A stretch of 64,000 nucleotides of DNA from Selaginella moellendorffii (Eukaryota > Plantae > Lycopodiophyta): positions 1,640,001 to 1,704,000 of the forward strand of contig NW_003314287.1 in the NCBI RefSeq assembly GCF_000143415.4, read 5' to 3'. Below the pieces are notes generated by a model. It saw only the letters and a list, made by a program, of their open reading frames with translations, was not told the DNA's origin and made no database searches. This document shows positions 1 through 64,000 of this stretch, in pieces. Made by a program: the position numbers and the translations under genes. How positions within the stretch are numbered: the stretch's first letter is position 1; each line of letters starts with the position of its first letter.

Positions 1-850
1 ATCGTTACCAGGTCGCCATTGTTTCTGAGATGCCGCGAGATGGATCCCTCAGTAATGTTCTTGCAGGAGGAAACTTCAGCAGCAACATAGCTTTGGAGGC
101 TTAGACCGTTGGAAATTGTTGGCACTGAACACTTGCCCTGCTCAAGTGTGAGGATCGCGAATGATTCCCCGGTCTCCGCATTTGCTTTTACCACCTCGTC
201 AATGGTCCTGGAAAACCAAGCCATGCGGAACGTAGCATGAGTTTTGCGGTTAATCAGTTCCTGCCGTGAAACAAGTTTAACCTTCTCGCCATGGCTTTGA
301 TCATTCCAGAAACTGTATGCGTACCTCTTCGAGCATATCGTTCCATGCCAGCTCCAAGCGTGAAACATGCCAGTTCTCGAAGGACGTGAACTCGGGCTGG
401 TGCATCCGTGAGAACAAGCAGAGGATTCCTCCAGGAACAATCGCTTGTGCTCGGCAGGATAAGAACCCGCAAAGATCCTCATGAGCTTGGGTTCATTGAA
501 TGGACCACACAGATCACTCTCTGGAGTCTGGAGAGAAGACAAATGCCCATTGAAGGAAGATTTAGATCGAAGGAATGAGCTTGAACGCTCGTAAAAGGAT
601 CCAGAGACAGCGGCAGTGAAGCATCGCAACGATGGCGATGACTGTTCTAGCTGCTGGAACAGCGTGTTGAAGTCATTGGAGTCCGAGAAAAAGGCTAGGA
701 TCTCCGGCTCCATTGCTGAGCATGCTCGAATTGCCTCAGCAACAAGCCCCACTGCACGGATTGTGTTGTAGCCAGATGCAGATCAGCTATGCGGACTGAG
801 TTCGTTGTGTCATAGCCAAAGTTACTAGCTTGGCAGAGTTTTAGCTATCG
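1..850 (-). pseudogene. SABATH-family SAM-dependent carboxyl methyltransferase pseudogene (runs off the window start)
   Basis: Manual minus-strand translation gives SVRIADL/(frameshift)/ASGYNT, EILAFFSDSNDFNTLF, AAVSGSFYER, FLSCRAQAIVPGG and LELAWNDMLEE. These match the SABATH motifs IADLGCxSGPNT, FSDLPxNDFNTLF and GSFY. The GC of the SAM-binding motif and the LP are missing and the frame is broken. The 5' limit is approximate. Confidence 0.75.
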
Positions 851-1028
851 ATTCCAGCATTCTAACTGGCGAGAAGAATGTCCCAAGTTTACAAATCTTG
901 TGAGCGTCGTTGCAATGCAATCATATCAAGAACGTCCAAAGTCCTTTGTTCTAACTTGGATGGAATCCTCCAAGTAAAGTCTAAGACCATGTGCCCAAGT
1001 AGGAAACAAGGTGAGGTCATCCCATGCG

Positions 1029-2594
1029 TTATAGGTCACAGTGGAGTTTCAATGCTTTAGCAAAGTTGACGAGGTTTGCATGCGAAGAACCATTTGGCTG
1101 GACGTTTCGTTTGGCTGCATGGCGCAACTCTTTGGCTCTACGTCTCAGCTCGTCGCCGCTGCAATGGTCTCGTCCCATGACAAACCTCACCATATCCTCG
1201 ACATGGCTTGCATGGATACCAGCCTCCATGGCCTTCTTGATGCGAACTCCAACTTTGAGAGTGTCAACAACCCACGCAGTGTTGAAAACTTGCTCGGCAA
1301 AGCAAGGCAAGCATAGGATGGGAACTCCCGCGGACAAAGACTCGAGTGTCGAGTTCCATCCGCAATGAGAGAGGAAAGCACCCACGGATTCATGCTCCAG
1401 CACCTGCGATTGATTGTGCGAAAAACTATCAACCCATGAAGTGAATATCTAGATCATACCTTGACTTGAGGAGCCCAAGAGATTATCAGCCCCTTTTCGT
1501 TCTGCTGTATCCTGGCCAAGAACTCGTTCCTTGCCTGCTCGTCACTGCCTTGGAGAAGATCGAGCCTGATCACCCACAAGAATGCGTGGCCGCTGTTGGC
1601 AAGTCCCTTGTAAATCTGCTGAGCGTCACTGTAAGAGATGGTTGCGACGCTTCCGAAGGAAACGTAGACGACCGAGCTTGGTGCCTGTTTGTCCAGCCAC
1701 TCCAAACAGCTCGTGTCTTCGATCGGAGATATGCTCAATTGTGTCTCCTCCACCGTGTCGTCAAAGTGCAAGGGCCCAACCGCAATACAATTTGGATTCA
1801 CGTCTCGGGCAGCATCCAAGGGTGCTTCTTCCATCTCCTGGAAGGAATTCACAAACACCCAAACGTCACCTTTCATCCTTTCAAAGCGTTGGATTCGGAG
1901 TTCAAAGCCTGGATCACACTCGTCCTCGTGCTGGAGTGTGCTCGGGAGGTGACTTGCGCAAAAAGAAGGAAGCCCAGGCATGAAATCTATTATATCTTTC
2001 CTCCCTACAATAAGAACGTAAAAATGAAAAAAGAGAAAAAGGCAAAAAGTAGCTTAGAGGAGGACCTTTTGCTGGTAAGAGGTGCTTGAGCAAAGGCAAG
2101 TGGAAGCAAAGGAGAAGACAGGCAGCGGACGACGTCCACAGTAGTGCCCGAGCGATTCCAAGGTTGTGACAGAATTCCTGGCTCCACCCAATAAACGCAT
2201 CAAAGAGTACGCAAGTCACTGGAGGGCGGCGGGGATCGCTAGCCATGTCCGTCACCAATTGCTCCAGATCTTGTTTCATCCCCTCCATGGCATTGAGAAA
2301 CATCTGGAGGTTGTTCCCCAGCCGGTGCTTTGGGAGACAATCGTCTGGAATGCTCACAAACCTGTAGGCGAGCTATAAGTCTCCTCGCTAAGGAAACTTG
2401 GGCTCATACCTGAAAGAATCATCCCCCACGGCAGTGGATTTCTTGAACTCCTGCTCGTGGCGGCTGCGAGTGTTGATGAAGGTTATAATGAATCCCATTG
2501 AAGCGAGCTTGCGGCACAGCAGTATCATCGGATTAATGTGACCTTGGGCAGGGAATGGAAACGCTAAAACATGAGGCGGCGCCATTCTGCTCAT
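1029..2594 (-). CDS. Family-1 UDP-glycosyltransferase, 4 exons (2594-2410, 2361-2066, 2004-1460, 1403-1029)
   Basis: N-terminal HVLAFPFPAQGHINP; PSPG box [44 protein letters not shown]; GT-AG introns give a continuous frame. Confidence 0.93.
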
Positions 2595-2971
2595 CTAGGG
2601 TACACATTCCATGGTCTTATCTTTCGTCGGCTATGGTTGACTTTGAAGGATTCGTTGTCCAAGTCATGTTCTTATTTAGATAAGTCTAATGTATCAACAA
2701 GTTGGCCAAGTTATTCAAATCTCTTGCTGGATTTTGTGGCGGTTGTTCCTCACTGATGTAACTCTTTTCTAATACAATCTCTTCGCTTTCTTATATATTG
2801 CTGGAACTAGCTAGCTCGAAGAAAAAGGAAAAAAAAGCACGGTTTCACGACAACCAAGTGCTAAAACTCTCGATGCTCGGAGTGATCTCAAGACCAAAAA
2901 CGTGTGAGAGGGGAGAAAGGAGAGCGAGGATGACTTCGAAGTGTATGATCACCTGGCGATGATGTTACTGA

Positions 2972-3382
2972 TCATGGCATGAACAACTTGTTGCCACACT
3001 TGCACCGCCAAGCCTCGGGGTAGTACTCGGCGGTCTTGACGAGACCCGGCTGGATTGGAACATGAACAGGCCTGCAAGGATAGCATCTCCCACACTTTGA
3101 CGTACATTGGGGTGGCGACGATCCAGGCCCGCTCAAGCTCCTCCTCACCAGGCTGCTGCTGGATCGAAGCTCCTCCAATTGCAAGGGCGAGTAATCGGCT
3201 ACCCAGCTTTGTTGATCCGCACTTTGTTGATCATCGCCCATCTGATAGAAATTATCATTTGCATAAGTATCATTTCTAAGACTACAGATGGGAGAAAAGG
3301 AGAGAAATTTTTTGCAGTACCTGATCGAGCTGCTGCCGTTTTGTGGACAGTGATAAAGCTGCGTCTTTGCTTTCATGGACAC
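2972..3382 (-). CDS. EPF/EPFL cysteine-rich secreted peptide (EPFL4/5/6-like), last exon; signal-peptide exon uncertain
   Basis: C-terminal GPGSSPPQCTSKCGRCYPCRPVHVPIQPG...EYYPEAWRCKCGNKLFMP with the six-Cys EPFL pattern; splice acceptor CTGCAG immediately before 3382. Confidence 0.9.
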   Translation of the reverse strand: MSMKAKTQLYHCPQNGSSSIRYCKKFLSFSPICSLRNDTYANDNFYQMGDDQQSADQQSWVADYSPLQLEELRSSSSLVRRSLSGPGSSPPQCTSKCGRCYPCRPVHVPIQPGLVKTAEYYPEAWRCKCGNKLFMP

Positions 3383-4197
3383 CTGCAGATTTGAAAGATT
3401 TGATAATTAGTAAAGGCCTGGCCGGGTTTAAGAATTTTTGGAAGCTGTCGTGTTCGAGGACAGGGACAGCGCAAGGAGGACGTTTGTGGAGCTCACGCAA
3501 AACCATCCATGGGTAATAAATCTATCTATCTATCTATCGATCTATATCCAGGTCTATGCAGCAAGCAAATCATGCGAGATCGAGCACGCATTCATTCATC
3601 CAATCGAAGTTTTAAGTTTAAAGCGAGCTTCTTTCCGTGAGTCAATTCCTCTCACTCTCTCACTCTTCTTCGTGGGGATTACTTTCACTCGCAGCATAGA
3701 TTTGGAGAGCCACAGGACACAAGCGAAGAGCAAGAAAACCAAGGAAAGTATTATAACGTACCGGTACTCAGTCGCTCCGCTTGAGTTCTGCCAGCGCTGG
3801 ATGAGTGCAAGCATCTTGAAGCGAGGAGGATGGCAAGTACCAAGTAGACTAAACTGCGAGCTCCTCCTCTTCTTCTACTGCAGCAATGCTCTAAGCTCCA
3901 AAACGATCGTTTCATAGCTGCTTATTATATCAATCCCACTACCGTCCCTTCAAACTGAAGAACTCCCTTGGGTGAAGAAGAACTCCAGCTACATTCCCTC
4001 CCGGAGACTAGGCTTGGATCTTGGGGATGTGCTGTTTGTGGAGAGATGGTTTATACAATGTTTTTTTCCTTTCTTTTTTCTCCAATCTGTTAAAAACTGC
4101 TCGAGACTTTCTGTTTCATCCGTGCTTTTGAGCTGACGCTTTGCGAGGAAACGAATCACCTGTGGTCGTATAGCTCTTTCTTACCGCCACCAAGCCC

Positions 4198-4217
4198 AGA
4201 GAGAGAGAGGGAGAGAG

Positions 4218-4249
<32 letters not shown>
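4198..4249. repeat. (GA)n microsatellite
   Basis: Imperfect GA run read directly from the sequence. Confidence 0.9.
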
Positions 4250-7200
4250 TCAATCCCGCGATACCCGAGCTCCAGCGGCTTTGACTCGGGCTTTGACTGG
4301 CCACTCCAAGTCCAAGGCTTCTTCTTTTGGACAAAGGCGTGCTGCTTGACTGCGAGAAAAAGAAATCTATATGGTTTCATCCATCCAGCCGAGACACCCA
4401 CCGTCTTTACTCCACCAATGTACTACTGGCTGTGTGATCAGAGGCCCGGAAGATTTATACATTGATCCAAGACGAGAGCGAGAGCGAGAGAGAGATTGAA
4501 TGGAAGAAGAAGAAGAAAAGAGTTACTGTAGGGACACACCAAAACGAGGAAGAACAATGAATGACGAGAGAGTTCCTGCCAATGCTGCTGGCCAAGGAAA
4601 GAAAAAAAGAAAAGAATGGGAAGAAACCACTGCAGCCGGACTGGTGCTGCCCCCTTCTCGGCGCTCGCTTGTGTACTCCTCGTAATCAACGTAGCATGGT
4701 CTTTAGTCTTGGCACCAGTGTGTCTTGGAGATGATAAACAAAACCAAGCCCTGGAAAGGATGGAATGCGAGCGCGCAAGCACGAGAGGAAACTATACTGC
4801 CTCGCACAGGACGTCCCGAATAAATGTAGATGGACATTCAAAGCAAGAGTATTTGTGTGTGTGGTTGCTGCTGGGAGAATAAGAAGAAGAAGAAGAATCG
4901 AGTAATAATAAAAAGGTAAAAAATATGAGCTCCGATCAGATGTTCTTTCACTCGAGCAGTGGAATATAGAGTGACTTGACTTGCGAGGGGGGAGGAACAA
5001 GAACTCTCCTCCCTCTAAAAACTGGAGCGAGTGATCATCGATGAATCAAGGCAACCTTGAAGCCGTGGTTCCACTGGCAGAAAGAAAAAACAAATCTCGT
5101 TAGAAGAAACTGAGTTCCTCTAACTCTCCTCTTTCTTTTTTCAACACTCTTTCTTTACCTTCTTGCTTTCTTTCTTCTTCCTTACAACAAGAAACAGAGG
5201 CTGGAGCAGCAGGAGCAGCAGGAGCAGCAGCAGCAGCAGCGGCAGAGCCAGCATCAAACCAGCAGAGCTACCATTTGTTTAAAAGAAAGAAAAAACTTTC
5301 TTTTCATTCTTTCTCTTCGCTCGCCCTTCTCCAAAAAAATACCACCACCCAACAGCGAAGAAAACAAACTGGCACACTGCAAAGAGAGCAAAGAGAGCAA
5401 GACTATTGTGTTCAAAGCAGCAAGAGGGACTACAACTATATACTAGTCCCAAGCTTGAGAATCGGGGGATTTTGTTTATTACAAAAATCCACGTCTTATC
5501 TCCAGGTAAGATTCAGAGAACATCTCAAACAAGGTGCAAACTTTAACTATTTTAACCTCGTAGCTAAAGTTGACGGACAATGGATGTGTAAGGGCCAATG
5601 GCACGGCACATGTCCAAGGGTCCCGCAAAATGCCTCTTCACTGTCTTGTCTCTCTGCTCTGCCAGTTCTCCTGTCGTGTGTGTGCGTGCGCCTGAAAATG
5701 CCACGACTGGGCATTTGTTTTTAACCCCGCTTGTGTGTACGGCAGTGGCAATTCTTCCACTTTTTTTTCTTTAAACGCAGAGGTCTAAGGGAGTTTTCAA
5801 CGCAGACCAAAATGCCCAAATGCCCAACAGAAGGGAAGGAGCCTTTACTTTCCACTTACCTTGACTGCCACAGTCTTGAGTTTCTTTTTCAAGTCTCTCT
5901 TTTTTTTCTGAAAAGAACTTAATTGCACTTGTCAGGACCTATGTAGAGGCTTCCAAATAGTGTGTATGATCGAGTTCGGCGTCGACAGCTACAGTTTCTA
6001 CAGTAGAAATATACCCGCCTCCTCCTAAAATCTTACCAGCTTTACTCCAGTCTCCTGTCCATTTCGGTGGTCATTTGTTCCTTGTCGGGCCGGCCGCATT
6101 CATCCGGCCGTCCATCTGCTCTTTGTTTCTTAGGGCAAAGTGTCCCGGAGAGCTTTCTCTTTCAGATGTTGGTGCAAGCAACTGAGCTATCAAAAGTGGT
6201 ATAGCTTCAAGAGAGCTATCGTTGCCTTCAATTCTATAGGAGCGACAGTACTTAGTTGCAGTGCTGCTGCTGCTGGGCTCTCTTTTGTTTGAATAGAGTG
6301 GAGTATGTTTTTTGTTCTTTCTTGGATGCCAATATAGCTCACTATGATGAGCTTTTGTTGCAGCAGCCGAGGATTGGATGGAACACAAAGAAATGCTTAA
6401 GTTATCATGATCGTCACCTCCTCTCCATCCCCAAAGCTCTCAATCAGGTTTGTAAACGCACACATTTTGCGGCCAGGAATCTAGCAGCAGCAAGAAACTC
6501 CACTTCTCCGTGACACTTGTAATTACTGCAAAGAGGATCTCTCCAAGTACAGTTCTAACGCTGTTGCCTTGCCTGACGATATTTCATGTGCGGGATTATA
6601 TAATGCCACCACCTCCACGCAAAGGATGCTATGTGCTATACTGGCAGCCTATGAACGTCAAGATCTGCTTTTAGCTTTGGTAATGTATGCATATCGTTGT
6701 TGGGGTGAACGAGCTCCGTGAAAACATCGATTGATCCATGCAAGTTTTCCCGTTTGGTGCATGGTCCGATGGATCATGATCTCGTTTTTAAAAGCGGCAA
6801 GCTCAAGCAAATATTCCAACAAGAACCATGGTTGCATGGGCTCAGAGTTTGAAAAGAGAGAAAGACGGTGTGATCCCAAGGCGTGTGTGCACAGAGATCT
6901 TCGGCCTTGTGTTCCACAGCTGCATGAAAACAAATGCCCCAGATTCCGAGGCCTGAGACAGCCCATGTGCCAGGACGAGATCACAGCCATGCACGCATTC
7001 CGAATCCGTCGGCGATTCCGAAACAGAATCCATCTCTCCCCGCCACCCCCGTCGTCACCCCACGTAACGCAGCCCTCCCTTTCGTACGGACGTGGCTGCC
7101 AAAGTCAACTGGGTTCATTTATGAAGATTTTGGGGTCACTTTTCGATGTTACTTGCTTGCATTGCAATGCGAATGCGATGCCTGGGACGGGCTGTGCCAC

Positions 7201-8127
7201 TTTTGAGTGACAATCGTAGCTAGCGGTTCAAGGGCGAATCTTGTCTCTTTTCCGCGGATTTGATTCGAAGTTTGATCGCTCCAATCCTTTCTATCACTTC
7301 GTGAGAGGAAGCTGAAAAAGCATGGACCGAAGTGATCTTATCTTTGGTTCGCTTGTCAACTTTGCGATATTATTTCGGGTCCGATTTGACCGATCCCATT
7401 TTTTTGTGTTGCCACCAGCCAGACATTATACTATGTGCTGTAAGAGGAGCGCGCTTTCTTTTCAGGTTGGCTTTGCTTGGGGAACAACGTTGTTGGCCAT
7501 GCAGAGCAGGCCAAAGTTTTTTATTTCCTTTTCCTCCTCTAAACAATTGGGCAGCGATCTTCAAGTGAAAAATCTAAGAATGTTGGTTCCATGGTTCCAA
7601 AAAGCTAAAAGGAAACAACTCGCGATAGTCGAAGAGGCGAACACTAGCAATCGATCAATCGCCCAGTTGTTTTGTCCCCACTCCATGATCCAAATGCGAG
7701 ACAAACAAAAAGCAAACGCCCATGCTGGGACAAGACAGCAAACAAGAAAACGAAGGAGCACCTTTTTCCTCTAGTGTTATACGTGATGGAAGAGAAACCT
7801 TTGAAGAAAGTGGTGACAAAACCTCTTTATCTGGGTGGGACATAGCTGGATCCAAAGCCTGGCTCCAAGGAAGATATCTCTTTTATTTTGTCACCCGGCT
7901 TCCCCCAAAGTATAATCTAGCTATAGCCCCGAAACCATCCACAGTAAGTAGCAGCCAAACTAAAACTTGCAAAAGGGAAATCTTCTCTCTGGCATCCTCG
8001 AGGCTGTGCTTGCTTTGCAGCAAAACCTTTCTTTCCTCTGGGAGCTCATACACTTCGCACACAAACGCTTCCATCGGGTTCTTGGTTCTTCGACTTCTTC
8101 TTGTTGGTGCTGATGATCAACCATCAG

Positions 8128-9890
8128 CTAACTGCGTTCCCTGCTGCGCTCTTTACTCCTGCTCCTGCTCCTCTTCCTCGATTCACTCCTCCACTCTCTA
8201 CTGCGGTGCCTGTCACCGTCCCTGTTCCTCTCCCGGTCGCCGTGGTGACCCCTGTTCCTGTTAAATCCCCCGTGGTGCCTTCGGTCACTGTTCTGTCTCT
8301 TGTACTTATCAGACCTGAAAACACGACAGACCATCTCTGTCAGCGCATTTTCGACAACAAGGTGGAAAACAGTCAATAGTTACCTCCACTCGTTGCCTTT
8401 GCCACCCTGGTATGCACCATTCTGCAGGTGAAATGCAGCATACGCGGAGTCAGAGGGGAGAAAGATATTCACCAATGGAACTTTTACCTTTTGAGTGGGA
8501 GAGTCTTTCAAGTCCAGCTTCTCTTCGACAGAGCTCTCTTGCATCCTTTCTTTCTTTTTGGCCTCGAGCTCTTCGTCACGTTTCCTCCTTAACTCCTCCA
8601 GAGTGTTTCTTATTTTCAGATACCCCTGCGAACAAGAACGAGTGACGATATTAGCCGAACGTTCTAGCAACCACAAAAATTGCGGGGAGGAAAACAAAGA
8701 AAAATCAGTTACCACATGCTGCCTGCCCTCCAAATGGCTTGCAAGTCTCTTTTCAGTGTCTGTTGAGGCCTGCATTGCACCACATATTTCACATACTTGC
8801 ATTCTTTTTTCTTTCTCTAAAATAGTTCCGTACTCTGGCATAATTGCACGCATAATCAACTCCTTCTCCCTATTCAATATTTCAACCTGCGAGCAGCAAG
8901 AAAAATTCAGATACAATACCAGAGGCGAAGTCATACGGCTAGCTACAAACGACAATAAACAGACCAGAGGGTTCAACGAGGGACAAGATCGCCTGAAACA
9001 AACTACAAGCTTAATGATCACAACATAGGTACCTCAAGCAATCAGTTAGCTGCTGTAGCTAAAAAATCATGCCTGGTGTCAGAAAGATCAAGATCAGCAA
9101 TCTCGGGTCAATAGAAAACCCAGATCAATACCTTCTACGGGCTTAGAAGTTTTAGACTTCCTCTACAAATGAAGAGGAACTACCCTGGCATGCAGATTAC
9201 GGGACCTTAATTAGCACAATCAGAAGAAAGAGCCTATCAGACCTCAAACAGTAGGGAGCTGCATTCCACGAAGGAAAGAACTTTCTTTTACCTTTTCCAT
9301 GGTAGCTTGCGCCTGATCGACCATACCCTCTTCTCCCTCTTTCTCGGCCCTTTTGAGAAGAGCCTGGACTTCCAACGAAATTGCACTGATTTTCTCTGTT
9401 CCACCTTTGTTCTGTTCCATAACGGGAACTTCCTTCTCCAACCTCTCATAACATCTTCGTATCTTCCTGTAGCGCCAGGCAACAATTTTCAACACTTCCT
9501 TCAAAACAACGAAAAGAAAAGACAAACCTTTCGAGATCGGAGATGAGGCGCTCGAGATACCTCAAGAACTCCATCTCGTACTGAGCCACTTTGTTCGATT
9601 TCCGGAATGGCTCGCGCAGCGCATCGTCGTGAACCTTCCCGCACGGCCCCAAATCACTCTTGGTATTGGGGAAAAGATCGTGCGGGCAGAAAGAAACCAG
9701 ATGATAGTGGCAGACCTGCAAGAAAAAGAAGAATGCGCCAGAATTTCTCATCCATTCGCCCCGAAATCCAAACCCTAAGCAAAAATCACACCTGGGCATC
9801 ATCGAAGCGCAAGCGGCTCTGCCGCTTCTGGCCCAGCGGCAAATCCCGGTCCTTGCCCATGAGCTCGTCCAGCAGCGCCTTGGGATCCAT
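8128..9890 (-). CDS. LUC7: LUC7-like U1 snRNP protein, multi-exon, with RS-rich C-terminus
   Basis: MDPKALLDELMG...VCHYHLVSFCPHDLFPNTKSDLGPCGKVHD (ZnF1), MQVCEICGA...HLEGRQH (ZnF2), and a C-terminal RSRSRSKERSRERS. The stop position is the best guess. Confidence 0.9.
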
Positions 9891-10240
9891 CGCGCCAAGA
9901 AACCAAGCCTTCCTTCTTGCCCTAAACAAGCAGCGTTCTAGGGCGGCAAATAACGCCCGGGTTCGAAACTAACTAACTATATATGTCCTTGGCGGGAATC
10001 GAACTCCCCTCTTCTGGCTGGAAAAAAGGGTAAAAACAATTGTTTTTTTTACCGTTATGGTAACTCTCATAAAGCTCGAGTCAACCGATCACACACACAG
10101 CGGAGCTCGTGATCATCACTTTAATATGAGGCACGAACACTTTCCTTTCGCTCTTTCCATGAATTTCTTGGTCGCTGGGACAAATTCTTCGTGCACGATC
10201 GCGTCGTCCGGAACCAGAATTAGAGCGCTGGAATTGGAGA

Positions 10241-11554
10241 ATGAAAGCTCTGCTGCTGCTCTTGATCGCGCTGTGGATGATTCTTGCGATTGTTTCCAGT
10301 GAGGACGAGCAGCGCGAATTCAAGGCATGGATCGATCGCATTGGCAGAAAATCGACGAGGTCAGCTGGGATGCGTGTTCATCATCATTTGATCGAGAGCT
10401 TAGTGGAAGCGGAGAGAAACCAGAGCGTGATTGTGGTGGCAAGGGATGGATTTGGGAATTTTAGCTCCATTGCCGAGGCAATCGACTCCATTCCGGAACA
10501 AAACCAGCAAAGAGTGATCGTGCGGATCAAAGCGGGAGTCTACAGGTAAAAAGAAAAAGAAATCTAGTCTCTCTGTTGGATCGAAAAGGTTCTCACCTTG
10601 AGCCAGGGAAAAGATTGCCATTCCAAAATCCAAACCGTTTGTAACACTCCAAGGAGATGGGAGCTCACTCACGATAATCACTTGGAACTCCACAGCTTCG
10701 GATAGAAATGGCACGAATCTACTCAAGACATATAACAGCGCCACCATTTCCATCAACTCGAGGTTCTTCATCGCCAAGAACATCACATTCCAGGTTTGCT
10801 CTAGCTAAAAATCTTTGAGAAGTTCTCGCAAAATAATCTCAAAGAAATCATTACTAGAATGAAGCAATTGCTCACATCCATGGGGAGACCGGGAAGCAAG
10901 CCGTGGCATTGCGAATCAGCGCGGACATGGCGGCCTTCTACGATTGCAACTTCCATGGCGGCCAAGACACTCTCTATGATCACAAGGGCCGGCATTACTT
11001 CAAGCGATGTTTCGTGCAAGGAAGCGTGGATTTCATCTTTGGCTATGGAAGATCCCTCTACAAAGTACGTAAAAACCAAACTCTCCATCAAAAGATCACA
11101 ATCTTTGCAGGATTGCCATCTTTACTCGATCGCCAACAAAACAGGCGCGATCACTGCACAAAAGAGGACCATTCGCAACATGAACTCGGGATTTTCATTC
11201 GTGAATTGCAGCATCACTGGATCCGGAAGAATTTACCTGGGACGTGCATGGGGAGATCGATCCAGGGTGGTCTACTCGTACACCTACATGGACGCGCTCA
11301 TAGCTCCTCAAGGGTGGCAAAACTGGAATCACCCAGAACGAAACAGGTAGAGTTTTGCATTTCTTCCAACTTCGCATTGAAAATTCCATCTCTCGCTCCA
11401 TAGGACTGTGTTCTTCGCGCAGTACGAGTGTAGCGGGCCTGGAGCAAAGACGAGCCAGCGAGTGGCATGGGCAAGAACCCTCACTTTCGAGGAGGCACAA
11501 CCATTCCTAGGCACAGATTTCATCCATGGAGAAACATGGCTTCTCTCCACATAA
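10241..11554 (+). CDS. Pectin methylesterase without PMEI pro-domain, multi-exon
   Basis: Signal peptide plus the PME motifs [37 protein letters not shown] and YLGRAW; TAA at 11552-11554. Confidence 0.93.
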
Positions 11555-11608
11555 AGAAGACTATTTGTTTCTGATGATACAACTTAGAATGTGACCTTTT
11601 GGGGATCT

Positions 11609-13267
11609 ATGGGTTTTGCAAGCGGAGCTAGTGTCAGATCGATTCAAAGTTCAAGATCGAGATCGATCAAGCAGCTCCCTGTTGATTCTTCCAACACCTA
11701 CTCTTCCAATCTTGTCATCCAGCAGCTCGGGCGATCCGGCAACCTCGAAAACGCTCGCGGTGTTTTTGATAATCTCCAGCCCAGGAACGTGTTCTCGTGG
11801 GGAATCTTGCTATCGGCATATACCCAGAATGGGTATCATTCAGCTGCAAAGGCCATGTTTGAAAAGATGCCGGAGTGGAACGTCGTTTGCTGGACATCAG
11901 CGTTCCAATCTATCTCACAAAGCGGCCATTTGGCCGATGCCAAGTTCATGTTTGATTCTATGCCCGAGCGTACGGTAGTGACGTGGACGGCCATGGTCAC
12001 GGTATATGCCCAAACCGGGCATCTATCCAAAGCTAAGGCCGTGTTTGATTCTATGCCCCAACATAACGTTGTCTCGCGTACGGCAATGCTGACGGGTTTT
12101 TCTGAAAAGGGTCAGATAGAGGAAGCGCGTGTTTTATTTGATGCTGTTAACGACCGAGACGTGATCTCGTGGAACGCGATGATTTCTGCAAATGCCCAGA
12201 ACGGGCATTGCGATGAGGCGAAGTTTTTGTTTGATACCATGCGAGAGAAAAACTCTGTGACGTGGAACGCGCTGCTGTCAGGATTCGCGGAGAATGGACG
12301 GCTGGATTCTACGAGAGATCTCTACCATAGGATGCCACAGCAAAACGTTGTCTCGTGGACGGCCATGATTGGCGCATATTCCCAGTGTGGGCATCTTGAC
12401 CACGCCAGGGCCGTGTTTGAGATGATGCCCGACCGCAACGTCGTCTCGTGGACGGCCATGATGACTGCCCTTGCCATCAGCGGGGATATCGACGGCGCAA
12501 AAGCTACGTTCGATACCATGCCCGAGAAGAACGAGGTATCTTGGTGTCTTATGGAGGCCGTGTTTGCCCAGAAGGAACAATTGGCAGATGCCAGGAATGT
12601 CCTCGCTAAGATGCCGGTTTGGAGCGTGATATCCTGGACCACCATGCTGGCGGCATATTCCCATGGAGGGCATCTCTCCAAGGCAGTGGAGGTTTTCGCT
12701 GAGATGCCCGACCGCAATGCCGTTTCGTGGACGGTGATGCTCATGGCATATACCCACAACGGTCATCTTTATGACGCCCAGAGAATCTTTGATGAGATGC
12801 CCGACCGAGGGGTGGCTTCCTGGAGCGCGATGGTCGCGGCATATGCCCAGAATGGGCGCGCCGCCGCGGCGAGGAATCTCTATTGCGCGATGAATCAGGA
12901 TGGGATCAAGCCGGACGAGCTCTTCTTCAAGACGATCCTGGCGGCATGTAGCCACATTGGCTCTGTGGACGAGGCCTGGCACTACTTTGTGTCGATGATC
13001 GCGGATTACTCCCTAGAGCCGTCGATGGATCACTTCTCGGCTATGGCGGACGCGCTAGGGCGGGCGGGCCGGATCAAGGACGCCGAGGAGCTCGTCAAAA
13101 GCATGCCCTATCTCCCCAGTGCGAGCTCCTGGGGAGCCCTCGTTGGATCGTGTAGAACGAGCAGCGACGTCGATCGAGGGGCCCAGGCGGCAAAAGCAAT
13201 GGCGGAGATCTTGCCACGTGACTCCGCGCCTTACGTGGCGTTGTCCGGTATGTGTGCTGAGGTGTAG
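11609..13267 (+). CDS. PLS-class PPR protein with E domain, no DYW
   Basis: Tandem ~31-aa repeats (F..MP.RNVVSWTAM..AY); C-terminal ADALGRAGRIKDAEELVKSMPYLPSASSWGALVGSC...SAPYVALS. First ATG at 11609. Confidence 0.92.
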   Translation: MGFASGASVRSIQSSRSRSIKQLPVDSSNTYSSNLVIQQLGRSGNLENARGVFDNLQPRNVFSWGILLSAYTQNGYHSAAKAMFEKMPEWNVVCWTSAFQSISQSGHLADAKFMFDSMPERTVVTWTAMVTVYAQTGHLSKAKAVFDSMPQHNVVSRTAMLTGFSEKGQIEEARVLFDAVNDRDVISWNAMISANAQNGHCDEAKFLFDTMREKNSVTWNALLSGFAENGRLDSTRDLYHRMPQQNVVSWTAMIGAYSQCGHLDHARAVFEMMPDRNVVSWTAMMTALAISGDIDGAKATFDTMPEKNEVSWCLMEAVFAQKEQLADARNVLAKMPVWSVISWTTMLAAYSHGGHLSKAVEVFAEMPDRNAVSWTVMLMAYTHNGHLYDAQRIFDEMPDRGVASWSAMVAAYAQNGRAAAARNLYCAMNQDGIKPDELFFKTILAACSHIGSVDEAWHYFVSMIADYSLEPSMDHFSAMADALGRAGRIKDAEELVKSMPYLPSASSWGALVGSCRTSSDVDRGAQAAKAMAEILPRDSAPYVALSGMCAEV

Positions 13268-13494
13268 GGTGAGATTGCCTGCCACGCCGGTCGGATTTTC
13301 TGCGTCAGCTCTCCACGTCATTGGCTTCTTCGCGGGTTATTAGGGCTTTGGAAATTCGAATGACGCCCTTTCGACCTGGACCATTCTCGATCGATCGTTC
13401 GGCCTATGCGCGGTGGTGGATCGGTAGATCAGTCGCAGTGGATCGATCTCCTTGGCGCGGGTGAGAGATCGATCAATCGCACAGGATTCCAGCG

Positions 13495-14658
13495 ATGCCC
13501 AAGAAGAAGGCATTGCTGCCGAGGCCGGTGGTGTCACGAAGCGAGCCCGCGGAGGAGCATGAGTCCGAGGACGAGGAAGAAGAGGACGATTTCTCGGTGC
13601 AAATCGCCCCCGGGCTCCTCCCAGCGCCTCTCCGGCTCGATCCACCGGGACCCAGCGACCCGGCGATCGCCCCCTACGCGGATTTCTTGCATTTCACCCA
13701 GGTACCCGATGTTCCTCGCAAGCTCGCGGGCGCCCAGGAGGTCCGAGGCCAGTCGTGGCCGCTCGCGCCACCCGACGAGATTTGCCGCGGCTCCACGAAC
13801 ATTTCCATCAGCAGCAGCAAGGACGTAGCGCTGCCGCCCTCGATCTTCTCCAAGCAGCACAAGTTCACGGTGGTTTGCTACAGCGAGCCGGACCCAAACG
13901 GCGATGGCGGCGATGCCAACAAGCCTTGCTCGGTGGTGTCGGTGGAGAAAGAGAGGGATGGCGAGGACGATGAGATCTTGCAAGGCCGCGATCTCGAGGG
14001 AAGGATCATCAGGTTTGGCGATTTGAGCAGCAAGGTGGACTTTTGCATGCAAGTGAGGAGCTTGTATAAGTTTGAGACGAGGATCGTGAACGACACAATC
14101 GGTGTTTTCAAGAGCACGAAGCCTCGGGTGTGTGGAGCGTGCTCGTTGCAAGCTCGAGCGGAGCTCCTCCCGGATTTGAGGCACAAGTATGGGTTTTTGT
14201 TCCGGCACACGATCCACGTCCACGGCCCCGCGGGGTGTGATTTCGAGAGCAAGGTGAGACTCGCCGATCGATCCCGGGTGGATGTTCTCGCCGTCAAGAT
14301 CGGCCCGAGCACCAGCGGAGGATCATCCAAGCCGGAGGTGTTGAGAGTATTGCAAGTGACGCATTTCATCCGGGTGAGCATCACGCCCATCCCGAGAACT
14401 TCGTCGGCGATGCCGAGGCCGCTGCCACCCGAGTTTCGCGATCCCCAGCACTTGACCATGGACGAGGATTTTTTCGACAGGGCGGAGCTAAATTTCCAGG
14501 ACAAGGAAGAAGAGGAGGCGGCTTATGTTCCGCCACCTTCGAATCCTCCCTTTAGACGCCCCAGCCGATCCGAGCCAGGTATAACCAATGCCTTCACACT
14601 GCGTTGCGTGATCATGGTCTATTGTGAACTGATGGTTTTCGAGGTTCTGATTGAATAA
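13495..14658 (+). CDS. Hypothetical protein, 387 aa, acidic/Pro-rich termini
   Basis: Long GC-rich ORF with coding-like composition; no family recognised. The 3' end may be spliced (CAG|GTAT at ~14578). Confidence 0.6.
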   Translation: MPKKKALLPRPVVSRSEPAEEHESEDEEEEDDFSVQIAPGLLPAPLRLDPPGPSDPAIAPYADFLHFTQVPDVPRKLAGAQEVRGQSWPLAPPDEICRGSTNISISSSKDVALPPSIFSKQHKFTVVCYSEPDPNGDGGDANKPCSVVSVEKERDGEDDEILQGRDLEGRIIRFGDLSSKVDFCMQVRSLYKFETRIVNDTIGVFKSTKPRVCGACSLQARAELLPDLRHKYGFLFRHTIHVHGPAGCDFESKVRLADRSRVDVLAVKIGPSTSGGSSKPEVLRVLQVTHFIRVSITPIPRTSSAMPRPLPPEFRDPQHLTMDEDFFDRAELNFQDKEEEEAAYVPPPSNPPFRRPSRSEPGITNAFTLRCVIMVYCELMVFEVLIE

Positions 14659-16429
14659 TTCCAGCATGAAGACTGCTACTGAGGGAAGACAATAGTTGAT
14701 TGCTCACACTCTTGTGTTCTTAAATCGAATGTTTGGTTTAGATTGGATAATGCAGTATATAATCGCTTTAGAATTTTATTTTTTATTATAAATTTCCAGC
14801 TTGTAGGTAGATTCGTATAAACTAGCATTCCTTAATTAACATATTGAGCTTCACATTAGCACAATTTGATTTGTTTGTGGTTGTTTTTGTATCAATAATA
14901 TATTTATGATCTTTTGTGGTCTGTCAACTCACAATATCTACTCCTGCATCTATGGGTTTTTTGTAAATTTGTCCATATTTGATTTTATCTTGAGTTTCTA
15001 TAGCTATTATTTTTATTTTTATCTTCGTAACCAAATTTTGTAGATGGCCAAAGCAGTCATATTGTTTATTTATTGAAAAAGTTATCTTCCAAGTTCTAAA
15101 AATACTAGACAATTTTCTCTCGATAATATAATAAAGTTGAAAAATTCTTACCTCCACATAGTTGTTACTATGAAGTTGAAAAGCTCTTACTTTCACATGG
15201 TTGTAATTAATATGCACTTCAAGCTTTATAAACTTGCTAAATACTCTTTAGACACCACAAACACTCTTTAAAAAGGTTACAACAGGAGAATGCATTTGGA
15301 GAAAAGGCTTCCTGCAATGTTTAATATTTAGTAAATTCCTTAAGAAAATCTATCTTTGGTAAGTACCTTGACTTTAGTGATTTATAGTACCAAGCTAAGT
15401 GATGAGAAATAATTTACTCTTAAACTAAATAATCTTTGAACAAAATTCAATTATACACAAACTTTTGCATAAGCCTAAAAAGGCCATACAGAAATTTTTA
15501 CTTTAAAGAAAAAATATAAAGGGACTAATGGATTAGCTCCTTTTAGATATACCCCATTTACAATGTGAGCACTAACATAACATAACTTAGCAAATTTTCA
15601 ACTCTTAAAAATAATCAATTAATTAGTAGAAGGAAAGGACTAATTATATAGAGAGAATCCCATACTAAAGAACTAATTATTAGAGATTATTTTTTGTCTA
15701 TTTATTGTAAATTTTCTTTAATATTGTTTTAGCATTTAATTGTGTAGTGTTTGAGATGGCAGAATTGTAATTATTACATAATAGATTTAATATTTTTAAT
15801 AAAATATTAAATTTCAAATCTAAGAATAAAATTCTAACTTAAATTATTTTTAAATAATTATATTTTTTTACTAAAAAATTATACATTGGGAAAATAGTAA
15901 TAAACTCTCTTGAATTTAGATTATTGAAACCAAAATATATATCATTGATAAGAATATGCCATTAATAAAATCATGGGAGTACACTCATGTGTAGGAGAGC
16001 CCTCCAATCATATATATACACATACACATATACATAATTAGCATATATTTTTTGTATGTTGAATAAAGATTTTTATATTGTACTGTGAGGGCACTTAGAG
16101 TACTTGTTTTCTATTATTATTAATTATTTAGTCATGCACTAGTATTTGTGTCTACCTGTATTATTTTGTTTTTATAATATAGCATTGCCATATTTTTCTA
16201 TTTATTAATCTAATCGATCAAATAGAAGTTTATAATTAATAAAAAAAAATTTAGATATTAAAAAATAGAATATTTAGGAGTATTAGAATTTTTTTAGAAA
16301 ATTTTATAAATTATAAACATATTTATAATATATAAATACAAGATTAATCTAAATAAATAACAATGATAGAATATCCTAGAAATTCAAGCATATTCTAGGT
16401 ATATCTACTACTGCCCCAGTCCCCTTAAT

Positions 16430-16664
16430 ATTGCAGTTTTTGATCTTTTAACAGTTGTAGATAATGAAATTACATTCTTTGCATAGTATCAAAAAAATTA
16501 CTTATAGAATCTTAAAATCTATGAAATTTAGTTCACTATTAATTTATAAATGAAAATGTTTATATTTAAAGTTCTAGATTTTCTTACTATTATAGGTAAT
16601 TTTGAATAATTATTGACTCTGCAGATCATTGATCTAAAACTGTTAAAAGATCAAAAACTACAAT
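16430..16664. mobile_element. MITE-like element with ~38-bp inverted repeats inside an AT-rich block
   Basis: ATTGCAGTTTTTGATCTTTTAACAGTTGTAGATAATGA (from 16430) is the near-perfect reverse complement of 16626-16664; AT-rich non-coding interior. No TSD identified. Confidence 0.55.
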
Positions 16665-18619
16665 CCATGCGGGCCCTTATAGGTTTACTTAAAAAATCCA
16701 AAAATCATATTTAAACCAATATAGTTAAAAATCATGAATACTTTTTTATCTTATTTATTCACTAAATTTATTCTATTTTTTAATAATATATATATCTTAC
16801 TTAATAAATTTAAATAAAATAGAAAAAAATTAAAACCCATAATTATATACCACTAACATATTGCATCATACCAACCAAAAGCTTTAAATTAGAGTGATCA
16901 AGTAAGGAATATCAAACTTCTTGTTACCATAATGTATTTTTGCTTATTTAAAGGCTAGAAATATAATTCAAACTAATAGGAATTGTTAAAATATAATCAC
17001 TGTTCTAGCAGTCTAGATTAGTCCATCCATGGGGATCACACCCTCAAAAAGTGGGTTTGAAGACCCAAAATACAGGTTTCTCTACAACAGTTGACTTCAT
17101 TTCTCACCATGTAAAGGATGTATACCTAGGTTCTCACCTTGTTTTAGTGATTTAACCACCTGCCTAGAGGAACTTAGCTCACTTTCACTCTCCCTCACAA
17201 AGAACTTCTAAAGCCAATTCATATGCTTGAAGTTGTTTTATGTCTAGCAAGAATTTCACAAGCTGCATTGCAAGGGCCTCATCAGGTAAGAGCATTTAGA
17301 GATTATGCTCTTGCCAAGGAACATAACAAACTAAATGATGTGGTTTTTGGATTTCATATGGTTTTTTGTGTGTTAAGTTCAAATTGGTATATAGATATCC
17401 ATATGGCAAATTTTGCTATCATTTTAATATATAATTTCAGCAATATGTATAGATTTATATATGTTTTTTAACTCTGACGCACTGATACATGGTTTTTTCA
17501 CATAATTTGTTATAGCCCAGATAATCATATAGATTATAGTTCACTGATACATTATTCTATGTCCAAGCTAGATATTCCATCTATATAATTTTATCTATCC
17601 ATCTATATAATACTTTTTTTTATACATTTTCCTTTATTTGCATAAATCTCAATAATAAAAGCTTAATATAATATCTCTACTATATATAAGCCTATAATAG
17701 AAATAATAAAAATAATAATTAGTAAAATATATGATGCTTTGATATGAAAGCCCTATGAGCCAGATAGAACTAACATTGGGTGCTGGCCGTGGCCGTAGGA
17801 TCCTAGCTAACATTGGCTGCTGGCTGTGGCTGTGGCTGCAGCCACTGCTGGACATTGCCACTGCCACATGCGCGATGGGGATCTTGGCTGTTATCTCATC
17901 CCCCCATTTGGAACTATTGGAGGAAGCTTAGCATTTAGGACATTGGCAGTCATCTCTTGCCTCTGTACCACAACATGTTGGAAGCTCAAGGTTGGAAGTA
18001 TTCACAAACAACACTAGCTAGTGCCAGCAGCACTGTCATAGAGGAGCAATCAACCAAGCTCCAGATGTCTTCTTTAGTGCCACCCTGGCCTTCTTCACTG
18101 CTACCTTGTCTGTCCTCAGGGGCGACACATCTGTCGAGTGATTCCTTGCCAACCGGCCAGCGTTGAAAACCAGTAAGATTGTCATTTGGTTTCCATAGAG
18201 TTATAGAGTTATAATTTAGGTTGATCCATCCATAGTTTGTAAAACTCAGTGAAGACTTATCTCGGACGTGATGATCGGCTGCAGGAGAAACTATTGTCCT
18301 TTTGGGAAATATACCTACCAGCGCCAGTAGGTCGAAGGAGAATGTGTCCAGGCCCTGTACTGCGCTTTATCTTGTGAGTTCCTGAGTTGATCAAACTCTA
18401 CTGAGTCCTTCATCATGAGTGCCATCATAGCGTTGTGGCTGGAGTCTCATATGAGCGTCGCCGGGAGTGGAATTGAAGATCCTTGGCACTCTGATCTCTT
18501 CCTTTCCATGCCGCCACTGGCCCTGAGAAACTTTTGGCAAGATAATATGTTCACAAGCAATGTTGGCAGGCTTAAAACCAGAAAATGATCTTTTGAACTC
18601 CCCAGATTTAAAATGTGAT

Positions 18620-18627
18620 AAACCCTA
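18620..18627 (+). promoter_or_regulatory. Telo-box AAACCCTA upstream of TrpRS
   Basis: Exact telo-box directly before the first ATG; typical of plant translation-machinery genes. Confidence 0.5.
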
Positions 18628-18628
18628 G

Positions 18629-20423
18629 ATGTGGAGGATTAGGGCTAGGCAGCTCGCTTGCAGGGCCTTGGAGAAGGAGATGGCGCAGGAGCAAGTGGTG
18701 ACGCCGTGGGAGGTGTCGGGCAGCGGAGCTATCGATTATGACAAGCTCATCTCGCAATTTGGATGCGAGAAGCTGGAGCAGCGCCTCATTGACAGGGTCG
18801 TCAAGCTCACTGGCAAAAGAGCACACACGTTTCTTCGTCGCGGCGTCTTCTTTGCTCACAGGTACGTTGTCTAGATTGAAGAGTTGGACAGAGAGCATTT
18901 TTCTTCTGCTCCCAGAGACTTTGAGAAAGTCCTCGATTCTTACGAGAAGGGAGAGAAGTTTTACCTCTATACTGGACGAGGGCCATCGTCAGAAGCTCTT
19001 CATCTCGGCCATTTGATACCATTCATGTTCACAAAGTAGGTGTCGGCATTTTTTTTTTTTTTCCATCGCTTGCTTCTGTAGATATTTGCAGGATGCTTTC
19101 AAGGTTCCGCTTGTCATACAGCTCACAGACGATGAGAAGTGTATGTGGAAGAATCTGAGCGTGGAGGAGACCAAGAGACTTGCACGGGAAAATGCCAAAG
19201 ACATCATAGCCTGCGGCTTTGACATAAGCCGGACATTCATTTTCAGTGATTTCCAATATGTCGGTCGGTGAGTCATGTTGCTTCGTTCTAGTTTCGTGGA
19301 TTGAATCAGCATGGTGTTTTTCCAGTGGATTCTATGAAAACATGATTACCATCGCCAAGAGTGTGACCTTCAATCAGGTACGAGTCCAGTTTGTCGCTAG
19401 TTAAATTTTACTCAGTAGGAACTTGATGATTCAGGTGAAGGGCATTTTTGGTTTTGATGGCGAGTCTCATATTGGCAAGATTTTCTTCCCAGCTGTTCAG
19501 GTACTAAGTCTGCTCGCGTCTCCTCTCCGCCTAAATCGTACATGTGTACAGGCAGCTCCGTCTTTTCCAACCTCCTTTCCTCATCTATTTGGGACCAAAA
19601 GCAAGATCAAATGCCTCATACCTTGCGCGATTGATCAGGTAAGCTCTTTACTATTCCACTAGTAACTAAGGTTTTTCTTACCGATACAGGACCCATACTT
19701 TCGAATGACTCGCGATGTTGCTCCAAGACTAGGCTACCAAAAGCCTGCCTTGATTGAGTCGAGGTTTTTCCCCGCATTACAGGTGAGTGCTTCTTTTTAA
19801 AGCTTATAGCACTAAGGCGTTCCTCATTTCAGGGAGAGAGTGGCAAAATGTCTGCTAGTGATACGAACTCTGCAATTTACGTGAAGGATACCCAAAAAGA
19901 GATCAAGAAAAAGGTACGAGCAGCGTTAGAGTCTTACGGGTCTGACATGCTTCATAGATCGCGAATTATGCATTATCTGGAGGCGGAGATACGAAGGAGC
20001 TACAACGAAAGAACGGTGCCAATCTTAAAGTGTGGTGTTTCCGCGTTCTCGATCGGTCTTATATTCTTTATGTTACAGGTCGATATACCATTCAAATACT
20101 TGACGTTCTTCTTGGACGACGACGAGGAGCTCGAGAGAATAAGAGACGCAAGTAATCTCTTTGTTGTTTCAATTTTACTAACATGTTCAGTTTTTACAGG
20201 AGTATGGGTCGGGAAGAATGCTCACTGGAGAGATCAAAAACATACTGAGCGATGTTCTGTGGAAGATGGTTGAGCAGCATCAGCAGGCTCGTTTAGCCGT
20301 CACAGAAGAGGTTTGGAACGTGAAATAGAACACCATGGTTACTAAGTGATGAGGATTGTTATAATGCAGATGGTGGATGCTTTTATGGCTCCAAGAGAAA
20401 TGCCTTTTATGTTTGAAAAGTAG
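18629..20423 (+). CDS. Tryptophanyl-tRNA synthetase, cytosolic/eukaryotic type, many short introns
   Basis: [66 protein letters not shown] and KMSAS motifs; TAG at 20421-20423. The start is either 18629 or 18680. Confidence 0.95.
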
Positions 20424-23400
20424 CCCACGGAGCAACAAGCTCTTCAAAGTTTTGGGAGGTAGAGCTGCTCGTCCAATTCCTTTTTCTTTCAGAGAATGAA
20501 AAGTGCTTCTTTCGATCTCATGCATTCCTTCTCAAGCAGGCATAAACCAAAAACCATTGTTACGCTGGACCGTAACTTGGGATGGAGTGAACGGGGTAAG
20601 CGGTCTTGATTTAGAAAACGCTCAAGATGGTCACGCATCGCAGCATAAACATGAGTTGCCAGATTGAGATAGTGTCGCATTGGAACGCATTGATGATGGC
20701 TGAGCTCTACCTCGGGCAAAGGATCCATAGCTGGAATTCTTCCACACTGAGAGCTAGGATCATACGAGAGAGACCAAAATCTTCTAGCCATTCTCGCAGG
20801 ATACACTACTTTCTTAAGAAAAGTCAGGATTTCCTCCGGATTTTCTCCGTATCGCGCTCGTACAGGAGACGTGGTTGCATGATGTGGCTTTTCCCTCTGA
20901 CTGGAAAAGTTCGTTGGTCAACAAAAGCTGTCGTGTGACCGGGATATTCGATTCAAGTCACTGGGGATATTCGCACACTCTAGAAAGCTCGCCTTCCTTT
21001 TCACGCTCAATCATTCAGCGTGGCGATAAGACAAGGGGAGGAATGCAAATAAACTTTGAGCTCACAGCGATGCGATGGCATTGAATTGGATTTTGGTGGA
21101 TTGGACTCGCATTGAATTGGATCAACGCTGCTTTGAGTCCCACTTTCGCATCCAATCTCTATGAATGTCTCGGAAGAGCATGGAAGTTAAAATGGTTTTT
21201 ATTACTTTTCTTCTCACCAAATAGGTAAGGGATTCTTGGAGCAGTGTCATTTTGATGATGGAAAATGATATGTGAAGAAACAGGGAGCACTTGCGTCAAG
21301 TCAGGGTCTATAGTTTGGATGGGGACACTGGGAAGAAAACAAACATTTAACTATTCTTGAGAATAGGATTAGAGAGAAGAGGCTCTTCCTTTCTCAATCT
21401 AGTTCGCTCGGACAATGCTGGACAAGAAACAAACAGGGACAAAGTGTTGATCCCAGCGAGAGAGAGCGCTCGTCTTCGTCTTTGAAGGCTTCAAAGCTGG
21501 TTTCCTTATACCATATAAACTGTTGGATCAATTGGGACAATCCAACCGCCAGCAGCAGCAGTAGCGGTGCATCGAGCAAATCCATGGATTTGGGATGCTT
21601 TGACTGCGAATTAAAACTCGGGGCACATAGCACCATCCTTGTGTCGAGCATGGCCACGACAGATCCGTCTATGCAAGTGATTAAACAAATCACCATCCAG
21701 CTTTTCTTGTCCCACGGGTGCCTGGTTTCAACACAAAACCATTTTCTTAACTTTCAAAACCAAAAGACACAAAGCTAGTTTTGTTTCGCGTGTGAATCCA
21801 TGAAACCCAATCCGTCTCGAGCCAGCGACCGAAGACCCAAGAAATTCTAGAAACCAACGTAACAAAAAGGTGGCGAGCTTAGTTAGATAGAGTGGTCCGT
21901 ACGGCAGCGCGTGCCGGGCTAGTTCGTACTGCGACGACGCGGCTTCCCCCGGCGAGCAGACGGGAGTCAGACGTGGCAGAGTATCCCGGAAATCTAGCGC
22001 GCGGTAGATACTTGGCACATGCTCATATGCCGTACAAGCGTACTTGACTGACGGGCTGACGGCCCTTGACGGTTGCACTTGCCGGCGAAAGTAAATCTGG
22101 GAGCTGGTAAAAGGTGACGCTAAAGTAACTCTAGCTTGTCAGTTTGCCCTAGAAAACAAACCATTTACATGCAAAAAAGCGGGGGCGTGCTCCTGTAAAC
22201 TTCTATAAAAATGTGGGTGACGTTTGTACTTCGCCATTGTCCCAACATGTGGATTCATTGTTGATGCGAGTACGTCTGCAACCAGAGCTAGATCGATCCA
22301 TCCATCGATCGATTCAAAGAACTTGGAAAGAAGGCTCTAAAAATGCATCACCCGGCCCTTCCAGCCTATAAAGACCTGTACCTTTTGTACTCGCTGGTGA
22401 ATCGCTAGATCGCAATATGGGGGGCCTGTTTTGCCGAGTTCTTGGGCAGAGCCTCGTGCTACATCTCACCTCAGGCTTTTGATGGAATGGAAGTATCATG
22501 CACTTGGGTGTTTGTGTTTGAGTTGTGCCACTTTCAAGTCTATACACCATACTTTAGGAGAATCAATGAATTTGTATACTCCCCCTTTACTTCTTTCCCC
22601 CCTGGAAACACACCCAAGTACTCTCGAGTTGCTGGATCCAAATCCAATTGCCCGGGATTTCAAGGTACTTTCATATAACTTTGCCTTTTTCCCCATGGAC
22701 CACCTTCTCCTTCCGCCTTCCTGCGTTGAACTCAAAGCTAAAATATTAATCTCGCTAGAATCTTTGGGAGGAGTGTGGTCACAATTTCAGGCTCCAGTCT
22801 ATGGAGAGTCATGAAAATTAGAGGTAATGATGGACACTTCCCCGACCACTTCTCAGACTAGATAGAAGAGCTTCGGCTCATGCAGGCAGCAGAACAGATC
22901 ACGTACAATGTTGTGCGCAAACTCGGTGGTGAGCGATCAAGGTTGATAATGATTTTGATTGATCAAGGTTATATTTTAATCTTTCACAACTTGCTTGCTA
23001 GGATCGAGTGTGGGTGTGTGTATATTGTATTCAATGTGGATATCATAATTTCTTATTTGGATTTCACGTGAATGATGGATGGCTCCCTAATGCCATGATT
23101 CACAAGCGATCCTCTTTGACTGGTCTTTCAAGCTCACTTTGTTTACACTATTGCAAAAGCTGGTGTGAGAGAACTTTCGGATTGGTTTCTAGAAAGCAGT
23201 TTTCATGGAATTTAATGTTCAGCAAATGAACTCGCGTCGACCACCGTGTCGAAAAACCCTCTCGGTCTGGTATTTGTTTGTTTGATTAAACAAAAACTAA
23301 TCAGAAACTATAGCCGCAGTGGCAACAAGAACAACAAAACAACAGAATAATGGATTTTGTATATAATTGGTGAATGATATACACAAAATTCCAATCGCCC

Positions 23401-24776
23401 ACGACTCATATATGCCGTAATAAGGTTAGAAAAAACAGCTTTGGAATGCTTTGACAATAAAAATCTTTCTTGAGGCTCATGCTGTTGCCGGGACGACAAG
23501 CTTTGATGTGCCATGTCCTGTTATTGAATTCAAACATATTATTCTTCACCGCCCTCGATTAATCAGCTCGGGAATTCTGTCCGCCATGAGCCCTACATGC
23601 AGTCATAAATTATGGCCTGGCCTGGTTGTTAACTTAAGAACATTCATATAAGAACATGCATGCAACACTTGGTAAATAGAATTTTAACGTGAGACGGGAT
23701 CCTCGCTGCACTCAAAGTTCTTGACATCATCCAAAAGGCTGTTCTCCTTGGAAGTCCCGATGGATCAAAGGTGTATATGCGGATTGCCGGGTGGCCAGAT
23801 CCGATCTAGAAGAAATTTTGCAATCCGCGGGCGCGTTAGATTTTGTTGCTGGATTGGCATATTGTTCAATGACCACCCTCGTCTTCTTAATTTCACTTTC
23901 AAGCAGCAGCAGGAACAGCAGCAGTAGAAACTTGGCAGGCAAGGAAGAATTGTTATAATCAGCGAGTCAGCTATTACAACAGGGCAAGAACAAGGACATG
24001 AGCTTCTTTAGATTATCACCTTTGAAAACATGGGATGGCACGTAATTACATTCACGTGCAAAGAGTGTGGCTTGCGATTCTTGAATCCCTCTCGGTGCTT
24101 CTTGTATAAAACAAGAAAGAGAGCCTCTAGGGCCGACAATCCCTCTTACAGGTAGCAAAACAACCATTTTCATAATCCAAAGCGAGCCAAAGCCGAGTCA
24201 ATTAGTGCGTGCTTTTGGCAATATTCATCCGAAAGGTGGCGTGCTTGTCTCTCAAGAACCCTAAACTCCTTTTGTCATGTTGCCGGATGATCAAATGTTT
24301 CAATGCAATGTATCATGAGTGCGGCATTATTTGATGAATACAGTAGGAGCTACGTATTGGGCCAGGTGGGGCGGGCCACAATCCCCCGACCGGCAGACCC
24401 CACCGCTCACGTCACCTTCCGGTGCCGGAGCTCCGGTTTCCCGGCCGGGCAGACCCCACTTGGGCAGCTCGGGCAGCTCGGGCAGTCCGGGCAGCCTCTG
24501 TGTGCGGTGTGTTTTTTGTTCTTGAGATCGTTAGCAGCAGCCCTTCTCTGAAAATACGTCTGTCTTTCCCAGCTCTCGCTTTCGCTCATTGTTGCCTTGT
24601 TAGATCCTGGTCGTGTTATAAGAAATTCCATACCGTCTTAAGGCTTATAATATTTTTCCAATTGCGCTCTATATATCTCCTCCTCGCTGGATCCCAAGTT
24701 CTAAAGAGTTAGAGCTTCCAAGGAAAAGAAAGGAAGCTGTAGATAGAGTTCCAGCTGAAGTTTCTGGGGCGTTTGG

Positions 24777-27700
24777 ATGCAGCAGCATCATAATCACCAG
24801 ATCACTTGCGCTCCCAGCTTCTCCCAGCAGATGATGCTGCTTCCATCTCCTCACGGTTTCGGAGTGTTGCAGCTGCAGCACAGGAACGAAGGCAAGTTGC
24901 ATTTCCACAAGGATAATGTATCCGGGAATGAATCATCTCTCTTTTAACTTCGCCTTTGCGCGCGAGTGCTTGCTTGTACATTTTGTTCTTGGAATTTTAG
25001 TTCTATCCGGTTGCTGCTATGGTTTTTATCCTGTTCCTCGTTTCTAATGTGCGTTTTGGTGTTGTTTCTCCAGGATCAAGCACAAGCAGCAGCAGCAACT
25101 GCTATGACTCTGCTCTCTCCCTTCTCGGCGGGGGCCCCCCCGCCGCCGCTGGAAATGTACACTACGACATGGCCCAGATGTTCATCCCAGGCCCCACGAC
25201 CACCACTTCCACCTCAACCTCAGCCACCAAGCTCGAGGATTTCATCGGCAGCGGCCCGGCTCTGGATCTCAACGACATCCACGGCTCTTCCGCCACAACC
25301 GCGGCACTCCCTTTGTTCACGGGAGGAGCTGCCGCTGCGTCTAGCCACAACAACGTCATCGGTTTTGGCGGCTTGAGCAGCGGCACTCTCGATCACTGTT
25401 TCTCCACCAGCAGTAGCAGCTGCAGCTTGTTCCCGTTTCCGGAGCCGCAGCAGCAGCAGTGTGGCGGCAGCATGTACAACTTCGGTGCCGTTCACAGCAG
25501 CCTGCCATCGTTGCACCACGCTGCTTTCGAGTTCCAGCAACAGCAACAACAAATGCCACAGGCGGGAAACTTTGAAGATCAGAGAATTGAATTGTCACCA
25601 CCGCCGCCACTGCCACCGCCGCCGCACTACAGCCACGATCACCACCAGTTTCAGCAGACTCCAGGATCCGTGAACTTTTTCAATCTCAGCAATGCGAGTT
25701 CTCTGAGGAGCCCGTGGGCCGCGGAGCATCAGAGTGACGCCACCAGCCTCTCGCCGCCGGCTACGGCCCTGGAGATGGTTAGCAGCAGAGACTTTTTTCA
25801 TGGCGACAAGGCTTCGCTTCCAATGGCCAAGACCATCGACCACTTACGTGAATTCCAGGATGCTGCCCAGCAGCAGCAGCAGACGAGTCGGGCGCACCTG
25901 CAAGTCGAGCCACTCAACGCGGAGATCCTTGTCGAGTCGGATCAAAGCCTCTACAACGCCCTGCAAATGCCTGGCAGAGGAGCTCCTCACGTCGAGGAAG
26001 ATCACCATGAACAAGAGCAGAGTCACGGTGGCGGTGCCAAGAGATCCAAAGAATTGTCTGTCGATCATAGTAATTGCTGCGACGACAACGACCTTGTCCG
26101 ATCGGATCACGGCAAACGATCGGCTCCCCCAGGTGATTTGTACGAGCTCTCCTCAAAGAAGTCAGCGGCAGCAGCGGTGGACGCAAGTGGACAGCGTACA
26201 TCCAAATACCGCGGAGTTACGAGGTTCGCGTTTTTAAATTGTCTCGCAAGTTTGTTCTAACTTGTCCCTCTTGTTCTTGATTGTTCTTGTTCCAGACATC
26301 GCTGGACTCGTCGTTACGAGGCCCATCTCTGGGACAACAGCTACAAGCAACCGGGGAGAGATCGGAAAGGAAGACAAGGTATTCTTTTCTTTTCATGCTC
26401 CTTGGCACTGTTTTTACCTTCGTAATAATTCCTACTCGCGAGCTAACTCTTTGGCATTTGTGTGGCTTTTGTCTCCGGATGGGATCTTCTGGGTGGAGCT
26501 CCTGCAGTGTATCTAGGTACAGTCTCTAAACTATCCACGCATTGCGTGCGCCCATTAGTTTACGCTTTGTTTTCGCTCTTGCATTATACGAGTTTTTCAT
26601 TGTCTAGTCGACAGGCATGCTCTCTTTCGCTCTCGGCTTGGCTTTGTAGGAAATTGTTTCCGCTACTGTAGAGTTTCTGACTTTGTGTCTGGTTCAAACT
26701 AGGGAGACTGTAGCTCTTAGTGTCTTGTGTGTGTGGTGTGCTAGCGTACGATGGCATCTGCAAGCCAGTTTTTTTCTCAAGTGGATTGTTTTGAGCTGTT
26801 TATCTAAAAGAACGCTTTGGAATTGGCACCAGGTGGTTATGACAGTGAGGAGAATGCAGCCAGGGCATATGATCTAGCAGCTCTCAAGTACTGGGGACCC
26901 AACACTATTATCAACTTTCCTGTAAGATTTCGTGGGGAGGTCGCCAATGTCGACTGCTCACCAGACCCCTTGACCATCTCCTTGACTAAACTTTTTCTCT
27001 TCTTTTCCAGCTTGGAAACTACACCAAAGAGCTCGAGGAGATGAAGCACAACACAAGGCAAGAGTACGTCGCGGCCATAAGAAGGTTGGCGGGCTTTATA
27101 CGTCTTGGTTTGTTTATTGGATGGCTCTCTTTAAGGTTGCGTCGTCTCTATCAGGAAAAGCGATGGCTTCTCTCGAGGGACTTCGGTTTTCCGGGGTGTT
27201 ACGAGACACCACCAGCATGGACGATGGCAAGCGCGGATTGGACGTGTGGCTGGTCACAAGGATTTGTACTTGGGGACATTTGGTACGCTGTCCAACAGTA
27301 GAGAAAACTTTGACATGTAGCTTTTGCTTTACGACCCATCTTTGATGTGATCTCTGGATAGGCACTGAAGAAGAAGCCGCTGAGGCGTATGACCGGGCTG
27401 CTATCAAGTACCGCGGTCTCAAGGCGATCACAAACTTTGAGATAAGTCGCTATATCAAAGTTCCAAAGGAGGACGAGAATGGGAACCAAGTTTTGGAGCA
27501 AGGGCTCCAAATGGTGAAGCAAACTCCCGATTGGCAGAACTTCTTCCAGATTATCTATCAGCCAAACCAGGCTCTCTGGCTCCAGCAGAATCAGCACTAT
27601 GCAAACAGCCAAGGTTAGATCTTTCAACATCTGTAGATAAAGTTTCTAAACTTCTTTTTCATTGCAGAAACATCTGACCAGTCCGTGATCACATCAAATC

Positions 27701-27927
27701 CCAGCGACACCAACGAGTGCTCGGATCGATCGTATAATTACTCTCACTTTCAAGGAGACCATGTTGGAGGAGTCCATAGCATCCACCAAAACAAGGATCA
27801 AGTGTTCCAGTTTTGCTCTCCACAAGCTAGTGAAGCTGCGATTCCATTCCAGCTCCAGAAACCGAGCTATGGAAGCGGCAGCAACAATCAAGTGCCAATC
27901 TTCACAGGCTGGAACGAACTGAGCTGA
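24777..27927 (+). CDS. Double-AP2 transcription factor of the euANT (AINTEGUMENTA/PLETHORA-like) lineage
   Basis: TKLEDFIG (euANT3-like); [24 protein letters not shown]...KGRQ-VYL-GGYD...[11 protein letters not shown]; linker; second AP2 [17 protein letters not shown]...YLGTF...TNF. The first exon is inferred. Confidence 0.93.
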
Positions 27928-29075
27928 AAAGAAAAATTTCTCGAGTGAGACTTTCCCTTGTAAAAAGAATTATATATACACCACTAGGTACTTACCGCAA
28001 TACTTTATCGTAGCTCTGTGGAGCTACAACAATTTTGGTACATTATAAAACTACTCAAGAGGCAGTATCAATTCAAGCATATAAACAACGAAACAAACGA
28101 ATAGATTGTGCGTACTTGTTTGCGAGAACTTTTCAGGAGCTCAAAGTGCAGCCAATGAACATGCGCCATCGTCCAGGACGGGCGTACGTATAGAATAAAG
28201 TAGAAACAAAGTATAAATACTTTGAGTCATGCATCTAAGATCGAGATTCTAGAAGTTGCAGCAGCTATATGGTAAAATACTAGAAGGCTATGTGGTAGCA
28301 GTGTAGCACAGAGGTAATCTACTGTAAAGATCACCTTTCTTTTCCCTTTGAAATTCCTTCCCATATATTCCACCACCCCCATGCGCGATCTTGTTAGCAG
28401 TACTTCGTAATCCACCAAGTTGCCAGGCAGGGGCAAATGCTGCAAAGCAAGTAAGCCATGCCCGAGAGAGCAAAGCAAGAGAACAAAAAAAGATGGAAGG
28501 AAGAAAGGTGCGAGAGAGAGACACGCAAAAACAAGCCCAGAATCCGAGACAACCACCAAACTTCTGGCAAGCAAGTCTGGACTCTGGAGGGCGACTGGCA
28601 TTCAATGCAAGAGTGTGTCTACCCCTTCTCTCATCTCTCTTTCTTTTCCTTCCAATCCCTTCAAAGAAATCCTCCTCAACTGCGGGTGGCGAATTTTATA
28701 ATGGAAACATCAATTCCTCAGAGTTAATGAAAGAACACGAGCGCTGAGCTGATGGCAGGCGGACGAGCAAGAATCGTGGCGTGAGCCCCCCGATGTGAAG
28801 AAGGATATAAAAATAGTATCCACACACGATAAGGAGCTTTAATGGGATGGCTGGTTTTGAAAACTACGGAAGAATGGCGGCTAGCACAGCCAGCAGTAGC
28901 GAGAACGAAGACTCGTCTTGCTTGCTAGCAACGAGAAAACCAAGGAGAAAGACATTGTTGTCTGATATGTTTGGAGTTCACTGCACGGATACAAAGGTGG
29001 TGGTGGGTCTCGAAAGCAAAGATGCCGATAAAATCTTTGGTGGCTGCGGAGAAAGAGTAGCGATCAGAGAAGAAC

Positions 29076-31469
29076 TCACACTTGAGCTTCTGCGACTCGG
29101 GCGATTTCTTCTTCCTCGAGCTCCTCGCTCTCCTCGTTCCATGCCGCAACCGTGTTGGATAGCAGCACATACGGCGCTGATTTCAATCGTCCCAGCTGCA
29201 CGGCTCGCTTTGCCGCGGCCGCTGCTCGCTTGGAATCGCTGTGCGTCTTGCAAGCCGAGATCAGAGACAGCCACGAGACTCCATCCGGCTCGAAAGGCAT
29301 GCTCTCGATGAGATCCTGCGCGTCCTCGAGCCGCCCCGCGCGGCCGAGGATGTCGATCAAGCAGCCAAAGTGGTCGGCGGTGGCCGGGATGCTGTGATCC
29401 GCGACCATGGTGGCGAAGTAGTCGCAGCCATCCCGGAGGAGACCTCCATGGCTGCAAGACGAGAGGATGCTCATGTAAGTGATCCCGTTTGGCTGGACGC
29501 CGTTGAGAACCATGGATTGGTGAAGCTCCAGCGCGAGTTTGTCATAGCCGTTTTGAGCGTAGGCTGCCACCATCGCGGTCCACGACACAACGTCCGCTCT
29601 GGAGCTCGCAACTTCGTCAAACAAGCGTCGAGCCTCAGCCAGACTCGCGCATTTTCCGTAGAGGTTGACGAGGCCAGAGCAGATCATCGGGTCGCACTGC
29701 ACTCCCGACTGGGCGATCGTGGAGTGGAGAACTCTCCCGACTTTGAGCGATGCCACCTTCGTGCAAGCGTCGAGCGCGTTGACGAAGGTGATGGTGTCCA
29801 CTGGAACTCCTTCCAGATCCATCTTGCTAAAGAGCTGGAGAGCTTTCTTTCCTTCGCCGTGCTGCGCAAAGGCCCCGATCATCGCCGACCACGATACCGT
29901 GTTTCGAGAAGGCATCTCGTCGAAGGTTTGCTTGGCTCGGTCGAGATGCCCGGTTTGAGTATATGCAGCGAGCATGGCAGTCCACGACACGACGTTCTGC
30001 TGGGGCATGGTTTGGAAGAGATTCTCGGCGCTGTAGAGATCGCCATGCAACGCAAACGCGGAGATCATAGCGTTGTAGGAAACCACATCCGGGTGTGGGA
30101 GCTCGTCAAACATACTCTTCGCGGTGTGTAAGTCTCCCTTCTCGGCAAAAGTGGTGATCATGATGTTCCACGAAAGCTCACTCCATCGAGGCATCTGGTC
30201 GAACGCTCGCTTCGCCTCCTCCGGCACAGCATTCGCCGAGTAAGCCCCGATCATCACGTTCCACGACACCAAATTGAGCTCCGGAGCCTGGTCAAAGAGA
30301 GCCTTCGCGTCGACGACGTTCTTAGCATCCACGAACGCCGTCAGCATGATGTTCCAGGTGATCGCATTGCTCTGCGGAATCCGATCGAAGAGCGCCCTCG
30401 CGTCGACGAACTTGTCGTTCTGAGCGTGCGCACCGATGACGGCATTCCACGAGACAACATCCCGGTTTGGCATTCGATCGAAGTTCGCTCGAGCCTCGTC
30501 CAAGTTGCCGTTTGATCCATAGGCCGAGACGAGGCTGTTCCACGACATGAGAGTCTTATCCGGCATGGAATCAAACACCACCTTCGCCTCACGCAAATAC
30601 CCGTTCTGGGCAAATGCTGAGATGACCGAGTTCCAGGCCACAAAGTCCCTCTCCGGCATGCACGAGAACAACCATTGCGCCTCCTCGAGAAACCCATTCT
30701 CTGCGTAAGCCGCCACCATAATCGTCCACGACACCACTGTGAGCTGCGGCATCTTGTCCAGCATCACCCTCGCATTCTCCAGATGCCCCCTCTGGGCATA
30801 TCCCGTGATCATCGTGTTCCAGACGATGAATCCCCGCAGCTCCATCCGATCGAAGACCTGTTTGGCAGCATCGAGGTTCCCGGCCTGGGCGTATCCGGAA
30901 ATGATCGTCATCCACGAGAAGCTGGAAGCCTCGGGCAGCCCATCAAAGAGTTCCTTGGCGCTGTTCATGTCTTTCAGCTCCACATACCCGGAGATGATCC
31001 CATTCCAAGTCGCGGCCTCCCACTCCGGCATTCTCGTCACCACCGCCATCGCCTGCTGGATCTGCCCCCCCTGCGCGTACGCCGCCACCATCGCGTTCCA
31101 CGACACGCTATTCCTCTCGCCCATGGCGTCGAAGATCCTCCTCGACTCGCCGGGATCGCTGGAGTTGCGCGCGTGGGCGGCCAGGTAGATGTTCCACGAG
31201 AAGGAATTCTTCCTCCGGATGGCCTGGAACGCAGCGCGCGCGTCCGCCACGCTCCCGCACAGCCCATACATCTGCACGATGAGATTGCCCAGGAACGTCC
31301 CTCCATCGCCGCCGAGGTCGCGCACCCGAGAATGCGCCCTCCTCGCCCGGGCGAGATCTCTTGCGCGCCCACATTCCCGCAGCAACGCCGCTATAGCACC
31401 CTCATCGATCGCTCCTCCAGCCCTAGCAAGCATCCACGAATGGCAATCCCATGCGTCCACGTGTATCAC
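29076..31469 (-). CDS. PLS-class PPR protein with E domain, no DYW
   Basis: 797-aa intronless ORF of PPR repeats ending LIDILGRAGRLEDAQDLIESMPFEPDGVSWLSLISAC...SAPYVLLSN. Confidence 0.93.
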   Translation of the reverse strand: MIHVDAWDCHSWMLARAGGAIDEGAIAALLRECGRARDLARARRAHSRVRDLGGDGGTFLGNLIVQMYGLCGSVADARAAFQAIRRKNSFSWNIYLAAHARNSSDPGESRRIFDAMGERNSVSWNAMVAAYAQGGQIQQAMAVVTRMPEWEAATWNGIISGYVELKDMNSAKELFDGLPEASSFSWMTIISGYAQAGNLDAAKQVFDRMELRGFIVWNTMITGYAQRGHLENARVMLDKMPQLTVVSWTIMVAAYAENGFLEEAQWLFSCMPERDFVAWNSVISAFAQNGYLREAKVVFDSMPDKTLMSWNSLVSAYGSNGNLDEARANFDRMPNRDVVSWNAVIGAHAQNDKFVDARALFDRIPQSNAITWNIMLTAFVDAKNVVDAKALFDQAPELNLVSWNVMIGAYSANAVPEEAKRAFDQMPRWSELSWNIMITTFAEKGDLHTAKSMFDELPHPDVVSYNAMISAFALHGDLYSAENLFQTMPQQNVVSWTAMLAAYTQTGHLDRAKQTFDEMPSRNTVSWSAMIGAFAQHGEGKKALQLFSKMDLEGVPVDTITFVNALDACTKVASLKVGRVLHSTIAQSGVQCDPMICSGLVNLYGKCASLAEARRLFDEVASSRADVVSWTAMVAAYAQNGYDKLALELHQSMVLNGVQPNGITYMSILSSCSHGGLLRDGCDYFATMVADHSIPATADHFGCLIDILGRAGRLEDAQDLIESMPFEPDGVSWLSLISACKTHSDSKRAAAAAKRAVQLGRLKSAPYVLLSNTVAAWNEESEELEEEEIARVAEAQV

Positions 31470-31560
31470 AATCCAACGGCCACAACAGCTAGTTCACCAA
31501 CGTTGACTAAAAGAGTGTGTTTCGTTTTTTCTTTCTTTCGGAGCAAGGAGCTCCCTGGCC

Positions 31561-34500
31561 TCACTGCAGTGGAGCGTACACCGAGTAGCAATCCGGAGGA
31601 ACCAAGACGTGATGGTGGAGAGGATATCGGCCCTGCGCAGCCGACACCTCCGGCCCAGCTCCGCCAGAGTAGCTCACGCTGCTGACGCTCATCGAGCGAG
31701 AGATCGGCCAAAAGCGACCATTCGCATCGCTCTGGAGAGAAGCCAGCGGTGTGTGCGCGTAGCTTCCCATCATCTGTGCGCTTTCCATCCTGCGCTGCTG
31801 CTGCTGTTGCTGCTGGTGATGCTGCTGCTGTTGGTGTTGCTGCTGCTTGGCACTGCTTCCATCGCCAGGCGAGCTGTAGTCTCCGCCTCTCCCACCGGGA
31901 TGATGCAGGATCGCGCTCAGCGTCCTTCCCAAGTTCTTGTCCTCGTCCAGGAGATCGTTGATGATGTCCAGGTGCGGGAAATCCTCCGAGAGGCTGCTGA
32001 AGAATGGCGGCGGGGGCGGAGGCTGCCTCGTGGGTGACAGCATCTCCGCGCCTGATGGACTGCCTTGGTTGTCGGAGCTCTGGTCTTCGGAGTGCCCGGC
32101 GTCGTCGCTCGAACTTTGCTGCTGCTGCGGCGGGTGGTGCTCGCTGTGGAGGACTTCCTGTGTTACCGTCCCAAATGTTATCGCTATCGAGTCATCCTGC
32201 CCGTTTTGCTGCTGCTGCTGCTGCTGCTGCTGGCTGCCACCACCTTTGTGAGGAGGTTTATCGTTGCTACTTGCATCTGGCATCGTTGCCACTTGGACCT
32301 CTTCCGCTCTTCCAGACTGCTCGTAAACAGGAGGTAGCTTCGACGCACTACTGCTCGTCGTCGACGTTGTTGTTGTTATTACTGTTGCCGAGGACGACGA
32401 GGCAGCGGCGGCGGCAGCAGTAGCGTAAGGCCGAGCAAACCCGCCATTGCTCACCAAGCCGCTACTCTGCGCGCTGTGTCCTCCAATATCGGCTCCTGGG
32501 CTGTGCAGCCTCCCCACAGCAGCATTTCTGTACGACACTGGTAGACCAGCCTGCTTCGGGGTGTCGATGATACCGGACGCTTCACCACCACCGCTCAGCC
32601 TGCCAGCGGCACTCATTGAGCGAGAGAGAGGCGGCGGAATCGGCTGCAAAGGAAACGGCATGGAGTGCCGAGGTCCATTTGCAATCATTGGCGCAGTCCC
32701 TGGTCTCGAAAAAGCTGGCATTGCGGACGCCGTCATACCAGGCCGTGGATCGTCGTCGGACTTGTGCTTCATAGCGTTGGAAGAGTCACTCCTGCCTTTT
32801 GAGTGATGCCCGTTCTCAGTAGCATGATAAGAACCATTTGTAGTCGCCCTGCTCGACTTTAACTGTCGATTGTCACCTTTCGGTACTCTTCCCTTCGGCA
32901 CTGAATCCCCATCAGGCGGCATGCTATCGCTTCTGTTGCTGGAGGCCTCGGAACTAAATCTACAATCTGGAACATCCCCCGATCGATTCCTGTGACTTCT
33001 TGTCTGATCACCTGCTTTGTGCTGGGCGTAGCTAAGCTGTTCATGAAGCAAAACAACTTCGTCCTCCTGCAAACGCCAAAGCTTTAACGCTAAACGCTCC
33101 AGAAAAAAATTTACCTTTTCTTGTAGACGTTTTTCAAGCCAACGCACTCTTTCCTTGAGAGAAAGAATAACAGCCTCCGAATCTATACCTCCTGGACTGC
33201 AACTACTGCTCGTCTCGCCAGTGCTTCGAGCGTCTGCAGTTCGGAGAACTGCATCGCCTTCAAGAAGCCTACCATCGCTGTCAAAACCATCAACAGCAGC
33301 CCTGCTCCTGCCCCTGTCACCGCATTGTGTAAACAGCTGAAACGAGGAAGTACGAACAAGTACCTTAGGAAACCGTGTTCGGAGATGTGCGTCCTTGAAC
33401 TGAACAAATTGCTACTCGGCGGTCTCACCGATGGTAGAGAGTCCGAGGAGCAAGTGGAGGAGCTGTCGTCCAAAGCCGAGGGTACTCTTTTACTCTGCCC
33501 GCTGGCTTCGTCAGTTAAAGAACCACTGAAACTTGCTTCCATTTCCTGGTTCACGAATGATGCGTCTCGTTCCCATGTCGCATGTTCTAAATCATCCGCT
33601 GTTCCAAAGGTTCCCACAACGCTGTCCAGACCACTATCACCTTCCTCATCTACAGTCTCGCCCATCAAAATCGACGAGAGGTCGACATCCGTTAGCAGAA
33701 TTTTCTTCGTGACAAGCCTACTGCTTGTTAGATCTTGCTCCAGGCGCTTTTCAGAAGGATCTTTGTCTTTTCCTTTACGATCTTTCCTTCTTTGTTTAGC
33801 CTGTAAGAACAAAGAAGGATAAAGTTATATAGATTAGAGTAAAGTTTACCTGTTTCTTCTTAGTACGTTTCTCCCGTTCAGCTGCCTCGCGCTTTGCTTT
33901 AAGCTCATTTTCAGCCTGACCGGCAGCTTCTTCTTCACGAATAAGCTCTTCTTGACGTTTTAACGCCACAGCTTCTCTGTACGCCACTTCTATCCGATTG
34001 CTGCGACGGAATGACCAACGTTACATTGAAAGTATAATAAAAAGAGAAATACCTGAATAAATGAGCTAGCACGAACATTTCGACAGTCCGCCTGCCAAGC
34101 TCTGTAAGCCTCCGTTCGTCACGTTCAACGAACTCCTTCCCAAATTCATCTCCAGATGCTCCGTCCTGATAAAAGCATAAAATGGTGAAGTTCAATCGAA
34201 TACCATATTGTCTATACCTTCGTCCGGTTTTGAGGCCCCTTATCATCTTTGTAGGAAGGCAATGGCTCTAGTACGACCCGCTCCAAGAGCGAAAGTATAT
34301 CGCCAGCAAGTACAAAAAAATCCTTCTCCATCCAGACAACAGGTGTAAATGAATCATATCCTGCGTCTAATTTATGGTTCTTGTTCTTTTTCTGACGATC
34401 CAAAGCCTTACAGCCACTGTATAATGCATCCATGACCAGCGTTGAAGTGACCTCCTTCTCGTTGAAAAAGCGCTTAACCACGGCCTTGAAGATTATATCC

Positions 34501-35795
34501 GTCTTTTCTCTAGCAAGCCGTCGGCGTGCATTGTCTTCGACAGCCGACCAGAAGGCTCGGAAACTGGCAAGCACAGTAAGGAGTTACTAAGCAGATATAT
34601 GGTTACTTCCGCCATACCTTGACCAGCAAAGAGTATCCTCTATTACTTTACCAAGTTTCTCTCTCTTCTCTTCCACAAAGCGTCGGCAAATACCCTCAAC
34701 GTTTGTTATGTACACGCGGACCAGCTCTCGCCTATACTGACAATCGAGACAGCGGAAAGGCTGAAGAGGATTCTCCCTGTCAAAATTCCAACAAACAATA
34801 AGATACTAGGATCTTTTAGACAGCCAAACCTGATAACTTGCACTTGGGCCTTGATAACCAACGTATCGCCGACCGTGAAACCATCCGCAACTTTAGAAAG
34901 TTCCATAAATTTCTTCCAGCCCCAGTCATGCTCCTTCTTGCAGAAACGATGTAAAGTATCTGCTTGTACAAAGTACACTTAGCGCCTATTCCACATAGAT
35001 AAAAGTTTGCAGCACCTGAATACTTAGACTTCTTTGGATCTTTGTTGACCACGGCTATAGTAAACTGCGCAAAATGACTCCATCCTTCAGAAAACACAAG
35101 ACGAAGACAAGGTATGACAACCGTTAAAACTCAAAAGAGAAATCGAGTCTACTACCTGGTAGAAGCTTGTCATAATCTGCAACACACAGGAAAAGCGAAA
35201 GGTGATTGCAAACATCACATCCCTGAGGATACACTAAAATATACCTGAGAAGAAACGCTGAAGCCGTTAGAACAGCTTAAAGAGACAGGAGGAGAATGTT
35301 AGACGTGTTTGCTCACCACTTGTAGCCTCCGACTTCGAACACATTGCTCCGAAGTTCCCTCTTGCTAATCTCGGAGAAATTCTCGATCTTCCAGGTGAAT
35401 TTTCCGTAAAGGTCCGAGGGCTTGGGTCCTGTAAAACAACAAAGAAAAAATGAACAAGAAAAAAGAAAGAAAAAATCCCACGACGAAGATGAAGAAATGA
35501 TAAGAAAATGCGCTACCAGCACAATGAGGAATTCCAATCATCGGCCACACACAAACCCTATTGCAGGAATCGAGCAGTCACCTGGCAGCGTGGAGAGCGC
35601 CGACGATTTATCCTCGTCGGAATCACAATAGCCTGGAGATGTGGATGGAACTGACGGCTCCAACTGCTCGCGCGACCTCCATTCCGCGACAGCATCCGCG
35701 AGATGGAACCTGTTACCTCCGGACGACGCCGCTGGAGCAGCGCACGCCAATGCCGCATCGTCCCCGCTCGCATTGCCCTGCCCTGCGCACGCCAT
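31561..35795 (-). CDS. MATH/TRAF-domain protein (TRAF1a/1b, MUSE13/14-like), multi-exon
   Basis: AEWRS N-terminal motif; MATH domain GKFTWKIENFSEISKRELRSNVFEVGGYKWY...HDWGWKKFMEL; AVALKRQEELIREEEAA coiled coil; C-terminal EDFPHLDIINDLLDED; poly-Q tracts. Confidence 0.92.
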
Positions 35796-35925
35796 GCCGG
35801 GCAACGCAGAAATAACCCTAGCGCTGGGCGGATTAGGGCAAACGCAAATAATCCCCTTAAGCCTATACTTTCTGGTTTTAGGGCAAAATAGATTTAGGGT
35901 TCTTGGATCCATATGGCCGTAGCAG
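35796..35925. promoter_or_regulatory. Short divergent intergenic region with several telo-box-like motifs
   Basis: Only ~130 bp between two divergent ATGs; contains AACCCTAG, TTAGGGC and TTTAGGGTT. Confidence 0.55.
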
Positions 35926-37917
35926 ATGAAAATTGGTGTGCTCCGCCGATCTTACCACTCCACCGCCGCTCTCCAGGGCTTCCGCCGGCTGATCCGCCCC
36001 CCCATTGACATCTCCAACGTCGTCTCCTCCAGGGACTCGCCCCTCTCGTTTGTCTCCACGAATTGGCAGCGCGAGGGCGACGAGAATCACAGCCGATGGG
36101 TCAGCCGCGACGATGGCAGCATCGTCAAGCTCCAATCCCTCGCCAGGAGGGACATCGATCTCCTGGACGACGCCGACACGCAGGATCCCAGCGTCTACAT
36201 CGCTCTCTTGAGAGAATGCGGGTGCTCGCGCGCCCTCGCAGATGGGAAGAAGGTCCACGCCCATCTCTCCAGGGGCGGCCTCCACAGGGATCCGTACGTG
36301 GCCAATTTTTTGATCCAGATGTACGGCAGGTGCGAGAGCATGCGCGACGCAGAGGATGTGCTTCGATCGTTGCCCTGTCCAAACGTTATCTCCTGGAACA
36401 TCATGATCACAGCATATGCCCGGAATGGGCATCTTGCAAAAGCAAAGAACACATTCGATGCTATGCTTGATCGGACGGTCGTTTCGTGGAATAGTATGAT
36501 CACTGCGTATGCCCAAGACGGGCATGCTGGGGAATCTAAGAGGATTTTCGAAAGAATGCCTTTCTGGGCTGAAGTGTCGTGGACTACTGTCATGACAGCA
36601 TATGCCCAAGATGGGGATTTGCTAGAAGCGATGAGTTTCTTTCAGCGAATGCCACACAGGGATGTGGTCGCCTGGACGACCATGATACGAGCTCATGCTC
36701 TTAAGGGCCTTTACAGGGATGCGCTGGTTTTGTTTCGGAGGATGAACAGCGAGGGACTCAGACCGGACAAAGTTACGCTGCTCACGATTCTTGAGTCGTG
36801 TGACAGTCGGCTGGATGGAGCGGGGATTCACGCTTGCATCGCCGAGCTTGGGTTACAAACCGATGTAGCGGTAGGGACAGCGCTCATCAACATGTATGGG
36901 AGGTGTGGGTGCTTAGAGACTGCTCGGAGTATATTTGTGAAGATCGAAGAGAAGGATGTGGTGGCCTGGACCGCGATGCTCAATGCTTACGCTGATAACG
37001 GGCACTTGAGGGTCGCGGAGCTTATGCTGGAGAGGATGCCGCTCAAGAACTCGGTGTCTTTCAACGTGGTGATCACTGCTTTTGCTCGAAACGGCTACTT
37101 GTCCGAGGCCAGGGAGATATTTGACAGGGTGACGGACAGGGACGCTGTGACTTGGACGACTTTGATCACGGCGTATGCTCAGCAGGGCCAGTGTAAGAAA
37201 TCTCTCGAGCTCTTTCGGCTGATGGTGGTAGAGGGAGAACTTATGGATAGAATCACGCTGGTGTCGATGCTCCACGTCTGTGCGGTTCTAGCGGTTTCGA
37301 GTGTTGGAGTGGCGATTCATGACTTTGTAGTCGGTGCAAAGATGGCGATCGATGCTACTCTCGGCACTGCTCTTATGAACATGTATGGAAAGTGTGGAAG
37401 CATTGAGCGAGCTCGCAGCCAGTTCGATTCAACCCAGCAGAAAGACATCGTTTTCTGGAACTCCATGATCGCGCTCTACGGTCAGAATGGTCACGGGAGA
37501 GAAGCTCTAGACCTTTTCAGAGACATGGTTCACGATGGCATGGAGTGTAGCGACACAACATTAGGGAGTGTTCTCTCCGCATGCAGCCACTCCGGCCTAC
37601 AGAGACAGGGCCGAGATTTTTTCCTGGCAGTGGAGCAAGACTATGGAGTTTCTCCCACGATCGAGCACTACATTTGCATCATCGATCTTCTGGCGAGAGG
37701 TGGACGAGCGTCGGCTGCTCGCGAGCTGATTGACAGCATGCCCTTTGAGCCTCATGCTGCGGCTTGGACGACGTTTCTAGCCGCCTGTAAAGCTCAAGGC
37801 AAAGCCGGGGAAGCAGCAGTAAAGACCTCAGTGGAAGAGCTCTCCAGCAAAGTTGGAGACGTTTTTCTTCTCGTTGGCGATTCCAGTACAAGTGCTGCTG
37901 CCGTCGCTGCTGGATGA
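35926..37917 (+). CDS. PLS-class PPR protein with truncated/divergent E domain and probable organellar targeting peptide
   Basis: PPR repeats; Arg/Ser-rich N-terminus; IIDLLARGGRASAARELIDSMPFEPHAAAWTTFLAAC. Confidence 0.92.
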   Translation: MKIGVLRRSYHSTAALQGFRRLIRPPIDISNVVSSRDSPLSFVSTNWQREGDENHSRWVSRDDGSIVKLQSLARRDIDLLDDADTQDPSVYIALLRECGCSRALADGKKVHAHLSRGGLHRDPYVANFLIQMYGRCESMRDAEDVLRSLPCPNVISWNIMITAYARNGHLAKAKNTFDAMLDRTVVSWNSMITAYAQDGHAGESKRIFERMPFWAEVSWTTVMTAYAQDGDLLEAMSFFQRMPHRDVVAWTTMIRAHALKGLYRDALVLFRRMNSEGLRPDKVTLLTILESCDSRLDGAGIHACIAELGLQTDVAVGTALINMYGRCGCLETARSIFVKIEEKDVVAWTAMLNAYADNGHLRVAELMLERMPLKNSVSFNVVITAFARNGYLSEAREIFDRVTDRDAVTWTTLITAYAQQGQCKKSLELFRLMVVEGELMDRITLVSMLHVCAVLAVSSVGVAIHDFVVGAKMAIDATLGTALMNMYGKCGSIERARSQFDSTQQKDIVFWNSMIALYGQNGHGREALDLFRDMVHDGMECSDTTLGSVLSACSHSGLQRQGRDFFLAVEQDYGVSPTIEHYICIIDLLARGGRASAARELIDSMPFEPHAAAWTTFLAACKAQGKAGEAAVKTSVEELSSKVGDVFLLVGDSSTSAAAVAAG

Positions 37918-37965
37918 TTTTCGAAAGCGGGGAAGAAACCACCGTTTGAGTTCTGAAACTCTCAA

Positions 37966-40617
37966 CTATCCAGCAAACGCGAGTTCTACATCGTCTTCTA
38001 CTTCTACTGCTGGACAACGAGTTTGATCACGCAGCTTGTAGATCGAAGACAGTAGCGCATACGGTGCCGAGTTCTCGGGATCCAACTTAAACGCTTGATG
38101 TGCCGCTCGTCCTCCCCTCTCGGCGTCCTTGTGCTCTCGACACGCTCCCAGCAATGACGTCCACACCAGCGCCTCGGGCTCAAACGGCATACCAAGTATC
38201 AAGTCCTCTGCGTCTCTCAGCCTGCCTGCCCGGGAGAGAATATCAACCATGCAGACGTAGTGATCCACAGCGGGCTCAAGGCCAAAGTCTCCAGCCATGG
38301 ACACGAAGCAGCTCCAGCCATCTCCCGTCAAGCCGGCGTGGCTGGAAGCCGCGAGAACATTGACGAAAGTGCTCGAGTTTGGCTTGAGGCCGTCGAGAAC
38401 CATGAGATGGAACTGCCCGAGAACGCTCGTCGCCAATCCATTCTGGCTGTAGGAGCTGAGGAGAGCGTTCCACGGCTCGACGTACTGCCGCAGCATCGCA
38501 TCAAAGAAGGATTTTGCGTGCTGGATGCTCCCACACCTTCCATACATGCTGACGATGGCGGTGCTGAGGACCGAGTCGGCTCTAAGCCCGGTGCTCATGA
38601 TCTCGGCGTGGACCATCTTGGCCTTGAATTTGCTCGCGAGCAAGCAGCAAACTTCGCAAACGTGGAGGAAAGTCACTCGGTTCGGCCGCACTCCATCCAA
38701 GTCCATCTCTTGGAAGAACTTGAAAGCTTCCGCTGGGCAGCCGGCTTGCAAGTAGGCCTTGATCATCCCCGTCCAAGTCACTACGTCCTTCCGCTGCGTC
38801 ACTCGATCGAACAGAGACTGCGCTTCGAAGATCGATCCACACTGGGCGTAGGCAGTGATCATCGCGTTCCAGCAAGCCAGCGACGGCCTCGCCAGTCCAT
38901 CAAATATCTTCTTTGCTTCGTCGAGGAAGCCATTCTGCGCGAGTGCCGCGAGCATCGCGTTTGTGGCCACCATGTCCGGATCGACCATCCTCTCGAACAG
39001 CGACTTCGCTTCAGGAACGCTGCCACACTTTCCATAGAGGTTGACGAGAGTGCTGGGGATGAGCATACCGGACTGGCACTTACAGTCGAGCACGCACTGG
39101 TGGAGGATCCTGGCCAGCGTCAAGTCGCCCAAGTTGGAGCAAGCCTCGAGAGCTGCGAGAAAGGTGGTGCGGTTGGGACGAACGCCCTCCATGTCCATGA
39201 CTCGAAACAGCTGAATCGCCTCGCCGTGCTGCCAGTTTTGAGTGTGCGCGTTGATAAGCGCAGTCCAGGCAACCACGTCTCGATCGGTCATGGTGTCAAA
39301 GAGAGATTTTGCGTCGTGGAGATAGCCGTTTCGAGCGTAGCCCGCGATGATGGCAGTCATGGAAACTCGGTTCCTTTGCGGCATTCGAGAGTAGCAAGCC
39401 AGAGCTTCATGGAGATGGCCGTTCTCGGAGTAAGCCGTCACCATTGCCGTCCAGGAGACGACGTTCCACTGGGGCATGAGATGGAAGATCTCGCGAGCTT
39501 TGGCGATGTCAGCGTTGTGTCCGCCAAAGGCTGTGATCAGAGCCGTCCAAGCAACCACGTCCCGAGAGACCATGCTGTGGAAGAGGTGCATCACTTGCTC
39601 CAAGTCCCCCCACTTTCCGTGCATTGTGAGGAGTGCCGTGGCCATGGCGGTGTCGTCCTCGAGCCGGAGCTCGGTGAGCTTGGAGTGGATGTTCCTTCCG
39701 AGCTTCTCCAGCGAGAATTGCGAGCACGGGTCGAGCATGTTGAGGAAAGTCGATCGCTCGGGACGGATGCCTTCCAGATCCATCCTCTGGAAGCACGCGC
39801 AAGCCTCGGTGATCCTGTCCAGCTTCAAGTATCCACAGATTAGAGTGTTCCACAGACCAACATCGCCACGAGAGGCCGTCTCCTCGAAGAGTTGTCGCGC
39901 TTCTTCTATATGCCCGTTTGCGGCAAATGCTGAAACCATGGCTGTTCTTACGGCTACGTTTTTATCCGGCATTCGATCGTAGAAAGACTTTGCTTCGTTC
40001 AAGATGCCTATTTTTCCGTATCCTTGAATCAGTGCTGTCCAGTTTGCGGTGCTTGGGTCGCTAAGCATCTCAAACAATCTCCTCGCCTCGTGAAGATGCC
40101 CTGCATTGGCATACGCTGTGATCATCAAGTTCCAGGTCACTTGATCCTTTACTTCCATAGAATCAAACAATCGTTTAGCTTCGTCCATATTGCCACCTTT
40201 TACGTATGCTGTGATTATGGTATTCCACGAAGAAACACACTTATCTGGAGTACGATTAAACATCTCTCTCGCTTTCTCCAGGTACCCATTACGGGCATAT
40301 GCAGTGACTATGATATTCCACGAGAGCGATGTTTTGTCATCAATCTTTTCAAACACCTCTCTTGCCTCATGTATACAGTTGTGCTTTGCGTACATCTGCA
40401 GAAGCAAGTTTCCACATTCCTGGCCTCGATCGAGGCCACCCGCTGCCAATGCCGAGTGGACGGTCCTCCCCTCTGCCAAGTTCCTCGTTCTAGCACATCT
40501 CCGCAAGATCTCCACATAGTTGCTGGAAGCATCGGTGCAAAGACCCCGAAAGGAAGACAAAGTGAACACCATCAAACTTCCATAGCTCGCTCTCTTTCTT
40601 TCATAATAGACAATCAA
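37966..40617 (-). CDS. PLS-class PPR protein with E domain, no DYW
   Basis: 883-aa intronless ORF ending MVDILSRAGRLRDAEDLILGMPFEPEALVWTSLLGAC...SAPYALLSSIY. A likely ATG start lies at 40572. Confidence 0.93.
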   Translation of the reverse strand: MIVYYERKRASYGSLMVFTLSSFRGLCTDASSNYVEILRRCARTRNLAEGRTVHSALAAGGLDRGQECGNLLLQMYAKHNCIHEAREVFEKIDDKTSLSWNIIVTAYARNGYLEKAREMFNRTPDKCVSSWNTIITAYVKGGNMDEAKRLFDSMEVKDQVTWNLMITAYANAGHLHEARRLFEMLSDPSTANWTALIQGYGKIGILNEAKSFYDRMPDKNVAVRTAMVSAFAANGHIEEARQLFEETASRGDVGLWNTLICGYLKLDRITEACACFQRMDLEGIRPERSTFLNMLDPCSQFSLEKLGRNIHSKLTELRLEDDTAMATALLTMHGKWGDLEQVMHLFHSMVSRDVVAWTALITAFGGHNADIAKAREIFHLMPQWNVVSWTAMVTAYSENGHLHEALACYSRMPQRNRVSMTAIIAGYARNGYLHDAKSLFDTMTDRDVVAWTALINAHTQNWQHGEAIQLFRVMDMEGVRPNRTTFLAALEACSNLGDLTLARILHQCVLDCKCQSGMLIPSTLVNLYGKCGSVPEAKSLFERMVDPDMVATNAMLAALAQNGFLDEAKKIFDGLARPSLACWNAMITAYAQCGSIFEAQSLFDRVTQRKDVVTWTGMIKAYLQAGCPAEAFKFFQEMDLDGVRPNRVTFLHVCEVCCLLASKFKAKMVHAEIMSTGLRADSVLSTAIVSMYGRCGSIQHAKSFFDAMLRQYVEPWNALLSSYSQNGLATSVLGQFHLMVLDGLKPNSSTFVNVLAASSHAGLTGDGWSCFVSMAGDFGLEPAVDHYVCMVDILSRAGRLRDAEDLILGMPFEPEALVWTSLLGACREHKDAERGGRAAHQAFKLDPENSAPYALLSSIYKLRDQTRCPAVEVEDDVELAFAG

Positions 40618-40639
40618 ACCATTCTCTAGATACTATCGA

Positions 40640-40815
40640 GATCATCATCGTTGTGGAGCTTCCAAGCGCGTTCTCGCCGCCCCACTCGGCTCAGACAACG
40701 AGCTCCTCGGCCTCGTCCGCTCGACCAGATCCTCCCAGCAGATCAACCAAGCACCACAAATGACTTGGAGCGATGTCTCCTGCGCGCATCACATCCAACA
40801 TAACCTCAAAGAGCT
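40640..40815 (-). pseudogene. PPR C-terminal remnant
   Basis: IAPSHLWCLVDLLGGSGRADEAEELVV* followed by an early stop; the upstream part is replaced by AT-rich repeat DNA. Confidence 0.65.
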
Positions 40816-41299
40816 CAGTTTTGCAAATAGTTTGTGTCTTCTGTATATGCAAGAGTAGCAAGACATTCATTTTATTCATTCACTGTTTACATCCATTGGT
40901 TTTATTTTCTTAAACTAGAAATCTAAAGTATTAAAATCAAAACAAACAAAAGAAAAATTAACAATAACTATATATATAAACACACATTATTTCTTATCAT
41001 ATGGCAAGCAATTTGTGATGATAAATTTTGGGGGGAGGTGTACCTGGGATGGGTAGCCTGGAAAAGAAAATATATAATCCTGCAAGATATATGAACTTAA
41101 AATATATGTGCACTTGAATTGTTATAATGCATATGTATGAGTCACAATATAATATTTTTTATGTAACTTATTTCAGTTCCATAATAGCATGCTAACAGAG
41201 TTTAGGCTTTGGGTTAAGGTTTGCATGTGATAGCACATGAGCTAAATTTTGAGCACATTTTACAAGCCATATAAGTTAAGTGGTTAAGTGAGGGAAGGC

Positions 41300-42258
41300 T
41301 CCAAAATAATGGATCTTGAAGAATCTCTTTGATTGAATCATCAGCATAGAGATTCAATGCCTTATTGATGCATATGTTCTAGATTAGGGATCTTGAGCAT
41401 GCAATGGAGTTTTCATGTGCAGCCATCTCTCATCCAGCTCTTACACCCACCATTGCTAATGTAAAAGTCTTTGCAATGGTTGAGAAGGCTTTGACAGAAT
41501 TTGTAGGGTATAAGAAAATTATCTAACAATAGCAGCAAATGTAAAGAGCTTTGCATTTGTCAATTACAGCAAGTCAAGAAGCTACAACATGCTCCATACT
41601 TTTGGTATTGCTCCCATTGTGACATCACAACTCATAACTCATAACATGGAGAAGTGCTAAAAGCTTCATCTAAAGTTGCAGCCACCATGTTCTCAATGTA
41701 TTCAGGAGCAACTGTTCATTAATAATAGCATTGTAACACAAGGGAAGGATTGCTACGAACAACAACTTAAGCATGCAAGCAATCAAGGCTGCACCTTTGT
41801 CATCTTCTAGTAAAGGGAAGGCTCTAATGGGACAAGTTAGTGCCATAAGAATTGTTGAGAGTTCACAATGACAATAACCATAAGAGCATAAAAGAAGAAA
41901 CCAATTGTTCAAGAGGAAATTGATCATGATCCAGCTCCTTCAACAATCATTAATCCAACACCCAAGGTGGCATGGAAGCTCTTAATCATGTTTCTCCTAC
42001 TTAAATATCCTTCACCTTCCTTTGGCAGTTCCGAAGTCCTCGAGAGCACACTAGCAATTGATAGAAATATTTATCACCATTTTGCTACATGAGCTTTTGT
42101 GCACAATTCTTGGCTTTGGACAGTGTCTTGAGGATTTTGTGAGGTCTATTAGAACCATGGCCCCACTCCAATAGGATATCCACATTATTGACATTACCTC
42201 CTCTTTAGATCCATTTTTTGCATTCATGAGCTTGCAATATAATTTCTTTGGATGTAGT
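41300..42258 (+). mobile_element. Decayed Ty3/gypsy-like gag-protease remnant, host of the Mutator-like insertion; continues at 52506-52559 (inverted) and 52955-~53100
   Basis: 41450-41550 resembles the reverse complement of ~55100-55205. The rejoined flank reads ILKIFANHTIIPMDNV*VYINGVESLLDFVVV, similar to ILKMFINHLVIPIDI*HGVEILVHGVVSILDFLVV in the minus-strand remnant. Confidence 0.55.
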
Positions 42259-43559
42259 GGGGATGGTCCAAATTTGAGTTGAGCTCATATCAACACAAGT
42301 CAACTCAAGTCAACATAGTCAACATGAAGTCTTACAAATGAAATCTAAATTGAACAAATGAAGGTTCTAGCAAACTTTAAAATATTTAGATACGTAAATA
42401 TCTGAGTTAAAAGTTTCTATAAGATTGAATTGTTTAAAAAAGACAGAGTTCACAAGAACCTATCTTTTATAAAGTTATATTATTTTATTATGACTACTAT
42501 TACAGTTGTCATATTTTGATTTGACTACTTAATATTTTGAATATTTTTATAGTTGTAAATACTATTCCTTCATTCAAAAGATTTTTTAGGGTTCATGAGA
42601 AGATGGGAAACAAGGAAAATACAAAATCTTTGAGTAAGAGTTATAGTGCAAAAGAATATGATAATGCTAATTTTGTTTCACTACCACAATTTCCATATTA
42701 CACTCCTGGTCCTTGTTACCCATCTGGGAATGTGTAGACCACTATCATGATTGATAAAAATGCTCTTGTTGTTTCTGAAACAATAGTCCAGAGCAAAAGA
42801 AATGAAGAAATGAACAACATGGTGGAAAACACCAAGAAATCTACTCTATAAAACTTTCTATGACATTTGTAATTTGTATATTAATTCATATTAAAAACTC
42901 TATTGCTTGCTTATATTACAATCCTCTTATATGATAAGACCAAGGTATAATTTTGCAATGAATCCTCATTAAAAGTTTTTAGGAGTTGTTTGTGAATAAT
43001 AATAAAAGAAATTGAAATCTTTCGAAAGACTCAAAAGTAATATCACATCAAAGAATCAACTTTATTTACATTTCCAAGACTGAAAGGCAGTCTCACATGA
43101 GATAATGGTAGCGTGCTAATATGCTCTGCCACTATAATGTAGTCTATATTTCCTTGTAGTCTATTTCCCTAGACATTTGGCATGTGTAGAAAATAATATA
43201 TATGTAGCAAAGTAGGATTTCATCATAATGATAGAACATGTGTATACATGATAATCTAAAATTCTAGAAACTCTTATATTTTCACGGAAGACAACATCAA
43301 CATGGAATCCGTGTAAATCCGTGTAAATATAGTGAAAAGTGAAAAGTGAAAAGTGAATTTTACAAACTAAAGGTGGTAATACATGTTTTTTGTAGTAATG
43401 ACTGTTGGTAGTAATTTCATTCCAGCTCGACAAGATGCTTGTGAAGAGGAGTTGGAAGAACTCTCATCGACAACACGCTATATGCAATAACATATTATTT
43501 ATTGTTTGTTCATTCACTTAATTTTTTTATAAGTCTGTTCTATGTCCCCAATAAAACAA

Positions 43560-44368
43560 TGAGGCATTGTGGGTATTTTCATTGGCTCCTACAATAGATT
43601 GCTGACATCTTTCACGAAAGATGACATCAATATGGATATATGGCACAAGTTCAACCGTTGGTGCTGAAAGATATAAAGGCCATTGCTCCTAGTTGCGGCT
43701 TTCATTCTCTTTGACTTTTTAGATGGTCTTTCAGATATCAATAGGAAAGTTGAGGATTGGAACTTTCTCACACTTGACCACATGCGTGATGCATTCCTCT
43801 TGTCCGAAGCACTTATACTCGAAGTTGGCCATGTCATCTTCATCCTACTAAACGACCCTAACTTGATGAATGAGCTTATGACATGTGCAGTAGAAGTTCA
43901 TTTCAAGTCATTCTCTTCTGGATGTATTATGGATCCTATTGGCATCAATATGAGGGGTGTCCAAGGGAAGCATGAAAAGGTGAGTATGTATTTTATATTT
44001 TTATCTAATTTTTAAACATTTTTATTTTCCAGGTTATGATGTGGACCTATCATGCTTTTTGCAGAAACACACATAATGGTTTTCGTGATAGCGAATGTGT
44101 AGCATGTGTTTTGCCTGGGTATGACAGTTCCACTAATATCATACCCAACCTTGTGGATGAGCAGATCCGTAACACATTTCCAAGGTACCAATTTCAAACT
44201 CCATCAACAATACAAGTCTTGCTTGAGCTCTATTGCCCACCAGATGGTGTTGTGATTGATTGCATAACAAGTAGCGATTCTATGATGGAGGCAACACGTG
44301 ACTTTGGTAGGTTGGTGTTTGCTATTGAAGAATATCATTTCTTCAAATGCCGGCTCCAATCCGTGTAA
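43560..44368 (+). pseudogene. Beta-class N4C/N6A DNA-methyltransferase-like domain (decayed; segment inverted within the element)
   Basis: FILFDFLDGL..VEDWN..FLLSEALILEVGHVIFI lies at the DPPY-motif position, followed by FQTPSTIQVLLELYCPPDGVVIDCITSSDSMMEATRDFGRLVFAIE, which resembles QKP..L..LI..Y...GDVVLDPFxGSGTT..AA...GR...GIE. Both key motifs are non-canonical. Confidence 0.55.
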
Positions 44369-44581
44369 ATATAAGAGTTTCTAGAATTTTAGATTATCAT
44401 GTATACACATGTTAGTGTAGTCTATATTTCCTTGTAGTCTATTTCCCTAGACATTTGGCATGTGTAGAAAATAATATATATGTAGCAAAGTAGGATTTCA
44501 TCATAATGATAGAACATGTGTATACATGATAATCTAAAATTCTAGAAACTCTTATATTTACACGGATTTCCATGCCGGCTC

Positions 44582-46620
44582 TCAACATGGAAACTCTTGT
44601 ATTCCATTGTCATTTACATTGCCATTATTGCTAGCATTGACAACTTCCTCGTGGTCTAGTGTAGAGGTCTCCTTCTCTAGAAGCTCTAACTCCCAAGGGC
44701 ATTCTATCTTCCGTGCCTTTGGAACTCTTGCAAATATTGTTGGGTACATTCTTCCATCCTTTACACCCTTTGCAACAAGTCGAGTGCAAACTAGTGCCTC
44801 AAATAACATGCCTCTATATCGAAGATACCTGTAAACAATATATATTTTTAAAAAGTCTTAGAAATTATATTATACCTGTAAGCTGCACATCTCATAAAAT
44901 AAAGCTGACCATGTTGGCAATCATAAGTTGTTGTGCTTGTAGACTTCTCTGGCAGCCACCCCTCTTCAATCCCTTCCAATGATGTGTTAATGTAGATGTC
45001 AAAAGATATAAATGTGCCATTTGGATCGTCACCAATGTGTGGTGCCAAGAACTTCTCACCCTCACTTATAGTTTGCGTGATGTAAATAGCCCTTCTCATC
45101 ATGTTCTCAAATAGTTCTGGCAGTCTTTCCTCTCTGTTCATTAAGCGGACATTGAGGAAATCCAAAGTCTCTATCTGTTGCTTATATAAAAGTTTCGATT
45201 TTACAATATTGTAAATCATGTCATTTGGAGTTTTGTTCACTGCAAAAGTAACATATGCATAATTGCGAAAAATGAAGTGCGATAAAAACCTTACATTCAT
45301 GAGAAGAAATTTCGACTATAATCTTTAGCCACTCCTTCGGCCTGCGATTGTTTGCAATACATACTAGTTTCTTCAACTTTGAAGACTTTGCATGTTGAAT
45401 TTTATGCTCAATTTTTACAAACTCAGCTGAGAGCTCTTCTTGACTCTTCTCTAGATATGCAAGTTCGTAAGAATCTTGCTTGACCTTCACCAAAGGCTAA
45501 AAACTAAAACAATTAAAAGAGGTCCTTATAAAATGAAAAAGACATACCTTGCATCACATAGCAAGCATAAAATTGATTGGGTTGTTGAACCAAGTTGTAT
45601 TGTTATTTCGAGTGTATGAGTGCTAAATAAGTGTTGCAAGATCATCACCATAATGTTGGCAAATGTCATCCTCACTCAAGTCTGCTAAAATTCAAAATTG
45701 CTCAATGTCATGGACAAGGTTTTGCTTTTGAACAGCAAACTGCCCAAGCCTGCATTTAAACACGACAAAATAAGTTAAAGTGGAGTTGGAGATAAAATTA
45801 TAAAACTTACGTATTGATCTTTTGGCAGGCCAAGATAAGTCTGTTGACATCCAAAGGTCTCCTCGCATAGACATGGTCAACTGAAACATTGATATGGTAG
45901 ACGGGATCATCGCGAAAATGATTGTTGATACACTTCATCTAAGGCCCATATTGATAGTTACCATCAATAATTTGGAACATTGTCCCACAAGCTGTTAAGT
46001 CTCAGGATGGTTGATAAGCATGTTATCAAATTCCAGGGACTTCCTCCTCCAAATAGGATCCTAGCTATTCACAATTTCAAATGCGACAGTAACAATCTCC
46101 ATTGTTCTTAGTTTGCAAAAAGAGACTAGAAACATACTAATATTTGCCGCAAGGCCATTCTATTTGAACAAGTTATATATATCCGGGTTGACATACTTGG
46201 ATGCTGTGCGGACAAAGTTTGTCTGCTACAAATAATAAAGGGGGATTTCTTTAATCAAGTCATAAGGGCCTGGCCTCTTAAGCGCCTCAAGTGTTTCGTG
46301 AACTGCTTTTTCCTTTGTCTACATAACAGTCTCTTGGAAGCACTTGTCCACCATGTTGTCAAGAAGGTTTGCAACTTTTTCAGCTCTAGGTTGTTCCTTA
46401 GGTTCCCTATTATGAACACCACCAAATTGCCAACTTCAGGGATTTAAGCTGGTGGTGGGCCAATGAGGAGTAAAGGTGGAGGTGGTAGTGGTGATGGTGA
46501 GGGTGGTGGTGGTGGCGGCAGGGGCGGACGCAATAGTGGTAGTGGTGGTGGCAATGGTGGTGGTGGTGGTGGCAATGGTGGTGGTGGAGGTGGTGATTTT
46601 CCTTTTCTACAAGAGAAATT
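44582..46620 (-). pseudogene. ParB/Srx-like domain gene with poly-Pro N-terminal region (decayed, intron-containing)
   Basis: Manual translation gives EIPLYYL*QTNFVR and FQIIDGNYQYGP*MKCINNHFRDDPVYH (45977 downward). Each of the codons TAT-CAA and TAG is one transition from CAT-CGA (DGNHR) and TGG. Confidence 0.55.
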
Positions 46621-46699
46621 TTTTTTTGTCAAATTAAATAAAGATAATAAGAAATTCAAACAGTAAAAGAGAAAAAAAAAATCAAGTGGGCCCAAACTC

Positions 46700-47165
46700 C
46701 ACTTTGGGCAGTTTTGTTGCTCAAAAGGCCGAGGTTATTCAAATAACCTTAGCCCATTGGGCAGCCAAAGTGCCCAAGGTGGCTAGCCCGGGCTTGACCT
46801 CGGGTAGTTTGGCCGCTCGAGGAGCCGAGGTTATTTAAATAACCTCCGCCCCTTGAGTGACCAAACTGCCCGAGGTGGCCAGCCTGAGCTCGACCTCGGG
46901 CACTTTGGCCACTCCAAGGGCCAAAGTTATTCGAATAACCTCGGCCCCTCAGGCGGCCAAACTGCCCGAGGTGGCTAACCCGAGCTCGACCTCAGGCATT
47001 TTGGCCACCCGAGGGGCCGAGGTTATTCAAATAACCTCGACTCCTTGGGCCGGCCAAACTGTCCAAGGTTGAGGGCCCGAGCTCGACCTTGGGCAGTTTT
47101 GCCACTGCCAAGGTTATTTAAATAACCTAGGCCCCTCAGGTGGCCAAACTGTTTGAGGTGTCTAG
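46700..47165. repeat. Five ~96-bp tandem units, each with a 24-bp palindrome and a second hairpin
   Basis: GAGGTTATT(CG/CA/TA)AATAACCTC cores at 46731, 46827, 46923, 47019 and 47110; related units at 63880-64000. Confidence 0.9.
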
Positions 47166-47289
47166 CCCTAAAGAAGCAATCAAGAAAGAAGCAAGAGGAA
47201 AAAATGGAAGTGGAAGCAATCAAATCAAAACTCACCCTTGGTGGCAACTTTACTTCCTAATTTCTCGATCGTGCTAGATTTTTCGCGCA

Positions 47290-47535
47290 CTCAATCTCTC
47301 CCACTTATGTGCTCAGTCTCTCAATCTCTTGCACACTTAATCTCTCGATCTCTTGCATGCTCAATCGCTCAATCTCTTGTGCACTCAATCCCTCGATCTC
47401 TTGCGCACTCAATCCCTCGATCTCCTTTGCACTCAATCCCTCGATCTCCTTCGCGCTCCACTCACAGTGCAAACAGAAACCTAATCTTGGCAGCTACCCT
47501 AACCCTAATCCTGATGGTTGCCCTAACCCTAACCA
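47290..47535. repeat. 22-bp tandem repeats followed by CCCTAA repeats
   Basis: Repeated CGCTCAATC(C/T)CTCGATCTC-like units then ACCCTAACCCTAA; mirrored at 63465-63755. Confidence 0.85.
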
Positions 47536-48360
47536 ATCTCTTATCCTGGCTGTTCATTCCAAATAACCTAAATCTCAACCATCACAATATCTTTGATCTT
47601 ATTTTATCTTATCATTATTATTATATATGAATTATACTTCTTTATTTTGTATATTTTAATAATGATATAACTAGCACCTATCAACGTTTTTGTTATTAGA
47701 GATATGATATATTTTTTACATTATCTAGAAAGGATGCATTCTCATCAATATTTTGTACATATTTTGGAATCCTTACAAGAACTTTAAAGAGTATAAATAA
47801 GGCACATTAAAATATGTTGTACTATATCCATCTATGAATGGATGAATCCTCATCCAGAAATTTATTTTGTGTTGTATTAGATCCTAAACAATAGCCACAT
47901 GCTTTAAATGTCATTGACCAGTGTTCACAATTATGGATAAAACTTGAGTTGTACTATGAATCAAATCTGTCATTGAAGAATATGATTTTACAAGATTTAT
48001 TATCATCTACCACTTAAAATTTGACAACTTGACATATCACACGTGCTGACAATCAGATTAGATCTCTTGGTTTAACATGCTATAGCAGAATGTCATTACT
48101 GATATCATTATTAACTATCAAACTTCATGTGCTTAAAATCCTTCCTTGGATCTATGTGTATACATGCATCAGAGATCATAATAGATGACAGTAATATTAA
48201 TATTGTCACACTTGTACATGTTAAATTTGCTATAGAATTTAAATTCATTTTGTACGTTGTTGATATTCTTCTTATTACTCTATTTAAATTTCAATTATGT
48301 TTTACTATGGATTTTTATAAGTAGCATAAAGAGAGAGAACTTCAAAACCTATTGAGAAGG

Positions 48361-51300
48361 ATGGAGAGATTTTTTCTTCATTTTCGAGATCACCCACCTC
48401 TTTCATTCTCTCAAAGTATTGTTTCTAAAAGTTTTTTATGTCGGCATTTTGATCTTCATCTTGGCTCTATTTCTTTAGAGGCTGTGATTCACAACAACAC
48501 TGGTATAGTTGTATACTCAAAGTTTCTTCCTTCTAGTATGGGTGAGGGTGGACAACAATGGGATTTACAGAATTCCAGGTCGAAGAAGATTCGAGTTTTT
48601 GGATCTCCAGTCAAAGTGCCAAAATGTGCTCCAGCCAAAGTGAATGTGAAGCAAGAGTCAGTCGTTATCCTCTCGTCCTCTTTTAGTTCAAGTGGAGAAG
48701 TCATGCTAGTGTCGGTGCCAAATTCACCAGCTCCAGCTTCAGCTTCAATTCCAACTTCAGCAATATTCAAAACTGTTAGCAATGCTTTCTAGTTTTTGCA
48801 CCTTTCAATCGATATGCACTTGTTATTGTATAGGCTTATGAGGGAGCTTCCATCCTCTTATAATGGCAACATTTTCTTCGAGCTACCACCTCTTGTCAAC
48901 AGCATAGGTTCTAAACATAAGGGGATGGAAACCAAGCAGGATGTCCATAATTAGTGTAAGATCAAGACCACACACTTCCAACATTTTGAAGACATAGTGT
49001 TTATAGTTCATTGTGGTGGGCATTTAAATTGCATGGATGAAGCATGCAATTGAAACTATTATAGAAATTCTATATTTTTCGAAGGGTCTGCAGTCAATCC
49101 TCCAGCTTGTGACACCATTGCTATTGGATTCAAGTGTTGATTCTGCAAAAATGCTCCTCTATGTCATGCTATTTGTGAGGCCAAAATGTACTACTTTCTT
49201 CCATGGGATGGAGTGGCTGGAAGAGCTATAGTGCATGTTGGCACACACATGCATCTAATGCAAAAAGGGATATAAAGGAGTTCTCTCAACCGTTTCAAAG
49301 ATGCTATGTAGGAAGAGATTATGAGAAATTCATCTACAACTCCGAAGCATGTTTAGAAGACCGTCCTCAAGGATTTTATCTCAAACACTTTACTCAATCT
49401 AGGTTGCCAAAAGACTCAACTAAACGAGGCTAGTTTGTGGGACTTACTACAAGGAGTACAACCTGCTACTAACCTAAGGAGGTACATCCGTTATATTTCA
49501 TATGTTCTAATAATATCTTTTTCTTACATTATATTGTTTAGGATAAAATCTTGCATGTGTGAATCTCGAGAGGGGAAGTTGCAATAAAAAATTAACTCCA
49601 TCCTTGAATTGAAACGGACCTATCCATACGAGTTTATCCACGGAAGTTTGTTTCTAGACTAAGTTGTGAATGAGCAAGAGCACCCCTTTGTTTTCAAAAT
49701 GTTTACCACGGGTTTGACGCTGGGTTTTCGAGCGAGTGGGCAACATCCGTAGCTCGGTTTGCAATGGGACTTGAACCGTTGGAAAGCTTGCGTGAATCCA
49801 CCCGTTTCCACAGAAACGGATCCCGCTTTCGTTGCTCCACTGTCCCGCACCATTGCAATGGGTTTCGTGCCGTTCCTGCCTTTGGCATAAATCTTGTCTC
49901 CCGAATGGACATGTTTGGGTCTAGTGACCTTGCAAATGCATGCGTTCATTTTGACCATATGGAGCACGTATTAGGTTGGACAACCATGGGAGCTCATGTG
50001 TATGATCCAAGGTAATTTTTATTCTCATTATATTAAAATTGTTGTAATATTTGTGTTTACACAGGCTATATTGTAACTTGACAATTGCGACAGCAGAGTT
50101 TAAAGTATAAGACCAGATAGCCTAGGAAATATTTTGGAAGTCCCTCTTCAACAAGTCTGCAAACTTTCGCAATTTCATGGCAGATGGGGCTAATGCAAAC
50201 TGGAATGGTGTCCAAGTAGTTTTTGGGAATGGTCAGTCATTGGAAGGTCATGAGAGGATTTGTGAGTTCCATTGGGCTCAAAGCCTAAACCAACACTACC
50301 ACCTTATCAAGCTAGAGTTTCAATCATTGTTTAAAGAGTTGTGCAAAAAATGGCAGGTTGTACCTTCTAAAGAAGAGCATGAGACAAAAACAAATGAGAT
50401 CCAAATGTGGTGGCATGAAGATGGCCATACAAACGTAAGTTGCTTACCACAACTTGAGTCATGGTTAGCGTGGTGGGAAGTTAGGATGTTCTAGTGGGAA
50501 TATCACTCTTTTTAGGTTGGTTTTTATTTTTTCTTCTCCTTTTATTACTTTTTAATATTGCTTTTTCCATTAGGATCAACCACTTGAGGACCTCGCATAC
50601 ACCTTAACTATGAATTTCTCCGAAAGTAAGCATTGGAGTTAGCGTTCCTCTAAGGCAGGGAAAGGGAAGATGAGTCTATACAAAACTTGCCTATCAAATT
50701 TGATATGTGCTATAGAGCAATCTTTAAAAGCACTGATATTCAAGAAAGGAAGGTATGTGGGAACAAGGCCTTTTGTTGAGATGTTACATGATAGGATGAA
50801 GAGAAAATTAACTCCACCCACCCAAATAGTGGCAACTATAGTTGAGGAAGTGGTCTGTGGCACATCTATAGAGTACACTCCCCAAATTTCTATTGGTGAT
50901 ATAAAGACTATCCACTCAAAGCGTCATTTTTCCTTTGTTGGTGAAAATGTTGGTATAGAACTTGGAGTGAAAAGCTCTTATAGGCTTGATGTCAAATACC
51001 ATTTTGCTCCAAGATACCGCTCTCAGATTGAGCCACCTCAAGTGGCTAATGAAGAGAGTGCATCCTAACAGGTTGAAATTACTTATTGTAGTGTGGAGCC
51101 GAAGCAATGGGCAATCCGATGTGTGCTAGTAAAATCGAATGTAAGGTGTGTGTAAATGCTTCTAAAAGGGAAGTGTTGGGCTTGGATTCGTGGTGACAAA
51201 TCTACTTCTGTTCCAACCCCATGTTTCTATGGGGAAGCAGGATTTTTGAAATGGTGTTGGCTGTATTGTTGTAACACTGATGCCAACCATACGAAGTGGC

Positions 51301-51842
51301 TTGAAGACACTATAGTGACTAAATCTAATGCAGTACTTAAAGAATGGCCAGTTGCTAATGGGGTCATGCTCACCTCGGATGAGATTGAAAACCTTGAGAA
51401 ATTTAGTTTCAATTTTGAGAGGAGAGTTGGAGACATGAATGATAGAACTAGAACTATTCCTATAGAGATGCACAGGAGGCTAGCAAGAAAAGGTAAGGTA
51501 GTTAAATTTATTGGTACCATCTTTAAGCAAAAGCAAGGTCAAATTAACTTGGCTCAAACACTTGAGTGTGAGATTCTCTTCACGAAGTACATCACTACGT
51601 TTGCAAAAGAGTACATAGTCAAAACAAAAGGTGAAGAGTACACAATTATCATTCAAGACTTTTCTTCTTGCACATGTCTAGACTTTATGAAGCGCGAGGA
51701 ACATGGGAAGGCATATGCTCCTTGCAAACATATATACTACATCTTCATCAACATCTTGCACCAGGATCCTAAAGTGGATATTCATATACACCAAGTAAGC
51801 CTTACTATTGCTGAGTTGCAGAAAACTTTTGGAGCTAACTAG
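48361..51842 (+). pseudogene. Mutator-like transposase pseudogene (copy 1)
   Basis: Co-linear with the copy 2 gene but with many transition-derived stops, small deletions and a ~160-bp insertion. Confidence 0.92.
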
Positions 51843-51944
51843 ATTTCTTCAACACTATCGATATTTATTCTTTATCAATAATATAAACTTATTATACTTA
51901 ATATAATTAGTAAAAAAATGTTTTTTCATTTCACTTTTCATTTT

Positions 51945-52367
51945 ATATACTTCCAAGTGTTCTTTTTGTAATACTATCCATAGTACTCATATGTCTCAAT
52001 TTTTGTCTTTACCATCTCAAAAAAAATTTCATAGTAATCATTTGGATGCATGATGCAGTGTGTTGCGAAAGCATATATACCATCATATTAATCATCACCA
52101 TTATTTCCACCAAATGTTAGAAAACATATAGGGCATTTCTTGAAAGTGGCATTTCTAAAACAAGTAAGAGGGCATTCTTTTTCACCTAATTTGTTGCGCC
52201 TTTTGTCATTGCATTTATCTCCAACTCATGATTATTATCCTCTCTTTCATTCTCTTGTGTGATTTGGTTATGCTGTGCAATGGGATAGTTATTGCATCTA
52301 CTAACCCTTGAACCCTGGGAAGAAAGATTGTGAGAGTTAAAATTACTAACACTAAAACCTATAGACA
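51945..52367 (-). pseudogene. Decayed copy of the small zinc-finger ORF
   Basis: Homologous to 58760-59212; TGG>TAG stop at 52186-52188 and deletions. Confidence 0.8.
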
Positions 52368-53899
52368 TTTGTGTGTATTTCCCTTTTTTTGAATGAGAGT
52401 GTGAATGAAAATTTATAAATTCTAGACAGTATGCTATGATAAACCCCTCAAGAATGTATTCTAGAAAAGAACCAAGTCTTTCTTTTATATGCAATAAACT
52501 TACATTGGAATGATAGTGTGATTTGCAAATATCTTTAGGATCAAAGTTGTAGCTACATCGAGCGTGGACCATACTTGAGCTCACGAGTTGAAAAATTGAG
52601 CTCATGAGTCGAGCTGAAGTTTTAATTGTAGTTTAATATAAACATTAAAAAACTTTAAAATATTAAGGTTATGGTGAACTTAATAATTTTATAACTCTCT
52701 ACATATTATATAGATAAAAATGTTCTAAAGGACACTTCTTGTTCTAACAATTTAAATAGCTATAATAGGAATGTCTATTAGATAATAAAATAAGATGTTT
52801 GCAGAAAAAGTATTCATGTCACTTCTTTAAATTTGTACTCTGTGCTTTCTGGTTAGTAAATGTCAGGTTTGTCAGAATTAAAAAATTATTAAAATTTAAA
52901 TAAGATTTTATATAAAGCCATATAACCATTTGAAAGGAAAAAAAAAAACTGTTCATGGACAATGTTTGAGTATATATTAATGGGGTGGAATCACTTCTGG
53001 ACTTTGTGGTTGTGGACTATCAAAAGCTCAACTTCACACTTTTGAAGGATTTCCTGATCCTTGGATGAGTTTGGCAAATCAAGTTTGAGGCATCATAAGT
53101 TAGCTGCTTAGTAGGATAGAGATTAACGACAGTCACTAGACTTCTTGTCCCTACAATATTTATGGATACTCTCTTTTGGGAAAGCTTCAAGGATAGCCTC
53201 TAGAACTGTGTAAGAGTCACCTTGAAGGTCGTCAAGAAATCCAAGATCAAAAGTCTTATTTTGAAAAGGTATAAGCATATTGCCCATCAAGATCCCAAGA
53301 TTGCATAATAAAGTACATATATCTTGGAAGATTTCTTGCAAAATAGAAGTTAGTACATAAAAAGAAGAGACTGGGGGGAGGGGGTGGCGGGGTTTATATA
53401 TGCTCCAGGTATGAGTTGTGCACTATGGGAAGAGGTTGAAAGTTTTGTGACTGTTGTAGATACCACTCTCAGTCATTTGCTGGAGGTAATTGGAGTTGGC
53501 TGCTCGCTTAGAAGAGAGTGGTTGAACAAGAGTTTCTTTGTCCCAGTAGCCACAAACTCATCATCTTCACCCTTAGGAACTGCCTCACAGTCCTCCACAC
53601 CAACAAGTGTGTCACAAAGTCTTGTCTTATGATTATTCACGTGGAAGCTCACATGAAATACATCCAAACTCTATACTGATGTTGAGAGATCCTCCATAGG
53701 AGTCCCTTATGACTCCTCAAGTGGTGCTGGAGTTGGAAATATGGTTGGAGAAACCACCACTTGGACAGATTCCTAACTATACAATAGCAAACGGATCAAT
53801 GTGAAATCCTTGGATTTATTAAAGTTAAAGGACCTTTAGACATGTGTAGTGATGGCAAAGATGGATGTTTTTTAGTCCATGTTGAAGAAGTTGATTGAA

Positions 53900-55900
53900 C
53901 AACTTGGATCTCTAGCAGTGTGTCATCCTCAATGAGTTCTAAGAAAAGAACCTTGAAAGCCTGATCAACTTTAATAATGGAAGAAGTATCAATTACCAGC
54001 AGCTCAAATTTGGAACTTTGAAGGACTTTGTCATCCTATGATGGCTGTGGCACCTTGCAACCACGTGCATGACAACATGTTCCAAAGGCAAGTTTGACAA
54101 TTATCAATGGCATCCACACAACAACTCTTCTCAATGCCTGTGGCTGTTCTCTACTTCCAACTTGTCTCAAGTGCACTACAAGAAAATCCAATATGGAAAC
54201 CACACCATGCACCAAGATCTCGACACCGTGTTAGATATCTATGGGAATTACTAAGTGATTGATAAACATTTTGAGGATGATGTCTATATTGCTAACCACT
54301 TCCAAACCACTGAAGTGTGCCAAGTCAAGAGATGATATTGCTCTGGGAGCCTAAATTAAATAATGCTTGTACTTTTGAGGAAGAGTTTTTGATCTAGACC
54401 TCCAAAAAGAATGCTCCAAGATCATTAATGGTCTGGGTGTTAATGATATGCACATCATGTTAAGGTGCCACAAATAGGCCTGTGGACTTGGCAAAAGCCT
54501 CCAACTGAGAAGTGAAACTTAGTACACATCACCGAGAGTGATTTAGATTGGAGTGCCAACAATTTGAGCAAGAACCTCTTATAGGACTTAAGAGAGTGTA
54601 GAAGGCAGCTGGAAAATCCCACTCTAAAAGTCAAGTGAACATCTAGTTGTTGGATCCAAGGTTGTGGCCCAAGGCCATTGGAAATACTGAAGTATAGGGT
54701 ATAATTTGCATGCTTAGTGAGGTTCTAGACATTAGTGTTGAATCTTGCTCACCATCAATATCTGGGGTTGATGGAGAAACTTTCTAGTGCCCTTTAGTCA
54801 CAACAGCCACCTAATAGCCATCCTTTGCAATATAAACCATGCTAACATGCATGGGTGTCTTCCCTCTTGATGAAGGGGTGTTTTCAATCACTTTCTACTT
54901 TAATTATTTTTGGTATTTGTCTACTTGTGATGGAAGAGGCTACTACTGAACACACTGGATAGAAGGTGAAGCCCTGGATGAAGCTTCCAACATCTTTCTG
55001 TGTTATATATTGTAACATCACAATGCAAGCAATGCCAGGAATGAGGAGGCCATCTCAATCTCTTGGCCTATTATAAGCAGCATGCTCTAAGCTTCTTAAG
55101 TAGCTTCTTTTGCATTTGTTGCTATTGTTGGATAATCTCCTTGTATCCTGTGAGCTCTAATAATACCTTCTTAATCACTAAGGGAAATTTGTCATTGCTA
55201 GATGGGACTAAAGAGAAATAGCATATGACAATGCACGAGCTCTCTTTAAAAGGTGGGAGGAAAGCCTCCTCTACCCTGGAAATCCCAAGTTCTTAGAGAA
55301 GATCATGCTCTAGAGTCTCAATGGTAGTGAATGCCTCACAACATGTCTAGAACTTTCATTTAAGCATTTTCTATTAAAGATTTCCTTTTAGACTAGACAT
55401 GAATGTAATGATGCCATAAGATTCATTAGTGATGACCTTGTGCTGGACACACTCCTTCTAGTAAGACTTGAACCACATTATGTACTTTGACATAGATTCA
55501 TGTGCTTCTTGCTGAAAAGTGAACAAGTCCATGAGTAAGCAATATGCTAGTCACTCTTGATTGAAGTGACTCTAGAAAAATGCCTTGAATATAGAGTAGT
55601 AAACCATGTTTACCTCCAAGAAAGTCTTTGCTCATGCTGTTGCTTAGTCAATAAGTAATCATGAGAAGTCATAGAGCTTGTGATCATCCTCAATGATGTT
55701 GTTTGATGTGTAATATTGCTCAAAGTGAGTGATATATGTCTTAGTAGATTGCTAGAGAAGTATAATATGTCAATGCCTCATTGTAGAATGTGAATTTGCA
55801 TAAGAAGACCCATGGGTGGCAAACTCCCCGACACAGTATATATGGTGAATGATAAATCCTTTTAGCCAAAAAAAGCAATTTGATAATCTAGCTCGTGTAG
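53900..55900 (-). mobile_element. Decayed Ty3/gypsy-like gag-protease remnant
   Basis: FFLEV*IKNSSSKVQALFNLGSQSNIIS (~54415-54330) resembles a retroviral-type aspartic protease (ALxDSGAxxNxIS); CpG-depleted with many stops. Limits approximate. Confidence 0.55.
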
Positions 55901-55953
55901 AAGGTGTAAAAATGTCCTCATATCTTAAGTACTGTATAAGAGATTTTTGGTTG

Positions 55954-56700
55954 TGTAGTGCATGTGATTATGGGATGAGATTTTGATATACTGTCATTAT
56001 GGATCCTTGGAACCTTGGAGGATAAATAGGGATAAAATAGCCACTAAAGGCTCTCTCATCAAGCAATTGCCCCTTTTTTAGTTGGTTTAAGGGGAGAGAG
56101 ATAAAGTGCACTATATGTGGTATCAGAGTAAATAGTACAGGTTCGATTCCCATTGATTAGTGGCTACCTAAAATATAATATACCCTTGAGCAAAGTATAT
56201 TCCTACCCCTAAAATTTGAAAATCGTACATATTGGGCATCCATGCATATGTCCTTCCTCTTCTAGAGCATCCCAGACGAAGGTATCCACCATGGGACTGC
56301 ATATGTATTGGGTATTCATGCATACGTCCTTCCTCTTGTCGAGCATCTCAGACAAATGTATCCACCGTGGGACTATGGTACAGGTGGATGACTAGTTGCC
56401 TCCATGGAATAGCTAGTTTGCACAATGAAAAAATTGGTAAATTCAGTGCAGAAATGGAAGTGTTGGTTCCCCTTGGCTAAGTAGGGGTTGTTAGTCAATA
56501 ATCAATAAGGATATTGACATTTCTGAAAGAGGGGTGAGTGTAGCGTATGTGATCATGGGATGAGATTTAGATATACTGTCACCGTGGATCTTTGGAACCT
56601 TGGGGGATAAATGGGGATAAAATAGCCACTAAGGGCTCTCTCATCAAGCAATTGCCCCTTTTCCAGTTGGCTTAAAAAGAGAGAGATAAGGTGCGTTATA
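55954..56700 (+). mobile_element. Complete TRIM (terminal-repeat retrotransposon in miniature)
   Basis: 162-bp LTRs at 55954-56115 and 56539-56700; PBS TGGTATCAGAG (56118-56128); purine tract GAAAGAGGGGTGAG before the 3' LTR; 5-bp TSD GGTTG on both sides; no coding capacity. Confidence 0.93.
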
Positions 56701-56804
56701 GGTTGTTATCTTAAGTTAGAACGAGTGTGAATTATCCAATATATAGTAGATGCCAAGTTTTGGAAAATGTAATGCATTAAAGAACTTTAATTTATGTGAA
56801 AAGA

Positions 56805-57195
56805 GAGCACTCATTTTTGCATTGAATTTACCACAATAAAAAGATTGGTTAACTAGCTATTTTATGTAAGGCAATTAGTCATCCACTCGTACCACAATCC
56901 CATGGTAAATACCTTCATCACAAAAGGAAGGACATACATATGGATGTCTAATATATATGACTTTAAATTTAGGGGTAGGAATATATCTTGCTCAAAGGTA
57001 TATTATATTTTAAGTAGCCACTAATCAATGGAAATCGAACTTATGCCATTTTCTCTGATACCATATATAGCATACCCTATCTTTCTCCTTAAACTAACTA
57101 TAAGAGAGCCTTTAGTGGTTATTTTATCTCTCAAGGTTCCAAAGATCCACAGTGATAGTATATTTAAATCTCATCCTATGATCACATGCACTACA
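56805..57195 (-). mobile_element. Truncated inverted copy of the same TRIM
   Basis: The reverse complement starts TGTAGTGCATGTGAT at 57195 and has the PBS (CTCTGATACCA, 57053-57063) and internal sequence, but no 3' LTR. Confidence 0.85.
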
Positions 57196-58759
57196 ATATC
57201 TAGCTAAGAAAATGGGAAAAATATATAAAGGATGTTGTGGAAATCACTTAGTAGGATATAAAAACAAAATATCACTCAAAAGAAATGAAAAAAGAAAATA
57301 AACTCCAAACCTCAAAATGTCTTAAGGTGAATATGTTTTGATAACAATCTCTCAACTCTTGCCACAGAATTGAATGTGGATACACTTGTTAAAAAGCTTA
57401 GACTCAAATCAAGAGAATGAGATAAAAATCATGAGCTAAAATGCTAAAATGCCTAAAAATACGAACTCAAACATCAAATTCTAGTGAAAGAAAAGGAGAA
57501 TAAAAGAAAATGCACTCTTTTATATAGAAAATACTCACCTCTAGCATTAATAGAAAGCAACCGCATGACTGTGATAATCTCTCTATGAATGGCACCTCCA
57601 ATTCTCCCACAATCAAGCTAGAAAGTTGCAAACTTGAGCCATAAAGCATCGCAAAAGAAAAATTGTTATATGTTGTGGCCTAGAGTAAATTAGTTGTCAA
57701 GGAAGGACTCATCGGAAATCTTATCTTTAGATTTACATGCCAAAAAAATTAAAATCCTAAACTAGTCGCAGAATCATGAGCTTAGAGTGCTGGAAATTTG
57801 GTGCGAAAATAGAGGAGTGTGATCAACTTCTTCCATGTGACTGAATTCTTCACGAAACAAAACATTCTTTAGCTTGTCAAAAAGAGGACATCAAGTGCAT
57901 TAACCCAAATAAAGAACAGCTAAAATCAATGCTCTAATTGCAATAAATATCTAGAAAACCAAGCAAAAAGAGGGTAATATAGAAAACTAATGCAAGAATA
58001 TGAAAATCTTTTAACTTGCACTTTGGATTTTTGAAAGTAAAGCTTTATCCATCCTAAGGTCTTTAAGAACATGAATATAGCCACTAGAACTTGAGATCCC
58101 ACTCAATCTCTCATGAAAACTCTTCATTCTCTTAAGAAAGTTGAACTAGTTCTTCATGCTAAAGTCACTAACAGTTAGGGCATTTCTCAGCCTCAATTAC
58201 GACTCCATGCCCCCACAGGGTGCGGACCATACTTGAGCTCACGAGTTGAAGAGTTGAGCTCACGAGTTGAGCTCAATTTTCAATTGTAATTTAGTACGAG
58301 CATTATAAATTTTAAAATTTTAAGGTTATGGCGAACCTAATAATTTAATAACTCTCTATATATTATATAGATAAAAATGTTCTAAAGAACACATTTTGTT
58401 CTAATAATTTAAATATTTACTACATGCAATGATAGGGACATTTGTTAGAACATAAAATAAAATGTTTGAAAAAAGAGTATTCTTGTCACTTCTTTAAATT
58501 TGTACTCTATGCTTTTTGGCTAGTAAATGTTAGGTTTGTCAGAATTAAAAAATTATTAAATTTGAAATAAGATTCTATGTGAAACCATATAACCGTTTGA
58601 AAGGAAAAAAAATAACCGTTGATGTAAGCTTATTGCATATAAAAGAAAGACTTGGTTCTTTGTAAAATACATTCTTGAGGGGTTTGTCGTAGCATACTGT
58701 CTAGAATTTATAGATCTTCATTCACACTCTCATTCGAAAAAAGGGAAATACACCCACAA

Positions 58760-59212
58760 ATGTCTATGGGTTCTAGTGTTGGTAATTTTAACTCTCACAA
58801 TCTTTCTTCCCAGGGCTCAAGGGCTAGGAGATGCAATAACTATCCCATTGCACAGCATAACCAAATCACACAAGAGAATGAAAGAGAGGATAGTGAGGAT
58901 AGTGATCATGAGTTGGAGATAAATGCAATGACAGAGGGTGCAACAAATTGGGTGAAAAAGAATGCCCTCTTACTTGTTTTAGAAAAGTGCAATTCTGCCA
59001 CTTTCAAGAAGTGCCCCATATGTTTTCTAGCGTCTGGTGGAAACAATGGCAATGATCAGTATGATGGTATATATGCTCTTGCGACACACTGCAACATCAC
59101 GCACCCGAAAGACTACCATGAAATCTTTTTTGAGATGGTAAAGACAGAAATGGAGACACACGAGTACTATGAGCAGTATTGCGAGAAGAACACTCGGAAG
59201 CATATAAAATGA
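58760..59212 (+). CDS. Small transposon-borne zinc-finger protein (zf-XS/SGS3-like pattern)
   Basis: 150-aa ORF with KKCPICFLASGGNNGNDQYDGIYALATHCNITHPKDYHEIFF, convergent with the transposase and present in both copies. Confidence 0.6.
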   Translation: MSMGSSVGNFNSHNLSSQGSRARRCNNYPIAQHNQITQENEREDSEDSDHELEINAMTEGATNWVKKNALLLVLEKCNSATFKKCPICFLASGGNNGNDQYDGIYALATHCNITHPKDYHEIFFEMVKTEMETHEYYEQYCEKNTRKHIK

Positions 59213-59303
59213 AAAGTGAAATGAAAAAGCACATTTGTATTAATTATATAAAGTATAATAAGTTTTATTGATAGAGAATAAACATCGATAGTGTTGGAGA
59301 AAT

Positions 59304-62300
59304 CTAATTAGCTCCAAAAGTTTTCTGCAACTCAGCAATAGTAAGGCTTGCTTGGTGTATATGAATATCCACTTTAGGATCCTGGTGCAAGATGTTGATG
59401 AAGATGTAGTACATATGCTTGCAAGGAGCATATGCCTTCCCATGTTCCTCGCGCTTTGTAAAGTCTGGACATGTGCAAGAAGGAAAGTCATGAATGGCAA
59501 TTGTGTACTCTCCACTTTCTGTTTTGACTATGTACTCCTTTGCAAGCGCAGTGATGTACTTCGTAGAGAGAATCTCACACTCAAGTGTTTGAGCCAAGTT
59601 TATTTTACCTTGCTTCTGCTTGGAGATGGTACCAATAAATTTAACTGCTTTACCTTTTCGTGCTGGCCTCCTGTGCATCTCTGTAGGAATAGTCCTGCTC
59701 CTGTCACTCATGTCTCCAACTCTCCTCTCAAGATTAAAACCAGATTTCTCAAGGTTTTCAATCTCATCCGAGGTGAGCGCGACCCCATTAACAACCGGCC
59801 ATTCTTTAGGTACTGCATCAGGTTTAGTCACTATAGTGTCTTCAAGCCGCTTCGTATGGTTGGCGTCGGTGTTGCAACAATATAGCCAGCACCATCTTGA
59901 AAATCCTGCTTGCTTTCGTTCCCCATAGAAACATGGGGCTGGAACAGAAGCAGATTTTTCACCACGAATCCAGGCCCAACACTTGCCCCTCGGAAGCATC
60001 CCCACACACCTTACATTTGATTTTGCTGGCACACGTCGGATTGCCCATTGCTTCGGCTCCACGCTACGGTAAGCAATTTCAACCTGTTGCGATGCACTCT
60101 CTTCATCAGCCACTTGAGGTGGCTCAGTCCGAGAGCGGTGTCTTGGAGCAGAATGGTACTCGACATCAGGCCTGTGGGAGCTTTTTGCTCCAAGGTCCGT
60201 ACCAACATCTTCCCCAGCAAAGGAAAAACGACGCTTTGAGCGGACAGTCTTCATATCACCAATAGAAGCTCGGGGAGTGTACTCCATAGATGTGCCACGG
60301 ACCACTTCCTCAACTGCTGTTGCCACTGTTCGGGCGGGTGGAGTTAATTTTCTCTTCATCCTATCATGTAACATCTCAACAGAAGGCCCTGTTCCCATAT
60401 ATCTTCCTTCCTCGAATGCCAGTGCTTTTGAAGATTGCTCTATAGCACGTATCAAATCTGATAGACAGGCTTCGTATAGACTCATCTTCCCTTTCCCTGC
60501 CTCAGAGGAACGCCAACTCCAATGCTTACTTTCGGAGAGATTCACAGTTGGGGTGTATGCGAGGTCCTCAAGTGGTTGATCCTAATGGAAAAGGCAATAT
60601 TAAAAGGTAATAAAAGGAGAAGAAAAAATATAAACCAACCTGAAAAGAGTGATGTCCCCATTGGAACATCCTAACTTCCCACCATCCTAACCATGACTCA
60701 AGTTGTGGTAGGCAACTTACGTCTGTATGGCCATCTTCACGCCACCACATTCGGATCTCGTTTGCTTTTGCCTCATGCTCTTCTTCAGAAGGTGCAACTT
60801 GCCATTGTTTGCACAACTCCTTAAATATTGATTGAAACTCTGGCTTGATAAGGTGGCAATGCTGGTTTAGGCTTTGAGCCCAATGGAACTCACAAGTCCT
60901 CTCACGACCTTCCAATGGTTGACCATTCCCAAAAACTGCTCGGATACCATTCCAGTTTGCACCAGCCCCATCTGCCATGAAACCACGAAAGTTTGCAGGC
61001 TTACCAGTCCGCTTTAGGACAATATCAGAGAGGGACTTCCAAAATATTTCCTGTGCTGTCTGGTCTTGTACTTTAAACTCTGCTGTTGCAATTGTTAAGT
61101 TACAACGTAGCCTATGAAAACATAAATATTATAACAATTTCAATATAATGAGAATAAAAAATACCTTGGATCATACACATGAGCTCCCATGGTTGTCCAA
61201 CCGGATACACGCTCCATATGGTCAAAATGTACCCATGCATTTGCAAGGTCACTGGACCCAAACATGTCCATTCGGGAGACAAGATCTACGCCAGAGGCAG
61301 GGCCCATGGTAGACATTTTGAAGACGAAGGGGCGCTCTTGCTCATTCACAACTTGGTCTGGAAACAAACTTCCGTGGATGAACTCGTATGGACAGGTCCG
61401 TTTCAATTCAAGGATGGAGTCAATTTTTGATTGCAACTTCCCCTCTCGAGATTCACACATCCAAGATTTTATCCTAAATAATATAATGTAAGAAAAAATT
61501 ATTATTATAACGTATGAAAAATAATGGATGTACCTCCTTAGGCTAGTAGCAGGTTTTACTCCTCGTAGTAAGTCCCGCAAGCTAGCCTCGTTTAGTTGAG
61601 TCTTTTGGCAACCTGGATTGAGTAAGGTATTTGCGATAAAATCCTTGAGGACGGTCTTCTGAACATGCTTCGGAGTTGCAGATGAGTTTCTCATAGTCTC
61701 TTCCTGTACAGCATCTTTGAAACGGTTGAGAGAACTCCTTTGTATCCCTTCCTGCATTGGATGCATATGTGTGCCAACATGCACTGCAGCTCTTCCAGCC
61801 ACTCCATCCCGTGGAAGAAAGTAGTACATCTTGGCCTCGCAGATAGCACGACATAGAGGAGCATTTTTGCAGAATCGACATTTGAATCCAACAGCAATGG
61901 TGTCACAGGCTGGAGGATTGACTGCAGACCCTTCGAAAAATATAGAGTTTCTAGAGCGGTCTCGATTGCATGCTTCATCCACACAATCTAAATGCCCGCC
62001 ACAATGAACTATAGACACTGTGCCTTCAAAATGTTGAAAGTGTGTGGTCTTGATCTTGCACCAATTGTGGACATCCTGCTTGGTTTCCATCCCCTTCCGT
62101 TTGGAACCTGTGCTGCTGACAAGAGGTGGTAGCTCGAAGAAAATGTTGCCGTTGTAGGAGGATGGAAGCTCACTCACAAGCCTATACAAAAACAAGTGCA
62201 TGTCGATTGAGAGTTGTGAAAACTGGAAAGCATTGCTAACGGCTTTGAATATTGCTGAAGTTGGAGCTGGAGCTGGTGAATTTGGCGCCGACACTAGCAT

Positions 62301-62642
62301 GACATCTTCACTTGAACTAGAAGAGGACGAGAGGATAACAATTGACTCTTGCTTCACATTCACTTTCGCTGGAGCGCATTTTGGCATTTTGACTGGAGAT
62401 CCAAACACTCGAATCTCCTTCGACTTGGAATTTTGTAAATCCCATTGTTGTCCACCCTCGCCCACACCAGAAAGAAGAAACTCCGAGTATGCAACTATAC
62501 CGGTGTCGTTGCGGATCACAGCCTCTAAAGAAATAGAGCCAAGACGAAGATCAAAACGCCGACATAAAAAACTTTCAGAAACAATACTCTGAGAGAATGA
62601 AAGAGGTGGGTGATCTCGAAAATGAAGAAGAAACCTCTCCAT
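59304..62642 (-). CDS. Mutator-like transposase with GCM-like Zn domain, DDE core and SWIM finger; 4 exons (62642-61534, 61473-61165, 61111-60640, 60581-59304), 1055 aa
   Basis: Three GT-AG introns give one uninterrupted frame. Motifs: VHFDHM (D), FMADGA (D), CEFHW (CxxH), TVNLSESKH (E), and SWIM CTCPDF...PCKH. The start codon is the first in-frame ATG. Confidence 0.88.
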
Positions 62643-64000
62643 CCTTCTCAATAGGTTTTGGAGTTCTCTCTCTTTATGCTACTTGTAAAAATCTATAGTG
62701 AAACATAATTGAAATTTAAATAGAGTAATAAGAAGACAACGTACAAAATGAATTTAAATTCTATAGCAAATTTAACATGTGTAAGTGTGACAGTATTAAT
62801 ATTACTGTCATCTATTATGATGTCTGATGCATGTATACACATAGATCCAAGAAAAGATTTTCAGCACGTGAAGTTTGATAGTTAATAATGATACCAGTAA
62901 TGACATTCTGCTATAACGTGTCAAACCAAGAGATCCAATCTAACTATCAGCACGTGTGATATGTCAAGTTGTCAAATTTTAAGTGGTAGATGATAATAAA
63001 TCTTGTCAAATCTTATTCTTCAATAACAGATTTGATTCGTAGTACAACTCAAGTTTTATCCATAATTGTGAACACTGCTCAATGACATTTAAAGCACGTG
63101 CCTATTGTTTAGGATCTAATACAGTACAAAATAAATTTCTGGATGAGGATTCATCCATTCATAGATGGATATAGTACAACATATTTTAACGTGCCTTATT
63201 TATACTCTTTGAAGTTCTTGTAACGATTCCAAAATATGTACAAAATAGTGATGAGAATGCATCCTTTCTAGATAATTTGTAAAATATAATATCATATCTC
63301 TAATAACAGAAATGTTGATAGGTGCTAGTTATACCATCATTAAAATATACAAAATAAAGAAGCATAATTTACATATAATAATAATGATAAGATAAAATAA
63401 GATCAAAGATATTGTGATGGTTGAGATTTAGGTTATTCGGAATGAACGGCCAGGATGAGAGATAGGTTAGGGTTAGGGCAGCCGTCAGGATTAGGGTTAG
63501 GGTAGCCGCCAAGATTAGGTTACTGTTCGCATCGTGAGTGGAGCGCGCGAGAGATCGAGAGATTGAGCGCGAAGGAGATCGAGGGATTGAGCGCGAAGGA
63601 GATCGAGCGATTGAGCGTGCAAGAGATCGAGAGATTGAGCGCGCAAGAGATCGAGAGATTGAGCGCGTGAGCGGGAGAGTTTGAGCGCGCGAGCGGGAGA
63701 GATTGAGCGCGCGATCGGGAGAGATTGAGTGCGTGAGCGGGAGAGATTGAGCGCACAAGAAATCTAGCACGATCAAGAAATCGAGGGAGGAAAGATGCCG
63801 CCAAGGGTGAGTTTCGATTTGATTGCTTCCACTTCCATTCCATTTCTTCCCTTTTTTTTTCTTGATTGCTTCTTTGCTGGCCGAGGTTGAGCTCGGGCGG
63901 GCCACCTCGGGCAGTTTTGCTTGCCGAGGGGTCGAGGTTATTGAGATATCCTCGGCCCTCCGGGCAGTCAAATTGCCCCAGGTGGAGGGCGGGCTCGCTA

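Follow-up and report, generated by a model that had tools for sequence, protein, structure and literature searches.

A high-copy Mutator-superfamily transposon with a putative ParB-like and methylase-like accessory gene in Selaginella moellendorffii

A stretch of 64,000 nucleotides of the Selaginella moellendorffii genome (contig NW_003314287.1; hereafter the window) contains two copies of one element in opposite orientation, at 42259-52957 (copy 1) and from 58218 to beyond the end of the window at 64000 (copy 2). These are probably two independent insertions of a single high-copy, autonomous Mutator-superfamily transposon of about 10.7 kb, carrying a transposase and, divergent from it, an accessory gene with ParB/Srx-like and methylase-like parts. 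In the transposase a WRKY/GCM-type zinc finger at the N-terminus would be followed by a DDE core of the IS256/MuDR type and, at the C-terminus, by a SWIM finger; in the accessory gene a ParB/Srx-like domain would precede an N6/N4 amino-methyltransferase-like domain of the beta class. A palindrome array and a 24-bp tandem array would lie between the start regions of the two genes, with a small zinc-finger-like ORF beyond the transposase. The element is a new land-plant member of the kind of transposon that was described in algae in 2025.

Two inverted copies and their ends

The features of both copies are listed in Table 1. The first-pass annotation of this DNA had proposed two inverted copies of one element with related termini, and both proposals hold. 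On self-comparison of the window 46690-52505 and 58622-64000 are 90.2% identical in opposite orientation, and a search with the terminus pattern returned four matches where 0.11 were expected. The termini are about 20 bp in length and imperfect.

The same annotation had bounded copy 1 by these termini and an 8-bp target-site duplication (TSD), which is correct in part. The sequence GCTACATC (52552-59) that adjoins the second terminus of copy 1 is the reverse complement of GATGTAGT (42251-58) at seven of eight positions, and the probability of such a match by chance at a fixed place is about 4e-4. The termini are related and a putative TSD lies beside both, but the right terminus has the same orientation as the left, and the right TSD appears as the reverse complement because the right end of copy 1 is inverted. 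The match of 52566-52957 to 58224-58624 (85%) is a direct one, whereas to the left of this segment all matching to copy 2 is inverted. The arrangement is consistent with inversion of 52506-52957, in which 46 bp of flanking DNA and the TSD would have turned round together with the last 400 bp of the element, so that copy 1 would end at about 52957 rather than at the terminus itself. The putative TSD was read at copy 1, the one copy with both ends in the window.

Two further assignments were rejected. The sequence at 53999-54016 was considered as a fourth terminus, making a short derivative element of 52560-54022; it has two mismatches, lacks the G-rich tip and is without subterminal repeats. 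A third, truncated copy with its left end at 52560 would leave the matching reverse-complement TSD unexplained.

Copy 1 is dead as a result of C>T decay of the methylation type, mostly at CG and CHG sites, and of two internal inversions, and it contains many stops. Relative to copy 2, C>T/G>A changes number 352, with 86 in the reverse direction. The cytosines are changed at 30% of CG, 26% of CHG and 10% of CHH positions, and the ratio of observed to expected CpG is 0.39-0.44, compared with 1.0 in the neighbouring PPR gene. The other inversion probably comprises 43406-44678, judged relative to other copies of the family; the methylase-like frames inside this segment are on the + strand, and the ParB-like frames are on the - strand.

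Table 1. Features of the two copies of the element, in window coordinates.
Feature	Position	Strand	Basis
Copy 1 left TSD, GATGTAGT	42251-42258		reverse complement with one mismatch at 52552-52559
Copy 1 left terminus, GGGGATGGTCCAAATTTGAG	42259-42278	+	pattern search; rise in DNA contig depth
Subterminal DNA, AT-rich (33% G+C), presumably on the 3' side of the accessory gene	42279-43400		composition, high repeat depth
Small foldback (MITE-like) repeat, 154-bp partial copy	43135-43288		99% identical to 44413-44566
Segment probably inverted relative to other family copies	43406-44678		one same-species DNA contig joins 43405 to 44678, opposite strands
Candidate N-terminal half of methylase-like domain	43677-44012	+	by eye; directly upstream of 44009-44365 on the same strand
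C-terminal half of N6_N4 (beta-class) amino-methyltransferase-like domain	44009-44365	+	atlas features, alignment with phage methylase
Foldback insertion, 211 bp, perfect 56-bp inverted arms	44358-44568		inverted-repeat search
Longest open stretch (155 codons) of decayed accessory gene, between ParB-like and methylase-like parts	44851-45315	-	ORF list
Decayed ParB/Srx-like domain, one frameshift near 45985	45882-46267	-	profile from L072, L073, L031
GGT repeat, proline-rich frame; possible 5' end of accessory gene	46447-46606	-	repeat search, ORFs
Palindrome array, 96-bp unit x 4.7	46727-47168		repeat and palindrome searches
24-bp tandem array, ~6 units, upstream of copy 1 transposase	47283-47458		matches 63541-63754
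Copy 1 transposase remnant, many stop-bounded pieces	48352-51842	+	tblastn of homolog P0001, ORF list
Broken copy of 150-aa ORF in copy 1	52105-52400	-	interrupted by a stop and a frameshift, compared with 58760-59212
Inverted terminal segment of copy 1	52506-52957		46 bp flank, TSD (52552-59), terminus (52560-79), 380 bp subterminal DNA
Copy 1 other terminus, GAGCGTGGACCATACTTGAG	52560 (52560-79)	same orientation as left terminus	pattern search
Copy 2 terminus, GGGTGCGGACCATACTTGAG	58218-58237	+	pattern search; flank CCCCCACA at 58210-17
Intact 150-aa ORF, CPIC...HCNITH motif, convergent with transposase	58760-59212	+	ORF list
Copy 2 transposase gene, 4 exons	59304-62642	-	splice model, homologs, fold
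24-bp tandem array of copy 2, 9 units	63541-63754		repeat search
Start of copy 2 palindrome array, continuing past window end	63877-64000		repeat and palindrome searches

The depth of DNA contigs rises about 100-fold at the left end of copy 1, from 287 in the flank to 28,745 in the bin holding 42259, and is 12,000-88,000 across 42184-46415. The cargo at 42.3-46.6 kb is therefore a real trait of the repeat family and no one-off capture, an outcome that the first-pass annotation had named as grounds for refuting its reading. Essentially no transcripts of either copy, or of paralogs that are at least 82% alike, were found in three RNA-seq runs of which about 12% each was read.

It might be argued that assembly of a high-copy repeat has produced both inversions of copy 1 as artefacts, and perhaps the inverted arrangement of the pair as well. 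The family is highly repeated, short-read contigs across it are fragmentary, and near-identical inverted repeats are a classic source of mis-joins. Yet the copies differ at 10% of sites in a strongly directional pattern and are therefore distinct loci, and the inverted terminal segment brings with it a matching TSD that would not be expected from a random mis-join, so we consider such an origin highly improbable. We give equally little weight to the proposal that the cargo consists of one or more separate repeats lying beside a Mutator element, its ParB-like and methylase-like signals arising by chance or belonging to another element. The cargo of copy 2 is past the window end, so the linkage of cargo and transposase is seen once in the window; moreover the region is rearranged and has taken in one or more foreign foldback insertions, and it gives no significant match in family databases. 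Against this, the termini and TSD enclose cargo and transposase together, and the depth climbs at 42259 and stays high. In addition, the ParB-like gene is divergent from the transposase in related loci of other organisms, and the profile match described below is far outside that of 60 shuffles. Two insertions of a single element that carries both genes remains the preferred explanation.

The transposase and a small zinc-finger-like ORF

The frame of the copy 2 transposase is open. In the splice model removal of three GT-AG introns of 53-60 bp (61533-61474, 61164-61112 and 60639-60582) leaves a single open frame of 1,055 codons, in which the motifs FDH, MADG, CEFH, NLSES and SWIM are all present. 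The DDE residues are provided by the D of FDH, the D of MADG and the E of NLSES, and the CxxH motif, as CEFHW, follows the second D.

An AF2 model of the homolog P0001 was used in a Foldseek search, with matches to FRS5, FRS11, FHY3, FAR1, alpha3, ZSWIM1/3/9, NOF-FB and IS256-family transposases at a probability of 1.0 and E down to 3e-8. In the PDB the model matched the GCM domain and the ISCth4 transposase. Neighbours of the transposase in the atlas (a language-model comparison) carry PF10551. The cysteines and histidine of the SWIM CxC...CxH are invariant among 13 homologs, and Pfam SWIM was matched with E 0.014 and 0.0026, below its gathering score. No match to Pfam PF10551 (MULE) was obtained with pieces of the window, P0001, nine long homologs or the locus ORFs at any threshold tried. 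The modelled fold places the transposase in the Mutator superfamily, with an IS256/MuDR-type DDE core. The earlier description of a multi-gene Mutator-type element with an internal transposase is thus sustained by the open frame of copy 2, its homologs and the fold matches to FAR1/FHY3, ZSWIM and the IS256 family, even though the Pfam MULE search was negative.

A word-based protein search with a 503-aa piece of the transposase found one homolog only, at 30%, and this genome's own family is therefore absent from the collection searched. No cargo was found beside the closest transposase homologs, P0002-P0005, the contigs of which are at most 4 kb in length.

The convergent 150-aa zinc-finger ORF of the first-pass annotation was found with its CxxC...HxxxxH motif intact in copy 2 and broken in copy 1. 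The label 'zf-XS-like' (zf-XS, PF03470) attached to it was not upheld; the ORF at 58760-59212 has no Pfam match at E up to 0.1, and nothing relevant was found in the PDB. Its exact product was not on record, and related transposases have no equivalent 150-aa ORF on their downstream side.

The accessory gene and the palindrome array

In the window the accessory gene of the family is visible only as the decayed version in copy 1. A decayed divergent gene with ParB-like and amino-methyltransferase-like motifs had been annotated here. The gene is indeed decayed, with a match to a ParB-like profile and a methylase-like segment at 44009-44365, but the methylase part is on the + strand, opposite to the ParB-like part, within the rearranged segment.

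A profile constructed from the relatives L072, L073 and L031 matches 46267-45882 in two colinear sections of 6.9 and 4.2 bits, compared with 0.9 bits for the best of 60 shuffled windows. In the relatives L072/L074, L073, L031 and L048 a domain of the form VRPTL...DGNHR..AW adjoins the transposase, and its gene is divergent from the transposase in L072/L074 and L031, loci of other organisms. The box FQIIDGNYQ...stop of the window falls on the same profile columns as KFYVCDGNHR..AW of the relatives, and in each case a single C>T or G>A change separates its Y, Q and stop codons from the H, R and W found there. The conserved box (i.e. a DG/GxxR-type motif after a hydrophobic strand, as expected of ParB/Srx) is present in the relatives and has a decayed form in the window. 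The profile alignment shows the ParB-like stretch of the window to be homologous to the accessory gene that lies beside related transposases in other organisms.

The name ParB is a motif-level label, since the AF2 model of the domain (from a two-sequence alignment) has a pLDDT of 44, and hhalign with P1 ParB aligned the box at a probability of 0.15%, which is not significant. The sole matches on the motif were weak, to Pfam DUF1015 (E 0.014), which we take to be a ParB-clan family, and to the PHROG 'ParB-like partition protein' (E 0.11). A PDB profile search with the domain was negative, a scan of viral contigs with the ParB-like alignment gave no match, and Pfam ParBc was never matched at the thresholds tried. 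When every open piece of 43.3-46.7 kb was searched in Pfam, NCBIfam, PHROG and PDB no ParB or methylase match was obtained, and tblastn of the cargo pieces against 71 related loci found nothing. The 155-aa ORF at 44851-45315 has no homolog in Pfam, PHROG or the word-based protein search. No coding signal was detected in 42279-43400, and RNA reads at 46447-46606 were low-complexity partial matches only.

The segment 44009-44365 appears methylase-like in character. Its atlas features score 0.95 with 184 shared, and PF01555 accounts for 94 of the 100 matches, although the atlas score is a lead rather than an alignment. Aligned with residues 152-232 of a phage adenine methylase the segment scores 70, compared with a maximum of 55 in 300 shuffles. 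Sequence searches with it in Pfam (N6_N4_Mtase), NCBIfam and PDB were negative, and the pairwise scores of 43677-44012 fell within the null. The Smith-Waterman score of the methylase-like exons of L074 against the window cargo was within the shuffle null, and tblastn of the ParB-like and motif-IV exons of L074 against 50,697 phage records found no match. The candidate motif I reads VVIDCITSSDS in the window and LDCTASTG in L074, with the order IV then I in both. A single protein containing both ParB-like and methylase-like parts was observed only in a relative of about 27% identity.

Could the accessory protein work as an N6-adenine or N4-cytosine methyltransferase and mark the DNA of its own element, as in the DNA-marking system suggested by the first-pass annotation? 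The C-terminal half does look N6_N4_Mtase-like, and the departures in motif I (T S S D S) are each one G>A step from the canonical AdoMet loop A G S G S, in a copy riddled with such changes. This function has been proposed for similar genes in the algal work (PMC12477816). However, the motif IV position, assigned by eye, reads DFLD in the window (43713-43724) and DCPE in the intact relative L074, so that neither has the catalytic (D/N/S)PP(Y/F/W), with its aromatic residue missing in both. Methylation by the accessory protein is therefore doubtful, and we regard an active enzyme as improbable. Since motif IV is without the aromatic residue both in the window and in the distant relative, the protein is more likely to be a DNA-binding or AdoMet-sensing partner in the control of transposition or silencing.

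The palindrome array reported by the first-pass annotation was found at 46727-47168, with two palindromes in each 96-bp unit. These are a 20-bp palindrome GAGGTTATTYRAATAACCTC and an inverted repeat with 16-bp arms (CCAAACTGCCCGAGGT ... ACCTCGGGCAGTTTGG), for which pattern searches gave 6 matches where 0.01 were expected, and 14 where 0.4 were expected. The array is located between the two divergent genes, and repeat arrays are found at that place in L074 and L031 too. We infer, purely by analogy with plasmid and phage ParB acting on parS, that the accessory protein might use its ParB-like part to recognise palindromes of the element itself. In an extended form of this proposal the family would encode a eukaryotic, transposon-borne analogue of ParB/parS, in which a ParB-like protein with a dead methylase domain binds the palindrome array of its element, leading to assembly of a transposition complex or shielding of a bidirectional promoter from silencing, and which would be common to Mutator, Sola1 and Plavaka elements of hosts as far apart as algae and vascular plants. 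We put forward the extended form tentatively, as it is rather unlikely to be correct in full.

Significance and relationship to known elements

If an autonomous Mutator element with this accessory gene is the correct interpretation, the class of ParB-like plus prokaryote-type methylase accessory genes with adjacent inverted-repeat arrays would reach beyond algae to include a vascular land plant and a compact Mutator element. To our knowledge the function of ParB-like/methylase accessory genes of transposons has never been tested. The family is a tractable case for assays of binding and activity, because copy 2 has an open transposase frame and the palindromes are short, well-defined sequences. 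The gain from this window is modest, as copy 1 is dead and the cargo of copy 2 is out of view.

The element has a DDE-core fold and a WRKY/GCM-type N-terminal zinc finger like those of MuDR/MULE, FAR1/FHY3-type and prokaryotic IS256 (ISCth4) proteins, and it shares with the MuDR/FAR1 type the CxxH motif, the C-terminal SWIM finger and, putatively, an 8-bp TSD (within the range of 8-11 bp). Unlike MuDR it is too divergent for Pfam PF10551, its termini are imperfect and of about 20 bp where the TIRs of MuDR are 100-200 bp, and its second gene is unrelated to mudrB.

In the Arabidopsis MULE VANDAL21 (Hiun) the anti-silencing protein VANC has been shown to act on short repeats internal to the element. 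The Selaginella element is likewise a MULE with an accessory gene and internal short repeats, the putative target of the accessory protein. By contrast with VANC the domains are ParB-like and methylase-like, and an anti-silencing effect would be conjecture.

ParB-methyltransferase proteins of phages and plasmids, and methylases of ParB-terminase loci, have been described by Iyer et al. 2016 (PMC4738411). The accessory gene resembles these in its putative ParB-like N-terminus and amino-methylase C-terminus, with the beta-class order of IV then I, and PF01555 proteins of phages and bacteria are its best neighbours in the language-model comparison. It differs in being a spliced eukaryotic gene with introns of 50-100 bp, in its non-canonical catalytic motif, and in having no BLAST-level similarity among the 50,697 phage records (E 7 at best).

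The closest parallels are in algae, where reports of 2025 describe Sola1, Plavaka and Mutator elements whose accessory genes combine ParB-like and methylase parts beside inverted-repeat arrays (PMC12477816; 10.1101/2025.02.11.637652), so that the first-pass annotation, which knew of no described MULE with such cargo, is out of date on this point. Examples are Sola1-1_Ec32 of Ectocarpus (PMC12477816), and Plavaka PAG2/PAG3 of Bostrychia together with Plavaka and Mutator elements of Chondrus (10.1101/2025.02.11.637652). In the present case a land plant is the host, and at about 10.7 kb the element is small beside the giant algal ones; the transposase is FAR1-like MULE rather than Sola1 or KDZ/Plavaka, and motif IV of the methylase appears degenerate. 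Compared by layout and description, however, the Selaginella gene, like the algal ones, would combine a ParB-like DNA-binding part with a prokaryote-type N6/N4 methylase domain. As in the algal giant DNA transposons the accessory gene and the transposase are transcribed in opposite directions, the ParB-type gene is adjoined by tandem inverted-repeat arrays (in the window, L074 and L031), and the action proposed, self-binding, is the same.

Inverted copies and the ends of copy 1

The transposon belongs to the Mutator superfamily, and both a ParB-like/methylase-like accessory gene and a palindrome array are traits of its family. It lies in plant nuclear DNA, in a region richer in A+T than the remainder of the window. 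The left end of copy 1 is 1.6 kb from an intact, intronless gene for a PPR protein with an E motif. Elsewhere in the window, 4 kb in a region of otherwise 45-58% G+C has a very low G+C content of 0.29-0.36.

Features of the window (copies 1 and 2 refer to the transposon)
Feature	Position (strand)	Description
Low-G+C stretch	14001-18000
PPR gene	37966-40617 (-)	883 aa
Partial copy of foldback	43135-43288	154 bp
Possible motif IV piece	43677-44012 (+)
Methylase-like piece	44009-44365 (+)
Foldback	44358-44568	211 bp, perfect 56-bp arms, MITE-like
ParB-like pieces	46267-45983, 45986-45882 (-)
Palindrome array	46727-47168	96-bp unit x 4.7, between starts of two genes
Read-through ORF	47238-47630 (+)	130 aa
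Putative inverted right end	52506-52957
Repeat structure between copies	55953-57195	169-bp direct repeats (87%), 300-bp inverted arms (74-85%)
Candidate small gene	58760-59212	150 aa
Transposase, copy 2	59304-62642 (-)	1,055 codons
Read-through ORF	63369-63971 (-)	200 aa

The two inverted copies proposed in the first-pass annotation were recovered by repeat search and global alignment, 46690-52505 being 90.2% identical to 58622-64000. At 352 sites copy 1 has T or A and copy 2 has C or G, against 86 in the reverse direction. With contexts read in the copy 2 sequence, the cytosines changed in copy 1 amount to 30% in CG, 26% in CHG and 10% in CHH. CpG is undepleted in the PPR gene (observed/expected 1.0), lower in copy 2 (0.67) and lowest in copy 1 with its cargo (0.39-0.44). 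This pattern is the signature left by deamination of 5-methylcytosine of the plant type; copy 1 is an old, methylated and dead insertion. Its transposase is interrupted by many stops.

The terminus GRGNNNGGWCCAWAYTTGAG is common to 42259, 52560 and 58218 (four matches in a pattern search, where 0.11 were expected). The delimitation of copy 1 by related termini, with a probable target-site duplication, calls for one change, in the orientation of the right end: the terminus at 42259 and that at 52560 point the same way. Behind the latter, 400 bp (52566-52957) match the terminal 400 bp of copy 2 in direct orientation, while all the copy 1 sequence to the left of this segment matches copy 2 inverted. 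Directly preceding 52560 is GCTACATC, the reverse complement of GATGTAGC; 42259 is flanked on its left by GATGTAGT. Were 52560 the start of a third, truncated copy, the match to the duplication would be due to chance (about 4e-4). An inversion of the right end, taking along 46 bp of flank, the duplication, the terminus and subterminal DNA, would explain all these observations, i.e. the orientation of the terminus, the direct 400-bp match and the reverse-complement duplication.

The left boundary is marked independently by a jump in summed contig depth (which does not equal copy number) in a same-species DNA run, from 287 at 42000-42183 to 28,745 in the next bin, with 12,000-88,000 across 42184-46415. 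By this depth the cargo at 42.3-46.6 kb and the palindrome region are equally repeated, which rules out a one-off capture, the outcome that the first-pass annotation had named as a refutation. Between the copies lies another repeat structure, probably a further small transposon.

A divergent FAR1-like transposase

Three long ORFs on the minus strand of copy 2 align with homologs from metagenomes and other assemblies. The N-terminal piece is 30% identical to the transposase homolog P0001 across 94% of its length, and the C-terminal piece has 194 homolog representatives. Removal of GT-AG introns of 60, 53 and 58 bp gives a single open frame of 1,067 codons (1,055 from the first Met), containing FDH, MADG, CEFH, NLSES and SWIM CxC...CxH. 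Its catalytic residues D, D and E are all present, and copy 2 may still encode an active transposase.

The Pfam MULE model matched neither this transposase nor any homolog tried, and the superfamily was therefore tested at the level of fold. P0001, modelled with AF2 from a 13-sequence alignment (pLDDT 67; 80-95 for its core and zinc-finger regions), matched Swiss-Prot models of FRS5, FRS11, FHY3, FAR1, K. lactis alpha3, ZSWIM1/3/9, the NOF-FB protein and IS256-family transposases, all with a probability of 1.0. In the PDB its matches were the GCM domain and ISCth4, a transposase of the IS256 family. PF10551 is present in language-model neighbours. These matches place the element in the Mutator superfamily as a divergent, FAR1-like member, in agreement with the Mutator-like transposon of the first-pass annotation.

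The decayed accessory gene

None of the open pieces of 43.3-46.7 kb was recognised by the family databases searched. In RNA-seq from three same-species runs (compared at 82% likeness, about 12% of each run being read), 42000-47500 gave only partial, low-complexity matches at a GGT repeat plus a few reads at <1x. Relatives were reached through the C-terminal transposase alignment, which as a profile query led to homologs on long contigs. ENA contig ctg132215 (loci L072/L074) carries a multi-exon gene divergent from the transposase. One exon has a domain, '...MVRPTL..D...LE.EF..GYRDGAAIFYV...WDP...KNLKFYVCDGNHR..AW...', in common with its counterpart in locus L073 and with decayed copies in L031 and L048, which are moss-associated metagenome loci. 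It is divergent and upstream of the transposase in L072/L074 and L031 and convergent in L073; the layout of L048 is truncated. A Ty3/gypsy chromovirus fragment (Pfam Chromo, integrase, RNase H) lies 2 kb past the accessory gene on ctg132215 (L074 15268-17224).

The domain profile matches two colinear pieces of the window separated by a frameshift, with 6.9 and then 4.2 bits; the best of 60 locally shuffled windows gave 0.9 bits. The window has DGNYQ...stop where relatives have DGNHR...W, and a single C>T or G>A change apiece converts CAT, CGA and TGG to its codons TAT, CAA and TAG, the expected outcome of the decay of copy 1. Homology to the relatives' accessory gene is thus well supported. 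The label ParB is less secure. Only two database matches to the domain were obtained, both on the DGNHR segment: DUF1015 in Pfam (E 0.014) and 'ParB-like partition protein' in PHROG (E 0.11); hhalign aligned this segment to P1 ParB KIEILDGSRRRA without significance, and the AF2 model of the domain was unusable. The domain may be of ParB/Srx type.

Downstream of the ParB-like exon, three L074 exons read '...LDVIFIDCPENL...WN...DDGCIVLF...', '...LLEATSITGDLILDCTASTG...' and '...GRDILALEGNK...', in the beta-class order of motif IV before motif I. Rossmann-methylase neighbours (0.90) and a single PHROG 'methyltransferase' match (E 0.38) weakly support this assignment. The methylase-like piece of the window reads '...LLELYCPPDGVVIDCITSSDS...GRLVFAIEEY...'; it scored 0.95 with 184 shared features, and PF01555 N6_N4_Mtase occurs in 94 of the 100 nearest clusters. 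The piece aligned over 80 residues with an annotated adenine methylase of a phage, in the C-terminal region that holds motif I, with a score of 70 (shuffle maximum 55, n=300), a test that is not independent because the phage protein was chosen from a database search at E 7. Just upstream, the window reads 'FILFDFLDG...WN...' where L074 reads 'VIFIDCPEN...WN...', a correspondence made by eye with pairwise scores within the null. The motif IV sequences, DFLD in the window (placed by eye) and DCPE in L074, both lack the aromatic residue of the canonical motif; departures from AGSGS in motif I of the window are each one G>A. Of the functional idea in the first-pass annotation, that the family may encode a DNA-marking or anti-silencing system of its own, an active methylase would be the less likely version.

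The methylase-like and ParB-like frames lie on different strands. One same-species DNA contig links 43405 to 44678 on opposite strands, as expected if other copies hold this 1.27-kb segment in the opposite orientation, and with moderate confidence we regard it as a second inversion in copy 1. The segment contains the foldback, whose partial copy (99% identical, 1.28 kb away) lies in the decayed cargo; the pair may be linked to the inversion.

Palindrome arrays, small ORFs and known systems

The palindrome array was confirmed. Every unit contains both a 20-bp palindrome (6 matches, 0.01 expected) and an inverted repeat with 16-bp arms (14 against 0.4). A 24-bp tandem array follows, and copy 2 keeps this order as far as the window end. 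Arrays in the relatives occupy the same intergenic place and are unrelated in sequence, with 21-, 23- and 15-bp units in L074, the 23-bp unit being palindromic, and five 136-bp units with palindromes in L031. Two ORFs were rejected as genes, being read-through of the 24-bp array with 'SRSLARSI...' repeats. The 150-aa ORF, a candidate gene that is complete in copy 2 and disrupted in copy 1, has the motif CPIC...HCNITH. It has no relative in Pfam or the PDB, leaving its description as a zf-XS-like gene unsupported, and no counterpart downstream of related transposases among the loci at hand.

The first-pass structural observation was right in substance, with its orientation corrected. Iyer et al. 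(PMC4738411) list ParB-fused methylases for chlorophytes and chytrids and none for land plants, and our search of the literature on ParB, Mutator, methyltransferase and Selaginella gave no report from a land plant. PAG2 of Bostrychia Plavaka elements combines methylase and SET and PAG3 combines ParB-like and 2OG oxygenase domains, with tandem inverted-repeat arrays adjoining PAG3; homologs have been noted in Plavaka and Mutator elements of Chondrus (10.1101/2025.02.11.637652). Ectocarpus Sola1-1_Ec32 encodes an accessory protein of 1,104 aa, ParB-like with an N4C/N6A-methylase, divergent from its transposase (PMC12477816). The family in the window shares with it a ParB-like and methylase-like accessory gene divergent from the transposase; the element is a land-plant representative of a type that was first reported from algae.
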